From: an uncultured Alphaproteobacteria bacterium
GTDB taxonomy: Bacteria; Pseudomonadota; Alphaproteobacteria; RF32; CAG-239
Assembly: GCA_944390895.1 (NCBI GenBank)
Contig: CALXRQ010000006.1
Coordinates: forward strand, 1-63,189
Reading direction: 5' to 3'
DNA length: 63,189 bases
Part shown: piece after piece, positions 1-63,189 of the stretch
Numbering within the stretch: the first letter of the stretch is position 1
How the letters are laid out: every line of letters starts with the position of its first letter
Program-made: the position numbers and the translations under genes
Notes under the pieces: generated by a model
Database searches by the model: none
What the model was told of the DNA's origin: nothing
The model's input: only the letters and a program-made list of their open reading frames with translations

Positions 1-1743
1 AACCATTACTTTTATCTGCCGCCGGTGGAAAGAAAAATTGCCGGTTCTACCAGTTCGCGGCTGGCAAGGCAGATTGCGCTGCGGATTAAAAAAACGGTGG
101 AAAGCGGCGAGCTACTGGTTTCTCAAAACCGGCCGGTTCGTTTTGCCGATTTTATGATTCTGGTACAGCGCCGCAACAGTTTTGTGGAAGAACTGGTTCG
201 TGAATGTAAAAATGCCGGTGTTAACGTGGCCGGCGTTGACAAGATCAAGCTTTTGGAACAGATTGCGGTTCAGGATTTGGTGGCTGCGGCGCAGTTCGTT
301 TTGTTGCCGACCGATGATTTGACCTTGGCAACGCTGTTAAAATCGCCGTTGTTCGGGCTGGATGACGATGACTTGTTTAAGCTTTGTTATGACCGCGGCG
401 GCGCAAGCCTGTGGGCGCGGCTCGGAATGTTTTCCGAATATGCCGAAGTTTGCCAGGCTTTGCAGGAACTGCTGAATATGGCGGATTTTGTGCGTCCGTT
501 TGAGTTTTATGCCCATATTTTGAACAAACTGGACGGACGCAAGAAAATGGTGGCGCGTCTGGGGCCGGAAGCCGTTGACGGCATTGACGAGTTTGTCAAC
601 CTGACGCTTAACTTTGAGCAGGATCATATTCCGACGTTACAGGCTTTTGCCGACTGGATCGCCGAAGACGAAGTCGAAATCAAGCGCGAGTTGGAGCAAA
701 GCAATGCCGATGCGGTGCGTATTATGACGGTGCACGGTTCAAAGGGTTTGCAGGCGCCGATTGTGATATTGCCTGATACGGTGCGGGTTAAAGCGATTAA
801 AAACGAAGCGGGACTGTTATGGGACGAAGATGTTTTGTATTACCCTTTCGGTTCCGAAAATTATGAGGCCAACTGCAAACGTATCAAAAGCCGCGAAAAA
901 GAGCTTTCTTTGGAGGAATACCGCCGCCTGCTGTATGTGGCGCTAACCCGGGCAGAGGATCGCCTGTGCATTTGCGGTTACGTGAAATCGAAAGAACCGG
1001 GCGAAGAATCCTGGTATGCCATTTGCGAGAAAAGTTTTGCCGGGTTCGGTGTGCGCGATGCTGACGGCAATATTTGCCATGAGGTGAAACAGAAAATTGA
1101 AACGGTGCCCGGCGCCGCTAAAAATGCCGTTCTGCCGCCGATGCCGGATTTTGACTGGATTTATGGCAAGCCCGAAGCGGAGAATCCGCTGGCGAAACCG
1201 CTGACGCCGTCAAGGCCGGATGGGGACGACGGTGAGGAAGTTTGGGCGTCTCCGATCAGTGAGGACGGCAAAAGCCGTTACCGACGCGGCTTGATTATTC
1301 ACAAGCTGTTGCAGTTTCTGCCGGGCAGCCGGGCAGAGAGTAATGAACGGGTTATAGCCGAGTTTTTAAATAAAAACGCCGCGGATTTGAAGGAAGAGGA
1401 AAAGAGACGGATAAGCGAAGAAGTCGAAAGGCTTTTGAAAAATGAAGACTTTGCTCCGGTGTTTGGTCCCGATTCAAGGGCGGAGGTGCCGGTTATGGGG
1501 CGGGTCGGAGGCAGAATCGTTTCCGGCCAGATAGACCGTCTGGTTGTGGAAAAAAACAGGGTTATTATCATTGATTTTAAAACGAATCGTCCGGCAGCAC
1601 AGAGCGAAGCCGAGGTTCCGCAGGTTTATGTGAAACAGCTCGCGGCGTATAGGTCGCTGATTGAAGAAATTTATCCCGGAAAGAGAGTGGAAACTTATAT
1701 TTTGTGGACGGATACGGCCAAGCTGATGAAAGTCGCCTCGTGA
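1..1743 (+). CDS. addA: Double-strand break repair helicase/nuclease AddA, C-terminal part (5' end outside window)
   Basis: Frame open from base 1. UvrD-type motifs IMTVHGSKGLQ and RLLYVALTRA; C-terminal PD-(D/E)xK nuclease (GQIDRL...IIDFKT). Directly upstream of trxA, as is typical in Alphaproteobacteria. Confidence 0.92.
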   Translation, partial: NHYFYLPPVERKIAGSTSSRLARQIALRIKKTVESGELLVSQNRPVRFADFMILVQRRNSFVEELVRECKNAGVNVAGVDKIKLLEQIAVQDLVAAAQFVLLPTDDLTLATLLKSPLFGLDDDDLFKLCYDRGGASLWARLGMFSEYAEVCQALQELLNMADFVRPFEFYAHILNKLDGRKKMVARLGPEAVDGIDEFVNLTLNFEQDHIPTLQAFADWIAEDEVEIKRELEQSNADAVRIMTVHGSKGLQAPIVILPDTVRVKAIKNEAGLLWDEDVLYYPFGSENYEANCKRIKSREKELSLEEYRRLLYVALTRAEDRLCICGYVKSKEPGEESWYAICEKSFAGFGVRDADGNICHEVKQKIETVPGAAKNAVLPPMPDFDWIYGKPEAENPLAKPLTPSRPDGDDGEEVWASPISEDGKSRYRRGLIIHKLLQFLPGSRAESNERVIAEFLNKNAADLKEEEKRRISEEVERLLKNEDFAPVFGPDSRAEVPVMGRVGGRIVSGQIDRLVVEKNRVIIIDFKTNRPAAQSEAEVPQVYVKQLAAYRSLIEEIYPGKRVETYILWTDTAKLMKVAS

Positions 1744-1835
1744 TTTTTAGATAATTACTCTTTAATATAAAAAAAAATTCATTATATTAGATTCATTAAC
1801 GTCATTTATAACTATTGTTTTAGAAAGGAAATGTT

Positions 1836-2150
1836 ATGAAAGCAATTACAGACAGCCAGTTTGAAGCGGAAGTGTTGAACTCCAAGGGTTTGGTTCTGGT
1901 CGATTTCTGGGCGGAATGGTGCGGTCCGTGCCGTCAGCTGATTCCGGTTTTGGAAGAAGTGTCCAAGGATATGTCCGGCAAGGTTGAAATCTGCAAGATG
2001 AATGTCGACGAATCTCCGAACACGGCTGCCCAGTATGGAATCCGCAGTATTCCGACCATGTTTCTTTTCAAAGACGGCAAGCAGATTGACATGAAAGTCG
2101 GCTTGAATTCAAAGGCGACTTTGGTTTCCTGGATTGAGGCCAACCAATAA
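1836..2150 (+). CDS. trxA: Thioredoxin
   Basis: WAEWCGPC active site, 104 aa, AAAGGA RBS. Confidence 0.97.
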   Translation: MKAITDSQFEAEVLNSKGLVLVDFWAEWCGPCRQLIPVLEEVSKDMSGKVEICKMNVDESPNTAAQYGIRSIPTMFLFKDGKQIDMKVGLNSKATLVSWIEANQ

Positions 2151-2176
2151 TCCTTTTGCCGTTTTGAAGCGGTTTG

Positions 2177-2216
2177 AAAAACACGTTTGACCGGGAGGTT
2201 TAAAACGTGTTTTTTT
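2177..2216 (+). terminator. Intrinsic terminator after trxA
   Basis: AAAAACACGTTT ... AAACGTGTTTTT stem followed by a T-run. Confidence 0.7.
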
Positions 2217-2286
2217 GGTTTTTGGTTTAATTTTGACAATCCGTGATTATATCCAAAGCTGTAATTTTTTCGGCAGAGGTGTGGCG

Positions 2287-3192
2287 ATGGTTTGGGTCAT
2301 CAACGGGTTGATATACGGCTTCTTTACGGCACTTTATACGCTGGTTAACCAGCACTATAAAATGAACGGCTATCTTTTGGGCATTTGGCGCGGTTTTGGA
2401 ATCTCGCTGATTTTCTTTCCTTTTCTTTATTTTAATTTTCCGTGGCCGCAGACGGCTTATCATTGGGGAATGCTGGTGCTTCAGGGATTGTGCATCGGTT
2501 ATTATGATTCGCATTTGTTTTTTGCCTCGGCCAACTTCGGTGCAGGAGCGACTTCGCGGGTGATGGCGCTGACAACACTGGTGACTTCGGTTTTTTGGTG
2601 GGCGCTGACGCCGACGGCGTTTTTGCATTTGTTTGACGACGGTTCGGTGTTTATTACGCTGATTTTAATTTTGTTCGGTTTTACTGTCAGCTGCTGGTAT
2701 ATGTTTAAGGATACACTCTCGCGGGCAACGGTAAAATATATGATTCCGGTGATTGTTGCTCTGGCGGTTATGAGTATCATTACCAAGGAACTGGCTGTTC
2801 ACGGTTCCACGGTGTGGCCGGCAATTACGTATTATCTGGTTATTCCGACTTTTGTCAGCGGCTGTTATAATCTGTTTTATTATACGACAACGGAAAAACC
2901 CGGATTTATCGGCTTTTTCAAAAATGTCTTTTCCGGGCGTGCGGCCGGGGTCGGTTTGTATATCATCGCCTTCAGTGCGGCATTGATTACGGCTAAAAAT
3001 ATTGCTTTAAGAATTGCGCCTAATCCCGGGTATGTAATGTGTCTGGTTTTGACGGCGCCGATTTTCGTGTTTTTTTTGAACAAGTATAACAAAGTTCCTG
3101 ACAATGTTTCGGTCAAAGCCGGTTTTTCGATGATTTTTTTCATCGTTTTGCTGATTGTTCTGGTCAACGGAAATTTCGGTGTGGTTGACTAG
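2287..3192 (+). CDS. DMT/EamA-like multi-pass membrane transporter
   Basis: About 10 hydrophobic segments in two similar halves. ATG 2287 follows an AGAGGT RBS (the ORF track starts at 2215). Confidence 0.6.
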   Translation: MVWVINGLIYGFFTALYTLVNQHYKMNGYLLGIWRGFGISLIFFPFLYFNFPWPQTAYHWGMLVLQGLCIGYYDSHLFFASANFGAGATSRVMALTTLVTSVFWWALTPTAFLHLFDDGSVFITLILILFGFTVSCWYMFKDTLSRATVKYMIPVIVALAVMSIITKELAVHGSTVWPAITYYLVIPTFVSGCYNLFYYTTTEKPGFIGFFKNVFSGRAAGVGLYIIAFSAALITAKNIALRIAPNPGYVMCLVLTAPIFVFFLNKYNKVPDNVSVKAGFSMIFFIVLLIVLVNGNFGVVD

Positions 3193-4478
3193 CTGCACAA
3201 ATCTTCGATGATTTTGTTTAAAACCAACCGTCCGCTATCGGTTGCGCGGATGTTGCCGCCGTTGTCTTCGAGCAGTTTTTTTTGAAGCAGAATACGCAGG
3301 TTTTCCCGATTGACGAAAGCGTCGAAATCCATGCCGCAGTTATGTTTGAAACCTTGGCGGCTGATGCCTCTGTTCAGGCGCAGGCCCATTAAGACCAGTT
3401 CTTCCGCCCGCTCTTCCGGCGTAAGTTCTTCCATTATGCAGCGATGGGTCGAGGCAAAGATTTTTCCTTGGCTTTTGATGCGGCCGTGCGCTGCCGGGCC
3501 GATGCCGAGGTAGTCGTTTCCGGTCCAGTATATTTGGTTGTGAACGGATTCAAAACCGGAGCAGGCGTAGTTTGATATTTCATATTGATTGTAATTGCGA
3601 GTACGCAAAAAGGCGTTGGTAAAATCGTACATTTCCGCGGCTGCGTTTTCCTCCAGCGGTTTAACGCCTTTTTTATGAAAAACCGTTCCCTCTTCAATGG
3701 TCAGCTGATACATTGACAGATGTTTAAAGCCGAAAGACGCGGCCTGTTTTATTTCTTCCTGCCATTGTTTTAAGCTTTGTGCGGGGCGGGCATAGATGAG
3801 GTCAATCGAATGGTTGTCAAACAGCTTTAAGACGTCTTCCATGGCCTGATAAGCCTGTTGCAGATTATGCGTGCGGCCGAGGAATTTTAAATCCGCGTCG
3901 TTTAGAGCCTGAATGCCGAGCGAAAGGCGGTTGACGCCGGCGTTTTTCAGGTCTTGAAAAAGTTTCGGTCGGCCGCTGTTCGGATTGGCTTCCAGCGAGA
4001 TTTCGACCTGCTGCGAAAGTTTCCAGCGGCGGGCGATATGATTAATAATTTTTTCAATGTTTTGCGGCGCAATTAAGGACGGTGTGCCGCCGCCGAAAAA
4101 AATGCTGGTGACGCATTGATCTCCCGTATACTGATAATAAAAGTCAAGTTCTTTAAGATAGTCTTCAATAATTTCATCTTGCGGTACGTCTTTTTTGACC
4201 TTGCTGAAAAAATCGCAATACGGGCATTTGCTGAGGCAGTAGGGCCAGTGAATGTAAATTCCAAAGGGTAAATCCGTTTTAAGGGGAAGCTTCGGCAAAA
4301 ATCCGGTGCTCGTGTCCTCACGTACGTTTATGTACGCTGCGGGACTGCGCTCCGTGTTTGTTACCGCATCTTCCTCCTTAAAACGAATTTCTGAAGAGGA
4401 AAGCTTCGGTAAAAATCCGGTGCTCGTGTCCTCACGTACGTTTATGTACACTGCGGGACTGTGTTTCATGTTTGTCAC
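3189..4478 (-). CDS. hemW: Radical SAM heme chaperone HemW (HemN-like) with an N-terminal RPE-like repeat extension
   Basis: YIHWPYCLSKCPYCDF (CxxxCxxC), FFGGGTPS and HNQIYW motifs. Start is uncertain: GTG 4478 lies 8 nt after a perfect TAAGGAGG; alternatives are ATG 4469, TTG 4526, or GTG 4690 if the frameshift at 4525-4528 is repaired. Confidence 0.9.
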   Translation of the reverse strand: MTNMKHSPAVYINVREDTSTGFLPKLSSSEIRFKEEDAVTNTERSPAAYINVREDTSTGFLPKLPLKTDLPFGIYIHWPYCLSKCPYCDFFSKVKKDVPQDEIIEDYLKELDFYYQYTGDQCVTSIFFGGGTPSLIAPQNIEKIINHIARRWKLSQQVEISLEANPNSGRPKLFQDLKNAGVNRLSLGIQALNDADLKFLGRTHNLQQAYQAMEDVLKLFDNHSIDLIYARPAQSLKQWQEEIKQAASFGFKHLSMYQLTIEEGTVFHKKGVKPLEENAAAEMYDFTNAFLRTRNYNQYEISNYACSGFESVHNQIYWTGNDYLGIGPAAHGRIKSQGKIFASTHRCIMEELTPEERAEELVLMGLRLNRGISRQGFKHNCGMDFDAFVNRENLRILLQKKLLEDNGGNIRATDSGRLVLNKIIEDLCS

Positions 4479-4680
4479 CGCGTCTTCCTCCTTAAAACGA
4501 ATTTCTGAAGAAGGAAGCTTCGGCAAAATCCGGTGCTCGTGTCCTCACGTACGTTTATGTACGCTGCGAGACTGCGCTCCGTGTTTGTTACCGCATCTTC
4601 CTCCTTAAAACGAATTTCTGAAGAGGGAAGCTTCGATAAAAGTCCGGTGCTCGCGTCCTCACGTACGTTTATGTACGCTG
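4270..4680. repeat. Tandem array (about 3.5 copies, 114/114/113-bp period) of an RPE1-like palindromic element
   Basis: AAGCTTCG recurs at 4287, 4401, 4515 and 4628. The first unit, 4270-4390, is a full imperfect hairpin (AAATCCGTTTTAAGGGGAAG ... CTTCCTCCTTAAAACGAATTT). Minus-strand translation NTERSPAAYINVREDTSTGFLPKLP resembles the RPE1 peptide. Confidence 0.93.
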
Positions 4681-4690
4681 TATTTTTCAC
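4475..4690 (-). pseudogene. Repeat-encoded 71-aa ORF; frameshifted 5' portion of hemW
   Basis: GTG 4690 follows GGAAAG just after the hslU stop. It translates as RPE-like repeats until the A4 run at 4525-4528 (A5 in copies 1 and 2). Its TGA overlaps GTG 4478 (GTGA). Confidence 0.55.
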
Positions 4691-4709
4691 GCCGTCTTCT
4701 TTCCGGAAA

Positions 4710-6017
4710 CTATAAGATAAATTTGGACAGGTCGGTTGCCTGTGTGAATTTCATCAGTTTTTGCTCAACGAATTCGGCGGTAATAACCTCTTTCTGGCCG
4801 CTGCGGTCAGAAGCGTTGAAGCTGATGTCTTCCAGCAGAATTTCCATGACCGTATGCAATCTGCGGGCACCGATGTTTTCGACATTTTCGTTGATTTCAA
4901 CCGCAATGTCGGCAATCTTGTCGATGGCGGCCTTTTCAAATTCGATGTCAAAATTTTCGGTCTTGAGCAGGGCGGTATATTGTTCAATCAGATTGGCTTC
5001 GGGTTCAGTCAATATACGAACAAAATCTTCATGCGTCAGGGCTTTCAGCTCAACGCGAATCGGCAGTCTTCCCTGCAATTCCGGCAAAAGATCCGAAGGC
5101 TTGGCCAAATGAAAGGCGCCCGAACAAATAAACAGTATGTGGTCGGTTTTAACCATGCCGTATTTGGTCGTGACGGTAGTGCCCTCAATCAGCGGCAACA
5201 GGTCGCGCTGAACGCCTTCTCGGGAGACGTCGCCGCGGGTGTTTTCCGATTTGCCGGTGATTTTATCTATCTCGTCAATAAAAACGATACCGTCGTTTTC
5301 GACCGCTTCAATGGCGGCTTTGACAATCTGGTCATTGTCCAAAAGCTTGTCGCTTTCTTCGGCAATCAGGATGTCGTAAGCTTCGCCGACTTTCATTTTT
5401 TTGGTTTTGTATTTGGTTCCGGAAGCGCCGAGCAGGTCTCCGAGGCTGATCATTCCCATTTGGGCGCCGGGCATGCCGGGGATGTCTATGGTCGGCATTG
5501 AGGCGTTGGAATTGTCCAGCACGCTGATTTCGATTTCCCGGTCATTCAACTGGTTCTCCCGCAGAAGTTTACGAAACTTTTGTTTGGTCTCGTCGCTGGC
5601 ACTCAAGCCGACCAAAGCTTCCAGAACGCGTTCTTCTGCCGCAAGTTCGGCTTTGGCGGTAACGCTTTTGCGCATTTCCTTGCGGGTATTGTTCAAAGCA
5701 ATTTCAACCAAATCGCGGATGATGCTTTCGACGTCTCTTCCGACATAACCGATTTCGGTAAATTTGGTTGCTTCCACCTTTACAAAAGGCGCTTTGGCTA
5801 GTTTTGCCAGCCGGCGCGAAATTTCGGTTTTTCCGACGCCGGTCGGTCCCACCATCAGAATGTTTTTGGGGACGATTTCTTCCCGCAGATGCGCATCTAG
5901 CTGCATTCGCCGCCAGCGATTGCGTAAAGCGACGGCCACAGCCTTTTTGGCTTCGTTTTGGCCAATGATATACCTATCCAGTTCGGAAACAATTTCGCGA
6001 GGACTATAAACTGCCAT
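4710..6017 (-). CDS. hslU: ATP-dependent protease ATPase subunit HslU
   Basis: [14 protein letters not shown] pore loop, DEIDKI, C-terminal DLSKFIL. Confidence 0.98.
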
Positions 6018-6024
6018 TTTAAGA

Positions 6025-6546
6025 CTACACTTTCTCTATGATAACGTTATGATTGGTATAAATATCAATGTCACCGGCAATTTTCATGGCTTTTTGCGCG
6101 ATTTCTTCCAGAGACAACCCTTCTACGTCATATAAGGCTTTGGCCGCCGCCATGGCGTAGTTGCCGCCGGAACCGATGCCGATGATACCGTCGTCGGGCT
6201 CCATGACTTCTCCGGTTCCGTTCAGGACCAGTGACACGTCTTTGTCAGCCACAATCATATAAGCCTGAAGCTGACGCAGATATTTGTCCATCCGCCAGTC
6301 TTTGGCCAGTTCTACCGCGGCGCGTTTAAGTTGGTTGGCGTGTTTTTCAAGTTTGGCCTCCAGACGTTCGATTAAGGTGATGCCGTCGGCTGCGGCGCCG
6401 GCAAAACCGGCAATGATGCTGCCGTTACCGATGCGGCGGACTTTAACCGATTTGGATTTGAAAACGACCGCTTCGCCAAGAGTGGCCTGACCGTCGCCGG
6501 CCATGACCACTTCTTTGCCTTTTCTGATACATAAAATAGTTGTCAT
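6025..6546 (-). CDS. hslV: ATP-dependent protease peptidase subunit HslV
   Basis: N-terminal TTI, AGDGQ, GSGG, DIYTN; adjacent to hslU. Confidence 0.98.
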
Positions 6547-9500
6547 CTATTTTCTTTCTTTTGCACTCATCGCTTTCGGAGCCTTGCTGCCGGTGTAGGT
6601 GTCAATGGCGGTTGAAACGGGTTTTTCAACTGCTTTGACCGCCATCGGGCGTTTGTTGACAAATTTGACTCCGCAAATATTCATACCCAAGCTCTTGAGG
6701 GCGGTTTCAATCGGGATAAACAGGTCGCCGCCTTCGGCCGCGCGAATACCCGAGTGAGACAAACCGGTTATGTTGCCGTTCTTGTCAATCAGGGCGCTGC
6801 CCAGAGTCTGGGTTTGAACATAAGTGTTGACAATGATCTCCGCGCCTTTTTCTTCAGAGTAACGGTAACCGATAACCTGGCCCCCGTTATCTAAATAGTT
6901 CTCGCCTTCGTCAAAGTCAAGCAGACCCAGTGTCATATAAAGGTCTTTGCCGACTTCCGGCAGGTCAAGACGCAACGGCAGAGGTGCAAATTTGGTCTTT
7001 TCGCTGAGAAGAATCAGCGCCACGTTCTTGTTGGGGTTGACGCGGTAGGCCGAACCCTTGAAGTGCATACCGTTGACGGTGCGGATATCAAAGCTGTTCA
7101 AAGACTTGTCAATCAAATCCGCAGAAGTCAGTATCAACTGGTCGGAAATGATCAGACCGGCGCCTTTGCGTCCTTTCGGATTTTCAACCGAAACGACGGA
7201 CGCGCGCAGACGATAGACGTTTTCCGGGGACATGGTATCATAAGGTTTGACACTTTGGATGCAGAAGCTGTTGTTCATGTCGGCAAACATGTTTTCTACA
7301 GCCGCGCGGTTCTGTCTTTCCTGAATGCCGGCGGTCGGATCTGCCGGAATGTCAATCCAGAAGTCATCGGCGTAGGTGATGTTGGAAGCCGCGACTTTGA
7401 GCGTAGAGCAGCCGCTTTCGCCGATGTTTACTTCCGAGCAGTTGTCGTTCATCTTCAGACCGGTCAGGTATTTGTTCTGTCCGGCGTTGAATTTGGACGT
7501 GGTGCCGCTTCTTTCGTCGGTCTGGCTGTAGTAAGCATAGAAACCGCCGTTTTCCTTGATTTCGGATTTGGTAACCATTCGGCAGCTGCTGTCAATGATA
7601 CCGCTGACCGCATAGCCTTTGCCGCGGGCTCCGCCGTTTTCTGAAACATTGGAACCGCTGCTGTGGAATATGCCGCTTTGGTCAATGTAACCCGAGAGTT
7701 TGCGCATCTTGGTGCGGTTGGCGCAGGCCGTAAGCGACAGGCCTTTGGGCAGCAAAATGAAGTCGCCGTATTCGTCTACGTAGCCGTCGGCGTCATAACG
7801 GTTGACGCGGAATTTGCCTGACGTGCCGCCGCGGTCGTCGGTTTTGGTATAGTATGCATAAAAGCCGCCTTTTTCGGCGATGTCAGCCAACGGAACAAGT
7901 TTGCAGCTTTCGTTGACCATACCGGCAACGTTATAGCTGCGTCCGCCGGTACCGCCGCGATCCGTGATTGATGAACCGTCGGCATAGAATACACCTTTTT
8001 CATCAATATAGCCGTATACGGGGTGGAAATTGCCGTCAATCGGGCAGCTGTTGGCAATAGCCTGAGAATCGACGGCAACAAAGTTTCCGCTTTCGTCAAT
8101 GTAGCCTTTGACCTTGTAGTGGTTGCCCGAAGTTCCTCCCTGGCTGCTGATGCCGTTGAAGTAAGCATAGACGCCGCCTTTTTCGGCAATGGTGTCTTTG
8201 TTTTCGATTTTGCACATACCGGTGATGACGGTTGAAACCGGATATTCTTTGTTAGTGTTGTCTTCAACGAATTTTCCGGCTTTGTTGATTTTTCCGGTAA
8301 TGATGTTGGCGTTGATGCCGCAGTTGCTGTCTCCCGCCAGAGCGACAAAACTACCGCTTTCGTCAATGTAGCCTCTGACTTTGGCTGCAACGTTCATTCC
8401 GGTTCCTGAAGTTCCGCCGTTGCCGTCAATGTTGTTCAGGTAAGCGTAAAAACCGCCGTTTTCTTTAATCTCGCGGGTTTCGGTCAATTTGCACATATTG
8501 TTGATAGCACCGGTGATGTTGTATTCTTTGCCGGTGGCCGATTGTACGAATTTACCGTCTTCGCTGATGTAGCCGGTGATTATTTCGCCGCCGACGCTGC
8601 AGAGACCGGCGGTGTTTTCGGTTCCGAGAACGACAACATTGCCGCTTTCGTCAATATAGCCGCTGACTTCGTATCTGCCGGCAACGGGAGCGGTGGCAAC
8701 CACCTGCGAGAAGCTGTCGGCATTTTCTTTGGGATTGATTTCTCCCGAACCGCAGCTTTGCAGCATATTGACGCCGTTCAACTCGGCTTCGTATTGGTTT
8801 TTGAAGTTTACTTTCGATTTTTCAATGGCTTCAACTTTGGCCAACTGCTTTTCGATTTCTTCGGGTTTGACACGTTTGGCCAGTTCGGTGTTGAAGCAGC
8901 CGACTTCGGGCAGTTTGCTCAGAGCGTCGCCGAAGGCGCGTTCAACCAGCAGGGTTTCGCCTTTGTATTCGCCGTCTTTCATTTCACCGTAGCCGGTGGT
9001 GGTACCTTTGCAATATACTTTGTCTTTGGTTAAATCCAGCAGGCGCCAAGTTACGGTCATTTCCGAGGTGCCGGTGCGGAGATTTTGCTTTTTGACGTTG
9101 TTCCAGTCGAATTCATCGCAGACGTTCATGAAATAGTCGGTGATTTCGGCCGTTAAGATATATTCTGCCTGCGCTTTGTCAGAATACATATAATAAGGAT
9201 TGCTTTTTTCGACGACAACCGGATAATTGTCGTTCATGGTCTCAAAGAAGATGTCGAAGAACTTCATGTCCTTCTGCATCGCACGGCCCTGATTCAAATA
9301 TACGTTCTTGTCAAAGCGGCGGCAGCCGAAGATTCTGAAACGATAATTGCCGAGCTTGTCGCTGTAGCCTTCATATTTTCTGCCTTTGGGAATTCTGAAA
9401 TCAACGTATTCAAGTTTTACGGGAGCATAATTGCTGCGGGAGCGGTGCAGATAACCGTAAGCGTTCATCTGGTCAGCCGAAGGATTGACCATTTCTTCGT

Positions 9501-9681
9501 TTTGAATGTAGGCAACGCGTTTGACCGGTTTTTTGCGGCCGGGTTCGCACATGCAGTTGAATAAGCCTAAGGTTTTTTCGGTTCCGTCACACATGCAGGG
9601 AACCAGATCCGGGCTTCTGACCGCGCAGGATACAATCAGCGCCGGAATCAACATTAATTTGAGAGACCGTAAAATTCTCAT
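6547..9681 (-). CDS. Large lipoprotein: N-terminal CsgG-like alpha/beta region, four internal repeats of about 90-105 aa, C-terminal degenerate trypsin-like domain
   Basis: Lipobox LIVSC. Repeats GYIDESG...C...GxI...C...IxExGGFYAY. The C-terminus has the trypsin-2 pattern (SVVSV..GAGLII..LILTSADL; TLGSALIDKNGNITG) but lacks the catalytic His and Ser. Confidence 0.7.
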   Translation of the reverse strand: MRILRSLKLMLIPALIVSCAVRSPDLVPCMCDGTEKTLGLFNCMCEPGRKKPVKRVAYIQNEEMVNPSADQMNAYGYLHRSRSNYAPVKLEYVDFRIPKGRKYEGYSDKLGNYRFRIFGCRRFDKNVYLNQGRAMQKDMKFFDIFFETMNDNYPVVVEKSNPYYMYSDKAQAEYILTAEITDYFMNVCDEFDWNNVKKQNLRTGTSEMTVTWRLLDLTKDKVYCKGTTTGYGEMKDGEYKGETLLVERAFGDALSKLPEVGCFNTELAKRVKPEEIEKQLAKVEAIEKSKVNFKNQYEAELNGVNMLQSCGSGEINPKENADSFSQVVATAPVAGRYEVSGYIDESGNVVVLGTENTAGLCSVGGEIITGYISEDGKFVQSATGKEYNITGAINNMCKLTETREIKENGGFYAYLNNIDGNGGTSGTGMNVAAKVRGYIDESGSFVALAGDSNCGINANIITGKINKAGKFVEDNTNKEYPVSTVITGMCKIENKDTIAEKGGVYAYFNGISSQGGTSGNHYKVKGYIDESGNFVAVDSQAIANSCPIDGNFHPVYGYIDEKGVFYADGSSITDRGGTGGRSYNVAGMVNESCKLVPLADIAEKGGFYAYYTKTDDRGGTSGKFRVNRYDADGYVDEYGDFILLPKGLSLTACANRTKMRKLSGYIDQSGIFHSSGSNVSENGGARGKGYAVSGIIDSSCRMVTKSEIKENGGFYAYYSQTDERSGTTSKFNAGQNKYLTGLKMNDNCSEVNIGESGCSTLKVAASNITYADDFWIDIPADPTAGIQERQNRAAVENMFADMNNSFCIQSVKPYDTMSPENVYRLRASVVSVENPKGRKGAGLIISDQLILTSADLIDKSLNSFDIRTVNGMHFKGSAYRVNPNKNVALILLSEKTKFAPLPLRLDLPEVGKDLYMTLGLLDFDEGENYLDNGGQVIGYRYSEEKGAEIIVNTYVQTQTLGSALIDKNGNITGLSHSGIRAAEGGDLFIPIETALKSLGMNICGVKFVNKRPMAVKAVEKPVSTAIDTYTGSKAPKAMSAKERK

Positions 9682-9692
9682 TGTTTTTTCTC

Positions 9693-11216
9693 CTAAATAC
9701 GTTTCAAAGGCATTATTCTGCGATAAGATAATGCTTCGGCAATGTGCAGTTTAAGTATTTTTTGTACATTTTGCAAGTCCGCAATTGTTCTTGCTAACCG
9801 CAAAGTGCGGTGATAAGCCCGCGCAGAGAGGTGATTTTTCTCTGAAAAGGCGATTAAAAGCGCCTGAGCGTCGTTGTCCAGTTCGGCAATTTTTTCTAAA
9901 AGTTCGCCTTTGAGTTCGGAATTCGTTTTCAGCCGCGGCGCGCCGAAACGCTTAAAACGTTCGGCCTGGATTTCCCGGGCGCGGACGACGCGCTTCAATA
10001 TATCGGCCGAGCTTTCCCCCTGTCTGACATCCGCCAGATCCCAGGGACTGACCGCCGGCACCTCAATGTGGATATCTATTCTGTCCATCAGCGGACCGGA
10101 GATTTTGCTTTGGTATTCTTCGGCACAGTGCGGAGCGCGGGAGCATTCCAGCTCATGGTTGCCCAGGTGGCCGCAGCGGCAGGGATTCATGGCGGCGACC
10201 AGCTGAAATTTGGCGGGATAGACGGTATGGGCGTTGACGCGCGAAATGGTTACGCTGCCGTTTTCCAGAGGCTGGCGCAGAGCTTCCAGTGTCGGACGAC
10301 TGAATTCGGGCAGTTCGTCCAAAAACAGGACGCCGTTGTGCGCCAGAGATATTTCGCCGGGTCTGGCTTTGCGGCCGCCGCCGACCAAAGCCGGGGTGGA
10401 GGCCGAGTGATGCGGATCTCTGAACGGACGTTCAAAAGAAATTCTGCCGTCTTTAAGTTCGCCGGCGACAGAATGAATCATGCTGGTTTCAAGCGCTTCT
10501 TCCGCGGTCAGCGGCGGCAGAATGGTTATCAGGCGCTGTGCAAGCATTGATTTTCCGGAACCCGGAGGGCCTACCATCAGCAGGTTGTGGCTGCCGGCGG
10601 CGGCAATTTCCAGAGCGCGTTTGGCGCTTTCCTGGCCTTTGACGTCTTTCATGTCGAGCAGGGAAAGTTTTTTCGGCATAGTTTCGGCTGCCGGCGCCGG
10701 AATGACCTGCGTGCCTTTGAAATGGTTAATCAGCGATAAAAGGCTGTCGGCAGCAACAACGTCTTTCAATCCGGCCCAAACCGCTTCTCCGCCCTGAGCC
10801 GCCGGACAAATCAGCCCCATGTTGCGGGCATTGGCGCGGATGGCTACCGGCAAAACGCCGTTGACCGGAACGACGGCGCCGTCAAGGCCCAGTTCGCCCA
10901 GAACCATATAGCCGCTTAGCTCTTCTTGCGGTAGTATTCCCATGCCGACCAGCAGGCCGAGGGCAACCGGAAGGTCAAAGTGGGAACCTTCTTTAAGCAG
11001 ATCTGCCGGCGCAAGATTGACGGTGATGCGTTTGGCCGGGAGGCTCAGTCCCAGAGAGTTCAGCGCGGCGCGGACGCGTTCCCGGCTTTCGGCCACGGCC
11101 TTGTCGGGAAGCCCCACTATCGTAAAAGCAGGAAGACCTGAGGATATTTGCACCTGCAGGTCTACGTCTGAAATTTCCAATCCGTTGAAGGTTATGGTGT
11201 TTATTCTGGCGAGCAT
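9693..11216 (-). CDS. comM: YifB/ComM Mg-chelatase-like AAA+ ATPase
   Basis: IVGLPDKAVAESRERVR, NLAPADL, GPPGSGKS, PHHSAS, FLDELPEF, AAMNPCRCG. Confidence 0.93.
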   Translation of the reverse strand: MLARINTITFNGLEISDVDLQVQISSGLPAFTIVGLPDKAVAESRERVRAALNSLGLSLPAKRITVNLAPADLLKEGSHFDLPVALGLLVGMGILPQEELSGYMVLGELGLDGAVVPVNGVLPVAIRANARNMGLICPAAQGGEAVWAGLKDVVAADSLLSLINHFKGTQVIPAPAAETMPKKLSLLDMKDVKGQESAKRALEIAAAGSHNLLMVGPPGSGKSMLAQRLITILPPLTAEEALETSMIHSVAGELKDGRISFERPFRDPHHSASTPALVGGGRKARPGEISLAHNGVLFLDELPEFSRPTLEALRQPLENGSVTISRVNAHTVYPAKFQLVAAMNPCRCGHLGNHELECSRAPHCAEEYQSKISGPLMDRIDIHIEVPAVSPWDLADVRQGESSADILKRVVRAREIQAERFKRFGAPRLKTNSELKGELLEKIAELDNDAQALLIAFSEKNHLSARAYHRTLRLARTIADLQNVQKILKLHIAEALSYRRIMPLKRI

Positions 11217-11219
11217 CGG

Positions 11220-11573
11220 CTACCACCTCGGGGTGTCTTCCCCGCCGCGCCAGCGTCTGGTCGGATAGGTGTCTGTTTTCAAAAAATCGTAGTTGGCGGT
11301 TTTGTAGGGAATGTCGGTTATTCTGACATATCCTTTGGATTCAAAAACCTTGGCGCAGGCCTCGGCCGAAACGTCTTCGGTTCTTTTGCAGGTGGCGATA
11401 ACCCGGCTGGTGAGGTTTTGCAGGACAATGGCGTTTTGGTCATTGCCGTAAACCGTGCGCTGCGGGCGCAGCGGTACGGGAAAGTCTTCTTTGCGGAGCG
11501 TGTCGCAGGCGCAAAGCGAGAACAGCAGCAGAAAGGATAATATCAGCTTGTTTTTGTTCATTTTTTCAGCCAT
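11220..11573 (-). CDS. Small hypothetical lipoprotein
   Basis: Basic N-terminus, hydrophobic stretch and LCAC lipobox; first gene of the minus-strand run ending at hemW. Confidence 0.65.
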   Translation of the reverse strand: MAEKMNKNKLILSFLLLFSLCACDTLRKEDFPVPLRPQRTVYGNDQNAIVLQNLTSRVIATCKRTEDVSAEACAKVFESKGYVRITDIPYKTANYDFLKTDTYPTRRWRGGEDTPRW

Positions 11574-11694
11574 CGTGGTTGTAACTTACGGTCAAGCTTA
11601 TCCTAAAAAGATTAAAATTATATAAAGAATCGACGTCAAACCGCGTCAAAACCTAAAAAATACTTGCAAAAATAAAGTTTTGGTATATAGTGGC

Positions 11695-11780
11695 GACCGT
11701 CCCTTGCTTCCGGCAGAGACCGGAGGCTATACATTAACCGGCCCGCAGGCGGGCCATTTGTTGAGAATCCATAAGGAGAT
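11695..11780 (+). promoter_or_regulatory. Putative S6:S18 ribosomal-protein leader of rpsF
   Basis: CCCTTGC motif followed by the hairpins GCTTCCGG-cagaga-CCGGAGGC and GGCCCGC-ag-GCGGGCC, downstream of a TTGCAA-17-TATAGT promoter and upstream of the rpsF RBS. Confidence 0.5.
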
Positions 11781-11787
11781 TTATATA

Positions 11788-12126
11788 ATGTCATTTTACG
11801 AGAGCGTGCTGATTGCACGTCAGGACCTCGGTCAGTCTCAGGTAAACAATATTGTTTCCGATTTGACCAACGTCATCGCCAACAACGGCGGCGAAGTTGT
11901 CAGAGCTGACAACTGGGGTTTGAAAAACCTTGCTTACCGTGTTAAGAAAAACCGCAAAGGCTACTATGTCGTTTTGAATATTTCCGCACCGGCTGCCGCT
12001 GTTGCCGAATATGAAAGACAAATGAGATTTAACGAAGACATCATTCGTTACATGACCATCAAAGTTGACGAATTGAGCAAAGAACCTGCCGGTTCTTCCA
12101 GCAATTCCGAAGCCGTTGAAGAATAG
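11788..12126 (+). CDS. rpsF: 30S ribosomal protein S6
   Basis: [14 protein letters not shown]...[18 protein letters not shown]; AAGGAG RBS before ATG 11788. Confidence 0.97.
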
Positions 12127-12137
12127 GAGCAGAAAAC

Positions 12138-12365
12138 ATGGCTAAACAAGTATTCTTTAGAAGAAAAAAAGCGTGCCCGTTTTCAGGCGAAGACGGTCTG
12201 ACCATCGATTATAAGGATGTTAAGCTTCTTTCCCGTTATATTTCCGAGAAAGGTAAAATCATCCCCAGCCGCATTACAGCTGTTTCTGCAAAAAAACAAA
12301 GAGAATTGGCAAAAGCGATCAAACGTGCCCGCTACATTGCTCTTCTTCCTTTTGTTGCTGATTAA
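12138..12365 (+). CDS. rpsR: 30S ribosomal protein S18
   Basis: [25 protein letters not shown]...IKRAR. Confidence 0.98.
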
Positions 12366-12379
12366 TAGGGAGTGGAAAA

Positions 12380-12871
12380 ATGGAAGTAATTCTTTTAGAA
12401 CATGTAGAAAAACTCGGTAAAATGGGCGACAAAGTAACCGTAAAGAACGGTTATGCCCGCAACTACCTGCTGCCAACCCGCAAAGCTCTGCGCGCAACCG
12501 AAGCCAATGTTGCTTATTATGAGAAACAGAAGGCTGAACTGGAAGCCCACAACAAGGCTCTGCTGGACGAAGCGACAAAGATTGCCGAATCCCTGAAAGG
12601 CTACAGCGCGGTTCTGATCCGTCAGGCTGCCGAAACCGGCCAGTTGTACGGTTCCGTAACCATCCGTGATATTGCCGCCGCGGTTAAAGCCAGCGGTTTT
12701 GCCGTTGAACGCAAACAGGTATATCTGGAAAACGCTATTAAAGATCTGGGTGTTTATGAAGTTAAACTCAATCTGCATCCGGAGGTCAGCCAGACCATTC
12801 TGGTTAACGTAGCGCGTACCGAAGACGATGCGGCCAAACAGGCAAAATTATATCATTCTGCGGAAAACTAA
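12380..12871 (+). CDS. rplI: 50S ribosomal protein L9
   Basis: MEVILLE..V..LGKMG..VKNGYARNYLLP; LYGSVT. Confidence 0.98.
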   Translation: MEVILLEHVEKLGKMGDKVTVKNGYARNYLLPTRKALRATEANVAYYEKQKAELEAHNKALLDEATKIAESLKGYSAVLIRQAAETGQLYGSVTIRDIAAAVKASGFAVERKQVYLENAIKDLGVYEVKLNLHPEVSQTILVNVARTEDDAAKQAKLYHSAEN

Positions 12872-12971
12872 TACAGAAATTGCGGATAACCGGCTCGGTC
12901 ATGTCCTTTTATGTACATTCCGCTCGCCGGTTTTCTTATTTCTTATTATTTTTCTCACGATTGATATGATT
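12846..12971. repeat. About 126-bp imperfect palindrome overlapping the rplI 3' end (RPE-like family member)
   Basis: The left arm AATTATATCATTCTGCGGAAAACTAATACAGAAAT..AACCGGC pairs with GCCGGTT..ATTTCTTATTATTTTTCTCACGATTGATATGATT; apex TCATGTCC-ttttat-GTACAT. Confidence 0.7.
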
Positions 12972-12987
12972 ATGCATTTCAAATGAT

Positions 12988-13025
12988 AAAAAAACACTCC
13001 CGATGATTTTCGGGAGTGTTTTTTT
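12988..13025. terminator. Bidirectional terminator between rplI and nrdB
   Basis: A7-CACTCCCGA-tgattt-TCGGGAGTG-T7. Confidence 0.85.
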
Positions 13026-13040
13026 ATCTGCTTGCAGTCT

Positions 13041-14075
13041 TTAAATTTCGTCCCAGCCTTCGACGGCGGTTGACTGGTTGTATGAGGAAACATTGGCTTC
13101 GAAGAAGTTTCCTTTTACATTGCCTTCACCGTTGGTGTCAGAAATTTTTTCCAGGTTTTTATACGGGGTTTCGTCAAAGCCTTCGTAAATCGGTTCCAGT
13201 CCGATTTCCTTCAGGCGTTTGTTGGCCATAAACTTGGTATATTGTTCAATGGTTTGCGGGGTAATGCCCAGAACCTGATCGCCGATAATATGATTGCTCC
13301 AGGCGATTTCCTGTTCGGTTGCCTTGCGGAACATTTCGCAGATTTCGTCGTCATTGAAGAACTGCGGCCGTTCTTTGCGGATTTCTTTGATGATGTTGGC
13401 GAAAATCACGCAGTGCGTCAATTCATCGCGGTTGATGTATTTTATCTCGTCGGCGGTGCCGATCATTAACGATCTTGCGGCCAGATTGTAGAAGAAGTTG
13501 AAACCGTTATAAAAATATAAACCTTCCAACAGGAAATTGGCCACCAAAACACGGGCAAAATTAACGTCATTGCGGTCATCGACAAATTTTTGATAAATGT
13601 CGGCAATATATTTGTTGCGTTCAAGCAGAACTTTGTCATCACGCCAGCGGTCATAGATTGTTTCGCGCTTTTCGGCCGGAATAATGCTTTCGATGATATA
13701 GGCATAGCTTTGGGAATGCACGGCTTCCTGATAAGTTTGGATAGCCAGAATAAGATTGACTTCCGGCGCGGTAATATAGTCGGAAATGTTGGGCAGGTTG
13801 TTGGTCTGGATGCTGTCCAGAAAAACCAGAAAAGACAGAATGCCGTCATAGGCGTTTTGTTCGGCAGGGGTCAATTCATCGTAAGCGCGTTTGTCGTCAA
13901 ACAGAGAAACTTTTTCGGGAATCCAGAAGTTTTCCATCATCAGCCGGTAAAGCTTGTTGGCCCACTGATATTTGACGTTGTTGAGGTTGAATAAGTTGGT
14001 GACGTTGCCGGCAATCATTTTTCTTTGCAGAACGTCATCGTTTCCTTCAATATTAAACAGTTTTTTGCGGTTCAT
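13041..14075 (-). CDS. nrdB: Class I ribonucleotide reductase beta subunit
   Basis: FWIPE, LDSIQ, EAVHSQSY, EGLYFYNGF, DELTH, NFFE; ATG 14075. Confidence 0.95.
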   Translation of the reverse strand: MNRKKLFNIEGNDDVLQRKMIAGNVTNLFNLNNVKYQWANKLYRLMMENFWIPEKVSLFDDKRAYDELTPAEQNAYDGILSFLVFLDSIQTNNLPNISDYITAPEVNLILAIQTYQEAVHSQSYAYIIESIIPAEKRETIYDRWRDDKVLLERNKYIADIYQKFVDDRNDVNFARVLVANFLLEGLYFYNGFNFFYNLAARSLMIGTADEIKYINRDELTHCVIFANIIKEIRKERPQFFNDDEICEMFRKATEQEIAWSNHIIGDQVLGITPQTIEQYTKFMANKRLKEIGLEPIYEGFDETPYKNLEKISDTNGEGNVKGNFFEANVSSYNQSTAVEGWDEI

Positions 14076-14098
14076 TGATTTTCCTTTGCTGTTGATTT

Positions 14099-16378
14099 TT
14101 AACCGGCGCAGCTGACACATTCTTCCTTGGCGGCGGAAGAGCCGTCTTTTTGAATGGTGCGGGTATAATAAAGGGTTTTGATGTCTTTTTTCCAGGCGTC
14201 CATTATGGTGTCATAGATGTCTTTGGCACGGATGTCGCGGTTGAGATTATACATCAGTTCGACGGAAATGCCGGTGTCTATCCATTTGTTAATACGGGAC
14301 ATCACTTCAATAATCTTGCGTTGGTCGATATTGCGGTTTTCCTGATAAAACCAAAACTTGTCACGGATATAAGGCGGGCAGTTCGGAATGCTGCCTTTGC
14401 CGTGGGTCTCGACGAAGAACTTGCTGTAAATCGGCAGAACCGAAGCGGTGCAGCCCTGAATGAGAGAGGAACTGGTATTCGGCGCAATAGCGGATATCTG
14501 CGAGTTGCGGATGCCGTATTTGGCAAGGTCGGCAAAAATTTTGTTCCAGCGGTCTTTATATTTGGAATTGGCGTTGAACCATATCTGGCGTTTGCCGAAA
14601 ATCAGGCCTTTGCTCCAATCCGAACCTTCATAGGCGCCGAAAGTTCCTTTTTTTTGCGCGGCGTCAATGCTGGCCTGAATATTGTAAATAGCCATTTTTT
14701 CAAACAAATCGTCTACGAAGTCGGCAGAGTTGATATAGGGAACGTTGTTTTTGGCAAGCATGTCGGCCAGTCCCATAGCGCCAATGCCGATGGTGCGGTA
14801 ACGTTGATTATGCAGGCTGCCTTCGGGAACCGGCACGGTGGTGAAGTCAATGGCGTTGTCCAGAATGCGAACCGAGGTGCGGCAAACGCTTTCCAGTTCC
14901 CGGTCATCGTCAATGTTGGCAAGATTGACGGAAACCAGATTGCAGACGTGTACAAGTCCGTCATAGGCTTCAGAAATTATTTTACCGTCTTCAATGCGTT
15001 TGGGGCTGAATTTGGTCGGGCGGACATTGCTGTGAGATTCGGTGCAGAGGTTGGTGCCGACAATAACGCCATCATGCTTGTTGGGATTATAGCGGTTCAG
15101 GGTGTCTTTGAAGGCAATGTAAGGCATTCCGGTTTCAACCTGAGATTTCATCAGCCGTTTTAACAGCTCTTTGGCATCAACAAACTTAAACATTTCAAGT
15201 TTGCCGAAACCCGCGTCAAAATAAAGCTGATTATAAAGGTTTTCAAACTCTTCTCCCCAAAGGTCGGCAATTTCTCGGCCGTATTTTTCCCGGACTTCGT
15301 GCGGGTCAACCAACAGCCATTTTTCGTTGTTTTCGACTTTTTTCATAAACAAATCGGGGATGACGACCTGAGGGAAAATGTCATAAGCTTTCATGCGCTG
15401 GTCGCCGTTTTCGGTACGGAGTTCAAGAAAGTTTTCAATGTCCAGATGCCACATATCCAGAGATACGGTAACGGCGCCTTTGCGTTTGCCCTGCTGGTTG
15501 ACGGCCACGGCGGTGTCGTTGATAATGCGAATCCAGGGAATGACGCCGCCGGAAGAATTTTTGATGCCTTTGATACGGGCGCCTTTGCAGCGAACGCGCG
15601 AGATGTTGACGCCAACCCCGCCGCCGAATTTGGATATGGCGGAAATCTGGTCGATAACGTAAAAAATCGAATCGCGGTTGTCGTCCATAACAGTAATGAA
15701 ACAGGAACTCAGGTTGCCGTTGGGTCGGCGCAGGTTCATCAGCAGCGGTGTGCCGAGCGAGATTTTGCGGTCGGCAAGTTTTTCATAAGTGTCTTTGACC
15801 TGACTCATGCGAATGCTGCGATCTTCGTTTTGCTCAATCAGCAGAGCAATAGTCAGGAACATTTCCTGCGGCAGCTCGACAATGCGGTCGCCGAATTCGC
15901 AAAGGTAGCGTTTAATGAGCAGATTGATGCCGGCATAATCATAGACCAAATCAAAAGCCGGGTTGATGAATGATGCGGCCTGTTTTATTTCTTCGGGATT
16001 GTATTTTTCGGTGATGACGGGGTCATATACGCCGTTGGCGACGGCAAAATCCAAGAACTTTTCATAGTCGTAGGGAACGGCCTGATTGGTGCGGCGGTCG
16101 TTTTTAACATCTTTATACAAGTCGAAAAGGCGCAGGCGGCCGGCGGCGTTCTTCCAGTCGGGTTCCAGAACCGAGGTCAGATTCAACGCGTTTAGGATAA
16201 GAGCCTTGTTGATTTCGGAAGCCGGCATACCGTTTTTAAAAAAGTTCGGAATCGTTTCCAAAAGTTTGTTTTTATCAAGTTCGAATCCGGCGAGAGCGCG
16301 CTCGACGGTAGCCGTGATTTTAGCCTGGTCAAAGGCCGCTTCAGCACCGTTTCTCTTGGTGATTTTTTGATTTTCCAT
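14099..16378 (-). CDS. nrdA: Class I ribonucleotide reductase alpha subunit with N-terminal ATP cone
   Basis: ITKRNG ATP-cone start, SSCF, NLCTE, VCNL, APNTSSS, TLYY, C-terminal CVSC. Confidence 0.96.
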   Translation of the reverse strand: MENQKITKRNGAEAAFDQAKITATVERALAGFELDKNKLLETIPNFFKNGMPASEINKALILNALNLTSVLEPDWKNAAGRLRLFDLYKDVKNDRRTNQAVPYDYEKFLDFAVANGVYDPVITEKYNPEEIKQAASFINPAFDLVYDYAGINLLIKRYLCEFGDRIVELPQEMFLTIALLIEQNEDRSIRMSQVKDTYEKLADRKISLGTPLLMNLRRPNGNLSSCFITVMDDNRDSIFYVIDQISAISKFGGGVGVNISRVRCKGARIKGIKNSSGGVIPWIRIINDTAVAVNQQGKRKGAVTVSLDMWHLDIENFLELRTENGDQRMKAYDIFPQVVIPDLFMKKVENNEKWLLVDPHEVREKYGREIADLWGEEFENLYNQLYFDAGFGKLEMFKFVDAKELLKRLMKSQVETGMPYIAFKDTLNRYNPNKHDGVIVGTNLCTESHSNVRPTKFSPKRIEDGKIISEAYDGLVHVCNLVSVNLANIDDDRELESVCRTSVRILDNAIDFTTVPVPEGSLHNQRYRTIGIGAMGLADMLAKNNVPYINSADFVDDLFEKMAIYNIQASIDAAQKKGTFGAYEGSDWSKGLIFGKRQIWFNANSKYKDRWNKIFADLAKYGIRNSQISAIAPNTSSSLIQGCTASVLPIYSKFFVETHGKGSIPNCPPYIRDKFWFYQENRNIDQRKIIEVMSRINKWIDTGISVELMYNLNRDIRAKDIYDTIMDAWKKDIKTLYYTRTIQKDGSSAAKEECVSCAG

Positions 16379-16390
16379 TATAAACTATTC

Positions 16391-16437
16391 CTACAATATG
16401 GTGTGTTTATACTGTTGCTATTTACTATATGTTGTGG
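16391..16437. promoter_or_regulatory. Tandem NrdR boxes upstream of nrdA
   Basis: CTACAATATGGTGTGT (16391-16406) and TTACTATATGTTGTGG (16422-16437) match acaCwAtATaTwGtgt, 31 bp apart. Confidence 0.85.
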
Positions 16438-16543
16438 TTTTGTGTGGTAAAACCGCTTCGCCATACAGAATGCAAAAATTATCGTTTATTTAATACATTT
16501 TATTTAGAATTAATCACAAGATTTTTAGAAACAGGAAATTGGC

Positions 16544-17827
16544 ATGTTAAAAAATTGGCTGCAAGCGGCACGGGTATATTACGACCGGCGGATGCTGACA
16601 ATGACCGGGCTGGGTTTTGCCAGCGGTTTTCCCTTTTTGCTGGTCAGCGGAACACTGGCGCTGTGGCTGACGGACAGCGGTATCAGTCTGGAGATGATCG
16701 CGTTGTTTTCGCTGGTGAAAACGCCGTACAGCTTCAAATGGCTGTGGTCGCCGGTGGTTGACCGCATTCGTCTGCCGTTTTTTGAGCGTTTGGGCCGCCG
16801 CCGCGGCTGGGCGGTTTTTTCGCAGCTTTTGCTGCTGGCCGCCATTTTGGGGATGTCGCTGGTTGATCCGTCGCAGGCAGTTTATCTGCTGATGTTTCTG
16901 GCTTTTCTGACTTTAATCGCTTCGGCAACACAGGATATTGTTTTGGATGCCTACCGCGTGGAGAGTTTTGATACGGAAGAGCAGGCTGCCGGAACCGCCA
17001 TATTTATTCTGGGTTATCGTCTGGGATCAATTTTTTCCGGCGCCGTGGCACTGCTGCTGGCGACGGTTTTGAGCTGGCATGAGGTTTATGCGGTTATGGC
17101 GCTGGGCGCAGTGGTCGGCATGGTGACGGTTTTGTGTTCGAGGGAGCCGAAGAACTGCAAAAAATGCGGTGCTCCGTTTAAGGGATCATGGCCGTCGCGG
17201 CTGAAGAACTTCTGGCAGACGGCGGTCAAGAGTCCGGTGGCCGATTTCGTCAAGCGCAGCGGCTGGATTTGGATTTTGCTGTTTATAATGGTTTACAAAC
17301 TGTGCGATGCCTATATGGTGCCGATGACGATGCCGTTTTATGATGCTATGGGGTTTACCAAAGCCGAAATTGCTTTTGTTACCAAGTTTTACGGAATGGG
17401 TGCGACTATTTTGGGCGGTATTGCCGGCGGGGTGATGGTCAACCGGCTGGGATTGCTGAAAGGCCTTTATATCGGCAGTATTTTGCAGGGACTGACGACG
17501 CTGATGTACGTGGTTCAGGCTCATGCCGGCAATGATCTGTATATGTTGATGGTGACGGTTTCGCTGGATAATCTGGCCGGCGGCATGAGCACCACGGCCT
17601 TTGTGGCCTATATTTCCTCGCTGTGCAACGTGGCTTATACCGCAACCCAGTATGCGCTGCTGTCTTCGTTTATGTCGCTGGCGCGCGATTTGCTGGCTTC
17701 GACTTCCGGCGTGTTGGTGAAGTTTGTCGGCTGGAGCAGTTTTTTTGTGATTACGACGCTGATGGCGGTGCCCGGACTGTTGCTGCTGGTCTATTTGCAG
17801 CGGAAATATAAAAACGTGCAGAACTGA
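16544..17827 (+). CDS. ampG: AmpG muropeptide MFS permease
   Basis: LGFASGFP, PYSFKWLWSPVVD, GRRRGW, SATQDIVLDAYR, TATQYALLSS. Confidence 0.93.
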   Translation: MLKNWLQAARVYYDRRMLTMTGLGFASGFPFLLVSGTLALWLTDSGISLEMIALFSLVKTPYSFKWLWSPVVDRIRLPFFERLGRRRGWAVFSQLLLLAAILGMSLVDPSQAVYLLMFLAFLTLIASATQDIVLDAYRVESFDTEEQAAGTAIFILGYRLGSIFSGAVALLLATVLSWHEVYAVMALGAVVGMVTVLCSREPKNCKKCGAPFKGSWPSRLKNFWQTAVKSPVADFVKRSGWIWILLFIMVYKLCDAYMVPMTMPFYDAMGFTKAEIAFVTKFYGMGATILGGIAGGVMVNRLGLLKGLYIGSILQGLTTLMYVVQAHAGNDLYMLMVTVSLDNLAGGMSTTAFVAYISSLCNVAYTATQYALLSSFMSLARDLLASTSGVLVKFVGWSSFFVITTLMAVPGLLLLVYLQRKYKNVQN

Positions 17828-17867
17828 GCGTAGGTTCCGCCCTGAATTGCGAAGAGGTGAAAAGATT

Positions 17868-18689
17868 ATGAAAAAACTTTGCGTCGTTTTGTTGGTTTTG
17901 TTTCTGGCGTCTTGCGGCAAAGACGGTCAACCGCGGGAAGTTTGGATTGAAAATGCGCAGAAAGAAACAATTTATTTGCAGATTGAAGGTAATGAAAATG
18001 CCGACAATAAAAAACTGGCTGTTATTCAGCACGGTCTGGCCTCTAATATGGAGCATCCCGCCGTGCAGACGGTGAAAAAGGCTTTTCGGGATAAGGGTTA
18101 TACGGTTATAACCTTTGACAGCAGATATTCTCTGGGCAAAAGCGACGGCGATGTAATCAATGTCAGGTTATCGGCTTTTGAAGACGATTTGAAAACGGTT
18201 ATCGGCTGGGCCCAAAATCAAAGCTTTTACAGTGAGCCGTTTGCTTTGGCCGGCCATTCTCTGGGCGGGGCTTCCGTGTTGCAATATGCCGCCGAAAATC
18301 CTTCCGCGGTTGATTATGCAGTTCCGGTAACGCCGGTCGTCAGCGGAAAAAGATGGGAAGAGAGCTGCATGGCCAATATGCCTGATTTTTGCAGAAACTG
18401 GAAAAGAAACGGGCATTATGATTACCGGGCGGCCGTCATTCCTTATGAAGTGGTCGAACAGGCCAAGAATTATGATTCTTTGCGGCTGGCAAAGGATATC
18501 AGGGCAAAAGTCCTGCTGGTTACGGCGGAAGACGACAACGTTATTGAGCCTAAAGATGTGAAGGAGCTTTATGATGCGCTTCAAACGAAAAAGTCTCTGG
18601 GCGTAATCTCTGACGGGGGACATAATTTTACGACCGAACAAAGCCGTCGGCAGTTGTATGATTTGGTAACGGATTTTTTATCTAAATGA
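17868..18689 (+). CDS. Alpha/beta-hydrolase lipoprotein
   Basis: LASC lipobox, HG oxyanion motif, GHSLGG nucleophile elbow, EDD and GGH triad positions. Confidence 0.85.
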   Translation: MKKLCVVLLVLFLASCGKDGQPREVWIENAQKETIYLQIEGNENADNKKLAVIQHGLASNMEHPAVQTVKKAFRDKGYTVITFDSRYSLGKSDGDVINVRLSAFEDDLKTVIGWAQNQSFYSEPFALAGHSLGGASVLQYAAENPSAVDYAVPVTPVVSGKRWEESCMANMPDFCRNWKRNGHYDYRAAVIPYEVVEQAKNYDSLRLAKDIRAKVLLVTAEDDNVIEPKDVKELYDALQTKKSLGVISDGGHNFTTEQSRRQLYDLVTDFLSK

Positions 18690-18720
18690 AAAAAAGCGGC
18701 GTTTAAAAACGCCGCTTTTT
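18689..18720. terminator. Bidirectional terminator
   Basis: AAAAAAAGCGGCGTTT-aa-AAACGCCGCTTTTT between convergent genes. Confidence 0.85.
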
Positions 18721-18723
18721 AAT

Positions 18724-19614
18724 TCAGGCCTTGTTCGGAAGTTTGGAATATATCCAGTCGCTCAGGCAATTGGGCAATACGGACACCAGCCAGACTGCGA
18801 GGCGAAGCTGCCAGGGGAAAGCAATAATGCCTTTATTTTCGGCGATGCCCCGGGCAATGATGGCAGCGGCCTGTTCCGCCTCCATGAAAAACGGCATCGG
18901 ACAGGTGTTTTGGTCGGTAATGCGCGAACGGACAAAGCCAGGGCAGATGACGCTGACTTTGATGCCGTTTTTCTTCAGTCTGGGACGCAGGGCTTCTCCC
19001 CAGGCTTTGACGCAGGCTTTGCTGGCGCTGTAGGCCGGGCAGGTCGGCAGGCCGTGATAGCCGGCCATGGAACTGACAATGGCAATGCTGCGGTTGTCTT
19101 CGTGAAAGAATTCGACGCCGGATCTGCCAAAGCGGATGCGGTCCCAAAACGGAACGTAAAAAGCTTTTTTCTGCTTTTTCTTTTGAGAAATAAACTTGTC
19201 CAGCGAGCTCATGCCGTCGTTTTGAGCGCTGATGCGATTTTGATAGATGTCGATTGTCGGCAGGACAGTGTTTAAAACGCCGTTGACGTTGGTGGCAAAG
19301 GTCCGGTAAACCGAATCGGTGTCTTCGTTAACGGTGCCGATGCCGGCGTTGGCAATGACCAAATTAAGTTTGGCGGTTTTGTCGCATTCGCGAATCCAGT
19401 CTTCCGCGGTCCGGCGATCGGTAACGTCTATAATGCGGGGAAAAACCACCGTGCCTAATTTTTCGCATTTGGCGGCAACGATTTTAAGACGGTCTTCGTT
19501 GCGTCCGCAGATGAACAGGTTTTTTGCGACGGTGCCGGCGTAGTGCAGCGCCAGAGCCTCGCCAATGCCGGAGGTTGCGCCGGTAATCAGAATGTTTTGG
19601 TTGCGTTGGGCCAT
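18724..19614 (-). CDS. Short-chain dehydrogenase/reductase
   Basis: ITGATSGIG, NAG, SS, YSASK and PGFV motifs; ATG 19614 follows an AAGGAAAG RBS. Confidence 0.9.
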   Translation of the reverse strand: MAQRNQNILITGATSGIGEALALHYAGTVAKNLFICGRNEDRLKIVAAKCEKLGTVVFPRIIDVTDRRTAEDWIRECDKTAKLNLVIANAGIGTVNEDTDSVYRTFATNVNGVLNTVLPTIDIYQNRISAQNDGMSSLDKFISQKKKQKKAFYVPFWDRIRFGRSGVEFFHEDNRSIAIVSSMAGYHGLPTCPAYSASKACVKAWGEALRPRLKKNGIKVSVICPGFVRSRITDQNTCPMPFFMEAEQAAAIIARGIAENKGIIAFPWQLRLAVWLVSVLPNCLSDWIYSKLPNKA

Positions 19615-19699
19615 TATTCTTTCCTTGAAGTAAAAACTTTTTAACGATTGCCGCTTATAATAGCGAAAAATGCTAAAAAAAAGTTTAAGGAGAGTTATT

Positions 19700-20608
19700 T
19701 TGACAATATCCAGCATGACGGGGTTTGCCCGGCAAAACGGAGAAAAGGCTTTCGAAACCAAAAGTTTCGGCTGGTTTTGGGAAATAAAAAGCGTTAACGG
19801 CAAGGCTCTGGACATTAAGGCCAAGTTGCCGCAGGCGTTTGACGGGCTGATGGGAATGCCGTTGAAGAACATTGCCGCCAGATATTTTGCGCGGGGCAGT
19901 TTCAGCGTTTATCTGGATTTGGAGGCTGTCGGCAGCAGCACCGAGGCTAAAATTGACGATGCCCTTTTGCAGAAACTGACGATTAAGGCGATAGAACTGT
20001 ATGAGAGTTTTCCCGACAAACTGCAGAAGCCGTCGGTCGGCGAACTGTTATCGCTGCGCGGCGTTTACGAAGCCGACGGCGCCGAGCTTAATGAGGCGGA
20101 AAATCAGGCATTGGCCGGGGCTTTGCTGGAAAGTTTTGAAGAAGGATGCCGTCGTTTGCAGCATGACCGGCAGGCCGAAGGCGAAAAAATGAAGGCCGCG
20201 CTGCTTGATATTCTGGATAAAATTGCTAATATAGTCGCAAAAGTTGAGGGAATCGCAGAAAGCCAGCCGGAAAGGCTTAAAGAAAAACTGTTGGCGCAAA
20301 TAGCCTCTCTGCTGGAGCCTTCCAACCAGATTTCTGAAGAACGTCTGGCTCAGGAAGTGGCCTTGTATGTGGCAAAAGCGGATATTCGGGAGGAAATCGA
20401 CCGGCTGAAAGCCCATCTGGTAACGGCGCAAAATCTGCTTAACTCAGGCGAAGCCGTAGGCAGAAGGCTTGATTTTTTGTGTCAGGAACTTAACCGCGAA
20501 GCCAACACGACCTGCTCCAAGTCCAGCGAAATTGACCTGACCAATTTGGGAATGTCTTTGAAGACCCTGATTGAGCAGTTTAGAGAACAAGTGCAGAATA
20601 TTGAATAA
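19700..20608 (+). CDS. yicC: YicC/YloC family endoribonuclease
   Basis: SMTGFAR, WEIKSVN, DIREEIDRL, GRRLDFLCQELNREANT, EQFREQVQNIE; TTG start after AAGGAG. Confidence 0.94.
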   Translation: MTISSMTGFARQNGEKAFETKSFGWFWEIKSVNGKALDIKAKLPQAFDGLMGMPLKNIAARYFARGSFSVYLDLEAVGSSTEAKIDDALLQKLTIKAIELYESFPDKLQKPSVGELLSLRGVYEADGAELNEAENQALAGALLESFEEGCRRLQHDRQAEGEKMKAALLDILDKIANIVAKVEGIAESQPERLKEKLLAQIASLLEPSNQISEERLAQEVALYVAKADIREEIDRLKAHLVTAQNLLNSGEAVGRRLDFLCQELNREANTTCSKSSEIDLTNLGMSLKTLIEQFREQVQNIE

Positions 20609-20621
20609 CAAAGGGGGAAGA

Positions 20622-21287
20622 ATGAATAATATTATTGACCGTTTAAAGAAAGTCCGCCGCGGCGCTATGTTTGTCATCGAGGGACCGTCGGGAACCGGCA
20701 AAGGCACCATTGCCAAGGAAATTCTGAAACGGGATCCGAACATTAAGTTTTCGGTTTCGGTAACGACACGCAAGCCCCGGCCGACGGAAAAAGAAGGCGT
20801 GGACTATTATTTCGTTACCAATGAGCAGTATGACGAGTTTTTGGCTCAGGACGCCTTTTACGAGCATGTAGATTCCCAATACGGCGACCGTTACGGCACG
20901 CTGCGTTCGGAAGTCGACAGCTTTATCAATGTGGGGCAGGATGTGTTGTTTGACATGGACTGGCTCGGCGCCCGTCAGATGAAAGAGAAAGCCAAGGACG
21001 ACGTGGTGACGATTTATCTGCTGCCGCCTTCGATTAAGGAGTTGCGCCAGCGTCTGGAAAATCGCGGTACCGACAGCAAGGAGCTGATTGACAAACGCAT
21101 GGCTTTGATTTTGGACAAGATGAGCCATTGGGACGAATTTGATTATGTTATTGTCAATGTCGACATTGAAGAAACCGTAACCAAAGTACAGAAAATTATT
21201 TCCGGGGAAAGAATGAAACGCGTGCGTCAGGTAGGGCTGAAACGTTTTGTTCATGAACTGGTCAAGGAAGTCAACGGGGATGAGTGA
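20622..21287 (+). CDS. gmk: Guanylate kinase
   Basis: GPSGTGKGT, SVTTRKPR..E..GVDYYF, YGT; follows yicC. Confidence 0.96.
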   Translation: MNNIIDRLKKVRRGAMFVIEGPSGTGKGTIAKEILKRDPNIKFSVSVTTRKPRPTEKEGVDYYFVTNEQYDEFLAQDAFYEHVDSQYGDRYGTLRSEVDSFINVGQDVLFDMDWLGARQMKEKAKDDVVTIYLLPPSIKELRQRLENRGTDSKELIDKRMALILDKMSHWDEFDYVIVNVDIEETVTKVQKIISGERMKRVRQVGLKRFVHELVKEVNGDE

Positions 21288-21774
21288 CGTTTTTTATGAC
21301 CGTACCGGCAAGCCCAAATATGCCGACAATGTGATTCCGGTCAGGCAGAAGGGGTATTTTGCCATTTTGCTTAAGGACGGCAAGGTGCTGGTCACTTATC
21401 CGCCGCAAGTCGATGTGCCGGAGTTTCCCGGCGGTTCGGTTTCAAGGCGCGAAGATTTCCGCAAATGTCTGTTTCGCAAGCTTTATGAAGAAACAGGCAT
21501 TGAATTTATGTTGGATTACGGAACAAAAGAGTTTCATCAGGAGATAAATTATTTTGCCGATGACGCGCGGCCTTTCGGCGAGTATTGCGTTTATGACATG
21601 ACATTTATCGTCTACGATGCTTCTTCTTACGGTTTCGACACCGGCGTCGAGCCGTGGAAAACGCCGGAGAACGGCACTGCAGCCTGGGTAGCGGTCGAAG
21701 ATATCTTTTCGGGAAAAAACAAGGTGAATTATACGCACTGGCAGGCGGTGCAGGCTTTGTTCAAACAGGACTAA
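21280..21774 (+). CDS. NUDIX-family hydrolase
   Basis: FPGG-x5-E-x7-RKLYEETGI (Nudix box with RE changed to RK). Confidence 0.75.
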   Translation: MSDVFYDRTGKPKYADNVIPVRQKGYFAILLKDGKVLVTYPPQVDVPEFPGGSVSRREDFRKCLFRKLYEETGIEFMLDYGTKEFHQEINYFADDARPFGEYCVYDMTFIVYDASSYGFDTGVEPWKTPENGTAAWVAVEDIFSGKNKVNYTHWQAVQALFKQD

Positions 21775-22334
21775 CGGGTCAGTTCGGACAGGGATTCCCT
21801 TTGCAGGCGGCTCATGGAACGATAAACCAGAGCCGCGTTTTTGTTGGCGCCGGGAACGCCGAGTTCGGCAGCGTGGCGGTAGAGGTTAAACGCCTCGATC
21901 AGGTTTTGACGCACACCGACGCCGCGGGCGTTCATCCAAGCTAAAATTTCTACCGCCCGGGCATCGTTGTCTGCAACGTGTTTGTTGATTTCTTCCAGTT
22001 CAACCGGCGTTACGCGGTTTTCTTTAACGGCTCTGACGGTGTCTTCCCATTTTTTTACGGCTGCCAGCCGCGCCTGTTCTTTTATCTGCCGTTCGTCAAT
22101 GAGGTTGATGGTCTGATTTTTTTTGATTCCGGCCGGCTGCGGCATAACGGACTTCAGTTCGTCTTCGAACAAAAGTTCGGGCTGATTGCGGTTTTTTACA
22201 AAAATCGGCAGATAGCCCTGATTGTCGTCGCGGATGATTTCGCGATAAAGTTCATCCAAACTGGCGGCGTAAGCCGGCAGCGATACGGAGAGCATAATTG
22301 CAGAACCAAAAATTAATTTTAGGTATTTGTTCAT
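21771..22334 (-). CDS. Secreted Sel1-like repeat protein
   Basis: Signal peptide (…PAYA) and LAWMNARGVGVRQNLIEAFNLYRHAAELG Sel1 motif. Confidence 0.75.
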   Translation of the reverse strand: MNKYLKLIFGSAIMLSVSLPAYAASLDELYREIIRDDNQGYLPIFVKNRNQPELLFEDELKSVMPQPAGIKKNQTINLIDERQIKEQARLAAVKKWEDTVRAVKENRVTPVELEEINKHVADNDARAVEILAWMNARGVGVRQNLIEAFNLYRHAAELGVPGANKNAALVYRSMSRLQRESLSELTR

Positions 22335-22433
22335 TTCTTTATTTTATGTTTTTAAAACTTATGTTAATAGTAGCTAAGACTTGAGATTAATTAAAGATTT
22401 AATTGACCTTTATGAACATTTTAGAGGCACAAA

Positions 22434-23357
22434 ATGAAGAACATTTACAATTCCGTCGCCGAACTTGTCGGCAAAACGCCAATGGTCAGGCTTTCTAAGC
22501 TGGCCAAGAAGCACAAGGTAAAAGCGCACCTGCTGGCCAAATGCGAGTTTCTTAATCCGCTGGGGTCGGTTAAAGACCGCGTTGCTTTGAAGATGATTGA
22601 AAAAGCCGAAGAAAACAAACAGATTAACAACGATACGGTTTTTGTGGAGGCGACCAGCGGCAATACGGGCATCGGTCTGGCCGGTATTTGTGCGGCCAAA
22701 GGCTATAAACTGGTGATTACCATGCCGGAAAATATGACCAAGGAACGGATTATGCTGATGGAGCATTTCGGCGCGGAAGTGATTTTGACGCCGGCCGAAG
22801 ACGGAATGAAAGGCGCGATTGCCAAGGCGGATATACTGGCCCAGAAAAATCCCAACGTGATTCTGCTGCGCCAGTTTGAAAACGAGGCTAATCCGGATGC
22901 ACACCGTTTCGGCACCAGCATTGAGATTTTGGAAGACACCGGCGGCGATGTTGACGTCTTGGTCAGCGCGGTGGGAACTTCCGGCACTCTGACCGGCATT
23001 GCCTCGACCCTGAAAACCAATAATCCCGATCTTTATGTCGTGGCGGTCGAACCCGCTGCCAGTCCGGTTTTGAACGGCGGACAACCGGGACCGCATAAGA
23101 TTCCGGGCATCGGTGCAAACTTTGTGCCGCCTTTTTATGACAAATCGCTGGTCAGCGAAGTTGTGGACGTCAGCAACGAAGAAGCTCTTGAGATGTCAAA
23201 CGAAGTCGGTGCGCTGGAAGGTTTGAGCGCAGGAATTTCTGCCGGCGCGGCGCTGGCTGCGGCGGTAAAAATCGGCCAGCGGCCCGAGTTTAAGGGAAAA
23301 AACATTGTGGTTATCATTCCCGACGGGGTGGATAAATATTTGTCGATGATGATATGA
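22434..23357 (+). CDS. cysK: Cysteine synthase A
   Basis: NPLGSVKDR, EATSGNTGIGLA, GTSGT, HKIPGIG. Confidence 0.95.
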   Translation: MKNIYNSVAELVGKTPMVRLSKLAKKHKVKAHLLAKCEFLNPLGSVKDRVALKMIEKAEENKQINNDTVFVEATSGNTGIGLAGICAAKGYKLVITMPENMTKERIMLMEHFGAEVILTPAEDGMKGAIAKADILAQKNPNVILLRQFENEANPDAHRFGTSIEILEDTGGDVDVLVSAVGTSGTLTGIASTLKTNNPDLYVVAVEPAASPVLNGGQPGPHKIPGIGANFVPPFYDKSLVSEVVDVSNEEALEMSNEVGALEGLSAGISAGAALAAAVKIGQRPEFKGKNIVVIIPDGVDKYLSMMI

Positions 23358-24295
23358 CGATGGCTGATATGTTGTTTGATAAAGTTGCTATTATCGGAAT
23401 CGGCCTGATCGGTTCTTCTTTGGCAAGAGTGATTAAGAACGACGGGCTGGCGGCAAAGCTGGTCTGTTTCGACGCTAATCGCGGTTATATGGAAAAAGCT
23501 CTGGAACTCGGAATTGTCGACGCCTGCGCCGGGAGTGCGGCCGAGGCGGCCAAAGACGCGGATCTGGTGGTCTTGTCGACGCCGGTCGGTGCGTATGGTG
23601 CCATTACCCGCGAGATTGCGCCGCATTTGAAAGTCGGTGCGATTGTTACCGACGTGGGATCGGTTAAAAAATATTCCCTGCAGGAAATCGAAAGCAATCT
23701 GCCTTATGACAACGGCGTAATTGTTGTGGCCGGACATCCGGTGGCGGGTACGGAAAAATCAGGACCGGAAGCCGGGTTTTACGAATTGTTTGCCGACCGC
23801 TGGTGTATCCTGACACCGTCGTCGCGCTCAACGCCGGAGGCAATTGAGAAAGTCAGCGCCATGTGGCGGTCCGCCAAAATGCGAATCGAAACCATGTCAC
23901 CCGAGCATCATGACAAGGTTATGGCGGCAGTGTCGCATCTGCCGCATCTGATTGCTTTTTCGATCGTGGGAACGGTAGCTGATCTGGAAGGATATGAGCA
24001 GCAGGAGATTATTAAATATTCCGCGTCGGGTTTTCGTGATTTTACACGCATTGCCGGTTCCGATCCGACCATGTGGCGTGACATTCTGCTCAATAACAAA
24101 ACAACGGTTCTGGAACTGATACAGCGCTTTGTCGAAGATTTGATCGCGCTGGAACGGAATATCCGCTGGAACGAAGGCGACAAGTTGTTCGAACTTTTTT
24201 CACGTACGCAGAAAATCCGCAAAGAAGTAATTGAGGCCAGGCAGCATCTGCCGGAAGCCGAAAAGCGGCTGCTGTCGGAAAATTTGAAAAACTGA
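23354..24295 (+). CDS. tyrA: Prephenate/arogenate (cyclohexadienyl) dehydrogenase
   Basis: IGIGLIGSS, TDVGSVK, GHPVAGTEKSG, HD..SHLPHL, SGFRDFTRIAGSDP.MWRDI. Confidence 0.93.
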   Translation: MTMADMLFDKVAIIGIGLIGSSLARVIKNDGLAAKLVCFDANRGYMEKALELGIVDACAGSAAEAAKDADLVVLSTPVGAYGAITREIAPHLKVGAIVTDVGSVKKYSLQEIESNLPYDNGVIVVAGHPVAGTEKSGPEAGFYELFADRWCILTPSSRSTPEAIEKVSAMWRSAKMRIETMSPEHHDKVMAAVSHLPHLIAFSIVGTVADLEGYEQQEIIKYSASGFRDFTRIAGSDPTMWRDILLNNKTTVLELIQRFVEDLIALERNIRWNEGDKLFELFSRTQKIRKEVIEARQHLPEAEKRLLSENLKN

Positions 24296-24356
24296 TTGCC
24301 TAATTGTTTTTGCTGGGCTAAGTTAAGCGCAAGATTAACCGAAAAAAGAATGTGAA

Positions 24357-25466
24357 ATGAAGCCGAATTCAATTTTGGGAAGATATCTGTCCAAGCAGAT
24401 AATTTTTAATTTTTTTGCCGTACTGCTGATGGTATTGGGCGTGGTGCTGCTGTTTGAAATGGTGGAACTGCTGCGCAAGGCTTCGGGACGCGATGACGTG
24501 TCTTTCTGGTTTCTGCTGGAAATTGCCGTGACCAAAATGCCCCGGACGCTGGATATGATTTTCCCGTTTGTGATGATGATTGCGGCAATGACGACTTTTT
24601 GGAAAGTCAGCAAGACCAACGAGTTTGTCATTATCCGCGCGGCCGGCGTTTCCATCTGGGGTTTTATGACGCCGGTGCTGGCGACGGTTTTTGTGCTGGG
24701 CGCGCTGAATGTGGCGTTGGTCAATCCGATTGCCGCCAGAATGTATGAGCTGTATGAAACGCTGGATTATCGTTTTGACACGCGGAATCCGAATGCTGTG
24801 CTGTTTTCCGAGCGCGGTTTGTGGACAAGGGAGGCGGTTAACGAAAATACGTTTCAGGTAATGCAGGCCAAATCTGCCCGGCAGGAGAACGACGGTTCCC
24901 TGTTTCTGCGCGACGTTTCCATTTTGGAGATGAATCGCAAGTCGCAGCCGGAGCGCCGAATCGAAGCTTTTGCCGCAACGCTGAAGGACGGTTATTTTGA
25001 TTTGAAAGACCTTAAGATATATGAGGCCGGCAAACCGACCCAGATATTAAATCATCTGGAATATAAGACGGCACTGACGGTTGACCGCATTAAGGAAAAC
25101 TTTATTGAACCCGAGGCCATTTCTTTCTGGGATTTGCCGGGAACAATTCGCTTTTACGAAATGTCCGGCTTCTCGGCACAAAAGCATAAGCTGCGTTATC
25201 TGTCGCTGCTGGTTTCTCCCTTTTTGCTGTGCGCCATGGTCTTGGTGGCGGCTGTTTTTGCCCTGCGCCCGAACAACCGGCGCGGCGGTGTCATGTATTT
25301 GATCGTGGGCGGCATTTCTACCGGTTTTCTGGTTTATTTCCTTTCGCAGCTGATTTATGCCTTTGGTCTGAACGGCACCATTCCCGGCGTTTTGGCGGTA
25401 TGGACGCCGACCCTGATTGCGACGCTGATATCGGTGTCGGTGCTGCTGCATTTGGAAGACGGTTAG
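24357..25466 (+). CDS. lptG: LPS export ABC permease, LptG/LptF family
   Basis: 3 TM + periplasmic domain + 3 TM; EFVIIRAAGVSIW; C-terminal LLHLEDG. Confidence 0.85.
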   Translation: MKPNSILGRYLSKQIIFNFFAVLLMVLGVVLLFEMVELLRKASGRDDVSFWFLLEIAVTKMPRTLDMIFPFVMMIAAMTTFWKVSKTNEFVIIRAAGVSIWGFMTPVLATVFVLGALNVALVNPIAARMYELYETLDYRFDTRNPNAVLFSERGLWTREAVNENTFQVMQAKSARQENDGSLFLRDVSILEMNRKSQPERRIEAFAATLKDGYFDLKDLKIYEAGKPTQILNHLEYKTALTVDRIKENFIEPEAISFWDLPGTIRFYEMSGFSAQKHKLRYLSLLVSPFLLCAMVLVAAVFALRPNNRRGGVMYLIVGGISTGFLVYFLSQLIYAFGLNGTIPGVLAVWTPTLIATLISVSVLLHLEDG

Positions 25467-25594
25467 AGAAAATCTGTCCGGCGGGGTATCTGATGCGGGA
25501 ACGGTGAATAATTTGCCCGGTTAACAGATAAAAAAATGCTGGATTTTTAAAAAGTTTTCTGTTATATGTCTTTACAGAATTGATAATATTAGAT

Positions 25595-25622
25595 GAGGCG
25601 GGGTCAGAAACCCCGCTTCTTT
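25595..25622 (+). promoter_or_regulatory. rimP leader hairpin (terminator-like)
   Basis: GAGGCGGGGT-cagaa-ACCCCGCTTC followed by TTT, just upstream of the rimP RBS. Confidence 0.65.
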
Positions 25623-25638
25623 CGTAAGGAAACAGGAT

Positions 25639-26157
25639 ATGCAGGTTAAACACCAGTTACAAGATTTGTTAGAGCCGGTTATCGAAGGCTTGGGTTATGA
25701 GATGGTGCGGATTATGACAATCGGCCAGAAAAACCCGACCCTGCAGATTATGATTGACCGCAAGGACGGCAAAGATATTACGGTTGACGACTGTGCTACG
25801 GTCAGCCGCAAAATTTCCGAGGTCATGGATGAAAAGGATCCGATTAACGACCAGTATTCTCTGGAAGTCAGTTCTCCGGGACTGGACCGGCCTTTGACCA
25901 AGCCCGAACATTTTAAACGTTTTCTGGGCTATGAAACCAAAATCGAGACAAGTACGGAAGTTTCCGGCCGCAAACGTTTTAAGGGAAAAACGCTTGTTGT
26001 TGACGATGAAAATAACATTACGGTCAATATGGACGGTCAGGAATATGTGATTCCGTTTGCCGAAATAAGCAAAGCCAAAATTGTTTTGACAGATGAGCTG
26101 CTGGCGGAATATATGGCGGCTCATGCCGATGACGAACCTGTTGAAATTGAAGAATAG
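25639..26157 (+). CDS. rimP: Ribosome maturation factor RimP
   Basis: ITVDDCA.VSR, YSLEVSSPGLDRPL, GRKRFKG. Confidence 0.96.
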   Translation: MQVKHQLQDLLEPVIEGLGYEMVRIMTIGQKNPTLQIMIDRKDGKDITVDDCATVSRKISEVMDEKDPINDQYSLEVSSPGLDRPLTKPEHFKRFLGYETKIETSTEVSGRKRFKGKTLVVDDENNITVNMDGQEYVIPFAEISKAKIVLTDELLAEYMAAHADDEPVEIEE

Positions 26158-26188
26158 TTTAATAAAATAATTAATCAGAGGACTAAAA

Positions 26189-27736
26189 ATGCAAAATATC
26201 GAAAGTATGCCAAGACCTGAAATTATCTTAGTTGCCGATACGGTGGCCCGCGAAAAAAACATTGAGCGCGACGACGTGTTGGAAGCGATGGAAATTGCCA
26301 TTCAGAAAGCCGGACGTTCAAAATACGGTTTTGAACATGATATCCGCGCGCATATTGACCGCAAAACCGGCGCCATTACTCTGGCCCGTTACCGCGAGGT
26401 TGTCGAATCCGAAGACCAGGTCGAGAACGAGGTTACGCAGATGACTTTGGCTCAGGCAAAAGCTTATGATAAGAACATCAAAGCCGGCGAATTTATTATC
26501 GACAATCTGCCGCCGATCGACTTCGGCCGCATTGCCGCCCAAACCGCCAAGCAGGTTATTGTTCAGAAGGTTCGCGATGCCGAACGCAACAAACAGTATG
26601 AAGAATACAAGGAAAAGGTCGGCACGATTGTCAACGGTACGGTCAAACGCGTTGAGTTCGGCAATGTGGTTTTGGATATCGGCAAGGCCGAAGCGGTTTT
26701 GCGCCGTGACGAAATCATTCCGAGAGAAAAGTTCAAAAACGGCGACCGGGTTCGCGCTTATGTTCTGGAAGTCCGCAAGGAGAACAAAGGACCGCAGATT
26801 TTCCTGTCACGCACCTGTCCTGAGTTTTTGGCCAAGCTGTTTACTTCCGAAGTTCCGGAAATTTATGACGGCATTGTCAAAATCGTTGCCGTTTCCCGCG
26901 ATCCGGGCTCCAAGGCCAAGATTGCGGTTAAAACCGATGACGTGACCGTCGATGCGGTCGGTGCCTGCGTCGGTCTGCGCGGCATTCGCGTTCAGGCGGT
27001 GGTTACCGAGCTGCAGGGCGAAAAAATCGATATCGTTCCCTATTCGGAAGACAAAGCGCAGTTTATTGTGGCGGCGCTGGCTCCGGCTGAGGTTACCAAG
27101 GTGGTTTTGGATGAAGAAAACAACCGTATTGAAGTTGTGGTTCCGCAAGAGCAGTTCTCTATTGCCATCGGCCGCCGCGGCCAAAATGTCAAACTGGCTT
27201 CCCAGCTTATCGGCTGTGACATTGACGTCTTGACCGAAGAGCAGGAACAGGAGCGCCGCTCCAATGAAAACAAAGTCCGTTCGCAGCGCTTTATGGAAGC
27301 TTTGGACGTTGACGAAATGATTGCGCATCTGCTGATTGCCGAAGGTTTCTCAAATGTTGACGAAGTGGCTTTGGTTCCGTTGTCCGAACTGGCGGAGATC
27401 GAAGGTTTTGACGAAGACGTTGCCAAAGAGCTGCAAGCCCGCGCCAAAGCTTTTGTCGAAAAACGCAACAAAGAATTTGAAGAGAAGAGCAAATCTTTGG
27501 GTATTGACGACAAAATCCAGGAGATTGAAGGTCTGGACCGTGACATGATTTTGACTTTGGCCAATGCCGGGGTCAAAACGGTTGATGATTTGGGCGACCT
27601 TGCAACCGATGAACTGATTGAAATTCTCGGTGAAAACACCATTTCGGTAGTCGAGGCCAACAAAATCATCATGGCTGCGCGTGCACACTGGTTTGAAGGC
27701 GAAGATGAACAGCCGGCAAACGGAGACGCCGAGTAA
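26189..27736 (+). CDS. nusA: Transcription termination/antitermination factor NusA
   Basis: FGRIAAQTAKQVI, S1 and KH domains, AIGRRGQNV, C-terminal acidic HhH repeats. Confidence 0.98.
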   Translation: MQNIESMPRPEIILVADTVAREKNIERDDVLEAMEIAIQKAGRSKYGFEHDIRAHIDRKTGAITLARYREVVESEDQVENEVTQMTLAQAKAYDKNIKAGEFIIDNLPPIDFGRIAAQTAKQVIVQKVRDAERNKQYEEYKEKVGTIVNGTVKRVEFGNVVLDIGKAEAVLRRDEIIPREKFKNGDRVRAYVLEVRKENKGPQIFLSRTCPEFLAKLFTSEVPEIYDGIVKIVAVSRDPGSKAKIAVKTDDVTVDAVGACVGLRGIRVQAVVTELQGEKIDIVPYSEDKAQFIVAALAPAEVTKVVLDEENNRIEVVVPQEQFSIAIGRRGQNVKLASQLIGCDIDVLTEEQEQERRSNENKVRSQRFMEALDVDEMIAHLLIAEGFSNVDEVALVPLSELAEIEGFDEDVAKELQARAKAFVEKRNKEFEEKSKSLGIDDKIQEIEGLDRDMILTLANAGVKTVDDLGDLATDELIEILGENTISVVEANKIIMAARAHWFEGEDEQPANGDAE

Positions 27737-27741
27737 TAAAG

Positions 27742-28311
27742 ATGAGTGCTGCGGAGGAAAGAAAGTGTATTGTTTGCGGTGAAGTTACGGAGAAGGATGA
27801 GCTTCTTCGCTTCACGGCAGCGCCCGACGGGCAGGTTGTTCCCGATTTTAAGAAAAAACTGCCGGGGCGCGGGGTGTGGGTCAAATGTTCCAAAACGACC
27901 CTGCAAACCGCCGTTGACAAAAATCTTTTCTCCAGGGCTTTTAAGAAAGCCGTGAAGGTTGACGCTTCTCTGGTGCAGACCGTTGAGGAACTGCTGCGCA
28001 AAAGAGGTTTGGACGCCGTTTCCCTGGCTCGCAAGGCCGGTGTTTTGATTACCGGTTTTGAGAAAGTCAGCGAAGCGGTCAAGAAAGGCAAAGTTGCCTT
28101 TGTCTTGGAGGCAAAAGACGCCGGTGCGGACGGTCATAACCGGATTATGCTGCTGGCAAAGGATTTGGAAGTTTTCAGAACTTATGAAATTGAGGAGTTG
28201 GATAAGGCATTAAATAAGGTAAATACGGTTCATGCCGCTTTTTTGAAAGGCGAAATGGCAAAAGCAGTCCGCAATGAGTTTTCAAGGTATGAGAACTTTT
28301 TAAATTCTTAA
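27742..28311 (+). CDS. ylxR: YlxR (DUF448) fused to an L7Ae-like RNA-binding domain
   Basis: ERKCIVC...LLRF...PGRGVWV followed by LARKAG...GFEKV. Confidence 0.85.
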   Translation: MSAAEERKCIVCGEVTEKDELLRFTAAPDGQVVPDFKKKLPGRGVWVKCSKTTLQTAVDKNLFSRAFKKAVKVDASLVQTVEELLRKRGLDAVSLARKAGVLITGFEKVSEAVKKGKVAFVLEAKDAGADGHNRIMLLAKDLEVFRTYEIEELDKALNKVNTVHAAFLKGEMAKAVRNEFSRYENFLNS

Positions 28312-28342
28312 AAAAGACAGAGAGTAAAGAGAAGGAATTATA

Positions 28343-30808
28343 ATGACAGAAGATAATGCAAAAAATAAACTAACATTATCGGGAAAATCGACCCTGACGC
28401 TCAAGCTCGGTGACAAAAAGCCGGTCGGCAGCGAAGGTAAAAAAGTCGTGCAGGTGGAAGTGCGCAAAAAACGGGTTATCAATCCGGCCGCGGTCGCAGA
28501 GCCTAAGGTTGAGATTGACGATGCGACGGCCGCCAAGCTGCGTCTGATTGCCGAAGCCAAGGAACATGAGGCCAGACGCCGTCAGGAAGAGGAAGAAAAA
28601 GCCGCCCTGCGTCAAAAACAGCAGGAAGAGGAAAAACGCCGCCGGGAAGAAGAGGCAGCCGCTTTGGAGAATATAAAAGCCGCGGCCGAAGAAGTCAAAC
28701 AAGCGGCAAAAAGCAAAGATACCTTTGTGCCGGCGCCGTCTGCCGATGATAAAAACTACGGCAAGGAAAAGCTTAAAGAGAAAAAGACCAAAGACTTTGA
28801 CGAAGAAGACGATGACGAGGACATTCGTCATAAGTCCAAAACCGTTTCCGCCAGAGAAGACTCGTTTGAGCAAGACCGCAAAAAGGTTATGAAGCGCAGT
28901 TTCGAACAGCCGAAACGCGGCGGAAAGTTCAATGTTCACAGCATTATGGGCGGCGACGACGATGATGACGATTATGGTTTCGGCGGCCGCAGACGCTATA
29001 AGAAAAAGCAGCCCAAACCGCAGCCGGTTCAACAGCAGCCGCAGGAAAAGATTATCCGCGAGGTGGTTATTCCCGAAGTGATTACCGTTCAGGAACTGGC
29101 CAACCGTATGGCCGAGAAGGGCGCTGACGTGATTAAGAAACTGATGTCGCTGGGCGTTATGGCGACGATTAACCAGCCGATTGACGCCGATACGGCGCAG
29201 ATCGTGGTCGAAGAGCTCGGACATAAGTTCAAACGCGTGGCTGACAGCGACGTTGAACTGGGGCTGGGCGGCAATGAGGACAAACCCGAAGACTTGCTGC
29301 CGAGAGCTCCGGTGGTGACGGTTATGGGACACGTTGACCACGGCAAGACCTCGCTGCTGGACGCTTTGCGCGAGACCAACGTTGCGGCTAAGGAGGCCGG
29401 CGGCATTACTCAGCATATCGGCGCTTATCAGATTACGGTTCCGACCGGAGACAAGATTACTTTCATTGATACGCCGGGACACGAAGCTTTCTCGGAAATG
29501 CGTGCCCGCGGCGCCAAGGTAACCGACATTGTGGTTTTGGTGGTTGCGGCCAACGACGGCATTATGCCGCAAACGATTGAGGCTATCCGCCATGCGCAGG
29601 CGGCAGAAGTTCCGATCGTGGTTGCGATTAACAAAATCGACCTGCCGGGTGCGGATCCGATGAAAGTCAAAACTGCTTTGCTGCAGCACGGAATCGCGGT
29701 TGAGGAAATGGGCGGCGACAGTTTGTGCGCCGAAGTTTCCGCCAAAAAGCGCATCAATATCGACAAACTGGTGGAAGCGATTTTGCTGCAGGCCGAAATT
29801 TTGGATCTTAAGGCCAACCCGAATCGGGCAGCCGAAGGCGCCGTGGTTGAAGCCAAAATGGAAAAAGGACGCGGTTCAGTGGCGACGGTTCTGGTACAGA
29901 AAGGCACTCTGAAAATCGGCGATATTATCATTGCGGGCAAAGAGTGGGGACGTGTTCGCGCCATGTTTAACGAGAACGGCAAAAAGATTTTTGAAGCCGG
30001 TCCCGCGACGCCGGTTGAGGTCTTGGGGCTGCAAGGCACGCCTGCCGCAGGTGACGACTTTATTGTGGTTGCCGATGAGACGCAGGCTAAACAGGTTACC
30101 AATTACCGCATCCGCAAAGAACGTGACGCCAAAATCGTAAAATCGGCGAAGTCGGCGATGGAACAGATGCTTGATAAGATTAAGTCCGGCGAATCCAAAC
30201 ACCTGCCGATTATTATCAAGGCAGACGTTCAGGGTTCGATTGAGGCGCTGGAGGGAACGCTGAACAAGCTTTCTACCGATGAGGTGGACGTACAGATTCT
30301 GCACTCGGCGGTCGGACCGATTTCCGAATCGGACATTTCACTGGCGAAGGCTTCCAATGCGCTAATTATCGGTTTTAACGTCCGCGCCATTCCGCAGGCT
30401 CGCGATGTGGCCCGCCGCGACGGTGTCGAAATCAAGTATTATTCGATTATTTATGACGTTGCCGATGACGTTAAGAAGGGGCTGGAAGGTATGCTTTCTC
30501 CCGAGCTTAAGGAAAAACTGCTCGGTTATGCCGAAATTCGCGAAGTTTATAACATTACCGGCGTCGGCAAGGTGGCGGGATGTATGGTTACCGAAGGTCT
30601 GGTTCGCCGCGGCGCCAAAGTCCGCCTGCTGCGCGACAACGTGGTTATCCATGATGGTTCTCTCGGCCAGTTGAAACGCTTTAAAGAGGACGTCAAGGAA
30701 GTTCGCGAAGGTTATGAATGCGGAATGAGTTTTGAAAACTACAATGACATTCAAAAGGGTGACTTTATTGAGTGTTATGAGATAGAGGAAATCGCCGCAA
30801 AACTTTAG
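28343..30808 (+). CDS. infB: Translation initiation factor IF-2
   Basis: [36 protein letters not shown]. Confidence 0.99.
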
Positions 30809-30933
30809 AAAGTTCGTTTAGTGGTTTTTTAGAGCAATTTTACGGTGCTGATAAAAATTCATGTACTTCTGTGTACACTAGAATTTTTATCACACCTAGA
30901 AATCACTCTATAAATTCCACTATCCAAACTTTC
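30808..30933. repeat. 126-bp imperfect palindrome in the infB-rbfA spacer (RPE-like family member)
   Basis: Nested pairings GAAAGTT/AACTTTC, TAGTGG/CCACTA, TAGAG/CTCTA, GGTG/CACC and GATAAAAATTC/GAATTTTTATC; apex TCATGTAC-ttctgt-GTACAC. Confidence 0.85.
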
Positions 30934-30966
30934 ATAGTGTTGCTTTAATATAAAAGGTGAAAAAAT

Positions 30967-31344
30967 ATGCCGAATAATAAAGAACCATCACAAAGACAAC
31001 TCAGGGTCGGGCAGGAAATCCGCCGGATTATCTCTTCCGAGATTGAACGCGGCGAAGTGCGTAATCTTCAGGATATTGATACCATGGTGACTATAACCAA
31101 GGTTCGGGTTTCGCCGGATTTGAAATATTGCAACGTGTATATCATGACGTTGAACGGAGAACATCTGAAAGAGGTCTTTGAGGGGCTTACGCTGGCGGCA
31201 GGACATTTTCGCAAGAGCATCGGCCGCAATACCAATCTGCGTTATGTGCCGGAAATAGTTTTTCGCGTTGACGATACGTTTGCGGAAGTGGACAAGATTG
31301 AAAAGCTTCTGCATGATCCCAGGGTTCAGCAGGATTTGAAATAA
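30967..31344 (+). CDS. rbfA: Ribosome-binding factor A
   Basis: SQRQLRVGQEIR, VRVSPDLK, LRYVPEI.F..D. Confidence 0.96.
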   Translation: MPNNKEPSQRQLRVGQEIRRIISSEIERGEVRNLQDIDTMVTITKVRVSPDLKYCNVYIMTLNGEHLKEVFEGLTLAAGHFRKSIGRNTNLRYVPEIVFRVDDTFAEVDKIEKLLHDPRVQQDLK

Positions 31345-31351
31345 CGTTTTA

Positions 31352-31387
31352 AAACAACGGCCGAAATTGTGCTTTCGACCGTTTTTT
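31352..31387 (+). terminator. Probable terminator after rbfA
   Basis: AACGGCCGAAA-ttgtgc-TTTCGACCGTT followed by a T-run. Confidence 0.55.
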
Positions 31388-31442
31388 ATTGACGAATCCG
31401 GCTTTTTACTTATGCTGGGGTTGAGTTTTTTTAGAGGAAGAT

Positions 31443-32369
31443 ATGGGACGTCGAAAAAAAGGCGATGATGTCAGCGGCTGGCTGATTATAGACAAACCCC
31501 GGGATATGGGGTCGACCGAGGTTGTGAATCTGACCCGGCGGTTATTCAATGCCCGGAAGAACGGGCATACGGGAACGCTGGATCCTTTTGCCACCGGTGT
31601 GCTGCCGATTGCTTTCGGCGAGGCGACCAAAGTTATTCCTTTTGTTACCGACGGTCCGAAAGAATATGAATTTGTCATTCAATGGGGACAGGCGACTTCT
31701 ACCGGCGATACTGAAGGCGAAATTATTGGCAAAACGGAAAAGATTCCATCCCGGGATGAAATTCTGCGGGTTATCCCCGATTTTCTCGGATCAATTAAAC
31801 AGGTGCCGCCGGCTTATTCGGCGATAAAAATTGACGGCCGCAGGGCTTATGATTTAGTACGGCAGGGAGAAGCGGTCGACATTCCGGAACGAATCGTGGA
31901 GGTTTATTATCTGGAGCTGTTGGAAGAACTTGCCGATAATCAGGCCCGGTTTAAAGTAGGGTGCTCCAAAGGAACTTATGTGCGCACGTTGGGGCAGGAT
32001 TTGGCTCTGGCACTCGGCTCTTTAGGCTATCTGCGGGAGCTCAGGCGCACAAAATGCGGTAATTTTACGCTTGAAGATACGATTTTGCTGGAAAATTTGA
32101 AAAATATAGTGCATATTGAAGATCTGAGAAAAGTTTTGCTTCCGGTAATAACTTCTCTGCGCGACATCGCGGAGTTAGCTGTAACCGAAGCTGACGCCGC
32201 TAAACTTCGTCAAGGACAGGCAATATCTCCGCGGGCATATCAGGATCAGAACCTGAGTGAAGGCGCGGCTTTTGCCACTTGCAACGGGGAGTTGACGGCA
32301 ATATTGCGAATCGAGGAGAAAAGAATCTCTCCCGAACGCGTTTTTAATTTTAACAACGGTGCCGAATAG
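31443..32369 (+). CDS. truB: tRNA pseudouridine(55) synthase
   Basis: GHTGTLDPFATGVLP, QVPPAYSAIK, CSKGTYVR. Confidence 0.97.
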   Translation: MGRRKKGDDVSGWLIIDKPRDMGSTEVVNLTRRLFNARKNGHTGTLDPFATGVLPIAFGEATKVIPFVTDGPKEYEFVIQWGQATSTGDTEGEIIGKTEKIPSRDEILRVIPDFLGSIKQVPPAYSAIKIDGRRAYDLVRQGEAVDIPERIVEVYYLELLEELADNQARFKVGCSKGTYVRTLGQDLALALGSLGYLRELRRTKCGNFTLEDTILLENLKNIVHIEDLRKVLLPVITSLRDIAELAVTEADAAKLRQGQAISPRAYQDQNLSEGAAFATCNGELTAILRIEEKRISPERVFNFNNGAE

Positions 32370-32399
32370 TTTCGGTACAGCATTAAAAGGAAAATATTG

Positions 32400-32669
32400 A
32401 TGTCGATTACAAATGAAAAAAGACAGGAATTGATTAAGGCTTATGCCATTAATCCGAACGATACCGGTTCTCCGGAAGTTCAGATTGCTATTTGGACTGC
32501 ACGTATTAACAGCCTGATTGAGCATTTTAACACTCATCCGAAAGACAAACATTCTCGTCTGGGTTTGATGAAGATGGTTTCCCGCCGCCGTCACCTTTTG
32601 GACTATCTGAAAGGCAAGAGCGAGAGCCGTTATCAGGAAATCATTAAAAAGCTGGATCTGCGTAAGTAA
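32400..32669 (+). CDS. rpsO: 30S ribosomal protein S15
   Basis: [32 protein letters not shown]. Confidence 0.98.
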
Positions 32670-32907
32670 TCCGGCGGGAACTGTTTTTGATGAGCTTGTC
32701 CGAAACCGAAATTTGCAGTCTGCTTTTCCGCGTGTTGGAAAATATGCGTCGGGTTTGCGCCTTGCGTTTGGGTGCGGCCGGTTCGGTTGAAAACAATTCC
32801 GCAAATGTCCGGTCGGAACTGACGGCCGGTAAATGAATTTTGGGAAGTGCGGGGCTGACTTGCTCCGCATTCCTTTTAAAATCCTCAAATGACTGAGGTG
32901 AGGAAAT

Positions 32908-32967
32908 GGACTTAACTCTTAGGCAAGGACAATGTGTCAGATTTGTTTTTGCCTAAGAGGTAAGTCC
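32908..32967 (+). promoter_or_regulatory. Long pnp 5'-leader hairpin (probable RNase III/autoregulation element)
   Basis: GGACTTA-a-CTCTTAGGCAAGGACAA ... TTGTTTTTGCCTAAGAG-g-TAAGTCC, 36 nt upstream of pnp. Confidence 0.65.
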
Positions 32968-33003
32968 GAAGAATTTAGACATATGATTATGAAAGGATAA
33001 AAT

Positions 33004-35130
33004 ATGATAGATTTTAAAGTGTCCCGCAAAGAGATGGATTGGGGCGGACGCAAGCTGGTGCTGGAAACCGGCAAAATGGCCAGACAGGCCAACGGCGCCG
33101 TGGTGGCGAGCTATGGCGAAACCGTTGTTATCGCGACGGTTTGCGCGGCCAAGGAAGCCAAAGCCGATCAGGATTTCTTCCCGTTGACGGTTAATTATCA
33201 GGAGAAATATTATGCGGCCGGCAAGGTGCCGGGCGGTTTTATGAAAAGAGAAGGCAAACCGTCCGAACGCGAAGTTTTGATCTCGCGCCTGATTGACCGT
33301 CCGATCCGTCCGCTGTTTCCGGATGCTTTCAAAAACGAAGTTCAGGTTGTCTGCACGGTTTTGTCACATGACAAGCAGACGGATTCAGACATTGTTTCCA
33401 TGATTGCGGCATCCGCCGCTCTGACCATTTCGGGTGTGCCGTTCCTGGGGCCGATTGCGGCGGCAAAAGTCGGTTACAAAGACGGTCAGTATATTTTGAA
33501 CCCGACCATTGAGCAAATGAAAGATACGCAGCTGGAATTGGCCGTAGCCGGAACCAAAGAAGGCGTTCTGATGGTTGAATCCGAAGCGCAGGAACTTTCC
33601 GAAGAAGTTATGCTCGGCGCGGTTATGTTCGGTTTTGAGAATTTCCAGCCGGTTATCAAGATGATTGAAGAGCTGAATGCCGAAGCCGGCAAAGAGCGTT
33701 GGGAAACGCCGACGTTCCCGAAAGAGTTCGACGAGCTTTATGCCCGAGTTGAAAAAGAATTCCGTGCCAAATATGAAGAAGCTTTCAAAGAAACCGATAA
33801 GCTGAAACGCGGTACCAATTTGGGACAGTTGGCAGAAGAAGTTAAGGCGACGATTGATGCCGAAAACGAGATTGAAGTCCGCTATATCGGCGATGTTATC
33901 GAAAAGCTGATGCACAGTGTTATGCGCGAAGGCGTTTTGTCAACCGGCCGCCGCATTGACGGACGCGATACCAAAACCGTCCGCCCGATCGAATGTCAGG
34001 TTGACGTTTTGCCGATGGCTCACGGTTCGGCGCTGTTTACCCGCGGCGAAACGCAGGCTCTGGTCGTTACCACGCTGGGTACCGGCGAAGACGCTCAGGT
34101 TGTTGACGGTCTGCTTGACGAATATAAAGAAGATTTTATGCTGAATTACAACTTTCCGCCGTTTTCAGTCGGCGAGTGCGGTCGCATGGGCAGCCCGGGA
34201 CGCCGCGAAATCGGTCACGGCAAGCTGGCTTGGCGCGCCATTCATCCGATGATGCCGAAAAACAAGGATACGTTCCCTTATACGGTCCGCGTGGTTTCCG
34301 ACATTATGGAATCGAACGGTTCGTCATCAATGGCAACGGTCTGCGGTACGACAATGTCCTTGCAGGCGGCGGGTGTTCCGCTGGAAAAACCGGTTGCCGG
34401 TATTGCCATGGGGCTGATTAAGGAAGATGACGGCCGGGTAGCCATCTTGACCGATATCCTCGGCGATGAAGACCACCTCGGCGATATGGACTTTAAGGTT
34501 GCCGGTACAAAAGACGGTGTAACCGCTTTGCAAATGGATATTAAAATTACGTCCATTACCAAGGAGATTATGGAAAAGGCTTTGGCTCAGGCACATGAGG
34601 GTCGTATTCATATTATGGGTGAAATGGCCAAAGCCATCAGCGAACCGCGTCCTCATGTTTCCGATAAGGCGCCGCGTATTGTCGCCATTAAGATTCCGGT
34701 TGACAAAATCCGCGAGGTTATCGGTTCCGGCGGTAAGGTTATTCGTGAAATTACCGAAAAGACCAACTGCAAGATTGATATTTCCGACGACGGCGTTATC
34801 AAGATCGCTTCAATGAAGAAAGAAGACGGCGACGCCGCTTTGGAGTGGATTATGGGTATTGTGGCCGAACCGGAAGAAGGCGTTATCTACAAAGGCGTTA
34901 TTACCAAGATTATGGACTTTGGCGCATTTGTCCGCTTTCTGGGCACGACCGAAGGTCTGGTTCATATTTCGGAAGTTAAGAACGAACGCATTGCTTCGGT
35001 TTCCGACTTCTACAAAGAAGGCGACACCATGTGGGTCAAATGTCTGGGAACAGATAACCGCGGCAAGATTAAGCTGTCGGCCAAACGGGTTAATCAGGAA
35101 ACCGGCGAAGATCTTGAAACCGCAAAATAA
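33004..35130 (+). CDS. pnp: Polyribonucleotide nucleotidyltransferase (PNPase)
   Basis: [48 protein letters not shown] and S1 domains. Confidence 0.99.
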
Positions 35131-35172
35131 TGTTGTTTTCTAACGTTTGAGTTTTAAGATAATATTTCAAAG

Positions 35173-35205
35173 AAAAGCACTCTGCCAAAACAGAGTGCTT
35201 TTTTT
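35173..35205 (+). terminator. Terminator after pnp
   Basis: AAAAGCACTCTG-ccaaaa-CAGAGTGCTTTT followed by a T-run. Confidence 0.85.
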
Positions 35206-35356
35206 GTTTCTAACCGTTGTTTTGAGATTGACCGAATCGGAAGCATTTCTTTATGGTTCCTATGTATTATTTCTTTTTATGACTAAGAATTGTGTTTTTT
35301 GCTTTCAGGTCTTGCCTGATTTGCATGGATATATGTTAACTAAAAAATATATACGT

Positions 35357-35647
35357 ATGGAAACTATTATTATGCCATGGCTGGTTTTGGCCGGTTTGCT
35401 GGGTTTTTGCATTTGTAAGATATGGTATGCTTATCGTTGCGCAGTCAGGGAGCGAAAAAGGAACGGTTTTACCGTCGTAGCCCGAATAAAGAAAGAAGAC
35501 AATTCCTTATGGTTATGCAAGTTTTTCCTTTGGGGCGACCATGTTGGCTTTTTTCGCAAAAAACCGTCTTCGGACAGAGTGCAGGCCTGGGTTGTCTGTT
35601 ATGACAAGAATTTGGGCATGTATGAGCTGGAGGAGCTCGGCAGGTGA
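35357..35647 (+). CDS. Small hypothetical membrane-anchored protein (paralog of 35776..36117)
   Basis: N-terminal TM followed by a beta-rich domain; has its own terminator; start chosen at ATG 35357. Confidence 0.6.
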   Translation: METIIMPWLVLAGLLGFCICKIWYAYRCAVRERKRNGFTVVARIKKEDNSLWLCKFFLWGDHVGFFRKKPSSDRVQAWVVCYDKNLGMYELEELGR

Positions 35648-35682
35648 AAAAAGGCGTTTTCCGAAAAGGGAAACGCCTTTTT
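35647..35682 (+). terminator. Terminator
   Basis: AAAAAAGGCGTTTTCC-gaaaa-GGGAAACGCCTTTTT. Confidence 0.8.
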
Positions 35683-35775
35683 GCGGGTATTTTATTGTTT
35701 GACAAGACTCGCATTTTTGTCTAAAACAGTATTTATCACATTATATTATTTTATAAACAATTAAATTTTAAGCTT

Positions 35776-36117
35776 ATGGTAAAAGTTTTAACCGAATTTT
35801 TGGCGGAGAACTGGACTGTTCTTTGCTGCGTCGTTTTTTTTGTGTTTATATCTTTGGTAACGGTTTTAATGTGCCGCAAGAAGAATATTGCAATCTATGT
35901 AGACGCGGAGATTGTTAAAATTGATGACGGCGTTTGCGAGTGCGTTTTCTGGCAGGCCGGAAGAAAAGTGGAAGGATTTATTTGTCCCTGTCTTGATGAA
36001 TTTCGCGTCGGTGACATATTGGAATGCGAAGTCGGCACACAGGACCAGGAATCCGGTTTGTGGGAACTTTTGCCGCTGGCGGTCGTCAGCGGAGAAAATT
36101 TCAAAAAGAAATTATAA
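35776..36117 (+). CDS. Small hypothetical membrane-anchored protein
   Basis: N-terminal TM, Cys-containing beta-rich domain; TTGACA-17-TAAAAC promoter at 35699-35727. Confidence 0.65.
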   Translation: MVKVLTEFLAENWTVLCCVVFFVFISLVTVLMCRKKNIAIYVDAEIVKIDDGVCECVFWQAGRKVEGFICPCLDEFRVGDILECEVGTQDQESGLWELLPLAVVSGENFKKKL

Positions 36118-36184
36118 GAAGACAGAGGGCGTTTTTAGATTTGCCATTTTATAATGATTGTTTCCTTCAGCCCTCGGAGGGATG

Positions 36185-36222
36185 AAGGTTCTTTTCTGTG
36201 AAGAAAGGAACCTTTATTTTTT
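36185..36222 (+). terminator. Terminator
   Basis: AAGGTTCTTTTC-tgtgaa-GAAAGGAACCTT followed by a T-rich tail. Confidence 0.65.
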
Positions 36223-36273
36223 TGTTTAAAAATCCTTGAAATATATAAATATCTGGTGTAGAAAACAAGTGTT

Positions 36274-36300
36274 TACGGCGGCACCCCTGGAGGCCGTCGT
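36274..36300 (+). promoter_or_regulatory. Putative rplY (L25) leader hairpin
   Basis: ACGGCGGC-acccctggag-GCCGTCGT upstream of rplY. The CACCCCTGGAGGC core resembles, from recollection, the alphaproteobacterial rplY leader. Confidence 0.5.
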
Positions 36301-36333
36301 GAGTTTTTAACCGAATGAAAAGGATTTTATAAA

Positions 36334-36624
36334 ATGTCTGATATTACATTTAATGCAGAAAAACGTGAGAAAGCAGGTAAGGGGGCAGCTCGTGCATGTC
36401 GTCGTGAGGGTCGTGTTCCTGCCGTAATTTATGGCGGCAACAAAGAAGCCGTCATGATCAGCCTGAACCCGGTTGAACTTGAAAAGGCTTTGGATATGGT
36501 CGGCTTTTATGACGCCGATATCGAAATCGTTCTGGATGGCAAAAAACACAGCGTCGTTTGTCAGGACGTGCAGTTCCACCCGGTTTCTGATGCGCCGATC
36601 CACGTTGATTTTCTTCGTAAATAG
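36334..36624 (+). CDS. rplY: 50S ribosomal protein L25 (short, single-domain form)
   Basis: GKGAARACRREGRVPAVIYG...QFHPV...HVDF. Confidence 0.95.
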   Translation: MSDITFNAEKREKAGKGAARACRREGRVPAVIYGGNKEAVMISLNPVELEKALDMVGFYDADIEIVLDGKKHSVVCQDVQFHPVSDAPIHVDFLRK

Positions 36625-36649
36625 TTTTAAGTTATAGCAAATGTTTTAA

Positions 36650-36697
36650 GAGCGAAAAAATTCAGGCCGTTCGGCCGCAGAGTTTTTTCGCTTTTTT
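36650..36697 (+). terminator. Probable terminator after rplY
   Basis: GAGCGAAAAAA ... TTTTTTCGCTT followed by a T-run. Confidence 0.6.
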
Positions 36698-36728
36698 GTG
36701 ATTTGTTTCAAAGAGAGATTTTTATAAG

Positions 36729-37301
36729 ATGTTTTTGATTGTGGGTTTGGGTAATCCCGGTGCGGAGTATGACAAAACAAGGCATAATGTCGGTTTTATG
36801 GCGGCAGACGTCATTGCGGCGAAGTATGGTTTCGGTACGGCTCGCGCCAAGTTTGACGGACTGATTTCCGAGGGCGGCATCGCCGGAGAAAAAGTTTATC
36901 TGCTCAAGCCGCAGACTTATATGAACCTGTCGGGAAACGCAGTGGTGAAGGCGGCAATTTTTTATAAAATTCTGCCGCAGAATATTATTGTCATTCATGA
37001 CGATATGGATTTGCCGGTCGGTAAAGTTAAGGCCAAAACCGGCGGCGGTGCAGGCGGTCATAACGGATTGAAGTCAATTGACGCTGCGGTGACGCCGAAT
37101 TATCACCGTATTCGAATCGGCGTCGGACATCCGCAAGGGAGCGGAGAAGCAGTGGTGAATCATGTGCTTTCGCGTTTTTCCAAGACAGATGCGGAAGTGA
37201 TTGACAGCGAACTGGAGCTGATTGCCGAGCAAGTTGGCGTTTTGATTAAAGACGGCATGGAAGCATTTTCGGGCCGTCTCGGAATGCTGCTGAAGAAATA
37301 A
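36729..37301 (+). CDS. pth: Peptidyl-tRNA hydrolase
   Basis: VGLGNPG..Y..TRHNVGF, KPQTYMNLSG, HDDMD, GGHNGLKS. Confidence 0.98.
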   Translation: MFLIVGLGNPGAEYDKTRHNVGFMAADVIAAKYGFGTARAKFDGLISEGGIAGEKVYLLKPQTYMNLSGNAVVKAAIFYKILPQNIIVIHDDMDLPVGKVKAKTGGGAGGHNGLKSIDAAVTPNYHRIRIGVGHPQGSGEAVVNHVLSRFSKTDAEVIDSELELIAEQVGVLIKDGMEAFSGRLGMLLKK

Positions 37302-37371
37302 AGCTTGAAAATGCACCCGGGATAGGCTAAAAGACTCCTCAAGCAAATACTTAATTTTGAGGAGTTTTTTT

Positions 37372-38481
37372 ATGGGTTTTAATTGCGGAATCGTGGGTTT
37401 GCCGAATGTGGGCAAATCGACTTTGTTTAACGCTTTGACGCAAACCATTGCGGCGCAGGCGGCAAATTTTCCTTTTTGTACGATTGAGCCGAATACCGGA
37501 CGCGTTGCCGTGCCGGACAAGCGTCTGGACAAACTGGTCGAGATGGTGCAGCCGAAGTCGGTGGTGCCGACGCAGCTTGAGTTTGTGGATATTGCCGGTC
37601 TGGTTAAGGGCGCTTCTAAAGGCGAAGGGCTGGGGAACCAGTTTTTGGCCAATATTCGTGAGACTGACGCGATTATTCATGTTTTGAGGTGTTTTGAAGA
37701 TGACAATATTACGCATGTCGAGGGCTCGGTCGATCCGATCCGCGATGCCGAAATCGTTGAAACCGAATTGATGATTGCCGATCTGGATTCATTGGAGAAG
37801 CGTTTTGATCAGGCTCAGAAAAAAGCCAAGGGCGGCGATAAAGAGGCTATTGTCAATGTTGCGGTCATGGGGCCGGTCATTGAAGCGTTGAAGGCCGGAA
37901 AACCGGCCCGGGTTGCAGCGCCGGATGCCGCAAACAAAGATGCGGTCAAAGCATATAAGATGTTGCAGCTCTTGACGTCAAAGCCGGTTTTGTATGTTTG
38001 CAATGTTGATGAGAATTCTGCGGCGGAAGGAAATGAGTTTTCGAAACGGGTTTTTGAAAAAGCCGCAAAAGAACATGCCGGAGCCGTGGTTATTTCCGCG
38101 GCAATCGAATCGGAAGTTGCACAGTTGGAAGCGGAAGAGGAAAAGAAAGAGTTTCTGGCTTCTCTGGGGTTGGAGGAATCCGGTTTGTCCAAGATTATCC
38201 GCGCCGGTTATGACTTGCTGGGACTGCAAACGTATTTTACCTGCGGGCCGAAGGAAGTTCGCGCCTGGACGTTTTTGAAGGGTTCCAAAGCTCCGCAGTG
38301 TGCCGGGATTATTCATTCGGATTTTGAACGCGGGTTTATTCGGGCTGAGACCATATCTTATGACGATTTTGTTGCTCTGGGTGGTGAACAGGCCTGCAAA
38401 GAAGCCGGCAAAATGCGCTCCGAAGGCAAGGATTATACAGTTCAGGACGGGGATATATTAGAGTTTCTTTTTAACGTTTAA
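37372..38481 (+). CDS. ychF: Obg-family ATPase YchF
   Basis: [42 protein letters not shown] domain. Confidence 0.98.
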
Positions 38482-38696
38482 AACGCCTCTCCGTTCTGTG
38501 TAAACCTAATACAGATATAGTGGATAAATGGTTCGGTTATGTATCTTTATATACACGCCCTCGCCATTTTCCTAAAATCTTATTATCTTTCTCACAGAAC
38601 GGAGGCGTTATTTTTTATTTTAGGTACTTTTCCCCTGAACTTCTGTTATTTGTCTCATTCTCCGTGTTTTTTTCTGAAAAAATATTTAGCCAAAAT

Positions 38697-38725
38697 TTGA
38701 CAACAATAGAAATTTGTGGTAAAAG
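38697..38725 (+). promoter_or_regulatory. Sigma70-type promoter
   Basis: TTGACA-17 nt-TAAAAG upstream of the orphan gene at 38786. Confidence 0.45.
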
Positions 38726-38785
38726 AATCTTTATCTAAGCAGATATTAAGAAATAATTTTGTTTTACAATTAAATTTTAGCGCAT

Positions 38786-39304
38786 ATGGGATTAACAGAA
38801 AGAGAAGAACAAGTACAAGATCAGATTATCGAAGTATTTTCTGATTTGAGTGGTTTACGCGGCGGCATTGAAGGCGATACGGTCGTCTATGAGAAAAACG
38901 CCATGGGCTTGTTCATCAAACTTTGCGAAGTTTTTGCGGTGAAGGCTCATTTCCAGCACGGTTTGGTGACCATTGAAGATTACAGTCACCATTTTCTGTG
39001 GCTTTTGGACAAGAAAGCGGAACAGCTGCGTCTTTTTTATCCGGGGCTGCAAGCTTTTGTTCAGGAAAAAGTCGGTGTCTGGTATGATTTGGACGAGATT
39101 TTGTTCGGCGAATATCTTCCGGTGTCGGAAGAGCCGGTACAGCGCCTTCGCGAGGTGATGAGCTACGAACTAAAGCTCGGAAAGCTTAAAAACCAAATCC
39201 GCAACCGGTATGGGTATTTCCGAGACAACACGGATTTTTCTCATGCGCGGACGTTGAGAAAAATAGGAGAAATAATATTCTGGCCACATTACCGGGCAGA
39301 ATAA
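38786..39304 (+). CDS. Hypothetical helical protein (possibly related to the 57.4-59.1 kb trio)
   Basis: 172-aa ORF with its own promoter and terminator; no recognised family. Confidence 0.7.
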   Translation: MGLTEREEQVQDQIIEVFSDLSGLRGGIEGDTVVYEKNAMGLFIKLCEVFAVKAHFQHGLVTIEDYSHHFLWLLDKKAEQLRLFYPGLQAFVQEKVGVWYDLDEILFGEYLPVSEEPVQRLREVMSYELKLGKLKNQIRNRYGYFRDNTDFSHARTLRKIGEIIFWPHYRAE

Positions 39305-39322
39305 GTTTTTCAAGACGAGATT

Positions 39323-39359
39323 AAAAAAAGGGGATTGCCATTGGCAATCTCCTTTTTTT
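39323..39359 (+). terminator. Terminator
   Basis: AAAAAAGGGGATTGCC-att-GGCAATCTCCTTTTTT. Confidence 0.85.
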
Positions 39360-39421
39360 ATTGCCGGAAAGAAGTTTTGGGTGTAGGAAAGCAACAATGA
39401 CAGATTTAAGGAGTTTATGAT

Positions 39422-39898
39422 ATGCGACTGGCATTGTTTCAACCCGATATTCCGCAAAACACAGGGACACTGCTGCGTTTGGGCGCCTGTCTGGACGTGG
39501 AGCTTGACATTATCGAACCCTGCGGTTTTATTTTTTCGGAACGTACGTTAAAACGTTCGGGCATGGATTATCTGGATATGGTAAAATATCGTCGGCATAA
39601 TTCATGGTATGATTTTCTGGAATATCGGAAAAATCATCCGGAGACTTATGGCCGTTTGGTGCTGCTGACGACGCATGCGACGGAACCTTATTATGATTTT
39701 AAATTTGAGGCCAATGATATAATTTTGATGGGGCGGGAGAGCGCCGGCGTGCCGCAGGAAGTGCATGATACGGTTGATGCAAGGTTGCTGATACCGATGA
39801 ACGAGAAGGCGCGCTCAATCAATGTGGCCGTGTCTGCCGTGATGGCGATCGGGGAGTGTCTGCGCCAAACCGGCGGGTTTCCTGCAATTGGAGGTTAG
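39422..39898 (+). CDS. trmL: tRNA (cytidine/uridine-34 2'-O)-methyltransferase
   Basis: PDIPQNTG, KRSGMDY, GRESAGVP, IPM...RSIN. Confidence 0.94.
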   Translation: MRLALFQPDIPQNTGTLLRLGACLDVELDIIEPCGFIFSERTLKRSGMDYLDMVKYRRHNSWYDFLEYRKNHPETYGRLVLLTTHATEPYYDFKFEANDIILMGRESAGVPQEVHDTVDARLLIPMNEKARSINVAVSAVMAIGECLRQTGGFPAIGG

Positions 39899-39911
39899 GC
39901 TGAAGACATAA

Positions 39912-39938
39912 GAAAGCCCCGTGTTTCCGGGGCTTTTT
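39912..39938. terminator. Bidirectional terminator
   Basis: GAAAGCCCCG-tgtttc-CGGGGCTTTT. Confidence 0.8.
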
Positions 39939-39940
39939 CA

Positions 39941-41158
39941 TTATTTGCTTTTGTTTGCACGGGCATTTCTCAGAGCTATCTGCTCCGGCGTCAGCCCGGT
40001 ATGGTTGCGGTCAATTGCCCTCCAGTCGTTTTTAGCCTGGTGTTTTTCGTCCTTGGACGGATCACGTTCGGTCACGCCGTGTCCGCGGGCGATGTTTTTG
40101 AGCGAATGAATGGTGTAGGAAGTTAATCCGCCTTTTACGCTTTTCTGCATTTCAGGAGACATTTTTTTGGCGGTTTCGGTTACTTCTTTATAAGAAGGAG
40201 CATTGTCCAGAGCAAAACTGCCGCTTTTGATGTCTTCTCCCATGACGTTCATCAGAGCAGCCGTGTAAACGGCTTTTTCTTCCGGTGATTTAAGCGGGGC
40301 AAAGTCAAATTTCTTTTCGCCTTTGGCTTGCAGATCTTTTACGGCTTTTTCCGCTTTTTGATAGGCTTCGGTTGCAGGGTTTTGTTTTTCTCCCTTGTCT
40401 TTTTCTTCTTTTGGTTTGTTTTCTTTTTCCGGTTGTTTCGGTGTTTGGCTTTTTTCGGCGTTTTTCATGGCCGCTTCAACGGCCTGCTGCAATTCTTTGG
40501 GCCAGCTTTTCATTTCTTCGGCCGACGGCGGATTGACGATATGCAGTTCCGGATCTTTAAGACAGGCCAGCATCAGGTTGGCCTTGAATGACGGAGACAT
40601 ATTTTCGCCGAATTCGATGTCGGGGCCGTTGGCTTTGGCGTTTTTCAATATTTCGGCAAAGACTTCGGGCGAAGGCACGCCGCCGTTCGGTCCTTTGACG
40701 GAAAGGTCACGGGGGCTGTTGTAGGAAACTTCGGTGGCCTGTTCGATTTCTTTCTGGTTTGCCCCCTGCTCAAAAATGTGAAAAGAGAGACTGCCGGTAT
40801 TGCTCGGATCGGCAAATTCTTTAATTTCCTTACCGTTTTTGGAAGCCCATTCTTTCCATTCGCTTAAAAGGGCTTCTTTCCAATCCCCGTTACCGGCGGG
40901 AGCGGGCGCGTCTTCGGTTTTCTGAGCAGAACCGCCTTCCTTGATTACAGTGGGGGCTTTGTCTTTATTTTCTTTGTCTTTTTCTTTATTTTGGGTCGCG
41001 GCGTCTTTTTTCTGTTTCCATTCTTCGGAGAACTTTTCGTATCCGTCGTAAGCTTTTTTATATTCGTCGCTTTGAGCATCCATTTTTTTGAAATCGTCAA
41101 GAGAAATGCCTTTGCCGTTCAGAAATTCGGTTAAGCATTCGTCATTCATATCAGCCAT
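39941..41158 (-). CDS. Hypothetical Lys/Glu-rich protein with an internal duplication
   Basis: 405 aa, GGAGAG RBS, charged linkers, basic C-terminus. Confidence 0.75.
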   Translation of the reverse strand: MADMNDECLTEFLNGKGISLDDFKKMDAQSDEYKKAYDGYEKFSEEWKQKKDAATQNKEKDKENKDKAPTVIKEGGSAQKTEDAPAPAGNGDWKEALLSEWKEWASKNGKEIKEFADPSNTGSLSFHIFEQGANQKEIEQATEVSYNSPRDLSVKGPNGGVPSPEVFAEILKNAKANGPDIEFGENMSPSFKANLMLACLKDPELHIVNPPSAEEMKSWPKELQQAVEAAMKNAEKSQTPKQPEKENKPKEEKDKGEKQNPATEAYQKAEKAVKDLQAKGEKKFDFAPLKSPEEKAVYTAALMNVMGEDIKSGSFALDNAPSYKEVTETAKKMSPEMQKSVKGGLTSYTIHSLKNIARGHGVTERDPSKDEKHQAKNDWRAIDRNHTGLTPEQIALRNARANKSK

Positions 41159-41255
41159 CTTTTCTCTCCAGAGTTTTAATCTTATTAACTCAAATATAAC
41201 ATAATTTTTTTGTTTTGTCTATTTTTTTGTTTACTTTCATAGAAGTTTAACAAAG

Positions 41256-41969
41256 TCAGAACAAGCGAGCAAATTGTTCCGGCGAATCGGGCAGGAGATA
41301 AGGATTGCACTTTTTTTCGAGACCGAGCGGCACCGGTGAAACCGGAAATCCCCGGGCAATTTGGGCGCGGGCATTTTGAACGTATTGTTTCAGTGCGGCG
41401 TCGTCCCGGACAAAATGTTCGGCCATCGGCACCGCCTGCAGCGTATATTCGTGCCCCGGGTAGAACAGAACGTCGTCGGGCAGAGCTTTAATCTTGCTTA
41501 GGGCGTCGAACATTTGTTCGACGCTGCCTTCAAACAATCCTCCGATACAGAGGTTAAACAACGTGTCTCCGGTAAACAAAGCCTTATCGGCCTTAAAATA
41601 CCAAAGAATGTGGTTTTGCGTGTGCGCGGAAACGTCAATGATGTCGGCGACAGAATTGCCGAGACTGAAAGTTTTTCCCGGGACAACGCCAAGGTCAAAA
41701 CCGGGAATGCGTTCCGCGTCGGCTTGACAGGCAATAATCCGGCTGCCGTAAAGCTTTTTTAATTCCAGATTGCCGTCGGTATGGTCAAAGTGATGATGCG
41801 TATTGAAAATATAGTCGGGTTTGAGATTCATTTCCGCGCATTTGGCGATAATCGGCGCGGTTTCCGATGGGTCAACGACAGCGGAGATGCCGGTGTCGCG
41901 GTCAACCAGAATGTAGGACAGGTTGTCCATGTAGCCGACGCGGCAGGGGACGGTGCAGATATCAAGCAT
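41256..41969 (-). CDS. gloB: Hydroxyacylglutathione hydrolase (glyoxalase II)
   Basis: DN.SY, THHHFDH, HT..H, FTGDTLF, GHEYT, EK..NP. Confidence 0.92.
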   Translation of the reverse strand: MLDICTVPCRVGYMDNLSYILVDRDTGISAVVDPSETAPIIAKCAEMNLKPDYIFNTHHHFDHTDGNLELKKLYGSRIIACQADAERIPGFDLGVVPGKTFSLGNSVADIIDVSAHTQNHILWYFKADKALFTGDTLFNLCIGGLFEGSVEQMFDALSKIKALPDDVLFYPGHEYTLQAVPMAEHFVRDDAALKQYVQNARAQIARGFPVSPVPLGLEKKCNPYLLPDSPEQFARLF

Positions 41970-43651
41970 TACAGATAATCCTCGGGGTTTAATTCATCAA
42001 TCTGGGCGGGGTCGACATATTGTTCGGCGTAGTCTTTATATACGCCGGAACGAATGAATACTTCGTATAAATCAGGATCGATATGGCCGTTGTTTTTCAT
42101 GGACTGCATAATAGAGAGAACCTGAGAGAGCTTTTTGGGCTCCTTGTAAGGACGGTCATTGGCGGTGAGCGCTTCAAAAATGTCGGCAATGGCCATGATT
42201 TTGGCGGGAATCGACATTTGGTCGCCGGTCAGTCCGTTGGGGTAGCCCTTGCCGTCAACACGTTCGTGATGTGCGCCGGCATATTCGACAACGTTTGAAA
42301 GCTCTTTGGGAAACGGCAGCGCTTTTAACATATCGATCGTGACAACAATGTGTTCGTTGATTTTTTCCCGTTCTTCCTTGTTAATGGTGCCGTTGCGGAC
42401 TTTAAGATTGTACAGTTCGCCGCGGTTGTATTGTCCGAAAAGATGGTCTTCCCGGTTTTGCAGCAGGTTTTCGTAGCCGGGTTTGTCCGCAGCCTGTTTG
42501 TCGGAAATCAGGTCGCGTTCTGCCCAGGAAATGCCTTTCAGACGACTGAAGTAGCGGACAAACTGTTTTTGCGCAACGGTTTCGAGAGCCTTGATGTCTT
42601 CGTCGCTTAAGGGAACGTCACCGGTATTGCAGCGAGCGACCAAATCAAAGTCTTTTTCAAGCTGGCGGAGTTTGGCCACAAACTCGTTTTGCAGTTCTTC
42701 TTTGGAAGCAACGTTGGCCAGACGTTTTTTCAGGTATTCGATATGCGCGTCGCGGCGCAGGATTTCAAAACGATCGCGGATTTCGTGAATGCGGTTGTTG
42801 ATGGTCTCCAACTTGGTGGCTTTGTCAACAATATATTCCGGCGTGGTTACCTTGCCGCAGTCGTGCAGCCAGGAGGCAATGTTTAAGGCGTACCAGTCGT
42901 CATTGCTCATTTCGAACTTTTTGAGCGGGCCGGTTTCTTCTTGTACGGCCGCGGTGGCGAGCATTCGGGCAATAACGGGAACGCGCTGACAGTGCGCGCC
43001 GGTGTATGGCGATTTGGCATCAATGGCGCGGGCCAAAACTTCAATGAAAGATTCAAGCAGACGGCCATAGTCTTCGCTTAGTTTGCGGTTTTCCAGAACC
43101 AGTGAGGCAAGGTTGCAGACCGCTATGATGTCTTCCTGCATTCCGCTGGTGAACGTGATGTTTTTGCCTTTGGCGTCTTTGGGATTGACAAACTGCACCA
43201 CGCCGACAACAGTTCCCTTGCGGTTGGTCAGCGGAACAGACAGGCAGGTGACGGAAACATAGTCGTTAAGAGCGTCGTAGTTGGCAAAAAAGTGGTTGTC
43301 GATTTCTTTGTTTTCGTAAATGCTGGGCAGGTTGATTATTTCGTTATTGAAAGCCGATATTTCCACGGCAGACTTGCCGGAGGGGCTGCGGCCGGTTTCG
43401 CTGAATACGGGTGCGGTGTATACGTTGTTGTCAAAACCGAACTTGTAGCTGTTCAGTTTGGTATTGTAGCTGTATTCGAGACTGAGAAATTTGTCATCGT
43501 TGAAAGTATAGAAAAAAGCGGCTTCGGCAGAACAGACGCGGCCGGCCAGACGGATAATCCGTTCAATAACGGCCATATAATCGGTTGATTGGGCTATCTC
43601 GGAATTGATGTCCAATAACTCGGCCAGAATTGAGGGATCATTTGTCTGCAA
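41969..43651 (-). CDS. GAF + HD-GYP cyclic-di-nucleotide phosphodiesterase
   Basis: N-terminal GAF; YTGAHCQRV, LHDCGK, HHERVDGKGYP, ADIFEALTA.DRPYK. Confidence 0.9.
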   Translation of the reverse strand: MQTNDPSILAELLDINSEIAQSTDYMAVIERIIRLAGRVCSAEAAFFYTFNDDKFLSLEYSYNTKLNSYKFGFDNNVYTAPVFSETGRSPSGKSAVEISAFNNEIINLPSIYENKEIDNHFFANYDALNDYVSVTCLSVPLTNRKGTVVGVVQFVNPKDAKGKNITFTSGMQEDIIAVCNLASLVLENRKLSEDYGRLLESFIEVLARAIDAKSPYTGAHCQRVPVIARMLATAAVQEETGPLKKFEMSNDDWYALNIASWLHDCGKVTTPEYIVDKATKLETINNRIHEIRDRFEILRRDAHIEYLKKRLANVASKEELQNEFVAKLRQLEKDFDLVARCNTGDVPLSDEDIKALETVAQKQFVRYFSRLKGISWAERDLISDKQAADKPGYENLLQNREDHLFGQYNRGELYNLKVRNGTINKEEREKINEHIVVTIDMLKALPFPKELSNVVEYAGAHHERVDGKGYPNGLTGDQMSIPAKIMAIADIFEALTANDRPYKEPKKLSQVLSIMQSMKNNGHIDPDLYEVFIRSGVYKDYAEQYVDPAQIDELNPEDYL

Positions 43652-43728
43652 GGTCGTTTTCCTTAATAAAATTCGTAATTGTACAGACTATAATACATAA
43701 TAAATGTTAACAAAAAGACAAAAACAGT

Positions 43729-44841
43729 CTAACTTATTTTTGAAATGAGATAGTTAACGTCGTCTTCGTTAAGGTCTTCTCCGGCGGAACCGTATGACAG
43801 GATGCGTTCAATTACCTTGTGAGCAAAAGTTTTACTGTCATTTTTCTTATAGTCGAAGCGGATGTCCTTGATAACTTTCAAAGCGCTGAAAACTGCGGGA
43901 AACATAGTCTTGGGAATGTAGGCCTTGCGCAACAGGTTTCTGATCATGAAATCCATTGACGTGTTGAACAAGATTTTGCGAACCTCAATAATCGGCGTAT
44001 TGGAAAGATAAACCAGAGCATATTCAAAAAACTTCAAATCGCCCATGCAAATGGAGCGAACCACCAACGTCGAAGTCAGGCGGTTGGACGTATACAACTG
44101 GTGAATCAGTTCTTCAATCTGTTTGTCGGAACTGTATTCTTCGGAAATTTTGAGCGTGGCTTTTTCTTTGACCTGTTCGACAATGTCGCTGGCGATGTCG
44201 TTGGGCAGGTTGTGCATGATGATCAGGCGGCGCTGCAACTCCTCGGACAGGGAGTTGACGATACGCTCAATGATTGAGACCGGCAGTTCGGAGCGGTAGA
44301 CCATATTGCGCTTGATGGTCTCGCTGTCGGGGTAGCGGTCAACAATGAGATTATAGGTTTTTTCCTGAATTCTGGCGGTTTCGTTGGAAATCAACACGCC
44401 GATGACTTCTTCCGGGCATTTCTCGGCAATGTAGTGGGAAATGTCTTCCGAAAGGTTTTTGCGCATGGCGACGGCTTTCTGTTTGTTAACATTCTGCGCT
44501 TCAATAATGCTGATAATGTCTTCACGGCTGAGGTCGGAATAGTATTTGATAAAAGGCAGGGAAACGCTTTCTTCGTCGTTTATCAGCGCCTTGACAATAT
44601 CATGGGGAATTTTTTTGCTGTTTTTTAAGCTTTCCGAGAGGGCTTCGCGAACTTTTAACTCTACGTCTCTGACAACAATGCGAAAGATGGATTCTGCTAT
44701 CTGACGGCCTTTTTCAGTGATGTTTTTATCATTATAATAGACACCGATTTTTTGAACCGTGCCGGACTTGGTCTCGGCGTCGGGATGAAGGGATAGCCTG
44801 GTAATATCTTCTTTGGTCAGTATATTGTTCATTTTTTTCAT
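43729..44841 (-). CDS. DUF2336 family protein
   Basis: HEAT-like repeats (VREALSESLK, LIND...VSLP, AVAMRK.L, LISN..A.I), typical of alphaproteobacterial DUF2336. Confidence 0.8.
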   Translation of the reverse strand: MKKMNNILTKEDITRLSLHPDAETKSGTVQKIGVYYNDKNITEKGRQIAESIFRIVVRDVELKVREALSESLKNSKKIPHDIVKALINDEESVSLPFIKYYSDLSREDIISIIEAQNVNKQKAVAMRKNLSEDISHYIAEKCPEEVIGVLISNETARIQEKTYNLIVDRYPDSETIKRNMVYRSELPVSIIERIVNSLSEELQRRLIIMHNLPNDIASDIVEQVKEKATLKISEEYSSDKQIEELIHQLYTSNRLTSTLVVRSICMGDLKFFEYALVYLSNTPIIEVRKILFNTSMDFMIRNLLRKAYIPKTMFPAVFSALKVIKDIRFDYKKNDSKTFAHKVIERILSYGSAGEDLNEDDVNYLISKIS

Positions 44842-44911
44842 CCAGTTCAGTCTCTAAAATATATGATATAATTTTTTTGTCAATTAGTACAATTAAGTTT
44901 TTGTTACAAAA

Positions 44912-45871
44912 TCAGCTTTCCTCCGGAGAATCGTTGTTCTTTCTCGGTTGTTTCTGAAAATTGTAATTCAGTTCCGAGGCGTCGATGGTTACGAGTTCAT
45001 AGAATGTTATGGTATAATCCAGCAGTCCGATGTAATTGGGCAGCGGTGAAAGCAGGAAAAACGTATAAGCGGTGCTTCTTCCGTCCAAAAGCTGGCGCCG
45101 GTAGCGCTGTTCTTTGCGGAAACTGCGAAAATCTTCAAAGTTTACGTTGGAGTTTATTTTTAGGGCAAAAGAGTACATGGAATCGTACAGCGACGGAAAA
45201 ATTTTGATGCGGTAGTTCGGATCTTCGGTTTCTCCTTCGGGTTTCAGCCCTTCGTCCGAATACCAGACCAGTTCTTTATAAAGGGAGCGGCCTTCTTTGA
45301 CAATACGAGATTGTCCCCAGTTGGTTTCAATGGCCGATACGGCAATCAGGACGGAGGGCGGCAGTGCGTCTATGCGGTAGCGCAGTTCGCCGAGGAGAAG
45401 TTTGTAGCGGCGGTATCCTTTCAGTCTGGTAAAGACGTCATATTTTTTTGCGGCTTGTTCCACCCATTGGGTTTGAGCGGGGGACAGTTCGGCGTTTTTA
45501 TCAAAATCCGTGATAATCTTTTCAAGCTGTGCACGTTCGGCCAGAATGGCCTCGTTTACTTTTAAGGCCAGCGGAGAAAGTATTCTGATGAACAGACCGT
45601 TACGGAGATTGTCGTCTTTTATCCGGTCATAGTCTTCGGGAAAATTTTTTAGAAAAATAGCGGGAACCTTATGCGTTTCGAGCGGGATATATTCGTCGTA
45701 GCCGCTTTCCGTATAAAGCTTTTGGAGTTCCGCCACGCTGACCGCGTCGATGTTCAATCCGTTTTTTCCGGGCCGCGAAACAGTTTCTGCACCAGCGGAA
45801 AAGCTGTTCAGGAAAACTGCCCAGAGCAGAAAAAACGAATATAAATACCTAGCTATTGTCTCCCTCCGCAT
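44912..45871 (-). CDS. Bax/FlgJ-like glucosaminidase-family secreted protein
   Basis: Signal peptide; LPPSVLIAVSAIETNWGQSR resembles the Bax IPxSLxxAQAAxESGWGTSR motif. Confidence 0.75.
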   Translation of the reverse strand: MRRETIARYLYSFFLLWAVFLNSFSAGAETVSRPGKNGLNIDAVSVAELQKLYTESGYDEYIPLETHKVPAIFLKNFPEDYDRIKDDNLRNGLFIRILSPLALKVNEAILAERAQLEKIITDFDKNAELSPAQTQWVEQAAKKYDVFTRLKGYRRYKLLLGELRYRIDALPPSVLIAVSAIETNWGQSRIVKEGRSLYKELVWYSDEGLKPEGETEDPNYRIKIFPSLYDSMYSFALKINSNVNFEDFRSFRKEQRYRRQLLDGRSTAYTFFLLSPLPNYIGLLDYTITFYELVTIDASELNYNFQKQPRKNNDSPEES

Positions 45872-46412
45872 TTTTTTCACAGGCTCTGACTTCTTTGACC
45901 TGTGGTATATAGTTTTTCAAAACTTTTTCCACTCCCTCTTTAAGCGTGACCAACGCGTAGGGGCAACCGGCGCAGTTGCCTTTCATTTCGACGTAAACAA
46001 TTCCTTTGTCGAATTTTTTGAAGACGATGTCTCCGCCGTCCTGTTTGACGGCCGGTCGGATCCTGGCATTAAGCAGGCCGATGATCTGTCCGATTATTTC
46101 GTCTTGTCCGGGGGCGGTATCGGCTTGTTCTATGAGCGTTTCTTCCCCTAAGGAAAGATGATCCATTATTTCTGCCAGCACCAGCGGTTTCAAATCGTCC
46201 CATGAGGCACCGGCCTCTTTGGTGACGGATATCATTTCTTCGGTCATAAAGACAGACTGAACGCCGCCGAGATCAAACAGTTTTTCCGCCAGCGGCGATT
46301 TGCGCATCGACTTGGCGTCGGCAAATTCGGCACGGCCGGATTTGAGGATTTTTACGGGCGGAAAAAAGTTGATGACTTCCGGATCCGGGGTGTTTTGAGT
46401 CTCAATCAGCAT
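45849..46412 (-). CDS. NfuA/NifU-family Fe-S scaffold protein
   Basis: IETQ.TP.P Nfu N-domain; RIRPAVKQDGGDI...G.CAGCP...TLK.GVE. Confidence 0.92.
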   Translation of the reverse strand: MLIETQNTPDPEVINFFPPVKILKSGRAEFADAKSMRKSPLAEKLFDLGGVQSVFMTEEMISVTKEAGASWDDLKPLVLAEIMDHLSLGEETLIEQADTAPGQDEIIGQIIGLLNARIRPAVKQDGGDIVFKKFDKGIVYVEMKGNCAGCPYALVTLKEGVEKVLKNYIPQVKEVRACEKNAEGDNS

Positions 46413-46414
46413 TG

Positions 46415-47464
46415 TTATTCCTTCGGGAGCGGCTTTTTTTCCAAAAGCGCAATTATGTTTTTGTTCAAGTTGACGGTTTTTACCATATAATAGGCAATAT
46501 ATTGCAGATGGTTGGGCGCCGTGATACTGTCAAGCGCGCCGTTGCGAATCAGAACCGGATCAAAAACCGCGCCGTCTTCCAGCGATTTCAGGCTTTTGGT
46601 CCAGAGCTGATAGGCGTTTTGCGAAACAATGATGTCTTTATAGTCATTTCCGAGCGTTTTTAACAGCAGATAATAAGCATACATTTTGCCCTGATTGTAA
46701 TAAAAAACGTCATCGGCCTTGAAGTCAAACAAAGACGTGCTTTCTTCGCGAACCTGATTTTCCACTTTTGTCAGAGAATTCAGGAGGTCGCGGTTGACTC
46801 GTTTTAGAAAATAAGCAAGGTCGTCGGGGTTTTTGTAAAAGACGGTATGGCCGGAACTGAGGTTCTGGTTGAATTTTATGAGCTGTTTGCGGGCTTTGCG
46901 ATACTGGCTGTGGGCAGAAGGAACCGGCGAGAAGCTGTTTTGGGGCGAAAACATCCAGATGCGGCCGTTGTAAGCCAAAAGTTTGGCTGCGTTTTTCAAG
47001 TGAAGCTCGTCTTCGTTGGTGCTGAAACCGGTGTCAAGCCGGTTGGCCATGGCCTGTGAAACGGTCGAAAGTCCGGAAATGATGCCAAGCTGATAGTTAG
47101 GCATATTGTCCAACATGTATGACGGGAAAAAAAACGGCAGATTGGGCGTCCAAAGGTTTTCGTTAACTTCCCGGTTAATGAGAAAAGCCATCATATTTAC
47201 GGTTGCGGACGGCATTTCGTTTTGAGAACCTATTTCATAGTCGGTGGTTTTATTGATATTGTTGACCATCAGGCCGCCGATGGGATAATACAAAGCCATA
47301 AAAGCCACCAGAAGCACCAGAATGACGTGCCACCAAGAGCCGATGAAGGCGAACAAACCGGAAAATATTCCCGAGACGCGGGGTAAACGGATTTTTTTCC
47401 AATCAAAAGCGGCCGCTTTGGAACGGATGGTTCGGATAAAATTTTTAACATCAAGCCTGAACAT
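46415..47464 (-). CDS. DUF2333 family membrane protein
   Basis: Single TM; W.PN.PFF..LDNMPNYQLG and ADDVFY..QG motifs. Confidence 0.8.
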   Translation of the reverse strand: MFRLDVKNFIRTIRSKAAAFDWKKIRLPRVSGIFSGLFAFIGSWWHVILVLLVAFMALYYPIGGLMVNNINKTTDYEIGSQNEMPSATVNMMAFLINREVNENLWTPNLPFFFPSYMLDNMPNYQLGIISGLSTVSQAMANRLDTGFSTNEDELHLKNAAKLLAYNGRIWMFSPQNSFSPVPSAHSQYRKARKQLIKFNQNLSSGHTVFYKNPDDLAYFLKRVNRDLLNSLTKVENQVREESTSLFDFKADDVFYYNQGKMYAYYLLLKTLGNDYKDIIVSQNAYQLWTKSLKSLEDGAVFDPVLIRNGALDSITAPNHLQYIAYYMVKTVNLNKNIIALLEKKPLPKE

Positions 47465-49040
47465 TATTTTTCCTTTTTTTTGATATCATACACATAATGT
47501 CAGAAATATTCAATGCTCCGGTTAGTTTAGCCGCAATGCCGAAAGTTGCAACACCCAAAACGCACAAACCCACAAAAAACGGTATTTTCAGAGCGTATCC
47601 GAGCGCGAGCCAGTTGCCGTAAAGGCGATTGAGCGCAAACTCTCCGCCGATGAGTACGATGCCCATAATCAGTGAGCTTACGGTGATTTTGACGATTTTC
47701 TTCACCAGTTCGGGACCGAAAGTCCAAAAACCGCGTTTTTTCAGTCCGCGTACATACTGGTACAATGATACAAATGCGGCGACAGTGGTGGCCGAAGCAA
47801 TACCGACATGGCCGAACGGTTTCATCAGCAGAAGAGAAAAAATAAGGTTGGCGGCAAAGACGACCATACTGTATTTTACGGGCGTCCGCGTGTCGCCGCG
47901 GGCAAAGAAGTTCGGCGTCAGGGCTTTAACCAGAACATAAGCCGGCAGTCCTACGGCATAGGCAATGACGGCCAGCGACGTCATATGGGTTTCGTAAGCG
48001 CCGAAACGTCCGTGCTGGAACAAAATGTTGATTATCGGTTCGCTTAAGACAATCAATGCAACTGCCGCCGGAATTGACAACAGTGCGCCATATTCGCAGG
48101 CCTTGTCCTGAACGCGGCAGGCCTGTTCATGTTCTTCGGCCTTGAGATGGCGGCTTAAAACCGGCAGGATGGCAACGCTGATGGCCGCGCCGACAACGCC
48201 CAGCGGCAGCTGTTGCAGACGATTGGCGTAATATAGCCAGGAAATGGCTCCGGTGCCGACCAGCGAAACGATAATGGTGTCAACGACCATGTTTATCTGA
48301 TAAATTCCGGCGCCGAGCACGCCCGGGGCAATGCGTCTGAACAGCGTTTTTATTTCGGGATCTTTTATTTGCGTCGCAATATCGTACCGGGGACGGACAA
48401 CAACCTTTTGGCAGCGCAGAAAATAGGCCAGCCATGCGATTTCCACCAGACCGGCCGCGGTGACGCTGATGGAAATGCCGTGTGCCGGCGTGATGCTGAA
48501 CGGAACAAAGACAAATACGGCCAGAATCATCATCAGGTTTAAGATTACGGGCGCGGCGGCGGGCGCGGCGAATTTTCCGAGCGAATTCAAAATGCCCGAC
48601 TGGAACGAAACAATGGAAATGAACAACAGAAAAGGAAAGGTTATTCTCGACAGGGTCGTCGCCAGTTCGATTTTGCCGGGGTCGTCGGCGAAGCCGGGCG
48701 CCATCAGTTCGACAACCCAGGGCATACAGAATTCCATAATGACGACAAAAACGGTTAAAAAGAAAGCCAGAACGGAGATGGCGGAAGATGCAAAGCGCAC
48801 AGCTTCCTTTTCCCCGTCCGAGACGATTTTTTGAGAAAGCATCGGCACAAAGGCGGAGGTGAAAGCGCCTTCGGCAAACAGGCTGCGGAACAGGTTAGGC
48901 AGCTTGAAAGCAACAAAAAAGGCGTCGGCAACCATGCCCGCACCCAGGAAATTTGCCAGAACCATGTCCCGTGCAAAACCCGTTACCCGGCTCACAAGCG
49001 TAAAACCTCCGAAAGTCGCGATGGATTTGAATAAAGACAT
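47451..49040 (-). CDS. murJ: Lipid II flippase MurJ (MviN)
   Basis: TLVSRVTGFARD, DAFFVAFKLPNLFRSLFAEGA, YYANRLQQLPLG. Confidence 0.97.
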   Translation of the reverse strand: MSLFKSIATFGGFTLVSRVTGFARDMVLANFLGAGMVADAFFVAFKLPNLFRSLFAEGAFTSAFVPMLSQKIVSDGEKEAVRFASSAISVLAFFLTVFVVIMEFCMPWVVELMAPGFADDPGKIELATTLSRITFPFLLFISIVSFQSGILNSLGKFAAPAAAPVILNLMMILAVFVFVPFSITPAHGISISVTAAGLVEIAWLAYFLRCQKVVVRPRYDIATQIKDPEIKTLFRRIAPGVLGAGIYQINMVVDTIIVSLVGTGAISWLYYANRLQQLPLGVVGAAISVAILPVLSRHLKAEEHEQACRVQDKACEYGALLSIPAAVALIVLSEPIINILFQHGRFGAYETHMTSLAVIAYAVGLPAYVLVKALTPNFFARGDTRTPVKYSMVVFAANLIFSLLLMKPFGHVGIASATTVAAFVSLYQYVRGLKKRGFWTFGPELVKKIVKITVSSLIMGIVLIGGEFALNRLYGNWLALGYALKIPFFVGLCVLGVATFGIAAKLTGALNISDIMCMISKKRKNNVQA

Positions 49041-49172
49041 TTTCTGTTGAACCTTTGTGCTTGTTTATTGAATTTTAAGTATTCTAGTGTATTAATATCT
49101 TAAAGGCGAGAGAAATTAATAAATTATGAAACGGAAACATTGCACTTTTATTGATTTTTTTGTTTTTAAAAG

Positions 49173-49201
49173 TTGACAAATGACGGTAATGTTGCGATAA
49201 T
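49173..49201 (+). promoter_or_regulatory. Sigma70-type promoter
   Basis: TTGACA-17 nt-GATAAT. Confidence 0.6.
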
Positions 49202-49241
49202 AGACAAAAGAGTGAGATAAAAGTTTTTAAGGAGAAGTTTT

Positions 49242-49532
49242 ATGACGAAGGAAAACAGAGCGGAGCTGTACGGCAAAATGCTTGCCGGGGAAGTTCCCGG
49301 AATTTCGGTCTTTCCGGCGGAGCGCCTGAACACCGATACCTCGCGCTGCAGCCGGATTGTTGAAAACCTGCAGGCTTATGACACGGATAGATCCGGCGTT
49401 GAAAAGATTGCCGAAGGCAAGTTAAATCCCGAACTGGGAAAATACAGCCAGATTAATATGGAACTGCGCAGAGAAGACAATTTGAAAAACGGCCAGATGC
49501 CGATTGCCAGAAACCATGGCATGGAAATGTAA
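49242..49532 (+). CDS. Small hypothetical protein
   Basis: Strong AAGGAG RBS, own promoter and own terminator. Confidence 0.75.
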   Translation: MTKENRAELYGKMLAGEVPGISVFPAERLNTDTSRCSRIVENLQAYDTDRSGVEKIAEGKLNPELGKYSQINMELRREDNLKNGQMPIARNHGMEM

Positions 49533-49569
49533 TTTTTGAAAAAACTTCTCTTTATGCGATGATGATTTG

Positions 49570-49594
49570 AGAGCCTTAAGCAAGGCTCTTTTTT
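49570..49594 (+). terminator. Terminator
   Basis: AGAGCCTT-aagc-AAGGCTCT followed by a T-run. Confidence 0.75.
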
Positions 49595-49664
49595 CATGCC
49601 GGTTCAGTTTATGTTAAGAAATAGAAATTATGATAGATTGCGGGAAGAAAAATGAGGAGGAAAT

Positions 49665-49943
49665 ATGGAACGGCTGATGAAATTTACGGCAAAATTTGCG
49701 GCGATGCTTCTGCTTTTGGCGCTGATACCTTTTATTCTCGCCTATTTGATCGGCTTGGTTTTTACTACCAGCGAATATTGGTTTTGGGTAAAGGTGTGCC
49801 GCTTTGCGGTGCTGGGGCTGATTATCGTGGTTCCGATGCTGGTTCAGCAATGGCGCGAAAATCAGCGTTTTTTCTTAAAATGGGTGTTTTTCCTGTTGCT
49901 TTACGTAGTGGTAACGACTTATCTGTGGGTTAAGGGTTTTTAA
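49665..49943 (+). CDS. Small 3-TM membrane protein
   Basis: GAGGAGG RBS, three hydrophobic segments. Confidence 0.75.
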   Translation: MERLMKFTAKFAAMLLLLALIPFILAYLIGLVFTTSEYWFWVKVCRFAVLGLIIVVPMLVQQWRENQRFFLKWVFFLLLYVVVTTYLWVKGF

Positions 49944-49971
49944 GAGTAAAAAGGAAATTTGGGCGTAAGAT

Positions 49972-50004
49972 AAAAAAGACCGGAAATAAATTCCGGTCTT
50001 TTTT
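49972..50004. terminator. Bidirectional terminator
   Basis: AAAAAAGACCGGAA-ataaa-TTCCGGTCTTTTTT. Confidence 0.85.
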
Positions 50005-50013
50005 ATTTGACGT

Positions 50014-51831
50014 TTATATGACGTCCGGTTTGGCGCGTTTGCGCTGCAACGGATCAAGAATGCGCTTGCGCAGACGCAGGCTTTTGGGCGTAACTTCCAG
50101 AAGTTCGTCAGCCTGAATGTATGACAAACCTTGTTCCAGCGACATTTTGCGCGGCGGAATGAGGTCAATGGCGTCATCTTTGCCGGCGGCGCGGATGTTG
50201 GTGAGCTGTTTGGATTTGGTCGGGTTGACTTCCAAGTCGTTGGGCTTGGTGTGTTCGCCGATAATCATACCGACATAAACAGGTGAATTGGGTTCAATAA
50301 ACATCGGGCCGCGGTCCTGGAGTTTCCATAAGGAATAGGCGATGGCGGTACCCGCTTCGGATGAAATCAGAACGCCGTTGCGGCGGCCTTCAATTTCTCC
50401 TTTGTAGGGTTCGTAAGCCTTAAAGATGCGGTTCATAACGCCGGTGCCGCGGGTGTCGGTCAGAAATTCGGAATGGTATCCGATCAGGCCGCGCGAGGGT
50501 GCGTTGAAAATCAAACGAACCTTATTGCCGATCTGCGAGGGAATCATATCCTGCATTTCTGCGCGGCGCTGGCCGAGTTTTTCAACGACGGCGCCGGAAA
50601 ACTCTTCGTCGACGTCAACGACAACTTCTTCAATCGGTTCCAGTAGATTGCCGTTTTCGTCTTTGTGCATCAAAACGCGCGGGCGGGAGATGGAGAGCTC
50701 GAAACCTTCGCGGCGCATGGTTTCAATCAGAACGCCGAGCTGCAATTCGCCGCGGCCGGCCACTTCAAAGGAGTCCGTCGAATCGGTGCGGGAGATTTTA
50801 AGCGCAATGTTGCCTTCGGCTTCTTTGCACAGACGATCCCAAATCATGCGAGAGGTTACCTTGTCGCCTTCGCGTCCGGCCAAAGGAGAATCGTTGATGG
50901 AAAAAGTCATGGCCAGTGTCGGGGGATCAATCGGCTGGGCGGGAATGTGTTCGTTGACGTCCAGCGCGCAAATTGTGTCGGCGACGGTGCCTTTGACAAT
51001 GCCGGCAACGGCAATGATGTCGCCGGCATGGGCTTCTTCCAAAGCTTCGCGGTTTAGGCCGCGGTAAGCCAAAATCTTGCTGATGCGGACTCTTTCAAGC
51101 TCTTTGTTTTCGGCATTCAGAACCTTGACCGTGTCATTGACTTTGACGCTGCCGCTTTGTACTTTGCCGGTCAGCAGGCGGCCGATAAACTTATCGGCTT
51201 CCAAGGTTGTGGCCAGCATGGAGAAAGGTTTGTCCGGCTCGCATTTCGGAGACGGGACATAAGAGCAAATCAATTCAAACAGCGGGGTCAGGTCTTTTTT
51301 TTCGTCGTTCATATCCTTAACGGCCCAGCCATTGCGTCCGGAAGCGTATAATACCGGAAAATCCAACTGTTCGTCATTGGCGTTCAGGCTGACGAACAAG
51401 TCAAAAATTTCATCCAACACTTCGTCGACGCGGGCATCGGCTTTGTCGGCCTTGTTGATGACGACAATCGGTTTTAAGCCGAGCTTAAGTGCTTTTCCGG
51501 TAACGAACTTGGTTTGCGGCATCGGGCCTTCGGAAGAGTCTACCAGCAAAACAACACCGTCAACCATGGACAGGATGCGTTCGACCTCGCCACCGAAATC
51601 GGCGTGTCCGGGGGTGTCGACAATATTGATATGCGTGCCTTTCCAGTTTACGGAAGTGCATTTGGACAAAATGGTGATACCTCTTTCGCGTTCCAGATCA
51701 TTGCTGTCCATAACGCAGGTTTCAACCTTTTGATTGTCACGGAAGGTGCCGCTCTGTTTCAAGAGTCCGTCAACCATTGTGGTTTTGCCGTGGTCGACGT
51801 GGGCGATTATTGCAATATTCCTTAATTCCAT
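50014..51831 (-). CDS. typA: Translational GTPase TypA/BipA
   Basis: RNIAIIAHVDHGKTT, MDSNDLERERGITI, DTPGHADFGGEVER, GRGELQL, LLEVTP. Confidence 0.99.
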   Translation of the reverse strand: MELRNIAIIAHVDHGKTTMVDGLLKQSGTFRDNQKVETCVMDSNDLERERGITILSKCTSVNWKGTHINIVDTPGHADFGGEVERILSMVDGVVLLVDSSEGPMPQTKFVTGKALKLGLKPIVVINKADKADARVDEVLDEIFDLFVSLNANDEQLDFPVLYASGRNGWAVKDMNDEKKDLTPLFELICSYVPSPKCEPDKPFSMLATTLEADKFIGRLLTGKVQSGSVKVNDTVKVLNAENKELERVRISKILAYRGLNREALEEAHAGDIIAVAGIVKGTVADTICALDVNEHIPAQPIDPPTLAMTFSINDSPLAGREGDKVTSRMIWDRLCKEAEGNIALKISRTDSTDSFEVAGRGELQLGVLIETMRREGFELSISRPRVLMHKDENGNLLEPIEEVVVDVDEEFSGAVVEKLGQRRAEMQDMIPSQIGNKVRLIFNAPSRGLIGYHSEFLTDTRGTGVMNRIFKAYEPYKGEIEGRRNGVLISSEAGTAIAYSLWKLQDRGPMFIEPNSPVYVGMIIGEHTKPNDLEVNPTKSKQLTNIRAAGKDDAIDLIPPRKMSLEQGLSYIQADELLEVTPKSLRLRKRILDPLQRKRAKPDVI

Positions 51832-51837
51832 CGTATT

Positions 51838-51944
51838 ATTTCTTTCCTAAATGGTCGTCATGTCATGATTTTGATAACCTCGTGTACCGTTTTGTACACG
51901 TCGGTATCAAAATTATTTCCAGCACAGCCATTTATCAAAGAAAT
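51838..51944. repeat. 107-bp imperfect palindrome in the typA 5' region (RPE-like family member)
   Basis: ATTTCTTT/AAAGAAAT, TAAATGG/CCATTTA and ATTTTGATA/TATCAAAAT pairings; apex TCGTGTAC-cgtttt-GTACACG. Confidence 0.8.
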
Positions 51945-52074
51945 GGCGGCTCCATAAATTTGACATGAAATCTAAAATTCGTTCCTAACATACCAAGTTA
52001 AAATTAAATTACAAGATTTTAGTGCAAAAAACCTGTCTTTTTTTCGCGGAAAAAAATTACGTTTTGCCGTCGGC

Positions 52075-52090
52075 GTTAACATTCTTTTAA
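52075..52090. promoter_or_regulatory. CtrA-type box
   Basis: GTTAA-cattctt-TTAA, which reads TTAA-N7-TTAAC on the minus strand. Confidence 0.45.
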
Positions 52091-52417
52091 TCGCTTGGGC
52101 GGATAATGCGGCCATCCAAACAATTGGTTTGCGGATTCCTTCGGGATATCGAATATAATTAGCTTGAAAAACTCTGATTTTATGTTTGTGCGCCGGGTTA
52201 TTGCCGCCTTAGTTTCCGGTATGTATTTATTGAGAATTGACATATTCGGAAACCGGTATCTGGGAAAGCCACGGGATATTAATTGTCGCTTTCCTATATT
52301 TTGATCATTTTTCTGTTATGACGGCGGTGTCGTTGAGCGTCTGCCGGTCGGGATGATACAGGCTGTACACGGTGTTGCCGCTGAAATATTTTTGCGGCCG
52401 GAGTTGTCAATATGAAA

Positions 52418-52454
52418 GAAAACGGAGGCTCGATTATGAGGCCTCCGTTTTTTT
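52418..52454 (-). terminator. Terminator after the PfkB kinase gene
   Basis: AAAACGGAGGC ... GCCTCCGTTTT. Confidence 0.75.
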
Positions 52455-52459
52455 GCTGC

Positions 52460-53482
52460 CTAGGCTCGAATGCCGTATTCAGTGAGCTTTTTGCGGACAA
52501 AACCGCGGAGCGAAACTTCCGGACGGGCGCCATAATGGGTGATGATTTCGGAAGCGGCAATGCTGCCGATAACGGCGCAGGTGCCCAGAGAACGCCCCTG
52601 AGTGAGACCGTACAGAAATCCGGCGGCATATAAATCTCCGGCGCCGGTCGTATCGACAACGTCACTGACCTTTTCTGCCTCGACAAAGGTTTTGGTGCGG
52701 CCGTTGACGACGACGGAACCTTTGGCGTTGCGGGTGATGGCGGCAATTTCGATGTCGGGCTTGATGATGTCCAGAGCTTTGTAAAAGTCTTCTCCGTCAA
52801 ACAGAGTAACGAGCTCTTCTTCGTTACAGAACAAGATGTCTACATATTGTTTAATCAGGCGGATAAATTCTCCGCGATGACGGGTGACACAGGAACGATC
52901 GGAAAGGCTGAAGGCTACTTTACGTCCGTGTTTGCGAGCCAGTTTGCAGGCTTTGAGCATGGCTTTCTGAGCGCTGTACTGATCCCAGAGATAAGCTTCC
53001 AGATAAATGATTTTGCCGGCTTTGATAATGTTTTCGTCAATGTCGGCGGTGGAAAGTCTGCGGGAAGCGCCGAGATAGGTGAACATGGAGCGTTCGGCAT
53101 CGGGCGTAACCAGAACAATACTGCGGCCGGTGACGGGGCCTTCGTTGAGTTCCGGCGTGAAGAAGTCTACGCCGGCCGCGCCGATGTCGCGCTTGAAGAC
53201 CTGTCCAAGCTCGTCATCGTGAATTTTGCCGATGAAAGCCGGCGCGCCGCCCAGAGAGGCAATGGCCGCGACGGTGTTGGCCGCCGACCCGCCGGAAACC
53301 TCGCGTTCGGGAATGAGGTCCTGATAGATAACGCCGGCGTCTTTGGCTTCCACCAAAGTCATTTCGCCTTTTTTCAGGCTGCGTTCGCTTAGAAATCCGT
53401 TGCCGACTTTGGCCAAGACATCGACAATAGCATTGCCTATTCCTACGACATCGTAGAAAGTATTGTCTGCTTTAGTTATCAT
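52460..53482 (-). CDS. PfkB-family carbohydrate/adenosine kinase
   Basis: GIGNAIVD, SGGSAANT, ERSMFTYLGA, VVDTTGAGDLYAAGFL. Confidence 0.92.
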   Translation of the reverse strand: MITKADNTFYDVVGIGNAIVDVLAKVGNGFLSERSLKKGEMTLVEAKDAGVIYQDLIPEREVSGGSAANTVAAIASLGGAPAFIGKIHDDELGQVFKRDIGAAGVDFFTPELNEGPVTGRSIVLVTPDAERSMFTYLGASRRLSTADIDENIIKAGKIIYLEAYLWDQYSAQKAMLKACKLARKHGRKVAFSLSDRSCVTRHRGEFIRLIKQYVDILFCNEEELVTLFDGEDFYKALDIIKPDIEIAAITRNAKGSVVVNGRTKTFVEAEKVSDVVDTTGAGDLYAAGFLYGLTQGRSLGTCAVIGSIAASEIITHYGARPEVSLRGFVRKKLTEYGIRA

Positions 53483-53586
53483 GATAAAAAAATCCAAAAA
53501 AGTTAAACTTACTTCTATTAATTAATCTATATTTGTTTTTTCTGCAAGGGCTAAATTAGGTTAGGAGAATGTGAATAAAGGCAAAT

Positions 53587-53614
53587 AAAAGACCCTGCCG
53601 GGCGGGCAGGGTCT
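53587..53614 (-). terminator. Terminator after the ferredoxin gene
   Basis: AGACCCTGCC-gggc-gGGCAGGGTCT with a T-run on the minus strand. Confidence 0.75.
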
Positions 53615-53637
53615 GATAAGTTCCTTAAAATCGGGAA

Positions 53638-53877
53638 TTAGTCGTTAGCATTCGGCCATTCTTTAGATTTTTCAGCGTTGAACTCAATCCATTTCGGATC
53701 TGCATCGTCAGAGTTGCTGATTGCTTCCTGAGGACATTCGGAAATGCAAACGCCGCAGTCGATGCAGGTATCGGGATCAACAACCAGCTGGGTGTCACCT
53801 TCGTGAAAAGCGTCAACCGGGCATACATCAGCGCAGGATTTGCATTTGATGCAAGAATCATTAACAACAGATACCAT
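53638..53877 (-). CDS. fdxA: Dicluster ferredoxin
   Basis: CIKCKSCADVCPVD and CIDCGVCISECP; GGAG RBS before ATG 53877. Confidence 0.88.
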   Translation of the reverse strand: MVSVVNDSCIKCKSCADVCPVDAFHEGDTQLVVDPDTCIDCGVCISECPQEAISNSDDADPKWIEFNAEKSKEWPNAND

Positions 53878-53957
53878 ATTACAAAACTCCATATAAATTA
53901 ATATCAGACAACAATTTACCCAGATTAGAATTAAAATCAAGTATTTTGTTGCAGGCT

Positions 53958-53986
53958 GTTGCGAAACGCGGTTTCAGTCCCCATAT
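53958..53986 (+). promoter_or_regulatory. RpoH (sigma32)-type promoter of htpG
   Basis: GTTGCG-N15-CCCCATAT. Confidence 0.6.
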
Positions 53987-54021
53987 AATAGTCAGAATTA
54001 CATCAGTTAAGGAGTTTCTAA

Positions 54022-55860
54022 ATGTCAGAAAAAATGAATTTTCAGGCCGAGGTCAGCAAACTTTTGGATATCGTGGTCAATTCGCTGTATTCGGAAAAGC
54101 ATATTTTCCTGCGGGAGCTGATTTCCAATGCCAGCGACGCTTGTGACAAGCTCAAATATATGATTTTAACCAATCCTGACATAGCCAGAGATTCCGGCGC
54201 CTTTAAAATTTTTATTACGCCGGACGCGAAAACCAATACGCTGAAAATTGCCGATAACGGAATCGGCATGAACCGCGACGATCTTATCAATCATTTGGGA
54301 ACGATAGCCAAGTCGGGAACGGCCGACTTTGTCAACAATGTCAAGGACAACGGTTCAAACGTGGATCTTATCGGCCAGTTCGGCGTGGGCTTTTATTCGG
54401 CTTTTATGGTCGCCTCCAAAGTGGAAATTCTGACCAAAAAGGCCGGCGAGGATAAGGCCTGGTTCTGGAGTTCGGACGGAATCGGCGGTTTTGAAATAAG
54501 GGAAGCGGAGAAAAAGAGCAACGGCACCGAAATCAAGCTGTTTTTGAAAGAGGACGACAAAAACTTTACCGACACGATTTATCTGCGGCATATTATCCGT
54601 ACTTATTCCGACCATATCGACTATCCGATTGTTTTGTGTCTGGGCGAAGCCGGGGAGGAAACGGTCAATACCGGTTCGGCCCTGTGGTCGCGTCATAAGA
54701 GCGAGATTACCGAGGAACAGTACAAGGAATTTTACCATCATCTGTCGAAGAATTTTGACGATCCGTGGATGACGCTGCATTTTAAGGCCGAAGGAAACAT
54801 AGAATATACCGGCCTGCTTTATATTCCGCGGCAGGCGCCGTATGACTTGTTTCAGCCCGATCGTAAGAACGGTCTGAAACTCTATGTCAACAAGGTATTT
54901 ATTTCCGACAAGGTCGAGGAGCTGATGCCCTCTTATCTGCGTTTTGTCAAAGGCGTGATTGATTCTGCCGATTTGCAGCTTAACATTTCGCGCGAGATGC
55001 TGCAGCATAACGCTTTGATTGAAAAAATCAAACACGGCACGGTTTCCAGAATCCTTAAGGAACTGAAAAAACGCGCCGAAAATTATGATGATTATATGAT
55101 TTTCTGGAAGGATTTCGGAATCGCTTTCAAAGAGGGCATTTACGAAGATTTTTCAAACCGGGAGGAAATTGCCGGGTTGTCGCGTTTCCATTCGACGCAT
55201 GATTTGGATAAATATACGTCTCTGGACGAATATATCGCCCGGGTTAAAGATGACAAAAAGTTTATTTATTACATTACCGGCGATGACGTCCGGGTTTTGG
55301 CCAACAATCCGCAGCTGGAGGCGTTTAAGGCCAAGGGCATAGAAGTTCTGCTGCTGACGGATCCGATTGACGAGTTTTGGACGCAGACGCTGCCAAACTA
55401 TAAAGGATATACCGTCAAGCATATCAATCAGGCGGATCTGGATCTGGGCGTGGAGCGCAGTGAGGCCAAGGCGGCCGACGGCGATATGCAGAAGCTGATA
55501 GACAAACTGACAGAGATGTTTAAGAACGAAGTGGGCAAGGTTCAGACGACGGACAAACTGACAAAGTCTCCGGTCAGCCTGACGGTTGAAAACGGACAGA
55601 TGTCTATCCACCTGGAGCGGCTGATGCGTAATCACCAGCAGCAGACGGCTTTTGCCAGCACACGGATTTTGGAATTGAATCCTTATCATCCGCTGATTAT
55701 CAAGCTGTCGGAAATGGCCGGAGAGAACAAAGAATCCGAGAAGGTGGAAGAGGTTGCCAGAATATTGCTTGATCAGGCCAAAATTGCCGAAGGCGAGGCA
55801 ATCAGCGATCCTTCCTTTTACGCGGAAAAACTTTCCGAATATATCCTTAAGGCAATTTAA
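54022..55860 (+). CDS. htpG: Chaperone HtpG (Hsp90)
   Basis: FQAEV, FLRELISNASDA, DNGIGM, IGQFGVGFYS, LNISRE.LQ. Confidence 0.98.
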   Translation: MSEKMNFQAEVSKLLDIVVNSLYSEKHIFLRELISNASDACDKLKYMILTNPDIARDSGAFKIFITPDAKTNTLKIADNGIGMNRDDLINHLGTIAKSGTADFVNNVKDNGSNVDLIGQFGVGFYSAFMVASKVEILTKKAGEDKAWFWSSDGIGGFEIREAEKKSNGTEIKLFLKEDDKNFTDTIYLRHIIRTYSDHIDYPIVLCLGEAGEETVNTGSALWSRHKSEITEEQYKEFYHHLSKNFDDPWMTLHFKAEGNIEYTGLLYIPRQAPYDLFQPDRKNGLKLYVNKVFISDKVEELMPSYLRFVKGVIDSADLQLNISREMLQHNALIEKIKHGTVSRILKELKKRAENYDDYMIFWKDFGIAFKEGIYEDFSNREEIAGLSRFHSTHDLDKYTSLDEYIARVKDDKKFIYYITGDDVRVLANNPQLEAFKAKGIEVLLLTDPIDEFWTQTLPNYKGYTVKHINQADLDLGVERSEAKAADGDMQKLIDKLTEMFKNEVGKVQTTDKLTKSPVSLTVENGQMSIHLERLMRNHQQQTAFASTRILELNPYHPLIIKLSEMAGENKESEKVEEVARILLDQAKIAEGEAISDPSFYAEKLSEYILKAI

Positions 55861-55947
55861 GTCCCGGGACGTACGGAATTTTTGAAATTTATTAATTAAA
55901 TGTTATGCTTTTGCTCATATACTCCTTTTGTCTGACAGAAGGAGTAT

Positions 55948-56631
55948 ATGATGCTTTATGCCCTGAGCGGTTTGCTTTTTGGTCTTTTTATTCCTTACAC
56001 GGCGCGGCGTTTTGAAAAATTTATGCCGGCGACGTTTGCTTATGCACTGTACCGAATTTTCAAGCCCGGCAAAAATGTGTCCGCAATCAAAAGAAAGAAA
56101 AATTCCCGTTATGTCGAATTGAGTCGCCGGTATCTGCTGCGCTCCGTGATGTGGGGCGTGGTTTGCGGCGGAATAAGTCTGGCGGCGTACTGGCGTTTCG
56201 GCGGCGAGCAGGCCGGCTGGCATTTGTTTTTTATCTGGTCATTGCTGCTGTTGACAGAAATTGACTGGCGGATGTATCTGCTGCCGGATATTCTGACGGT
56301 TCCGCTGCTGCTGGCCGGTTTTTCATATGCGGCGTTGGCCGGGGGCTGGGTGGTTCCGGCCGAAAGCGCCATCGGTGCCTTTGCGGGGTATTTTCTGCCG
56401 GTGGTTGCCAGTTTGTTTCTGGTGTGGAAAGACAAGGATATGTTCGGCGGCGGCGACATTAAGCTGCTGTCTGCGGTCGGTGCCTGGACGGGTGCCGATA
56501 AACTGATTTACGTTATTTTGACGGCGGTGGTTATTTTCGGTTTGTATGCGCTGGCGCGACGGCGGCGTTCGGGCGCTTTCGGTCCGGCGATTGCCGTTGC
56601 GGCGATAATTATTGCATTCTATTTCTTTTGA
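55948..56631 (+). CDS. A24 prepilin peptidase
   Basis: Multi-TM; EIDW...LPD and FGGGDIKL catalytic aspartate motifs; AFGP. Confidence 0.85.
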   Translation: MMLYALSGLLFGLFIPYTARRFEKFMPATFAYALYRIFKPGKNVSAIKRKKNSRYVELSRRYLLRSVMWGVVCGGISLAAYWRFGGEQAGWHLFFIWSLLLLTEIDWRMYLLPDILTVPLLLAGFSYAALAGGWVVPAESAIGAFAGYFLPVVASLFLVWKDKDMFGGGDIKLLSAVGAWTGADKLIYVILTAVVIFGLYALARRRRSGAFGPAIAVAAIIIAFYFF

Positions 56632-56663
56632 GGTAAAATGAAGCCGATTTAATTTGTTAAAGG

Positions 56664-57410
56664 ATGAAGACAATGAATTTCAGCGGAATCAAAGATAAGG
56701 TTTTAGGAAAACTGCAGCGGCGCCATAAAGAGGACAAACGCCGTCTGACCAAGCTGGTTGAAAGCCACAAGTTTGATATGTTTATCGTATCGATTATTTT
56801 GGCCGACGCGTTGGTTTTGGGTTTGATGACCTCTGATTATTTCGATTTTTATTTTGACCGCGGACTGTTCTTGCTGGATCGTCTTTTTATGGGCATTTTT
56901 ATTGTCGAAATGCTGATGAAAATTTATGTCTACCGCAAGGCGTTTTTCAAGTCGGGCTGGAATGTCTTTGATTTTGTCATCGTGGCGGTTTCGTCGGTGC
57001 CGTTTGCCAGCGCTTTTATCGTGTTCAGAACGTTTCGCGTGTTCCGTCTGCTGAAATATCTTGACCGGTTTAAGACATTGAACGACATGGTGGAGATTTT
57101 TATTAAACTGCTGCCGGTTTTTGCTTCGCTGGTAGGAATCGTGGCGGTGTTTATGTATTCTTTTGCGATTATCGGCGTCAGCCTGTACGGCGGCGTGTTT
57201 GCAAACTTCAATAATCTCGGCAGCGCGCTGTTTGTTTTGATTCAGGCATTTACGCTGGACGGCTGGGCTTCGACGATTGCGCGGCCGGTGATGGCAGTGT
57301 ATCCCGACGCGTGGCTGTATTTTACCTCGTTTATTCTGCTGTCGTTTTTGATTGTGATTTCTTTTGTTATGACCTCAATCAACAAGGTCGTCAGCTTTTT
57401 CAAAAGATAA
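56664..57410 (+). CDS. Bacterial voltage-gated cation channel (BacNav-like)
   Basis: 6 TM; FFKSGWNVFDF; S4 RTFRVFRLLK; pore FTLDGWAS.IARPVM...P.AW.YF. Confidence 0.88.
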   Translation: MKTMNFSGIKDKVLGKLQRRHKEDKRRLTKLVESHKFDMFIVSIILADALVLGLMTSDYFDFYFDRGLFLLDRLFMGIFIVEMLMKIYVYRKAFFKSGWNVFDFVIVAVSSVPFASAFIVFRTFRVFRLLKYLDRFKTLNDMVEIFIKLLPVFASLVGIVAVFMYSFAIIGVSLYGGVFANFNNLGSALFVLIQAFTLDGWASTIARPVMAVYPDAWLYFTSFILLSFLIVISFVMTSINKVVSFFKR

Positions 57411-57420
57411 AATCCGAAAC

Positions 57421-57449
57421 AAAAAGCCCCGAAAATTCGGGGCTTTTTT
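57421..57449. terminator. Bidirectional terminator
   Basis: AAAAAGCCCCGAA-aa-TTCGGGGCTTTTT. Confidence 0.85.
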
Positions 57450-57461
57450 ACGGAGAATGTT

Positions 57462-57920
57462 TTATTCGGAAAAGAGCGCCGTCAGTTTTGAAACGCGTTT
57501 CTCGTCACGAATCAGTTCCGGAAACAGCAGCCAGGTCTCAAACAAATGCAGGCAGGCGTTTCTGCGGTTGCAAGAAAGGGACCGGAAGTCAAAACTTTCG
57601 AGCAGATCCAGAACATCGGCTTCTTGTTCGGCCAGGAAACCGGACAACCCCGGTTCTTTCAATTCCTCAAGCACAAACTTCCAATATTGTTTCAGGACGG
57701 TGTTGCGCTCTCTTTCATGATAAAGTCCGATGATTTTGCGCATCAGCCTGTTCATGGCCGGAAGATACAGCGATATGTTTTCCGGGGTGAAGAGATAGTC
57801 TTCCTGAAGGGCCTGATTGTCGATGATTAATCCGGCCGCGGCATCCTGACGCAGTGCCTGCGGAATGAAGATGTTTTTTCCGAGCGCGTTCCAGATGCGT
57901 TTGCGTAAAAATTGATTCAT
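57462..57920 (-). CDS. Hypothetical helical protein (paralog trio, gene 3)
   Basis: ATG 57920 overlaps the previous stop (ATGA); shares motifs with its neighbours. Confidence 0.7.
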   Translation of the reverse strand: MNQFLRKRIWNALGKNIFIPQALRQDAAAGLIIDNQALQEDYLFTPENISLYLPAMNRLMRKIIGLYHERERNTVLKQYWKFVLEELKEPGLSGFLAEQEADVLDLLESFDFRSLSCNRRNACLHLFETWLLFPELIRDEKRVSKLTALFSE

Positions 57921-58471
57921 AATATCTGTAAATTTAATTGTTGTTTTTCCAGACAATCAAGAAAGGTTTGCAACGCTTTTCGATTGCTGACGTAGTCATA
58001 AAACAAAAACAGAGAATTCAAAAGATGCCGAAGCCGAATTTTGTTCAGGCTGTCCGGCGCATTGCTTTCGAAATACTGCCAAAGTCTGGTTTCGGCGTTT
58101 TGAAGTTCGGCCGAGGGTTTCACTTCAAATACTTTATCGGTATTGGTCTCGTACCAGCAGATGTTGGTTTCGAGGTCGTGGCTCAGAGCGCGAAAATACT
58201 GATGCAAAACCAGACAGTCAATGTCTTCGTATGCGTAGTAAAGCAAAAGCTGCCGCACCAGATGGCAGATTGACAGATATTTACGTTCGCGGGCCTCGGC
58301 AATATATTCGGGATTGTGCAGATCTTCGATATGTTGAAGCAGTTTCTGCGCGTATATTGCGGGCCGATGCGGCTGCCGAAGCATGACAATCGTGTTTTCG
58401 ATCACCGTTTCCGGAAAGTCCACATACCCGACCTGGCCGAGTATGCGGTTTTTGAGTAGATTGGTTTCCAT
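57917..58471 (-). CDS. Hypothetical helical protein (paralog trio, gene 2)
   Basis: 184 aa, tight operon spacing. Confidence 0.72.
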   Translation of the reverse strand: METNLLKNRILGQVGYVDFPETVIENTIVMLRQPHRPAIYAQKLLQHIEDLHNPEYIAEARERKYLSICHLVRQLLLYYAYEDIDCLVLHQYFRALSHDLETNICWYETNTDKVFEVKPSAELQNAETRLWQYFESNAPDSLNKIRLRHLLNSLFLFYDYVSNRKALQTFLDCLEKQQLNLQIL

Positions 58472-58481
58472 TGCCGCCGAT

Positions 58482-59114
58482 TTAGTTTAGTTTCAGTTCT
58501 CCGGTTTCAAACAACGAAACAATCCTGTCGATTTCTTCCGGAAAGTAAATAAACTCGGGATACATCAGCCAAACGGTTAAAATCCGACGATAATCGGCCG
58601 CGGTCATTTCCTTGGCAACGACGGGGTCCGCCGGGTTTTCCCCGGTGGAGAGAAGACGTTTAATCAGGCTGTATTCCAGAGAACGCAACGTGATGAAACG
58701 CGGTTTTATCTGGACGACGTCCAGCAGGTTGGGCGTTTCCTGCGAGCACTTTTCAACTTCCTTGAAATAGTGTTCAAACAGCGGGTCTTCTTCCGACGTT
58801 TGGTTTGAAGGCGCTTCAGCGTCTTCTTTCCGGGCTGCCTGACGGATATACGTTTTCAAAACAATGTGGCAGAACACGCGGAAATCCTGTTTGTAAGGAT
58901 TTTTGTCCGTTGCCTGCAGAAGTTCAAACTGCTGCTCCGGGTCTATGACAATCCGGGAAAAATCTTTGTAGACTTTGTGTTCTCGTCCCATGCGTATCGC
59001 CATGATGCCCAAAAAGCTTTTTTTGGCGTCTGCCGGCGTCTGAATACCGTCGGTAATGCGAAAAATGCGGTCCTGAAGTGCCAAAACGGTAGTTTCTTTT
59101 GCAAGTGTTTCCAT
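58482..59114 (-). CDS. Hypothetical helical protein (paralog trio, gene 1)
   Basis: 210 aa, divergent from groES, AT-rich leader. Confidence 0.72.
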   Translation of the reverse strand: METLAKETTVLALQDRIFRITDGIQTPADAKKSFLGIMAIRMGREHKVYKDFSRIVIDPEQQFELLQATDKNPYKQDFRVFCHIVLKTYIRQAARKEDAEAPSNQTSEEDPLFEHYFKEVEKCSQETPNLLDVVQIKPRFITLRSLEYSLIKRLLSTGENPADPVVAKEMTAADYRRILTVWLMYPEFIYFPEEIDRIVSLFETGELKLN

Positions 59115-59243
59115 TTTAAAACAAATTTAGTTATACATATATTTAGAAATAATTATAATTCTCAGCGTTTTAAAATATGCTTATACAAAAATTTTGTCAA
59201 AACCTTTTTGAGTTTATTTTTAATTTTTTTTTGCGCGGTTTTG

Positions 59244-59272
59244 CTTGACTTTGGATATTGCAATTCCTAACT
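59244..59272 (+). promoter_or_regulatory. RpoH-type promoter of groESL
   Basis: CTTGAC-N16-CCTAACT, similar to the alphaproteobacterial RpoH consensus. Confidence 0.6.
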
Positions 59273-59319
59273 AAGAGATTAGTTAAATACCATATGTTAA
59301 TTTGAGGAGTTGAAAAACT

Positions 59320-59610
59320 ATGAAAATCACACCTTTACAGGATCGAGTTGTTATCAGAAGACTTGATGAAAACACCAAAACGGCCGGCGGAATCATTATT
59401 CCTGATACCGCCAAGGAAAAACCAAGCGAAGGTATTGTCGAAGCCGTTGGTCCGGGAATGACAAACCCTGAGGGAAAGGTCATCCCAATGAATGTCAAGG
59501 TCGGTGATAAGGTTTTGTTCGGCAAATGGTCCGGAACCGAAATCAAGGTTAACGGCGAAGATCGCCTGATTGTGAAAGAACCGGAAATTTTGGCCGTTAT
59601 CAGCGACTAA
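59320..59610 (+). CDS. groES: Co-chaperonin GroES
   Basis: [39 protein letters not shown]. Confidence 0.99.
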
Positions 59611-59654
59611 TGGGCGTTTTGACCGATTTCAGACGTTGAAATAAAGTGTTATGA

Positions 59655-61319
<1,665 letters not shown>

Positions 61320-61341
61320 TTCCGTATAGAGTGAAAAAATT

Positions 61342-61371
61342 AAGGAGAGCATTAATTGCTCTCCTTTTTTT
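61342..61371 (+). terminator. Terminator after groEL
   Basis: AAGGAGAGCA-ttaat-TGCTCTCCTT followed by a T-run. Confidence 0.85.
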
Positions 61372-61553
61372 GTGCATATTTTCGTAAATAGACAAATTTT
61401 TGGCAAGGATGTGTTGACACAATGTCCAAAATGTGCTATTTCTGTAAGTGAAAAGAAATTATTATGGCTGCAAAGATACGATTGTGTATAAAGGTGTTTT
61501 ACCTTTCCTGATAATTTTCTTTTTTATGTCTAATCATTTAATCTTTTAATATT

Positions 61554-62453
61554 ATGTACGGATACGAAAGTGAAGAAAAGAGAAAACAACGTGAAGAAGA
61601 AAAGAAAGCTCAGGTGAAAAAAATTATGAAGTTCAGCCTTTATGGTGTGCTGGTTCTTGTAAGTTTTTTCTTTGTTTTGGGATGTTACTCAGTGATGAGT
61701 GCCGAAGAGGTTGGTGTGAAAGTCACTTTAGGTAAAATTGATGATGGTGTTCATCGCGGTTTTTCCTTCAAGTGGCCTTTCATTTCATCGTTTAAGAGAT
61801 TTCCGACCACTGCTCAGAGAATTGAGCGTCGGGACGCTGCTTACACGAAAGACATCCAGACTGCGTCCATAAAGTATGTCGTGACATACCGAATAGTGGA
61901 CCAAGCTGCCGATGAGATGTACAAAGCGTATGGCATGGCTTACGAGAGTAAGCTGATCATGCCGGCACTTGACGGTGTTATCAAAAACGTTGTCGGCCGC
62001 TGGAACGCTCAGGAACTTGTCGGCAATCGCGAGAAAGCGAGAATGGAAATCCAAGAGCAGCTTCGGAAAGAAATCAATTCGAAGTATATCACGGACATTG
62101 TCTATCAGCTTGCGGATGTCGATTATTCCGACGCCTTTGAAAAGTCTATTGAGGACAAGGTGATGGCTGAGCAAAAAGCTCTCAAAGCTATCAACGAAAC
62201 CCGAGAAATAGAAGAGAAAGGCCGTCAGAAGATCGTTCAGGCTCAGGCTGATTCAGCTGCGGTAGTTATTGCCTCCAAAGCAAGTGCCGAAGCTCTTGAC
62301 ATTGAAGGTAAGGCTCTTGCCCGCAATGCTCAGGCTATCCGCTTGCGCGAGCTGGAAGTTCAGGCCAAGTTTGCAGAGAAACTTAATCCGCAGACTTTGG
62401 TTATTACCGACAGTAAGTCCGGCATGATGCTGAACCTGGGCAACGGAAAGTAA
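61554..62453 (+). CDS. SPFH/prohibitin-family membrane protein
   Basis: N-terminal TM, VGVKVTLG...GFSFKWPF, TKDIQ, AFEKSIEDK..AEQ, Ala/Glu coiled coil. Confidence 0.88.
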   Translation: MYGYESEEKRKQREEEKKAQVKKIMKFSLYGVLVLVSFFFVLGCYSVMSAEEVGVKVTLGKIDDGVHRGFSFKWPFISSFKRFPTTAQRIERRDAAYTKDIQTASIKYVVTYRIVDQAADEMYKAYGMAYESKLIMPALDGVIKNVVGRWNAQELVGNREKARMEIQEQLRKEINSKYITDIVYQLADVDYSDAFEKSIEDKVMAEQKALKAINETREIEEKGRQKIVQAQADSAAVVIASKASAEALDIEGKALARNAQAIRLRELEVQAKFAEKLNPQTLVITDSKSGMMLNLGNGK

Positions 62454-62491
62454 AATACTTTGTTTTGCAAAATAAAAAAGCCGATTTTTTA

Positions 62492-62520
62492 TCCTCCACT
62501 GTGAAGCGGGGGTTTTTTTT
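62492..62520 (+). terminator. Probable terminator after the SPFH gene
   Basis: CCTCCAC-tgtgaa-GCGGGGG (imperfect) followed by a T-run. Confidence 0.55.
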
Positions 62521-62569
62521 ATGCTTTTTTTAAATTTTGAGATTATATTACAGGCAAGGGAGATTGAAA

Positions 62570-63058
62570 ATGAACGATCCGGTCAATTTGGAAAAACTTG
62601 CGGAACTCAGAGACAGAGGAATTATCGACGAGGCGACGTTTGAGGAACAGAAGCGGACGATTTTTGCCAAAGCAATGCGGGAAACGGGAGAACACGGAAA
62701 TCCCAAAAGCGGGATTGTCTATATCCTGCTGGCCTGGTTTTTGGGAACAATCGGCATTCATAACTTTTATGCCGGATATGTCGTGCGCGCTTCGGTTCAA
62801 TTGCTGCTGACGCTTTTTTCTCCGATGTTTTTGTTTGTTCCGCTGATTGTAACCGCACTGTGGGCTTTTGCCGAGCTTTTGTTTCAGAACAAATCTCGGG
62901 GCGGCCGTCGTTTCGGCGGTAACCGGATGATAATTCGTCTGTTGCGGTTGGCGTCGATTGTCTGGTTTGGTTTTGCGGTTTATTCGGCAGCGTTTGTTCA
63001 GTTTGACATCCCTTTGGAACTGCCGACGGATGAGGACCTATCCATTGCAGAGCAGTGA
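62570..63058 (+). CDS. SHOCT + TM2 domain membrane protein
   Basis: LEKLAELRDRGIIDEATFEEQK (SHOCT); KSGIVYILLAWFLGTIGIHNFYAG (TM2). Confidence 0.85.
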   Translation: MNDPVNLEKLAELRDRGIIDEATFEEQKRTIFAKAMRETGEHGNPKSGIVYILLAWFLGTIGIHNFYAGYVVRASVQLLLTLFSPMFLFVPLIVTALWAFAELLFQNKSRGGRRFGGNRMIIRLLRLASIVWFGFAVYSAAFVQFDIPLELPTDEDLSIAEQ

Positions 63059-63189
63059 GTTTTCTTTGCCGCTTGATCGCTAACGCATAACTGTCTGCGG
63101 GGTTGTTTGTATAAAAATGTTTTCTAAGGCGGTATAATTATTTGATTTTTTGAGAGATCATAAAAAATATAAAAAAATTCAAAAAAAGT

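What the first reader, a model, noticed from the sequence alone, without database searches (positions are those of the whole stretch)
4270..4680. Tandemly amplified RPE1-like palindromic element translated as the N-terminus of HemW
Seen: about 3.5 near-identical units of 114 bp (38 codons) sit between hslU and the HemW core. The HemW-proximal unit (4270-4390) is a complete imperfect hairpin of about 120 bp, and the units read in frame as EEDAVTNTERSPAAYINVREDTSTGFLPKLP. Established: Rickettsia palindromic elements (RPE1) are roughly 150-bp selfish hairpins that insert in frame into ORFs, and from memory their peptide contains NTERSTAAY..VRED.STG...KLP. Inference: this is an RPE1 relative in a genome that looks more GC-rich than Rickettsia and carries cysK and tyrA. 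It occurs as a head-to-tail array rather than the dispersed single copies I know of, so it would be creating a new repeat protein domain.
Basis: partly seen in the sequence, partly recalled or inferred. Interest (0 to 1): 0.85.

Follow-up and report, generated by a model that had tools for sequence, protein, structure and literature searches.

The report
Tandem RPE1-type palindromes heading hemW
A hairpin-forming selfish DNA element of the kind known from Rickettsia sits, copied head to tail 3.5 times, at the start of the heme-chaperone gene hemW of an uncultured gut alphaproteobacterium, and relatives carry one to five in-frame copies at the same spot.

Summary
Window 4284-4680 is a 114-bp tandem repeat of 3.5 copies. 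It lies between hslU and the HemW core. The HemW-proximal copy is a complete hairpin (MFE -56.3 kcal/mol, z -8.8).

The RPE1 reading also holds. The peptide passes NCBIfam TIGR01045 (37.9 bits for one unit, 60-66.6 for two, cut-off 30). The central 57 nt are 45-47/57 identical to dispersed copies in an unnamed 0.9-Mb genome of the class.

Two corrections are needed:
- Unit 3 lacks one base (A4 run, 4525-4528). Only the two proximal units are in frame with hemW; the distal 1.5 units form a separate 71-aa ORF.
- Conservation acts on the nucleic acid, not the peptide. Across 13 genomes, 22 of 36 stem pairs covary. Third codon positions are the most conserved.

The host is a 47% GC, 1.68-Mb gut alphaproteobacterial MAG. 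Relatives carry 0 to 5 units at the same position, nearly all in frame. Related elements form tandem arrays elsewhere in this genome, and lie in frame in truA and prfC of relatives. I rate this a new variant of a known kind. Translation is not shown.

The parts
4284..4680 (-). Tandem array of an RPE1-type palindromic element, 3.5 units of 114 bp
   Evidence: TRF period 114, 3.5 copies, 90% matches. TIGR01045 scores 60-66.6 bits.
4284..4397 (-). Unit 1 (hemW-proximal), in frame with hemW
   Evidence: TIGR01045 scores 37.9 bits for this unit alone, cut-off 30. 41.9 bits in the genome scan.
4270..4390 (.). The only complete hairpin: unit 1 plus its 3' terminal arm
   Evidence: Arms 4270-4284 and 4376-4390 are 93% complementary. 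MFE -56.3, z -8.8.
4398..4511 (-). Unit 2, in frame with hemW, 92% identical to unit 1. It is the only unit with GTG where the others have GTA.
   Evidence: TIGR01045 scores 27.0 bits for this unit alone.
4512..4624 (-). Unit 3, 113 bp, 98% identical to unit 1 but out of frame with hemW
4525..4528 (.). Run of four A where units 1 and 2 have five: the 1-nt deletion that splits the reading frame
   Evidence: Sequence and unit lengths. A 135-nt contig of run X1 covers it without a gap.
4625..4680 (-). Unit 4, partial, from the loop onward
4475..4690 (-). 71-aa ORF made only of element sequence (units 4, 3 and the start of 2). Its GTG start lies 20 nt after the hslU stop.
   Evidence: TIGR01045 scores 59.8 bits. 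In the closest relative, G003, the same GTG heads an uninterrupted hemW frame.
4475..4493 (-). AAGGAGG (4487-4493), an 8-nt spacer, then GTG (4476-4478) in the hemW frame. The GTG overlaps the TGA stop (4475-4477) of the 71-aa ORF. This is a candidate coupled restart site.
   Evidence: Read from the sequence. A conspecific protein cluster, P0001 (429 aa, 39 members), is called from this GTG.
3189..4526 (-). hemW, the longest ORF from TTG 4526 (445 aa). It is 429 aa from GTG 4478 and 369 aa from TTG 4298. The core begins near 4271.
   Evidence: TIGR00539 HemW scores 292 bits, cut-off 205.4. Radical_SAM and HemN_C are found. AF2 core pLDDT > 90.
4710..6017 (-). hslU, the upstream gene. The hslU-hemW order is conserved in relatives.
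   Evidence: ORF. tblastn synteny in relatives.

Best explanation
What it is (shown): a palindromic, non-autonomous DNA element of the RPE1 type. It entered the first codons of hemW in an ancestor of a clade of gut Alphaproteobacteria and has stayed at one position. Its loop lies 48-63 nt before the HemW core in every carrier.

What is conserved (shown): the nucleic acid. A 57-nt core and the complementarity of the outer arms are kept. The 'RPE1 peptide' is the read-out of that core in the one frame that lacks stop codons.

How the array formed (inferred): the element, minus its 3' arm, was duplicated head to tail by unequal recombination or replication slippage. Partial units and 20-30-nt flanking direct repeats at other copies fit this. 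The process ran independently in several lineages with unit lengths of 114, 120, 123, 144 and 150 bp, all multiples of three.

History in this genome (inferred): the lineage went from 1.5 units, as in its sister G003, to 3.5 units. A 1-nt deletion in unit 3 then cut the frame.

Expression (inferred): hemW is now most likely translated from the GTG in unit 2. That GTG has AAGGAGG 8 nt upstream and overlaps the stop of the 71-aa upstream ORF. The product would be HemW with a roughly 70-residue disordered N-terminal tail of about 1.6 units. The tail is tolerated rather than functional.
For: Identity:
- TIGR01045 is passed at 37.9-66.6 bits against a cut-off of 30.
- The core is 45-47/57 nt identical, ungapped, to eight copies in G404, while the flanks are about 50% identical.
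- In a class-wide sample only G000 and G404 pass the cut-off (2 of 401). None of the 14 control genomes do.

Hairpin:
- z -8.8 for the proximal unit.
- In 13 genomes, 22 of 36 pairs show compensatory change. 91.8% of cells pair against 75.4% in shuffles. Covariation is 0.477 against 0.178 (0 of 500 shuffles reach it). Slid controls reach at most 0.113.

Constraint on DNA rather than peptide:
- Invariant core columns number 10, 7 and 15 of 20 at codon positions 1, 2 and 3.
- Variable codons among units are 4 synonymous against 13 non-synonymous.
- A conspecific HemW, P0001, differs at 7 of the first 60 residues and at 0 of the 369 core residues.

Old, fixed site:
- The loop motif lies at -48 to -63 nt in all carriers.
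- The 13 carriers among 86 HemW rows need 7 changes on the tree. Shuffled labels need 12.4 on average, and 0 of 500 shuffles are as low. 11 of the 13 fall in one 32-row clade.
- 'Empty' same-genus leaders still share a 10-mer with the unit; 27 of 5000 shuffles reach that length.

Recurrent amplification:
- Relatives carry 1, 3 and 5 units (L050, L048, L047), 1.5 units (G003, L049) and at least 3 units (L058).
- Within this genome there are 22 units at 11 loci, 6 of them arrays, plus two more divergent arrays found by TRF.

Translation:
- The RPE1 frame has no stops in the hemW arrays of L047, L048 and G003.
- In the intergenic arrays on C41 and C26 it has one stop per unit, and on C50 three stops in about 1.7 units.
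- L047, L048 and L050 keep an ATG with the same first three codons as element-free relatives, placed upstream of the array.
- P0001 is called from the unit-2 GTG.
- Residues 1-84 have pLDDT < 50.
Against: - No RNA or protein data were available, so translation of any unit is not shown.
- The frame with no stops is a property of the element, and the arrays look young. Open frames could therefore persist for a while without selection.
- Intergenic arrays in this genome also mostly have periods divisible by three (6 of 8 spacings). Unit length alone is therefore not evidence for coding.
- The gene call behind P0001 is a program's choice, not evidence of expression.
- The tree is a quick single-gene tree. 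Its starred branches force at least 3 changes, so repeated insertion at a hot spot is not excluded.
- G404 is unnamed. I could not align against a named Rickettsia RPE-1.
- The copy number of 3.5 rests on a short-read MAG assembly. No contig in four runs spans the array.
Confidence: 0.72

Rival explanations
1. The array is not translated. It is an intercistronic RNA or DNA structure between hslU and hemW, for example a 3' stabiliser of the hslVU message, a processing site or a translational attenuator. On this reading hemW starts at the TTG at the end of unit 1 (4296-4298) or at another internal start. The open frame is a by-product of the element's composition.
For: - The hairpin is maintained by covariation, and third codon positions are the most conserved. 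Both point to a nucleic-acid-level constraint.
- The other arrays of the family in this genome lie just after the 3' ends of genes and are not open in the RPE1 frame. This resembles REP-type elements.
- Each unit carries an in-frame TTG.
- The frameshift in unit 3 is tolerated.
Against: - There is no Rfam match (0 hits at E <= 1).
- No terminator-like site was found on the coding (-) strand in 3100-6700. All 4 sites found are on the + strand, against 6.7 expected.
- In L047, L048 and L050 an ATG with the same first codons as in element-free relatives sits upstream of the array, with the frame open through 1, 3 and 5 units.
- In relatives the same element family sits inside truA, and a reverse-orientation copy sits in the hemW core of G018. 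There it must be translated if those genes work.
- The TTG at 4298 has no Shine-Dalgarno-like motif at a usual distance (sequence).
Confidence: 0.22
2. The array is a contingency (phase-variable) locus. Changes in copy number, and slippage in the A/T run of each unit, would switch the length or the translation of HemW on and off.
For: - Copy number differs between close relatives.
- The only indel among the units lies in a homopolymer run.
- Contigs of other runs show different bases at unit junctions (4398, 4400, 4410, 4636, 4637, 4642).
Against: - A run of 4-5 bases is short for slippage-driven switching.
- No run showed both run lengths: no insertion or deletion is listed.
- HemW is a cytoplasmic housekeeping protein, and no reason for switching it is known.
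- A restart codon makes the frameshift largely silent.
Confidence: 0.04
3. The array is an assembly artefact: one unit was duplicated by the assembler.
For: - The genome is a short-read MAG.
- Logan's contigs break inside the repeat, and none spans it.
- A relative's array contains a scaffold gap of Ns (L058).
Against: - The units differ by specific substitutions.
- Every unit junction is present in exact contigs of run X1 (pieces 4370-4440, 4420-4554, 4533-4626 and 4597-5100).
- Independent MAGs from other species carry arrays of 1.5, 3 and 5 units at the same site.
- Proteins with 2-2.5 units are in public gene calls (P0008, P0011, P0013).
Confidence: 0.02

Closest known systems
Rickettsia palindromic element RPE-1 (Ogata and co-workers; NCBIfam TIGR01045)
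   Same: - It is an imperfect palindrome of 100-150 bp.
- It inserts in frame into housekeeping ORFs.
- It has the same conserved peptide and DNA core.
- The encoded segment lies outside the fold of the host protein.
- PMC10969869 and PMC3767692 (passages read) describe RPEs as about 100-150 bp, often in frame in ORFs, and solvent-exposed.
   Different: - The host is a 47% GC gut alphaproteobacterium, not Rickettsia or Wolbachia.
- Copy number is low: 22 units at 11 loci here. G404 has at least 41 dispersed copies, and 728 RPEs are reported in R. felis (PMC1166351, passage read).
- More than half of the loci are head-to-tail arrays.
- The outer arms are unrelated to those of the G404 copies.
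- Four papers matched the words 'Rickettsia palindromic element' and 'tandem'. In the three I read passages of (PMC1166351, PMC1950309, PMC10969869), 'tandem' was not applied to RPEs.
[quoted passage not shown]
   Same: Both are tandemly repeated coding sequences with dyad symmetry. Copy number varies within ORFs.
   Different: - There is no sequence relation. Pfam and NCBIfam scans of this protein list no DUF285 or TIGR02167 hit.
- PARCELs are amphipathic, structured repeats, mostly in membrane or surface proteins. Here the product is a disordered tail on a cytoplasmic radical-SAM protein.
REP / BIME-type extragenic palindromes
   Same: Both are hairpin units clustered just after the 3' ends of genes, as in the other arrays of this genome on C41, C26, C23 and C50.
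   Different: - REPs are 20-40 bp (PMC3733652, abstract seen) and extragenic. These units are 102-126 bp and also sit in frame in ORFs.
- One Y1 transposase gene exists in the genome (C29). It lies at a contig end with no element beside it, and no link to the elements is shown.
MITEs that fuse in frame with host ORFs (review PMC10969869, passages read)
   Same: Both are non-autonomous, have inverted-repeat ends and can make in-frame fusions.
   Different: - No short target-site duplication is seen at hemW.
- Where direct repeats flank a copy (20 nt in C32, about 30 nt in G018), they are long, and in G018 they include element sequence. They look like partial tandem duplication.

Membership tests
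RPE1 (TIGR01045, palindromic element RPE1 domain) | The encoded peptide scores above the curated cut-off of the family model (30 bits) | tested here: met
   - 66.6 bits for units 1+2 and 59.8 bits for the 71-aa ORF.
- 37.9 bits for unit 1 alone and 27.0 bits for unit 2 alone.
- 41.9 bits in the genome scan.
RPE1 (TIGR01045, palindromic element RPE1 domain) | An imperfect palindrome of about 100-150 bp that can fold as a hairpin | tested here: met
   - MFE -56.3, z -8.8.
- Hairpins in 15 of 15 proximal elements folded.
- 22 of 36 pairs show compensatory change.
RPE1 (TIGR01045, palindromic element RPE1 domain) | Nucleotide similarity to accepted RPE-1 copies | tested here: inconclusive
   The core is 45-47/57 nt identical to eight copies in G404, which themselves score 40-44 bits on TIGR01045. 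G404 is unnamed, the arms do not align, and no named Rickettsia sequence could be compared.
RPE1 (TIGR01045, palindromic element RPE1 domain) | Inserted in an ORF without breaking the frame | tested here: met
   - The frame is open from an upstream start through the element(s) in G003, G011, G005, L047-L051, L068, L094, L125 and L128-L130.
- In this window only units 1-2 are in frame; unit 3 has a frameshift.
RPE1 (TIGR01045, palindromic element RPE1 domain) | Many dispersed copies in the genome | tested here: not met
   - The 114-bp unit occurs only at this locus at 92% identity or more.
- The wider family has 22 units at 11 loci, 6 of them tandem arrays.
- TIGR01045 hits nothing else in the genome.
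RPE1 (TIGR01045, palindromic element RPE1 domain) | The host is Rickettsia (or Rickettsiales) | tested here: not met
   - 47.2% GC and 1.68 Mb.
- The nearest records are gut MAGs labelled uncultured Alphaproteobacteria, CAG:495 and Ca. Scatocola. NCBI places Ca. Scatocola in Rhodospirillales.
PARCEL (DUF285 / TIGR02167) | A match to the family's HMM | tested here: not met
   Neither model appears in the Pfam or NCBIfam scans at E <= 1.
HemW (TIGR00539), for the host gene | A score above the equivalog cut-off, plus the radical-SAM CxxxCxxC motif | tested here: met
   292 bits against 205.4. C97, C101 and C104 are invariant in 27 sequences.

The most novel reading that the evidence does not exclude
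RPE1 may not be a Rickettsia peculiarity. It may be a widespread alphaproteobacterial nucleic-acid element whose 57-nt core is kept by an unknown, conserved machinery or function. In gut Alphaproteobacteria it would spread mainly by in-place tandem amplification rather than by dispersal. That would repeatedly add variable-length, translated repeat tails to housekeeping proteins (HemW, TruA, RF3), giving a live view of repeat-protein birth from selfish DNA.
Probability: 0.35. Interest if true: 0.8.

Novelty: new variant of a known kind. Interest (0 to 1): 0.66.

Why it matters
RPEs are the textbook case of selfish DNA living inside protein-coding genes. In the papers I could read they are treated as a feature of Rickettsia and Wolbachia (PMC3767692, PMC10969869).

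This locus extends the picture in three ways:
- The same core is present in free-living-sized genomes of gut commensals.
- The element can grow by head-to-tail amplification, with copy number differing between sister species.
- The conserved 'domain' is a shadow of a conserved nucleic-acid structure.

It also offers a tractable comparative series for two questions: how proteins tolerate and perhaps recruit such inserts, and what maintains the core. The series consists of orthologous hemW 5' ends with 0, 0.5, 1, 1.5, 3, 3.5 and 5 units.

There is a practical point as well. Gene callers and TIGR01045-based naming will treat these N-termini inconsistently.

Tried and rejected
- Rfam at E <= 1 over 3000-6200 gave nothing.
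- The promoter and terminator scan gave no terminator-like site on the coding strand near the array.
- phmmer of the 85-aa two-unit peptide against 1.84 billion representatives gave 9 hits. Six of them (P0006, P0007, P0009, P0010, P0012, P0014) are unrelated repeat proteins matched through repetitiveness, and I set them aside after reading them. Only P0008, P0011 and P0013 are HemW N-termini with 2-2.5 units. This search therefore says little about spread.
- The word-indexed protein search of residues 1-85 gave only 5 proteins, all HemW.
- Read laying returned contigs only. No contig spans the array. Runs X2 and X9 have no cover over about 4474-4596. I draw no conclusion on copy number in other samples.
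- I looked for a purifying-selection signal among units of L047, L048 and L050 and found none.
- I looked for a mobilising enzyme. There is one Y1 transposase hit (C29), and no link to the elements could be made.
- I considered that the 22-nt repeat flanking the L050 element is a target-site duplication. I rejected this because the 3' copy lies inside the hairpin, so it is a partial extra unit.
- Literature searches for TIGR01045 (0 papers) and for 'RPE1 domain', 'palindromic element RPE1', 'RPE-1 family' or 'RPE-like' (mostly retinal papers) found no report of RPE1 outside Rickettsiales. The searches found no report of tandem RPE arrays either. Ogata's original papers are not in the searchable library, and supplements were closed, so an earlier mention cannot be excluded.
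Full report
**1. The observation**

Tandem Repeats Finder reports one long-period repeat in the window: 4284-4680, period 114, 3.5 copies, 90% matches, score 682.

Cutting the array gives four units:
- u1, 4284-4397, 114 bp
- u2, 4398-4511, 114 bp
- u3, 4512-4624, 113 bp
- u4, 4625-4680, 56 bp, beginning at the loop

u3 is 98% and u2 92% identical to u1.

The array lies on the coding (-) strand between hslU (4710-6017) and the HemW core. HemW matches TIGR00539 at 292 bits (cut-off 205.4), and Radical_SAM and HemN_C are found.

The proximal unit with its 3' arm (4266-4394, - strand) folds at -56.3 kcal/mol. Shuffles average -27.9; z is -8.8 and 0 of 200 shuffles fold as well. The two internal units fold less well (z -1.7 and -4.0) because their 3' arm is replaced by the next unit.

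One point of the description fails. u3 has four A at 4525-4528 where u1 and u2 have five. As a result:
- The hemW frame is open only to about 4545.
- The longest hemW ORF starts at TTG 4526 (445 aa).
- u4, u3 and the head of u2 form a separate 71-aa ORF, 4475-4690.

**2. Is it RPE1?**

Peptide evidence from TIGR01045 (cut-off 30 bits):

| Query | Bits |
|---|---|
| Units 1+2 | 66.6 |
| 71-aa ORF | 59.8 |
| u1 alone | 37.9 |
| u2 alone | 27.0 |

In a sample of 401 genomes of the class, 7 have a hit at E <= 0.001. One of these is the unpublished G110, which I did not use otherwise. Only 2 pass the cut-off: this genome and G404. None of the 14 control genomes has a hit.

G404 is an unnamed 0.9-Mb genome with at least 41 dispersed copies of 142-144 nt that are 94-98% identical.

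At the DNA level, a 57-nt core of u1 is 45-47/57 identical, without gaps, to eight G404 copies. The flanking arms are about 50% identical.

So the peptide test is met and the core is shared. A comparison with a named Rickettsia copy was not possible.

**3. The host and the family**

The genome has 1.68 Mb in 56 contigs and 47.2% GC.

Records with related HemW are gut and rumen MAGs. They are labelled uncultured Alphaproteobacteria, Proteobacteria bacterium CAG:495 and Candidatus Scatocola faecipullorum. NCBI files Ca. Scatocola under Rhodospirillales.

Runs holding the stretch are mostly chicken-gut metagenomes: 19 holders in 9 studies.

**4. The same site in relatives**

The hslU-hemW order is conserved.

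Within the genus:
- Nine genomes have 57-63 nt between hslU and the core, and a 17-residue leader.
- The sister genome G003 (HemW 94% identical) has 1.5 units, all in frame. Its frame starts at the same GTG that here heads the 71-aa ORF.
- G011 has one unit in frame from an ATG.
- G005 has one decayed unit.

Among 80 further records, 11 carry the loop motif upstream of the core, always 48-63 nt before it:
- L050, L048 and L047 have 1, 3 and 5 units of 120 bp. All are in frame from an ATG whose first three codons match those of the element-free leaders.
- L049 has 1.5 units of 123 bp.
- L058 has at least 3 units, with a scaffold gap.
- L051, L059, L068 and L094 have 0.5-1.5 units.

TIGR01045 gives 113.8 bits in 5 stretches for L047 and 69.2 bits in 3 stretches for L048.

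On a quick tree of 86 HemW cores, the 13 carriers need 7 changes. Shuffled labels need 12.4 on average, and 0 of 500 shuffles are as low. Starred branches force at least 3 changes, and 11 of the 13 carriers lie in one 32-row clade.

The 'empty' leaders of the genus share a 10-nt word with the unit, in the right place. Only 27 of 5000 shuffles reach that length. This hints that they are deletion remnants.

I read all this as one old insertion, several losses and several independent amplifications. Repeated insertion at a hot spot is not excluded.

**5. What is conserved**

Thirteen proximal elements from thirteen genomes were aligned. Their outer arms differ between lineages yet stay complementary.

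| Measure | Observed | Control |
|---|---|---|
| Predicted pairs with compensatory change | 22 of 36 | n/a |
| Cells paired | 91.8% | 75.4% in shuffles |
| Covariation score | 0.477 | 0.178 in shuffles; 0 of 500 reach it |
| Covariation score, slid controls | n/a | at most 0.113 |

Further points:
- In the 60-nt core, invariant columns number 10, 7 and 15 of 20 at codon positions 1, 2 and 3. This is the reverse of what peptide-level selection gives.
- Among the units of L047, L048 and L050, variable columns fall 11/7/9 by codon position. There are 4 synonymous against 13 non-synonymous variable codons.
- A conspecific HemW (P0001, a cluster of 39 sequences) differs from this one at 7 of the first 60 residues and at none of the 369 core residues.
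- AlphaFold2, run with 27 aligned sequences, gives pLDDT < 50 and no secondary structure for residues 1-84, and > 90 for most of the core.

The constraint is therefore on the nucleic acid. The peptide is tolerated.

**6. Is it translated?**

For translation:
- The RPE1 frame has no stop in the hemW arrays of L047, L048 and G003. Both other frames have stops in every unit.
- In the intergenic arrays of this genome on C41 and C26, the same frame has one stop per unit. On C50 it has three stops in about 1.7 units.
- In relatives the family also sits in frame near the N-terminus of TruA (one unit in G077, two tandem units in G074) and of RF3 (G013).
- A reverse-orientation copy sits inside the HemW core of G018. 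There it must be read through if those genes work.

In this window the best start for hemW is the GTG at 4476-4478:
- It is in frame.
- It is preceded by AAGGAGG with an 8-nt spacer.
- It overlaps the TGA of the 71-aa ORF (sequence).
- P0001 is called from exactly this codon.

Against translation:
- There are no expression data.
- The arrays are young.
- Periods divisible by three are also common among the intergenic arrays (6 of 8 spacings).

I put translation of units 1-2 here at a little over one half, and translation of the intact arrays in relatives somewhat higher.

**7. The array form is the rule here**

A nucleotide profile finds 22 units at 11 loci in the genome:
- Six loci are arrays: C6 with 4 units, C22, C26 and C41 with 3 each, and C33 and C50 with 2 each.
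- Five are single units: C11, C28, C32, C34 and C40.

TRF adds two more divergent arrays, on C23 (102 bp x 2.9) and C32 (122 bp x 2.3).

Most lie just after the 3' ends of genes.

A copy inside a 665-aa ORF on C32 is flanked by a 20-nt direct repeat. The copy inside G018 hemW has a repeat of about 30 nt that includes element sequence. L050 has a 22-nt repeat whose 3' copy lies inside the hairpin. These partial extra units fit slippage or unequal exchange as the amplifying process. That process is inferred, not shown.

In G404, by contrast, none of the 41 listed full copies is head to tail with another full copy. Only 40 of 231 candidates were scored.

**8. Assembly**

Exact contigs of run X1 cover every unit junction, including the four-A run (135-nt piece, 4420-4554). 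No contig spans the array, and X1 may be the source sample. Independent MAGs with arrays at the same site make an artefact unlikely as an explanation of the phenomenon. The exact copy number here still needs long reads.

**9. Comparison and novelty**

The closest known thing is RPE-1 of Rickettsia. The papers I could read (passages of PMC10969869, PMC3767692 and PMC1166351) describe RPEs as follows:
- They are dispersed palindromes of 100-150 bp.
- They are often in frame in ORFs.
- They are found in Rickettsia and Wolbachia.

Searches found no report of tandem RPE arrays or of RPE1 in other orders. Ogata's original papers and all supplements were out of reach.

PARCEL elements (PMC2996958, passages read) are tandem palindromic coding repeats, but they are unrelated in sequence and encode structured amphipathic repeats.

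I class the finding as a new variant of a known kind. It has the same core element, but a new host group, a new mode of growth (in-place tandem amplification with copy-number variation between species) and clear evidence that the constraint is at the nucleic-acid level.

Noticed in passing
G000 contigs outside the window: C41 6951-7294, C26 11229-11575, C23 22691-22985, C32 7837-8121, C22 about 18669-18988, C50 5735-5925, C33 10425-10604: These are further tandem arrays (2-3 units of 102-126 bp) of related hairpin units with the loop motif ACGTAC-N6-GTACG. Most start within about 15 nt of the stop codon of the upstream gene. They are not open in the RPE1 frame.
   Followed up: partly
G000 C32 13926-15920 (-), element at about 14482-14579: A 665-aa ORF holds one element in the reverse orientation, read through in frame. 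It is flanked by a 20-nt direct repeat that duplicates seven residues of the protein.
   Followed up: partly
L030 (G018, another genus) about 2290-2465: hemW carries a second kind of insertion: a reverse-orientation element in frame inside the C-terminal half of the core, after SAHGRL. It has a direct repeat of about 30 nt and folds at -70.7 kcal/mol.
   Followed up: partly
L126 (G077), L133 (G074), L127 (G013:C98), L132 (G039:C16): RPE1-like units lie in frame near the N-terminus of TruA (one unit, and two tandem units of 41 codons) and of release factor 3. There is also an array of at least 3 units of 42 codons in an ORF cut by Ns.
   Followed up: partly
L027/L059 and L109 (hslU-hemW gap); L051 (Ca. 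Scatocola faecipullorum record): Small nuclease-like ORFs sit in the same gap next to element remnants. In two genomes the ORF looks GIY-YIG-like. In L051 it looks DUF559-like, and its frame runs on into the element and hemW (205 open codons). The family names are my reading of the sequences and were not scanned.
   Followed up: no
G000 C29 24683-24955 (contig end): This is the only Y1 (IS200/RAYT-type) transposase match in the genome (83.1 bits). No element was detected beside it.
   Followed up: partly
All arrays of the family: Unit lengths are nearly always multiples of three. All seven in-ORF cases are (114, 120, 123, 123, 126, 144, 150). So are 6 of 8 intergenic spacings in this genome. 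This is unexplained for the intergenic ones.
   Followed up: no
window 6547-9681 (-): A 1044-aa ORF downstream of hslV has several internal repeats of a motif around GYIDESG...V, seen in the translation.
   Followed up: no

Follow-up and report, generated by a model that had tools for sequence, protein, structure and literature searches.

ERIC sequences are built around a conserved central inverted repeat. In excerpts from the literature, ERIC (or IRU) elements are described as imperfect palindromes of about 127 bp that lie near gene ends and for which effects on mRNA stability are reported (PMC3184786, PMC10969869), and ERIC-type copies carry terminal inverted repeats and a flanking TA (PMC3184786). 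The excerpts further describe SPRITE as interspersed repeats with an intrinsic-terminator-like fold near gene 3' ends (PMC3184786), RPE as alphaproteobacterial palindromes of about 105-150 bp that may sit in frame within genes (PMC10969869), and REP, BIME and REPIN as extragenic, often arrayed hairpins with a presumed function in termination or in stabilising mRNA, REP units being 20-40 bp long, headed by GTAG or CGTC and accompanied by a cognate Y1 transposase (PMC3733652). As far as these excerpts go, the element described here resembles each of them. Like ERIC, it is about 125 nt long, occurs in tens of copies in transcribed spacers, is sometimes intragenic and has no known transposase; like SPRITE, it has a terminator-like fold and lies near gene 3' ends; like REP, BIME and REPIN, it is an extragenic hairpin often found in arrays; like RPE, it is alphaproteobacterial and has in-frame units (one to two in uvrC); and like CIR, which is about 110 bp long, it is alphaproteobacterial and mostly intergenic (PMC3184786, PMC10969869).

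However, the element also differs from all of these repeats. Compared by description only, its ends are variable and its apex is fixed, and its host lineage is not that of ERIC, for which the passages of PMC3184786 and PMC10969869 mention neither a replication polarity nor a rule of lying flush with stop codons. Unlike SPRITE as described in the excerpt, it is flush with co-oriented stop codons only (42 vs. 2 loci), polar with respect to GC skew and equipped with a conserved apex. Nearly half of the first-reported RPE copies lie inside ORFs, whereas the element does so at one of its 25 loci in this genome and as a rule sits behind stop codons; the separation from RPE is one of description only, and most other sampled families of the class are without a model match. 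In contrast to REP, the element is 118-128 nt long, has no GTAG or CGTC head and no cognate Y1, and carries GTAC at its apex and not at its end. What defines CIR is an association with CcrM (GANTC) sites, whereas GANTC is not enriched in the element (1.97 per kb in 119 elements vs. 2.08 per kb in the genome). A search of article texts returned no description of the family. Our verdict is that the element represents an undescribed family of ERIC/REP/RPE/SPRITE-like repeat with unusual positional rules.

In the window, i.e. the whole stretch of 63,189 nt that was analysed, an earlier note made from the sequence alone had listed four loci with long hairpins sharing a GTAC-N6-GTAC apex, and had taken them for members of a dispersed family of REP/MITE-like palindromic repeats. 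This family of non-coding repeats is real. With the covariance model R1 as search model, 41 matches at 25 loci are found in the genome, and six of these loci are within the window, all six on the plus strand. The features are:

3189-4259, minus strand: hemW, neighbour of the array at 4268..4703
4268..4703, plus strand: tandem array between hemW and hslU, with the apex at 4322-4335 plus three further tandem copies
4710-6017, minus strand: hslU, neighbour of the array at 4268..4703
12380-12871, plus strand: rplI, whose reading frame enters the next element by 26 nt
12846..12971, plus strand: complete single element directly 3' of rplI
30807..30933, plus strand: complete single element in the infB-rbfA spacer, in sense orientation, with the apex at 30863-30876
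37357-38481, plus strand: ychF, the gene 5' of the next element
38484..38609, plus strand: complete element, 2 nt past the ychF stop codon
38623..38673 (approximate), plus strand: right-arm fragment of a second element by comparison with other right arms, with a T-run at its end
47750..47763, no strand: GTAC-N6-GTAC outside the family, within an ORF, without a centred hairpin and without a model match
50014-51831, minus strand: typA/bipA, whose start codon adjoins the next element
51833..51954, plus strand: single element abutting the typA/bipA start codon in antisense, with the apex at 51884-51897

All four loci of the earlier list hold up and carry the apex where it had been placed, but two pieces had been missed, the element at 38484-38609, with the compensatory apex variant GTAT-N6-ATAC, and the fragment at ~38623-38673. 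The array consists of three full units of 113-114 nt (~4268-4392, 4394-4506, 4508-4619) and a last unit (4639-4703) that ends just past the apex; it is antisense to both hemW and hslU, and 6 nt separate its 3' end from the stop codon of hslU. The element behind rplI has one mismatch in its apex (GTCC-N6-GTAC, 12903-12916) and is followed by a conventional short terminator hairpin at ~12990-13030. The infB stop codon is a TAG at 30806-30808 and rbfA follows at 30967. In front of typA, the left outer arm of the element is the complement of the ribosome-binding region of this gene.

The motif is far more frequent than expected by chance. Seven GTAC-N6-GTAC occur in the window, four of them in the one tandem array (period 114, 3.5 copies), versus 0.23 on average and at most 2 in 100 dinucleotide-preserving shuffles, none of which reaches 7. 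The assumption that a bare motif should turn up about once per 63 kb was thus too high; the expectation is 0.23 per window, since GTA and TAC are rare here. The genome-wide scan proposed earlier also gives an enrichment, with 39 GTAC pairs at spacing 6 vs. 1-9 at every other spacing from 0 to 14. Among 38 exact genomic sites scanned, 30 are inside a hairpin with at least 30 enclosing pairs, four of these 30 being a second GTAC pair 10 nt further along the same element, and the genomic motif is mostly the tip of hairpins of about 125 nt. The site at 47750 looks like a chance occurrence. A restriction-modification reading of the apex was rejected because the depletion of GTAC seen under an iid model (1803 vs. 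6534 expected) is gone under a second-order Markov model of the genome (observed/expected 0.87).

The element is an imperfect palindrome of 118-128 nt that forms a hairpin of about 50 bp. Its most conserved part is indeed the apex (columns 85-99% conserved), as had been claimed: a near-invariant 5-bp stem YGTAC/GTACR is flanked by unpaired TCA and CT and closed by a T-rich loop of mostly 6 nt, giving a near-invariant TCAYGTAC...GTACRC, and in an alignment of 20 sequences the only invariant columns are those of the apex. GTAC-N3-9-GTAC is present in 90 of 119 distinct copies, and some copies have compensatory apex variants. The stems had been called unrelated; this applies to the four loci listed, which belong to different subtypes, but genome-wide the stems group into alignable subfamilies that a single covariance model finds. 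They covary: 91.4% of 3417 pair cells (126 distinct copies) are paired vs. 61.2% after shuffling and 32-53% when the partners are slid, and double-change cells number 1058 vs. 341 in shuffles (0/500 shuffles reach the observed pairing values), all counted on related sequences in an alignment that was itself fitted to the model. The search of other bacteria, suggested before, found the family in 35/36 genomes of the same family, 12/12 of the same genus and 5/24 other families of the class, with the apex retained in four of the five distant families carrying the element. Matches per genome range from 1 to at least 58, and one same-family genome (99% completeness) has no element among 58 candidates scored. 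A known cis-regulatory RNA does not stand behind the hairpins as far as Rfam 15 covers them, as the window gives no match at gathering scores and the best score for five element loci is 28.8 bits vs. a gathering score of 72 (plant miRNA precursor). Linkage to tRNA genes was dismissed, as none of the 41 tRNA genes of this genome has a model match less than 4.5 kb away. In the related genome G003, however, one copy directly follows tRNA-Gly.

With a probability of about 0.6, the loci belong to one lineage-wide family of imperfect palindromes of ~125 nt in uncultured gut Alphaproteobacteria that spreads in a strand-specific manner. The element, which we infer to be mobile, would spread only on rare occasions, in a strand-specific step that takes place on single-stranded DNA of the replication fork and puts it just 3' of an A-rich, TAA-containing site, and this step would make use of a putative trans-acting factor that reads the apical hairpin. 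As the genome is 90% coding, an insertion would be harmless mainly right after stop codons. Copies may then persist as replacement or acting bidirectional terminators or 3'-end stabilisers by virtue of the long hairpin with its A-run and T-run, while turnover would mostly be due to deletion and unequal recombination, and the cores would probably be homogenised by gene conversion. This reading has against it that no pre-insertion site and, in the families searched, no enzyme was found, that mismatch types carry no strand signal and that some copies are at places where termination is unexpected, as detailed below.

The position of the copies follows clear rules. A sense ORF stop codon lies within 40 nt of the element 5' end at 54/79 loci and within 7 nt at 42/79, whereas on the 3' side a convergent stop codon comes as close as 7 nt at only 2/79; in this genome, the position behind a stop codon is seen at 16/25 loci. 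Flush stop codons are TAA in 34/42 cases vs. a background of 56%. The 5' end has an A4+ run in 67/108 copies (reverse control 13) and the consensus TAAAA-N4-5-GTA, the 3' end is a T-run (T4+ in 63/108 copies, T3+ in 86, reverse control 20), and between both runs lies a locus-specific outer stem of 9-10 bp. In uvrC, units of 123-124 nt lie in frame, with 0, 0.2, 1.2 or at least 2 units across six same-genus genomes. The stop-flush position, the A-run/T-run ends and the in-frame uvrC copy were absent from the earlier note. The layout of an intrinsic terminator (hairpin, T-run, 3' of a stop codon) is present with a hairpin of ~50 bp, which is far longer than usual, and the copies in the infB-rbfA spacer, within uvrC and before typA are at unexpected places for termination. 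Parts of 29000-39200 are covered by four sequencing runs, of which one is a metatranscriptome (X1) and three are of unknown kind; their contigs have a depth of ~1-6 over the elements and are without information on ends, strand or level.

Copies are kept at orthologous sites. The hslU-hemW site holds 1.5 units in G003, one in G011 and one decayed copy in G005; the rplI-adjacent element is present in G003 and is a longer array in G005, and the ychF-adjacent one is kept in G003. The typA element is found by the model at the same position and in the same orientation in 16/80 related species, shifted in about 5 more, and by eye in roughly 35-40/80, the others having a left-arm stub or nothing. The infB-rbfA spacer is filled in 11/11 readable same-genus genomes, with differing subtypes and 1 to 3 or more units, so that the same orthologous spacer holds different subtypes in different genomes. 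Both this and the 96-97% identity of cores between unrelated loci with differing outer arms speak for copying between loci. Tandem arrays are formed, in which the 3'-most unit is often a left-arm stub. The earlier note had proposed to look for empty orthologous sites; none of the polymorphic loci examined yielded a pre-insertion site. For C32:1800, C32:3514, the C18 locus and uvrC, either parts of the element persist in the shorter allele or loss is the more likely event given the phylogeny, and the spacer at C32:3514 (~125 nt) is element-free in 8 of 11 same-genus genomes read. The C11 locus has a clean presence/absence of 119 nt flanked by a 6-bp direct repeat (TCTAAG), but both alleles keep a downstream left-arm stub, and the loss of one unit beside it can explain the difference equally well. 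Judged from the sequences, the differences between close genomes are read as mostly deletions or changes in unit number.

These data also bear on the alternative that the hairpins are cis-acting RNAs, i.e. terminators, 3' stabilisers or RNase targets that evolve in place and spread by recombination or gene conversion without being transposed. It would account for the strongly covarying stems, the start at stop codons within a frame of A-runs and T-runs, the vertical inheritance at hslU-hemW, typA and infB-rbfA, the lack of a transposase among the families searched and the prevalence of deletions and unit-number changes. Nevertheless, we consider it unlikely, among other things due to the orientation. 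The strand with the T-rich loop is the G-rich strand at 99/106 loci (25/25 in this genome, 20/20 in G003, 28/31 in other genera and 26/30 in distant families), although only 56% of the ORFs are on this strand; the G-rich strand, taken from contig GC skew without a mapped origin, is the presumed leading strand (lagging-strand-template sequence). The element had been thought to occur in both orientations relative to transcription, which is true relative to the genes; in the window, however, the plus strand carries all six loci, and the orientation to GC skew is fixed at the 99/106 loci. At 9/25 loci in this genome, including 4268 and 51833, it is kept though the genes next to the element are encoded on the opposite strand, whereas an RNA role would track transcription. 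Moreover, copies are flush with co-oriented genes only at their 5' end (42 vs. 2), though the element is symmetric enough to work both ways, they occur within uvrC and in arrays of at least 3 units, sites empty in outgroups are filled elsewhere (C32:3514, element-free in 8/11), and G:U pairs are without excess on either strand. A wobble-pair signal for one strand was discarded, because G:T outnumbers A:C by 113 vs. 68 on 28 consensus pairs, yet over whole arms the counts are 199 vs. 213, i.e. without excess. In 100/119 copies it is the reverse strand that folds at lower energy, which is attributed to the pyrimidine-rich unpaired positions on the forward strand.

It is quite doubtful, but can be considered, that the element is an orphan single-strand mobile hairpin which chooses its target by base pairing with its own 3' arm. 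The unit would then consist of the core plus the right outer arm and would land on the lagging-strand template 3' of a complementary TAAA-type site, so that target and unit together form the outer stem, and the catalyst might be an unrecognised or housekeeping enzyme reading the YGTAC apex. This would lead to outer stems that are locus-specific yet paired, to a left outer arm only in the first unit of an array, to decayed older units 3' of intact ones and to leading-strand stop codons as docking points. Two other modes of insertion were rejected. Insertion into the loop of an old terminator would fit the infB spacer, in which three genomes have different subtypes within one and the same short outer stem, but it fails at C32:3514, where the insert has the old mini-hairpin on its downstream side. 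Copying of the right arm from the left flank during insertion is in line with the typA and infB elements, but it fails at C22:18769, where the right arm corresponds to that of C34:2999 rather than to the left flank next to it.

Little likelihood is left for the elements being polar DNA signals kept by the host, such as orienting signals or hairpins that serve priming or restart on the lagging-strand template, with an apex that binds a housekeeping protein. The polarity at 99/106 loci, the apex conserved across families of the class, the lack of a dedicated enzyme among the families searched, the pyrimidine-rich unpaired forward strand and the lower energy of the reverse strand (100/119) would be in agreement with this, but copy number is low and variable (1 to at least 58 matches), the same-family genome mentioned above (99% completeness, 58 candidates scored) has none, loci are lost freely between close relatives, and a stop-codon-flush rule would be out of place.

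A hairpin shape and a replication-strand polarity would be expected from single-strand Y1 transposition as in the IS200/IS605 family. The window contains no candidate enzyme, as noted before, and the transposase co-occurrence proposed there did not appear for any of four enzyme families in 36 family genomes: PF01797 (Y1) is present in 14/36 vs. the element in 35/36, PF07282 (TnpB) is over cut-off in 0/36, and neither PF01548 (IS110, 4/36) nor PF00078 (RT, 15/36) co-occurs with the element. No parent IS with the same ends was found among these Y1/IS200, TnpB, IS110 and RT families, and the IS200-type ends of six related genomes and this one have end hairpins unrelated to the element. The label MITE, which would call for a parent IS and for terminal inverted repeats that are conserved among the copies, fits poorly because the ends are variable: the outer 9-12 nt differ between copies, including those with cores 93-97% identical, and only the A-run and T-run are common to them. 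Of the MITE/REP-like assignment made earlier, the dispersed palindromic repeat stands; shared terminal inverted repeats and, in the families examined, a parent IS are not supported. A classical REPIN/MITE repeat mobilised by a Y1 (RAYT/IS200-type) transposase has next to no likelihood and is largely refuted. The hairpin shape, the polarity and one Y1 gene in the genome would be in its favour, but this gene is of the IS200 type, is truncated, lies at a contig end and has an end hairpin unrelated to the element, four element-rich genomes (G003, G005, G015, G024; 31-58 elements) lack PF01797, and the element has no GTAG/CGTC head and is 125 nt rather than 20-40 bp long.

With the family, a model-based annotation becomes available for a widespread uncultured gut lineage, whose genomes each contain dozens of so far unannotated blocks of 125 nt that break assemblies and extend or interrupt ORFs. 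In the parts of the texts compared, its set of features is not described for ERIC, REP, RPE, SPRITE or CIR: a conserved tip with variable ends, a near-absolute replication polarity, flush docking at stop codons and no cognate transposase among the four families tested. If the polarity comes from single-strand insertion, there would be an enzyme yet to find, and if the elements act in termination, they would represent a terminator module that can be transferred, for a lineage whose genomes are compact.

The four hairpins with a common GTAC-N6-GTAC apex that the earlier note had described in this stretch are present as claimed at all four loci, and they belong to a family of palindromic elements of about 125 nt with a T-rich loop, whose strand is called forward here. 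Within the window, GTAC-N6-GTAC occurs seven times; dinucleotide-preserving shuffles (100) have 0.23 on average, and none of them reaches seven. A tandem array of 3.5 copies with a period of 114 accounts for four of these sites, and the one at 47750 lies inside an ORF without a centred hairpin. An additional locus with the apex GTAT...ATAC was found with R1, a covariance model of the element.

Elements of the family in the window
4268-4703: tandem array, between hemW and hslU
12846-12971: element, 3' of rplI
30807: element, between infB and rbfA
38484-38609: element found with R1, 3' of ychF
51833: element, abutting the typA/bipA start codon

The gene at 50014-51831 was identified as typA/bipA (928.8 bits, cut-off 757.3), and lepA was rejected (168 bits, cut-off 533.9). 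At 12990-13030, 20 nt 3' of the element at 12846-12971, an A-run and a T-run frame a short, GC-rich hairpin of conventional type, which lies between the convergent genes rplI and that of the ribonucleotide reductase beta subunit. Scanning the whole assembly (G000; 1.68 Mb, 56 contigs) revealed 39 GTAC pairs at spacing 6 vs. 1-9 at each other spacing between 0 and 14, and for 30 of the 38 exact sites scanned the surrounding hairpin has 30 or more enclosing pairs, so that the motif is indeed enriched genome-wide, which the earlier note had left to be checked.

Folding of 126 nt around each site gave a recurrent structure, in which the outer stem is followed by a small internal loop and by two to three further stems whose bulges are fixed, and the tip is an apical stem of 5 bp with a 6-nt loop. 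R1 was built from a 20-copy alignment, in which invariant columns are confined to the apex and RNAalifold predicts 28 pairs, 24 of them with double changes. Of 293 candidates in G000, 150 were scored, and the model matches at least 41 times at E <= 1; three of the matches are reverse-strand echoes, and together they merge into at least 25 loci. Further apices among these are CTAC...GTAG, GTAG-N5-CTAC and 5-nt loops, and one copy has no apex; the compensatory variants, including GTAT...ATAC, indicate that in the tip stem both the pairing and the sequence are maintained. Among 126 distinct copies from G000 and 12 other genomes, standard pairs fill 91.4% of 3417 pair cells (shuffles 61.2%, slid partners 32-53%) and 1058 cells show double changes vs. 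341 in shuffles, values that none of 500 shuffles reaches, although both figures overstate independence because the alignment was fitted to R1 and the sequences are related. In the same copies the 5' apex columns read T 123, C 106, A 119, Y, G 111, T 125, A 123 and C 109, and the 3' columns G 108, T 125, A 124, C 109, R, C 112 and T 107. A central GTAC-N3-9-GTAC is found in 90 of 119 distinct copies, with N6 in 76 and the full TCAYGTAC...GTACRC in 71. The elements have no match in Rfam.

The relatives, found with the TypA protein of the window as query, are uncultured gut and rumen Alphaproteobacteria. Searching related genomes with R1, as had been suggested, showed that the element is widespread: within the family 35 of 36 genomes have matches, within the genus 12 of 12 do, and outside the family it was detected in 5 of 24 further families of the class; counts per genome are lower bounds, as at most 58 candidates were scored in each. 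With 150 candidates scored, five genera have at least 10-58 matches per genome at E <= 1e-6. The arrangement of A-run, long hairpin and T-run is seen again in the distant families, four of five of which retain the YGTAC tip around a loop that is 4-8 nt long.

Enzyme profiles and the element in the 36 other family genomes
PF01797 (Y1 transposase): 14
PF07282 (TnpB): 0 over cut-off
PF01548 (IS110): 4
PF00078 (reverse transcriptase): 15
Element: 35

The test for co-occurrence with RAYT-type transposases that had been suggested was negative. PF01797 was not found in G003 (a close relative), G005, G015 and G024 despite at least 31-58 elements in each. The only Y1 gene of G000 (C29:24683-24955; positions 1504-1815 of the extracted locus L061) is a truncated IS200-type gene of 103 codons, which matches the profile over positions 1-90 of 121, lies 80 nt from the contig end and has its own short hairpin upstream. 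At the IS200 ends of seven loci no GTAC hairpin was found.

The elements have a nearly uniform polarity. In G000, the forward strand coincides with the G-rich strand at all 25 loci (16 of 16 contigs). G003 shows this at 20 of 20 loci, other genera at 28 of 31 and distant families at 26 of 30, while just 56% of the ORFs are on the G-rich strand. By the usual rule, the G-rich strand would be the leading one. Since the skew-defined orientation is kept even beside opposite-strand genes (window 4268 and 51833; contig C40), the polarity follows the replichore and not the neighbouring gene. The GC skew of G000 is strong (0.07-0.16 absolute on all 16 contigs examined), and the lowest tetranucleotides relative to second-order Markov expectation are CTAG (0.46) and GATC (0.55).

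Most elements directly follow a gene. According to crude ORF calls, 16 of the 25 G000 loci have their start in the interval that runs from 26 nt ahead of the stop-codon end of a same-strand upstream gene to 4 nt past it. Among 79 further loci (86 examined, seven at locus edges dropped; 15 short G000 loci are included only in the 25), a sense ORF with 80 codons or more ends within 40 nt of the element 5' end in 54 and within 7 nt in 42, and a convergent ORF ends within 40 nt of the 3' end in 13 and within 7 nt in two. TAA is the stop codon in 34 of the 42 flush cases vs. 56% of 1247 G000 ORFs. Of 108 distinct full-length copies, 67 have an A4+ run at the 5' end and 63 a T4+ run at the 3' end (reverse controls 13 and 20).

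At orthologous sites the number of units varies. The infB-rbfA spacer is filled with elements in all 11 genus genomes with both genes on one locus, with different subtypes and from one to at least three units; G005 has one intact and one apex-deleted copy. Across four genomes, the hslU-hemW array comprises 3.5, 1.5 and 1 units and, in the fourth, a single decayed one. Upstream of typA, 16 of 80 species have an element detected by R1 that is placed and oriented as here, and in about five more it is shifted, whereas reading by eye gives roughly 35-40 of 80; among element-less species, some retain of the left arm just its initial 25-30 nt and others have nothing past the ribosome-binding region. 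uvrC of G000 (C32:13923-15893) contains an element at 14490-14613, in frame as one full unit with an added left-arm stub, and is about 55 codons longer than in G005 and G011, where it is uninterrupted. In-frame units occur in the four genomes besides these two: next to G000, G012 has two of 123 nt, G001 one plus, and G003 the stub alone. Arrays usually begin with the intact unit at the 5' side and finish with the stub at the 3' side (8 of 10 cases counted), for which a simple reason is that leftward deletions would remove the end of the upstream gene.

The earlier note had proposed looking for empty orthologous sites, and at the polymorphic loci examined no pre-insertion site was seen. G000 and G003 share 95-96% flank identity, and all readable differences (C32:1800, C32:3514, C8 with half an element vs. 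2.5 units, and the C18 locus) are changes in unit number or shorter alleles with element remnants. On C11, exactly 119 nt are absent in G003, with a 6-bp direct repeat including the stop codon at the bounds; however, both alleles have a left-arm stub 3' of the site, so this difference can equally be the loss of one unit. Of the 11 genus genomes read at the C32:3514 spacer, 8 have it element-free at about 125 nt and three have it filled, and these element-free outgroup spacers imply true gains. Outside the window, G000 has a 380-bp insert directly 3' of tRNA-Gly(CCC) that repeats the tRNA 3' end (C26:1244-1625), and at the same junction in G003 an R1-type element begins right after CCA (L054 1246-1370).

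In size, fold and habitat the element resembles ERIC, SPRITE, RPE and REP (PMC3184786, PMC10969869, PMC3733652), and it has none of their defining sequence or enzyme features among those testable here. GANTC is not enriched, and thus the element is not CIR-type. A literature search, supplementary files aside, found no published description of this palindromic family, which we rate as a further variant among these repeats.

Regarding its spread, core identity reaches 96-97% between unrelated loci (C5/C18; C22:18769/C34) and the outer arms differ. In homogeneous arrays the left outer arm is restricted to the first unit, and at typA and infB native functional sequence forms one side of the outer stem. 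The C28 element looks as if units one and three of the C22 array had recombined to form it, and a segment of about 420 bp has three G000 copies (C22:19037-19459, C28:17522-17944, C13:8534-8889), those on C22 and C28 just 3' of element loci. Three accounts were considered, namely that elements insert into the loops of old terminators, that the flank is copied, and that the target is chosen via pairing with the 3' arm; each fits some loci and fails at others, and gene conversion of the core could blur the signals of all three. The best supported guess is that the family spreads by single-strand insertion coupled to the replication fork.
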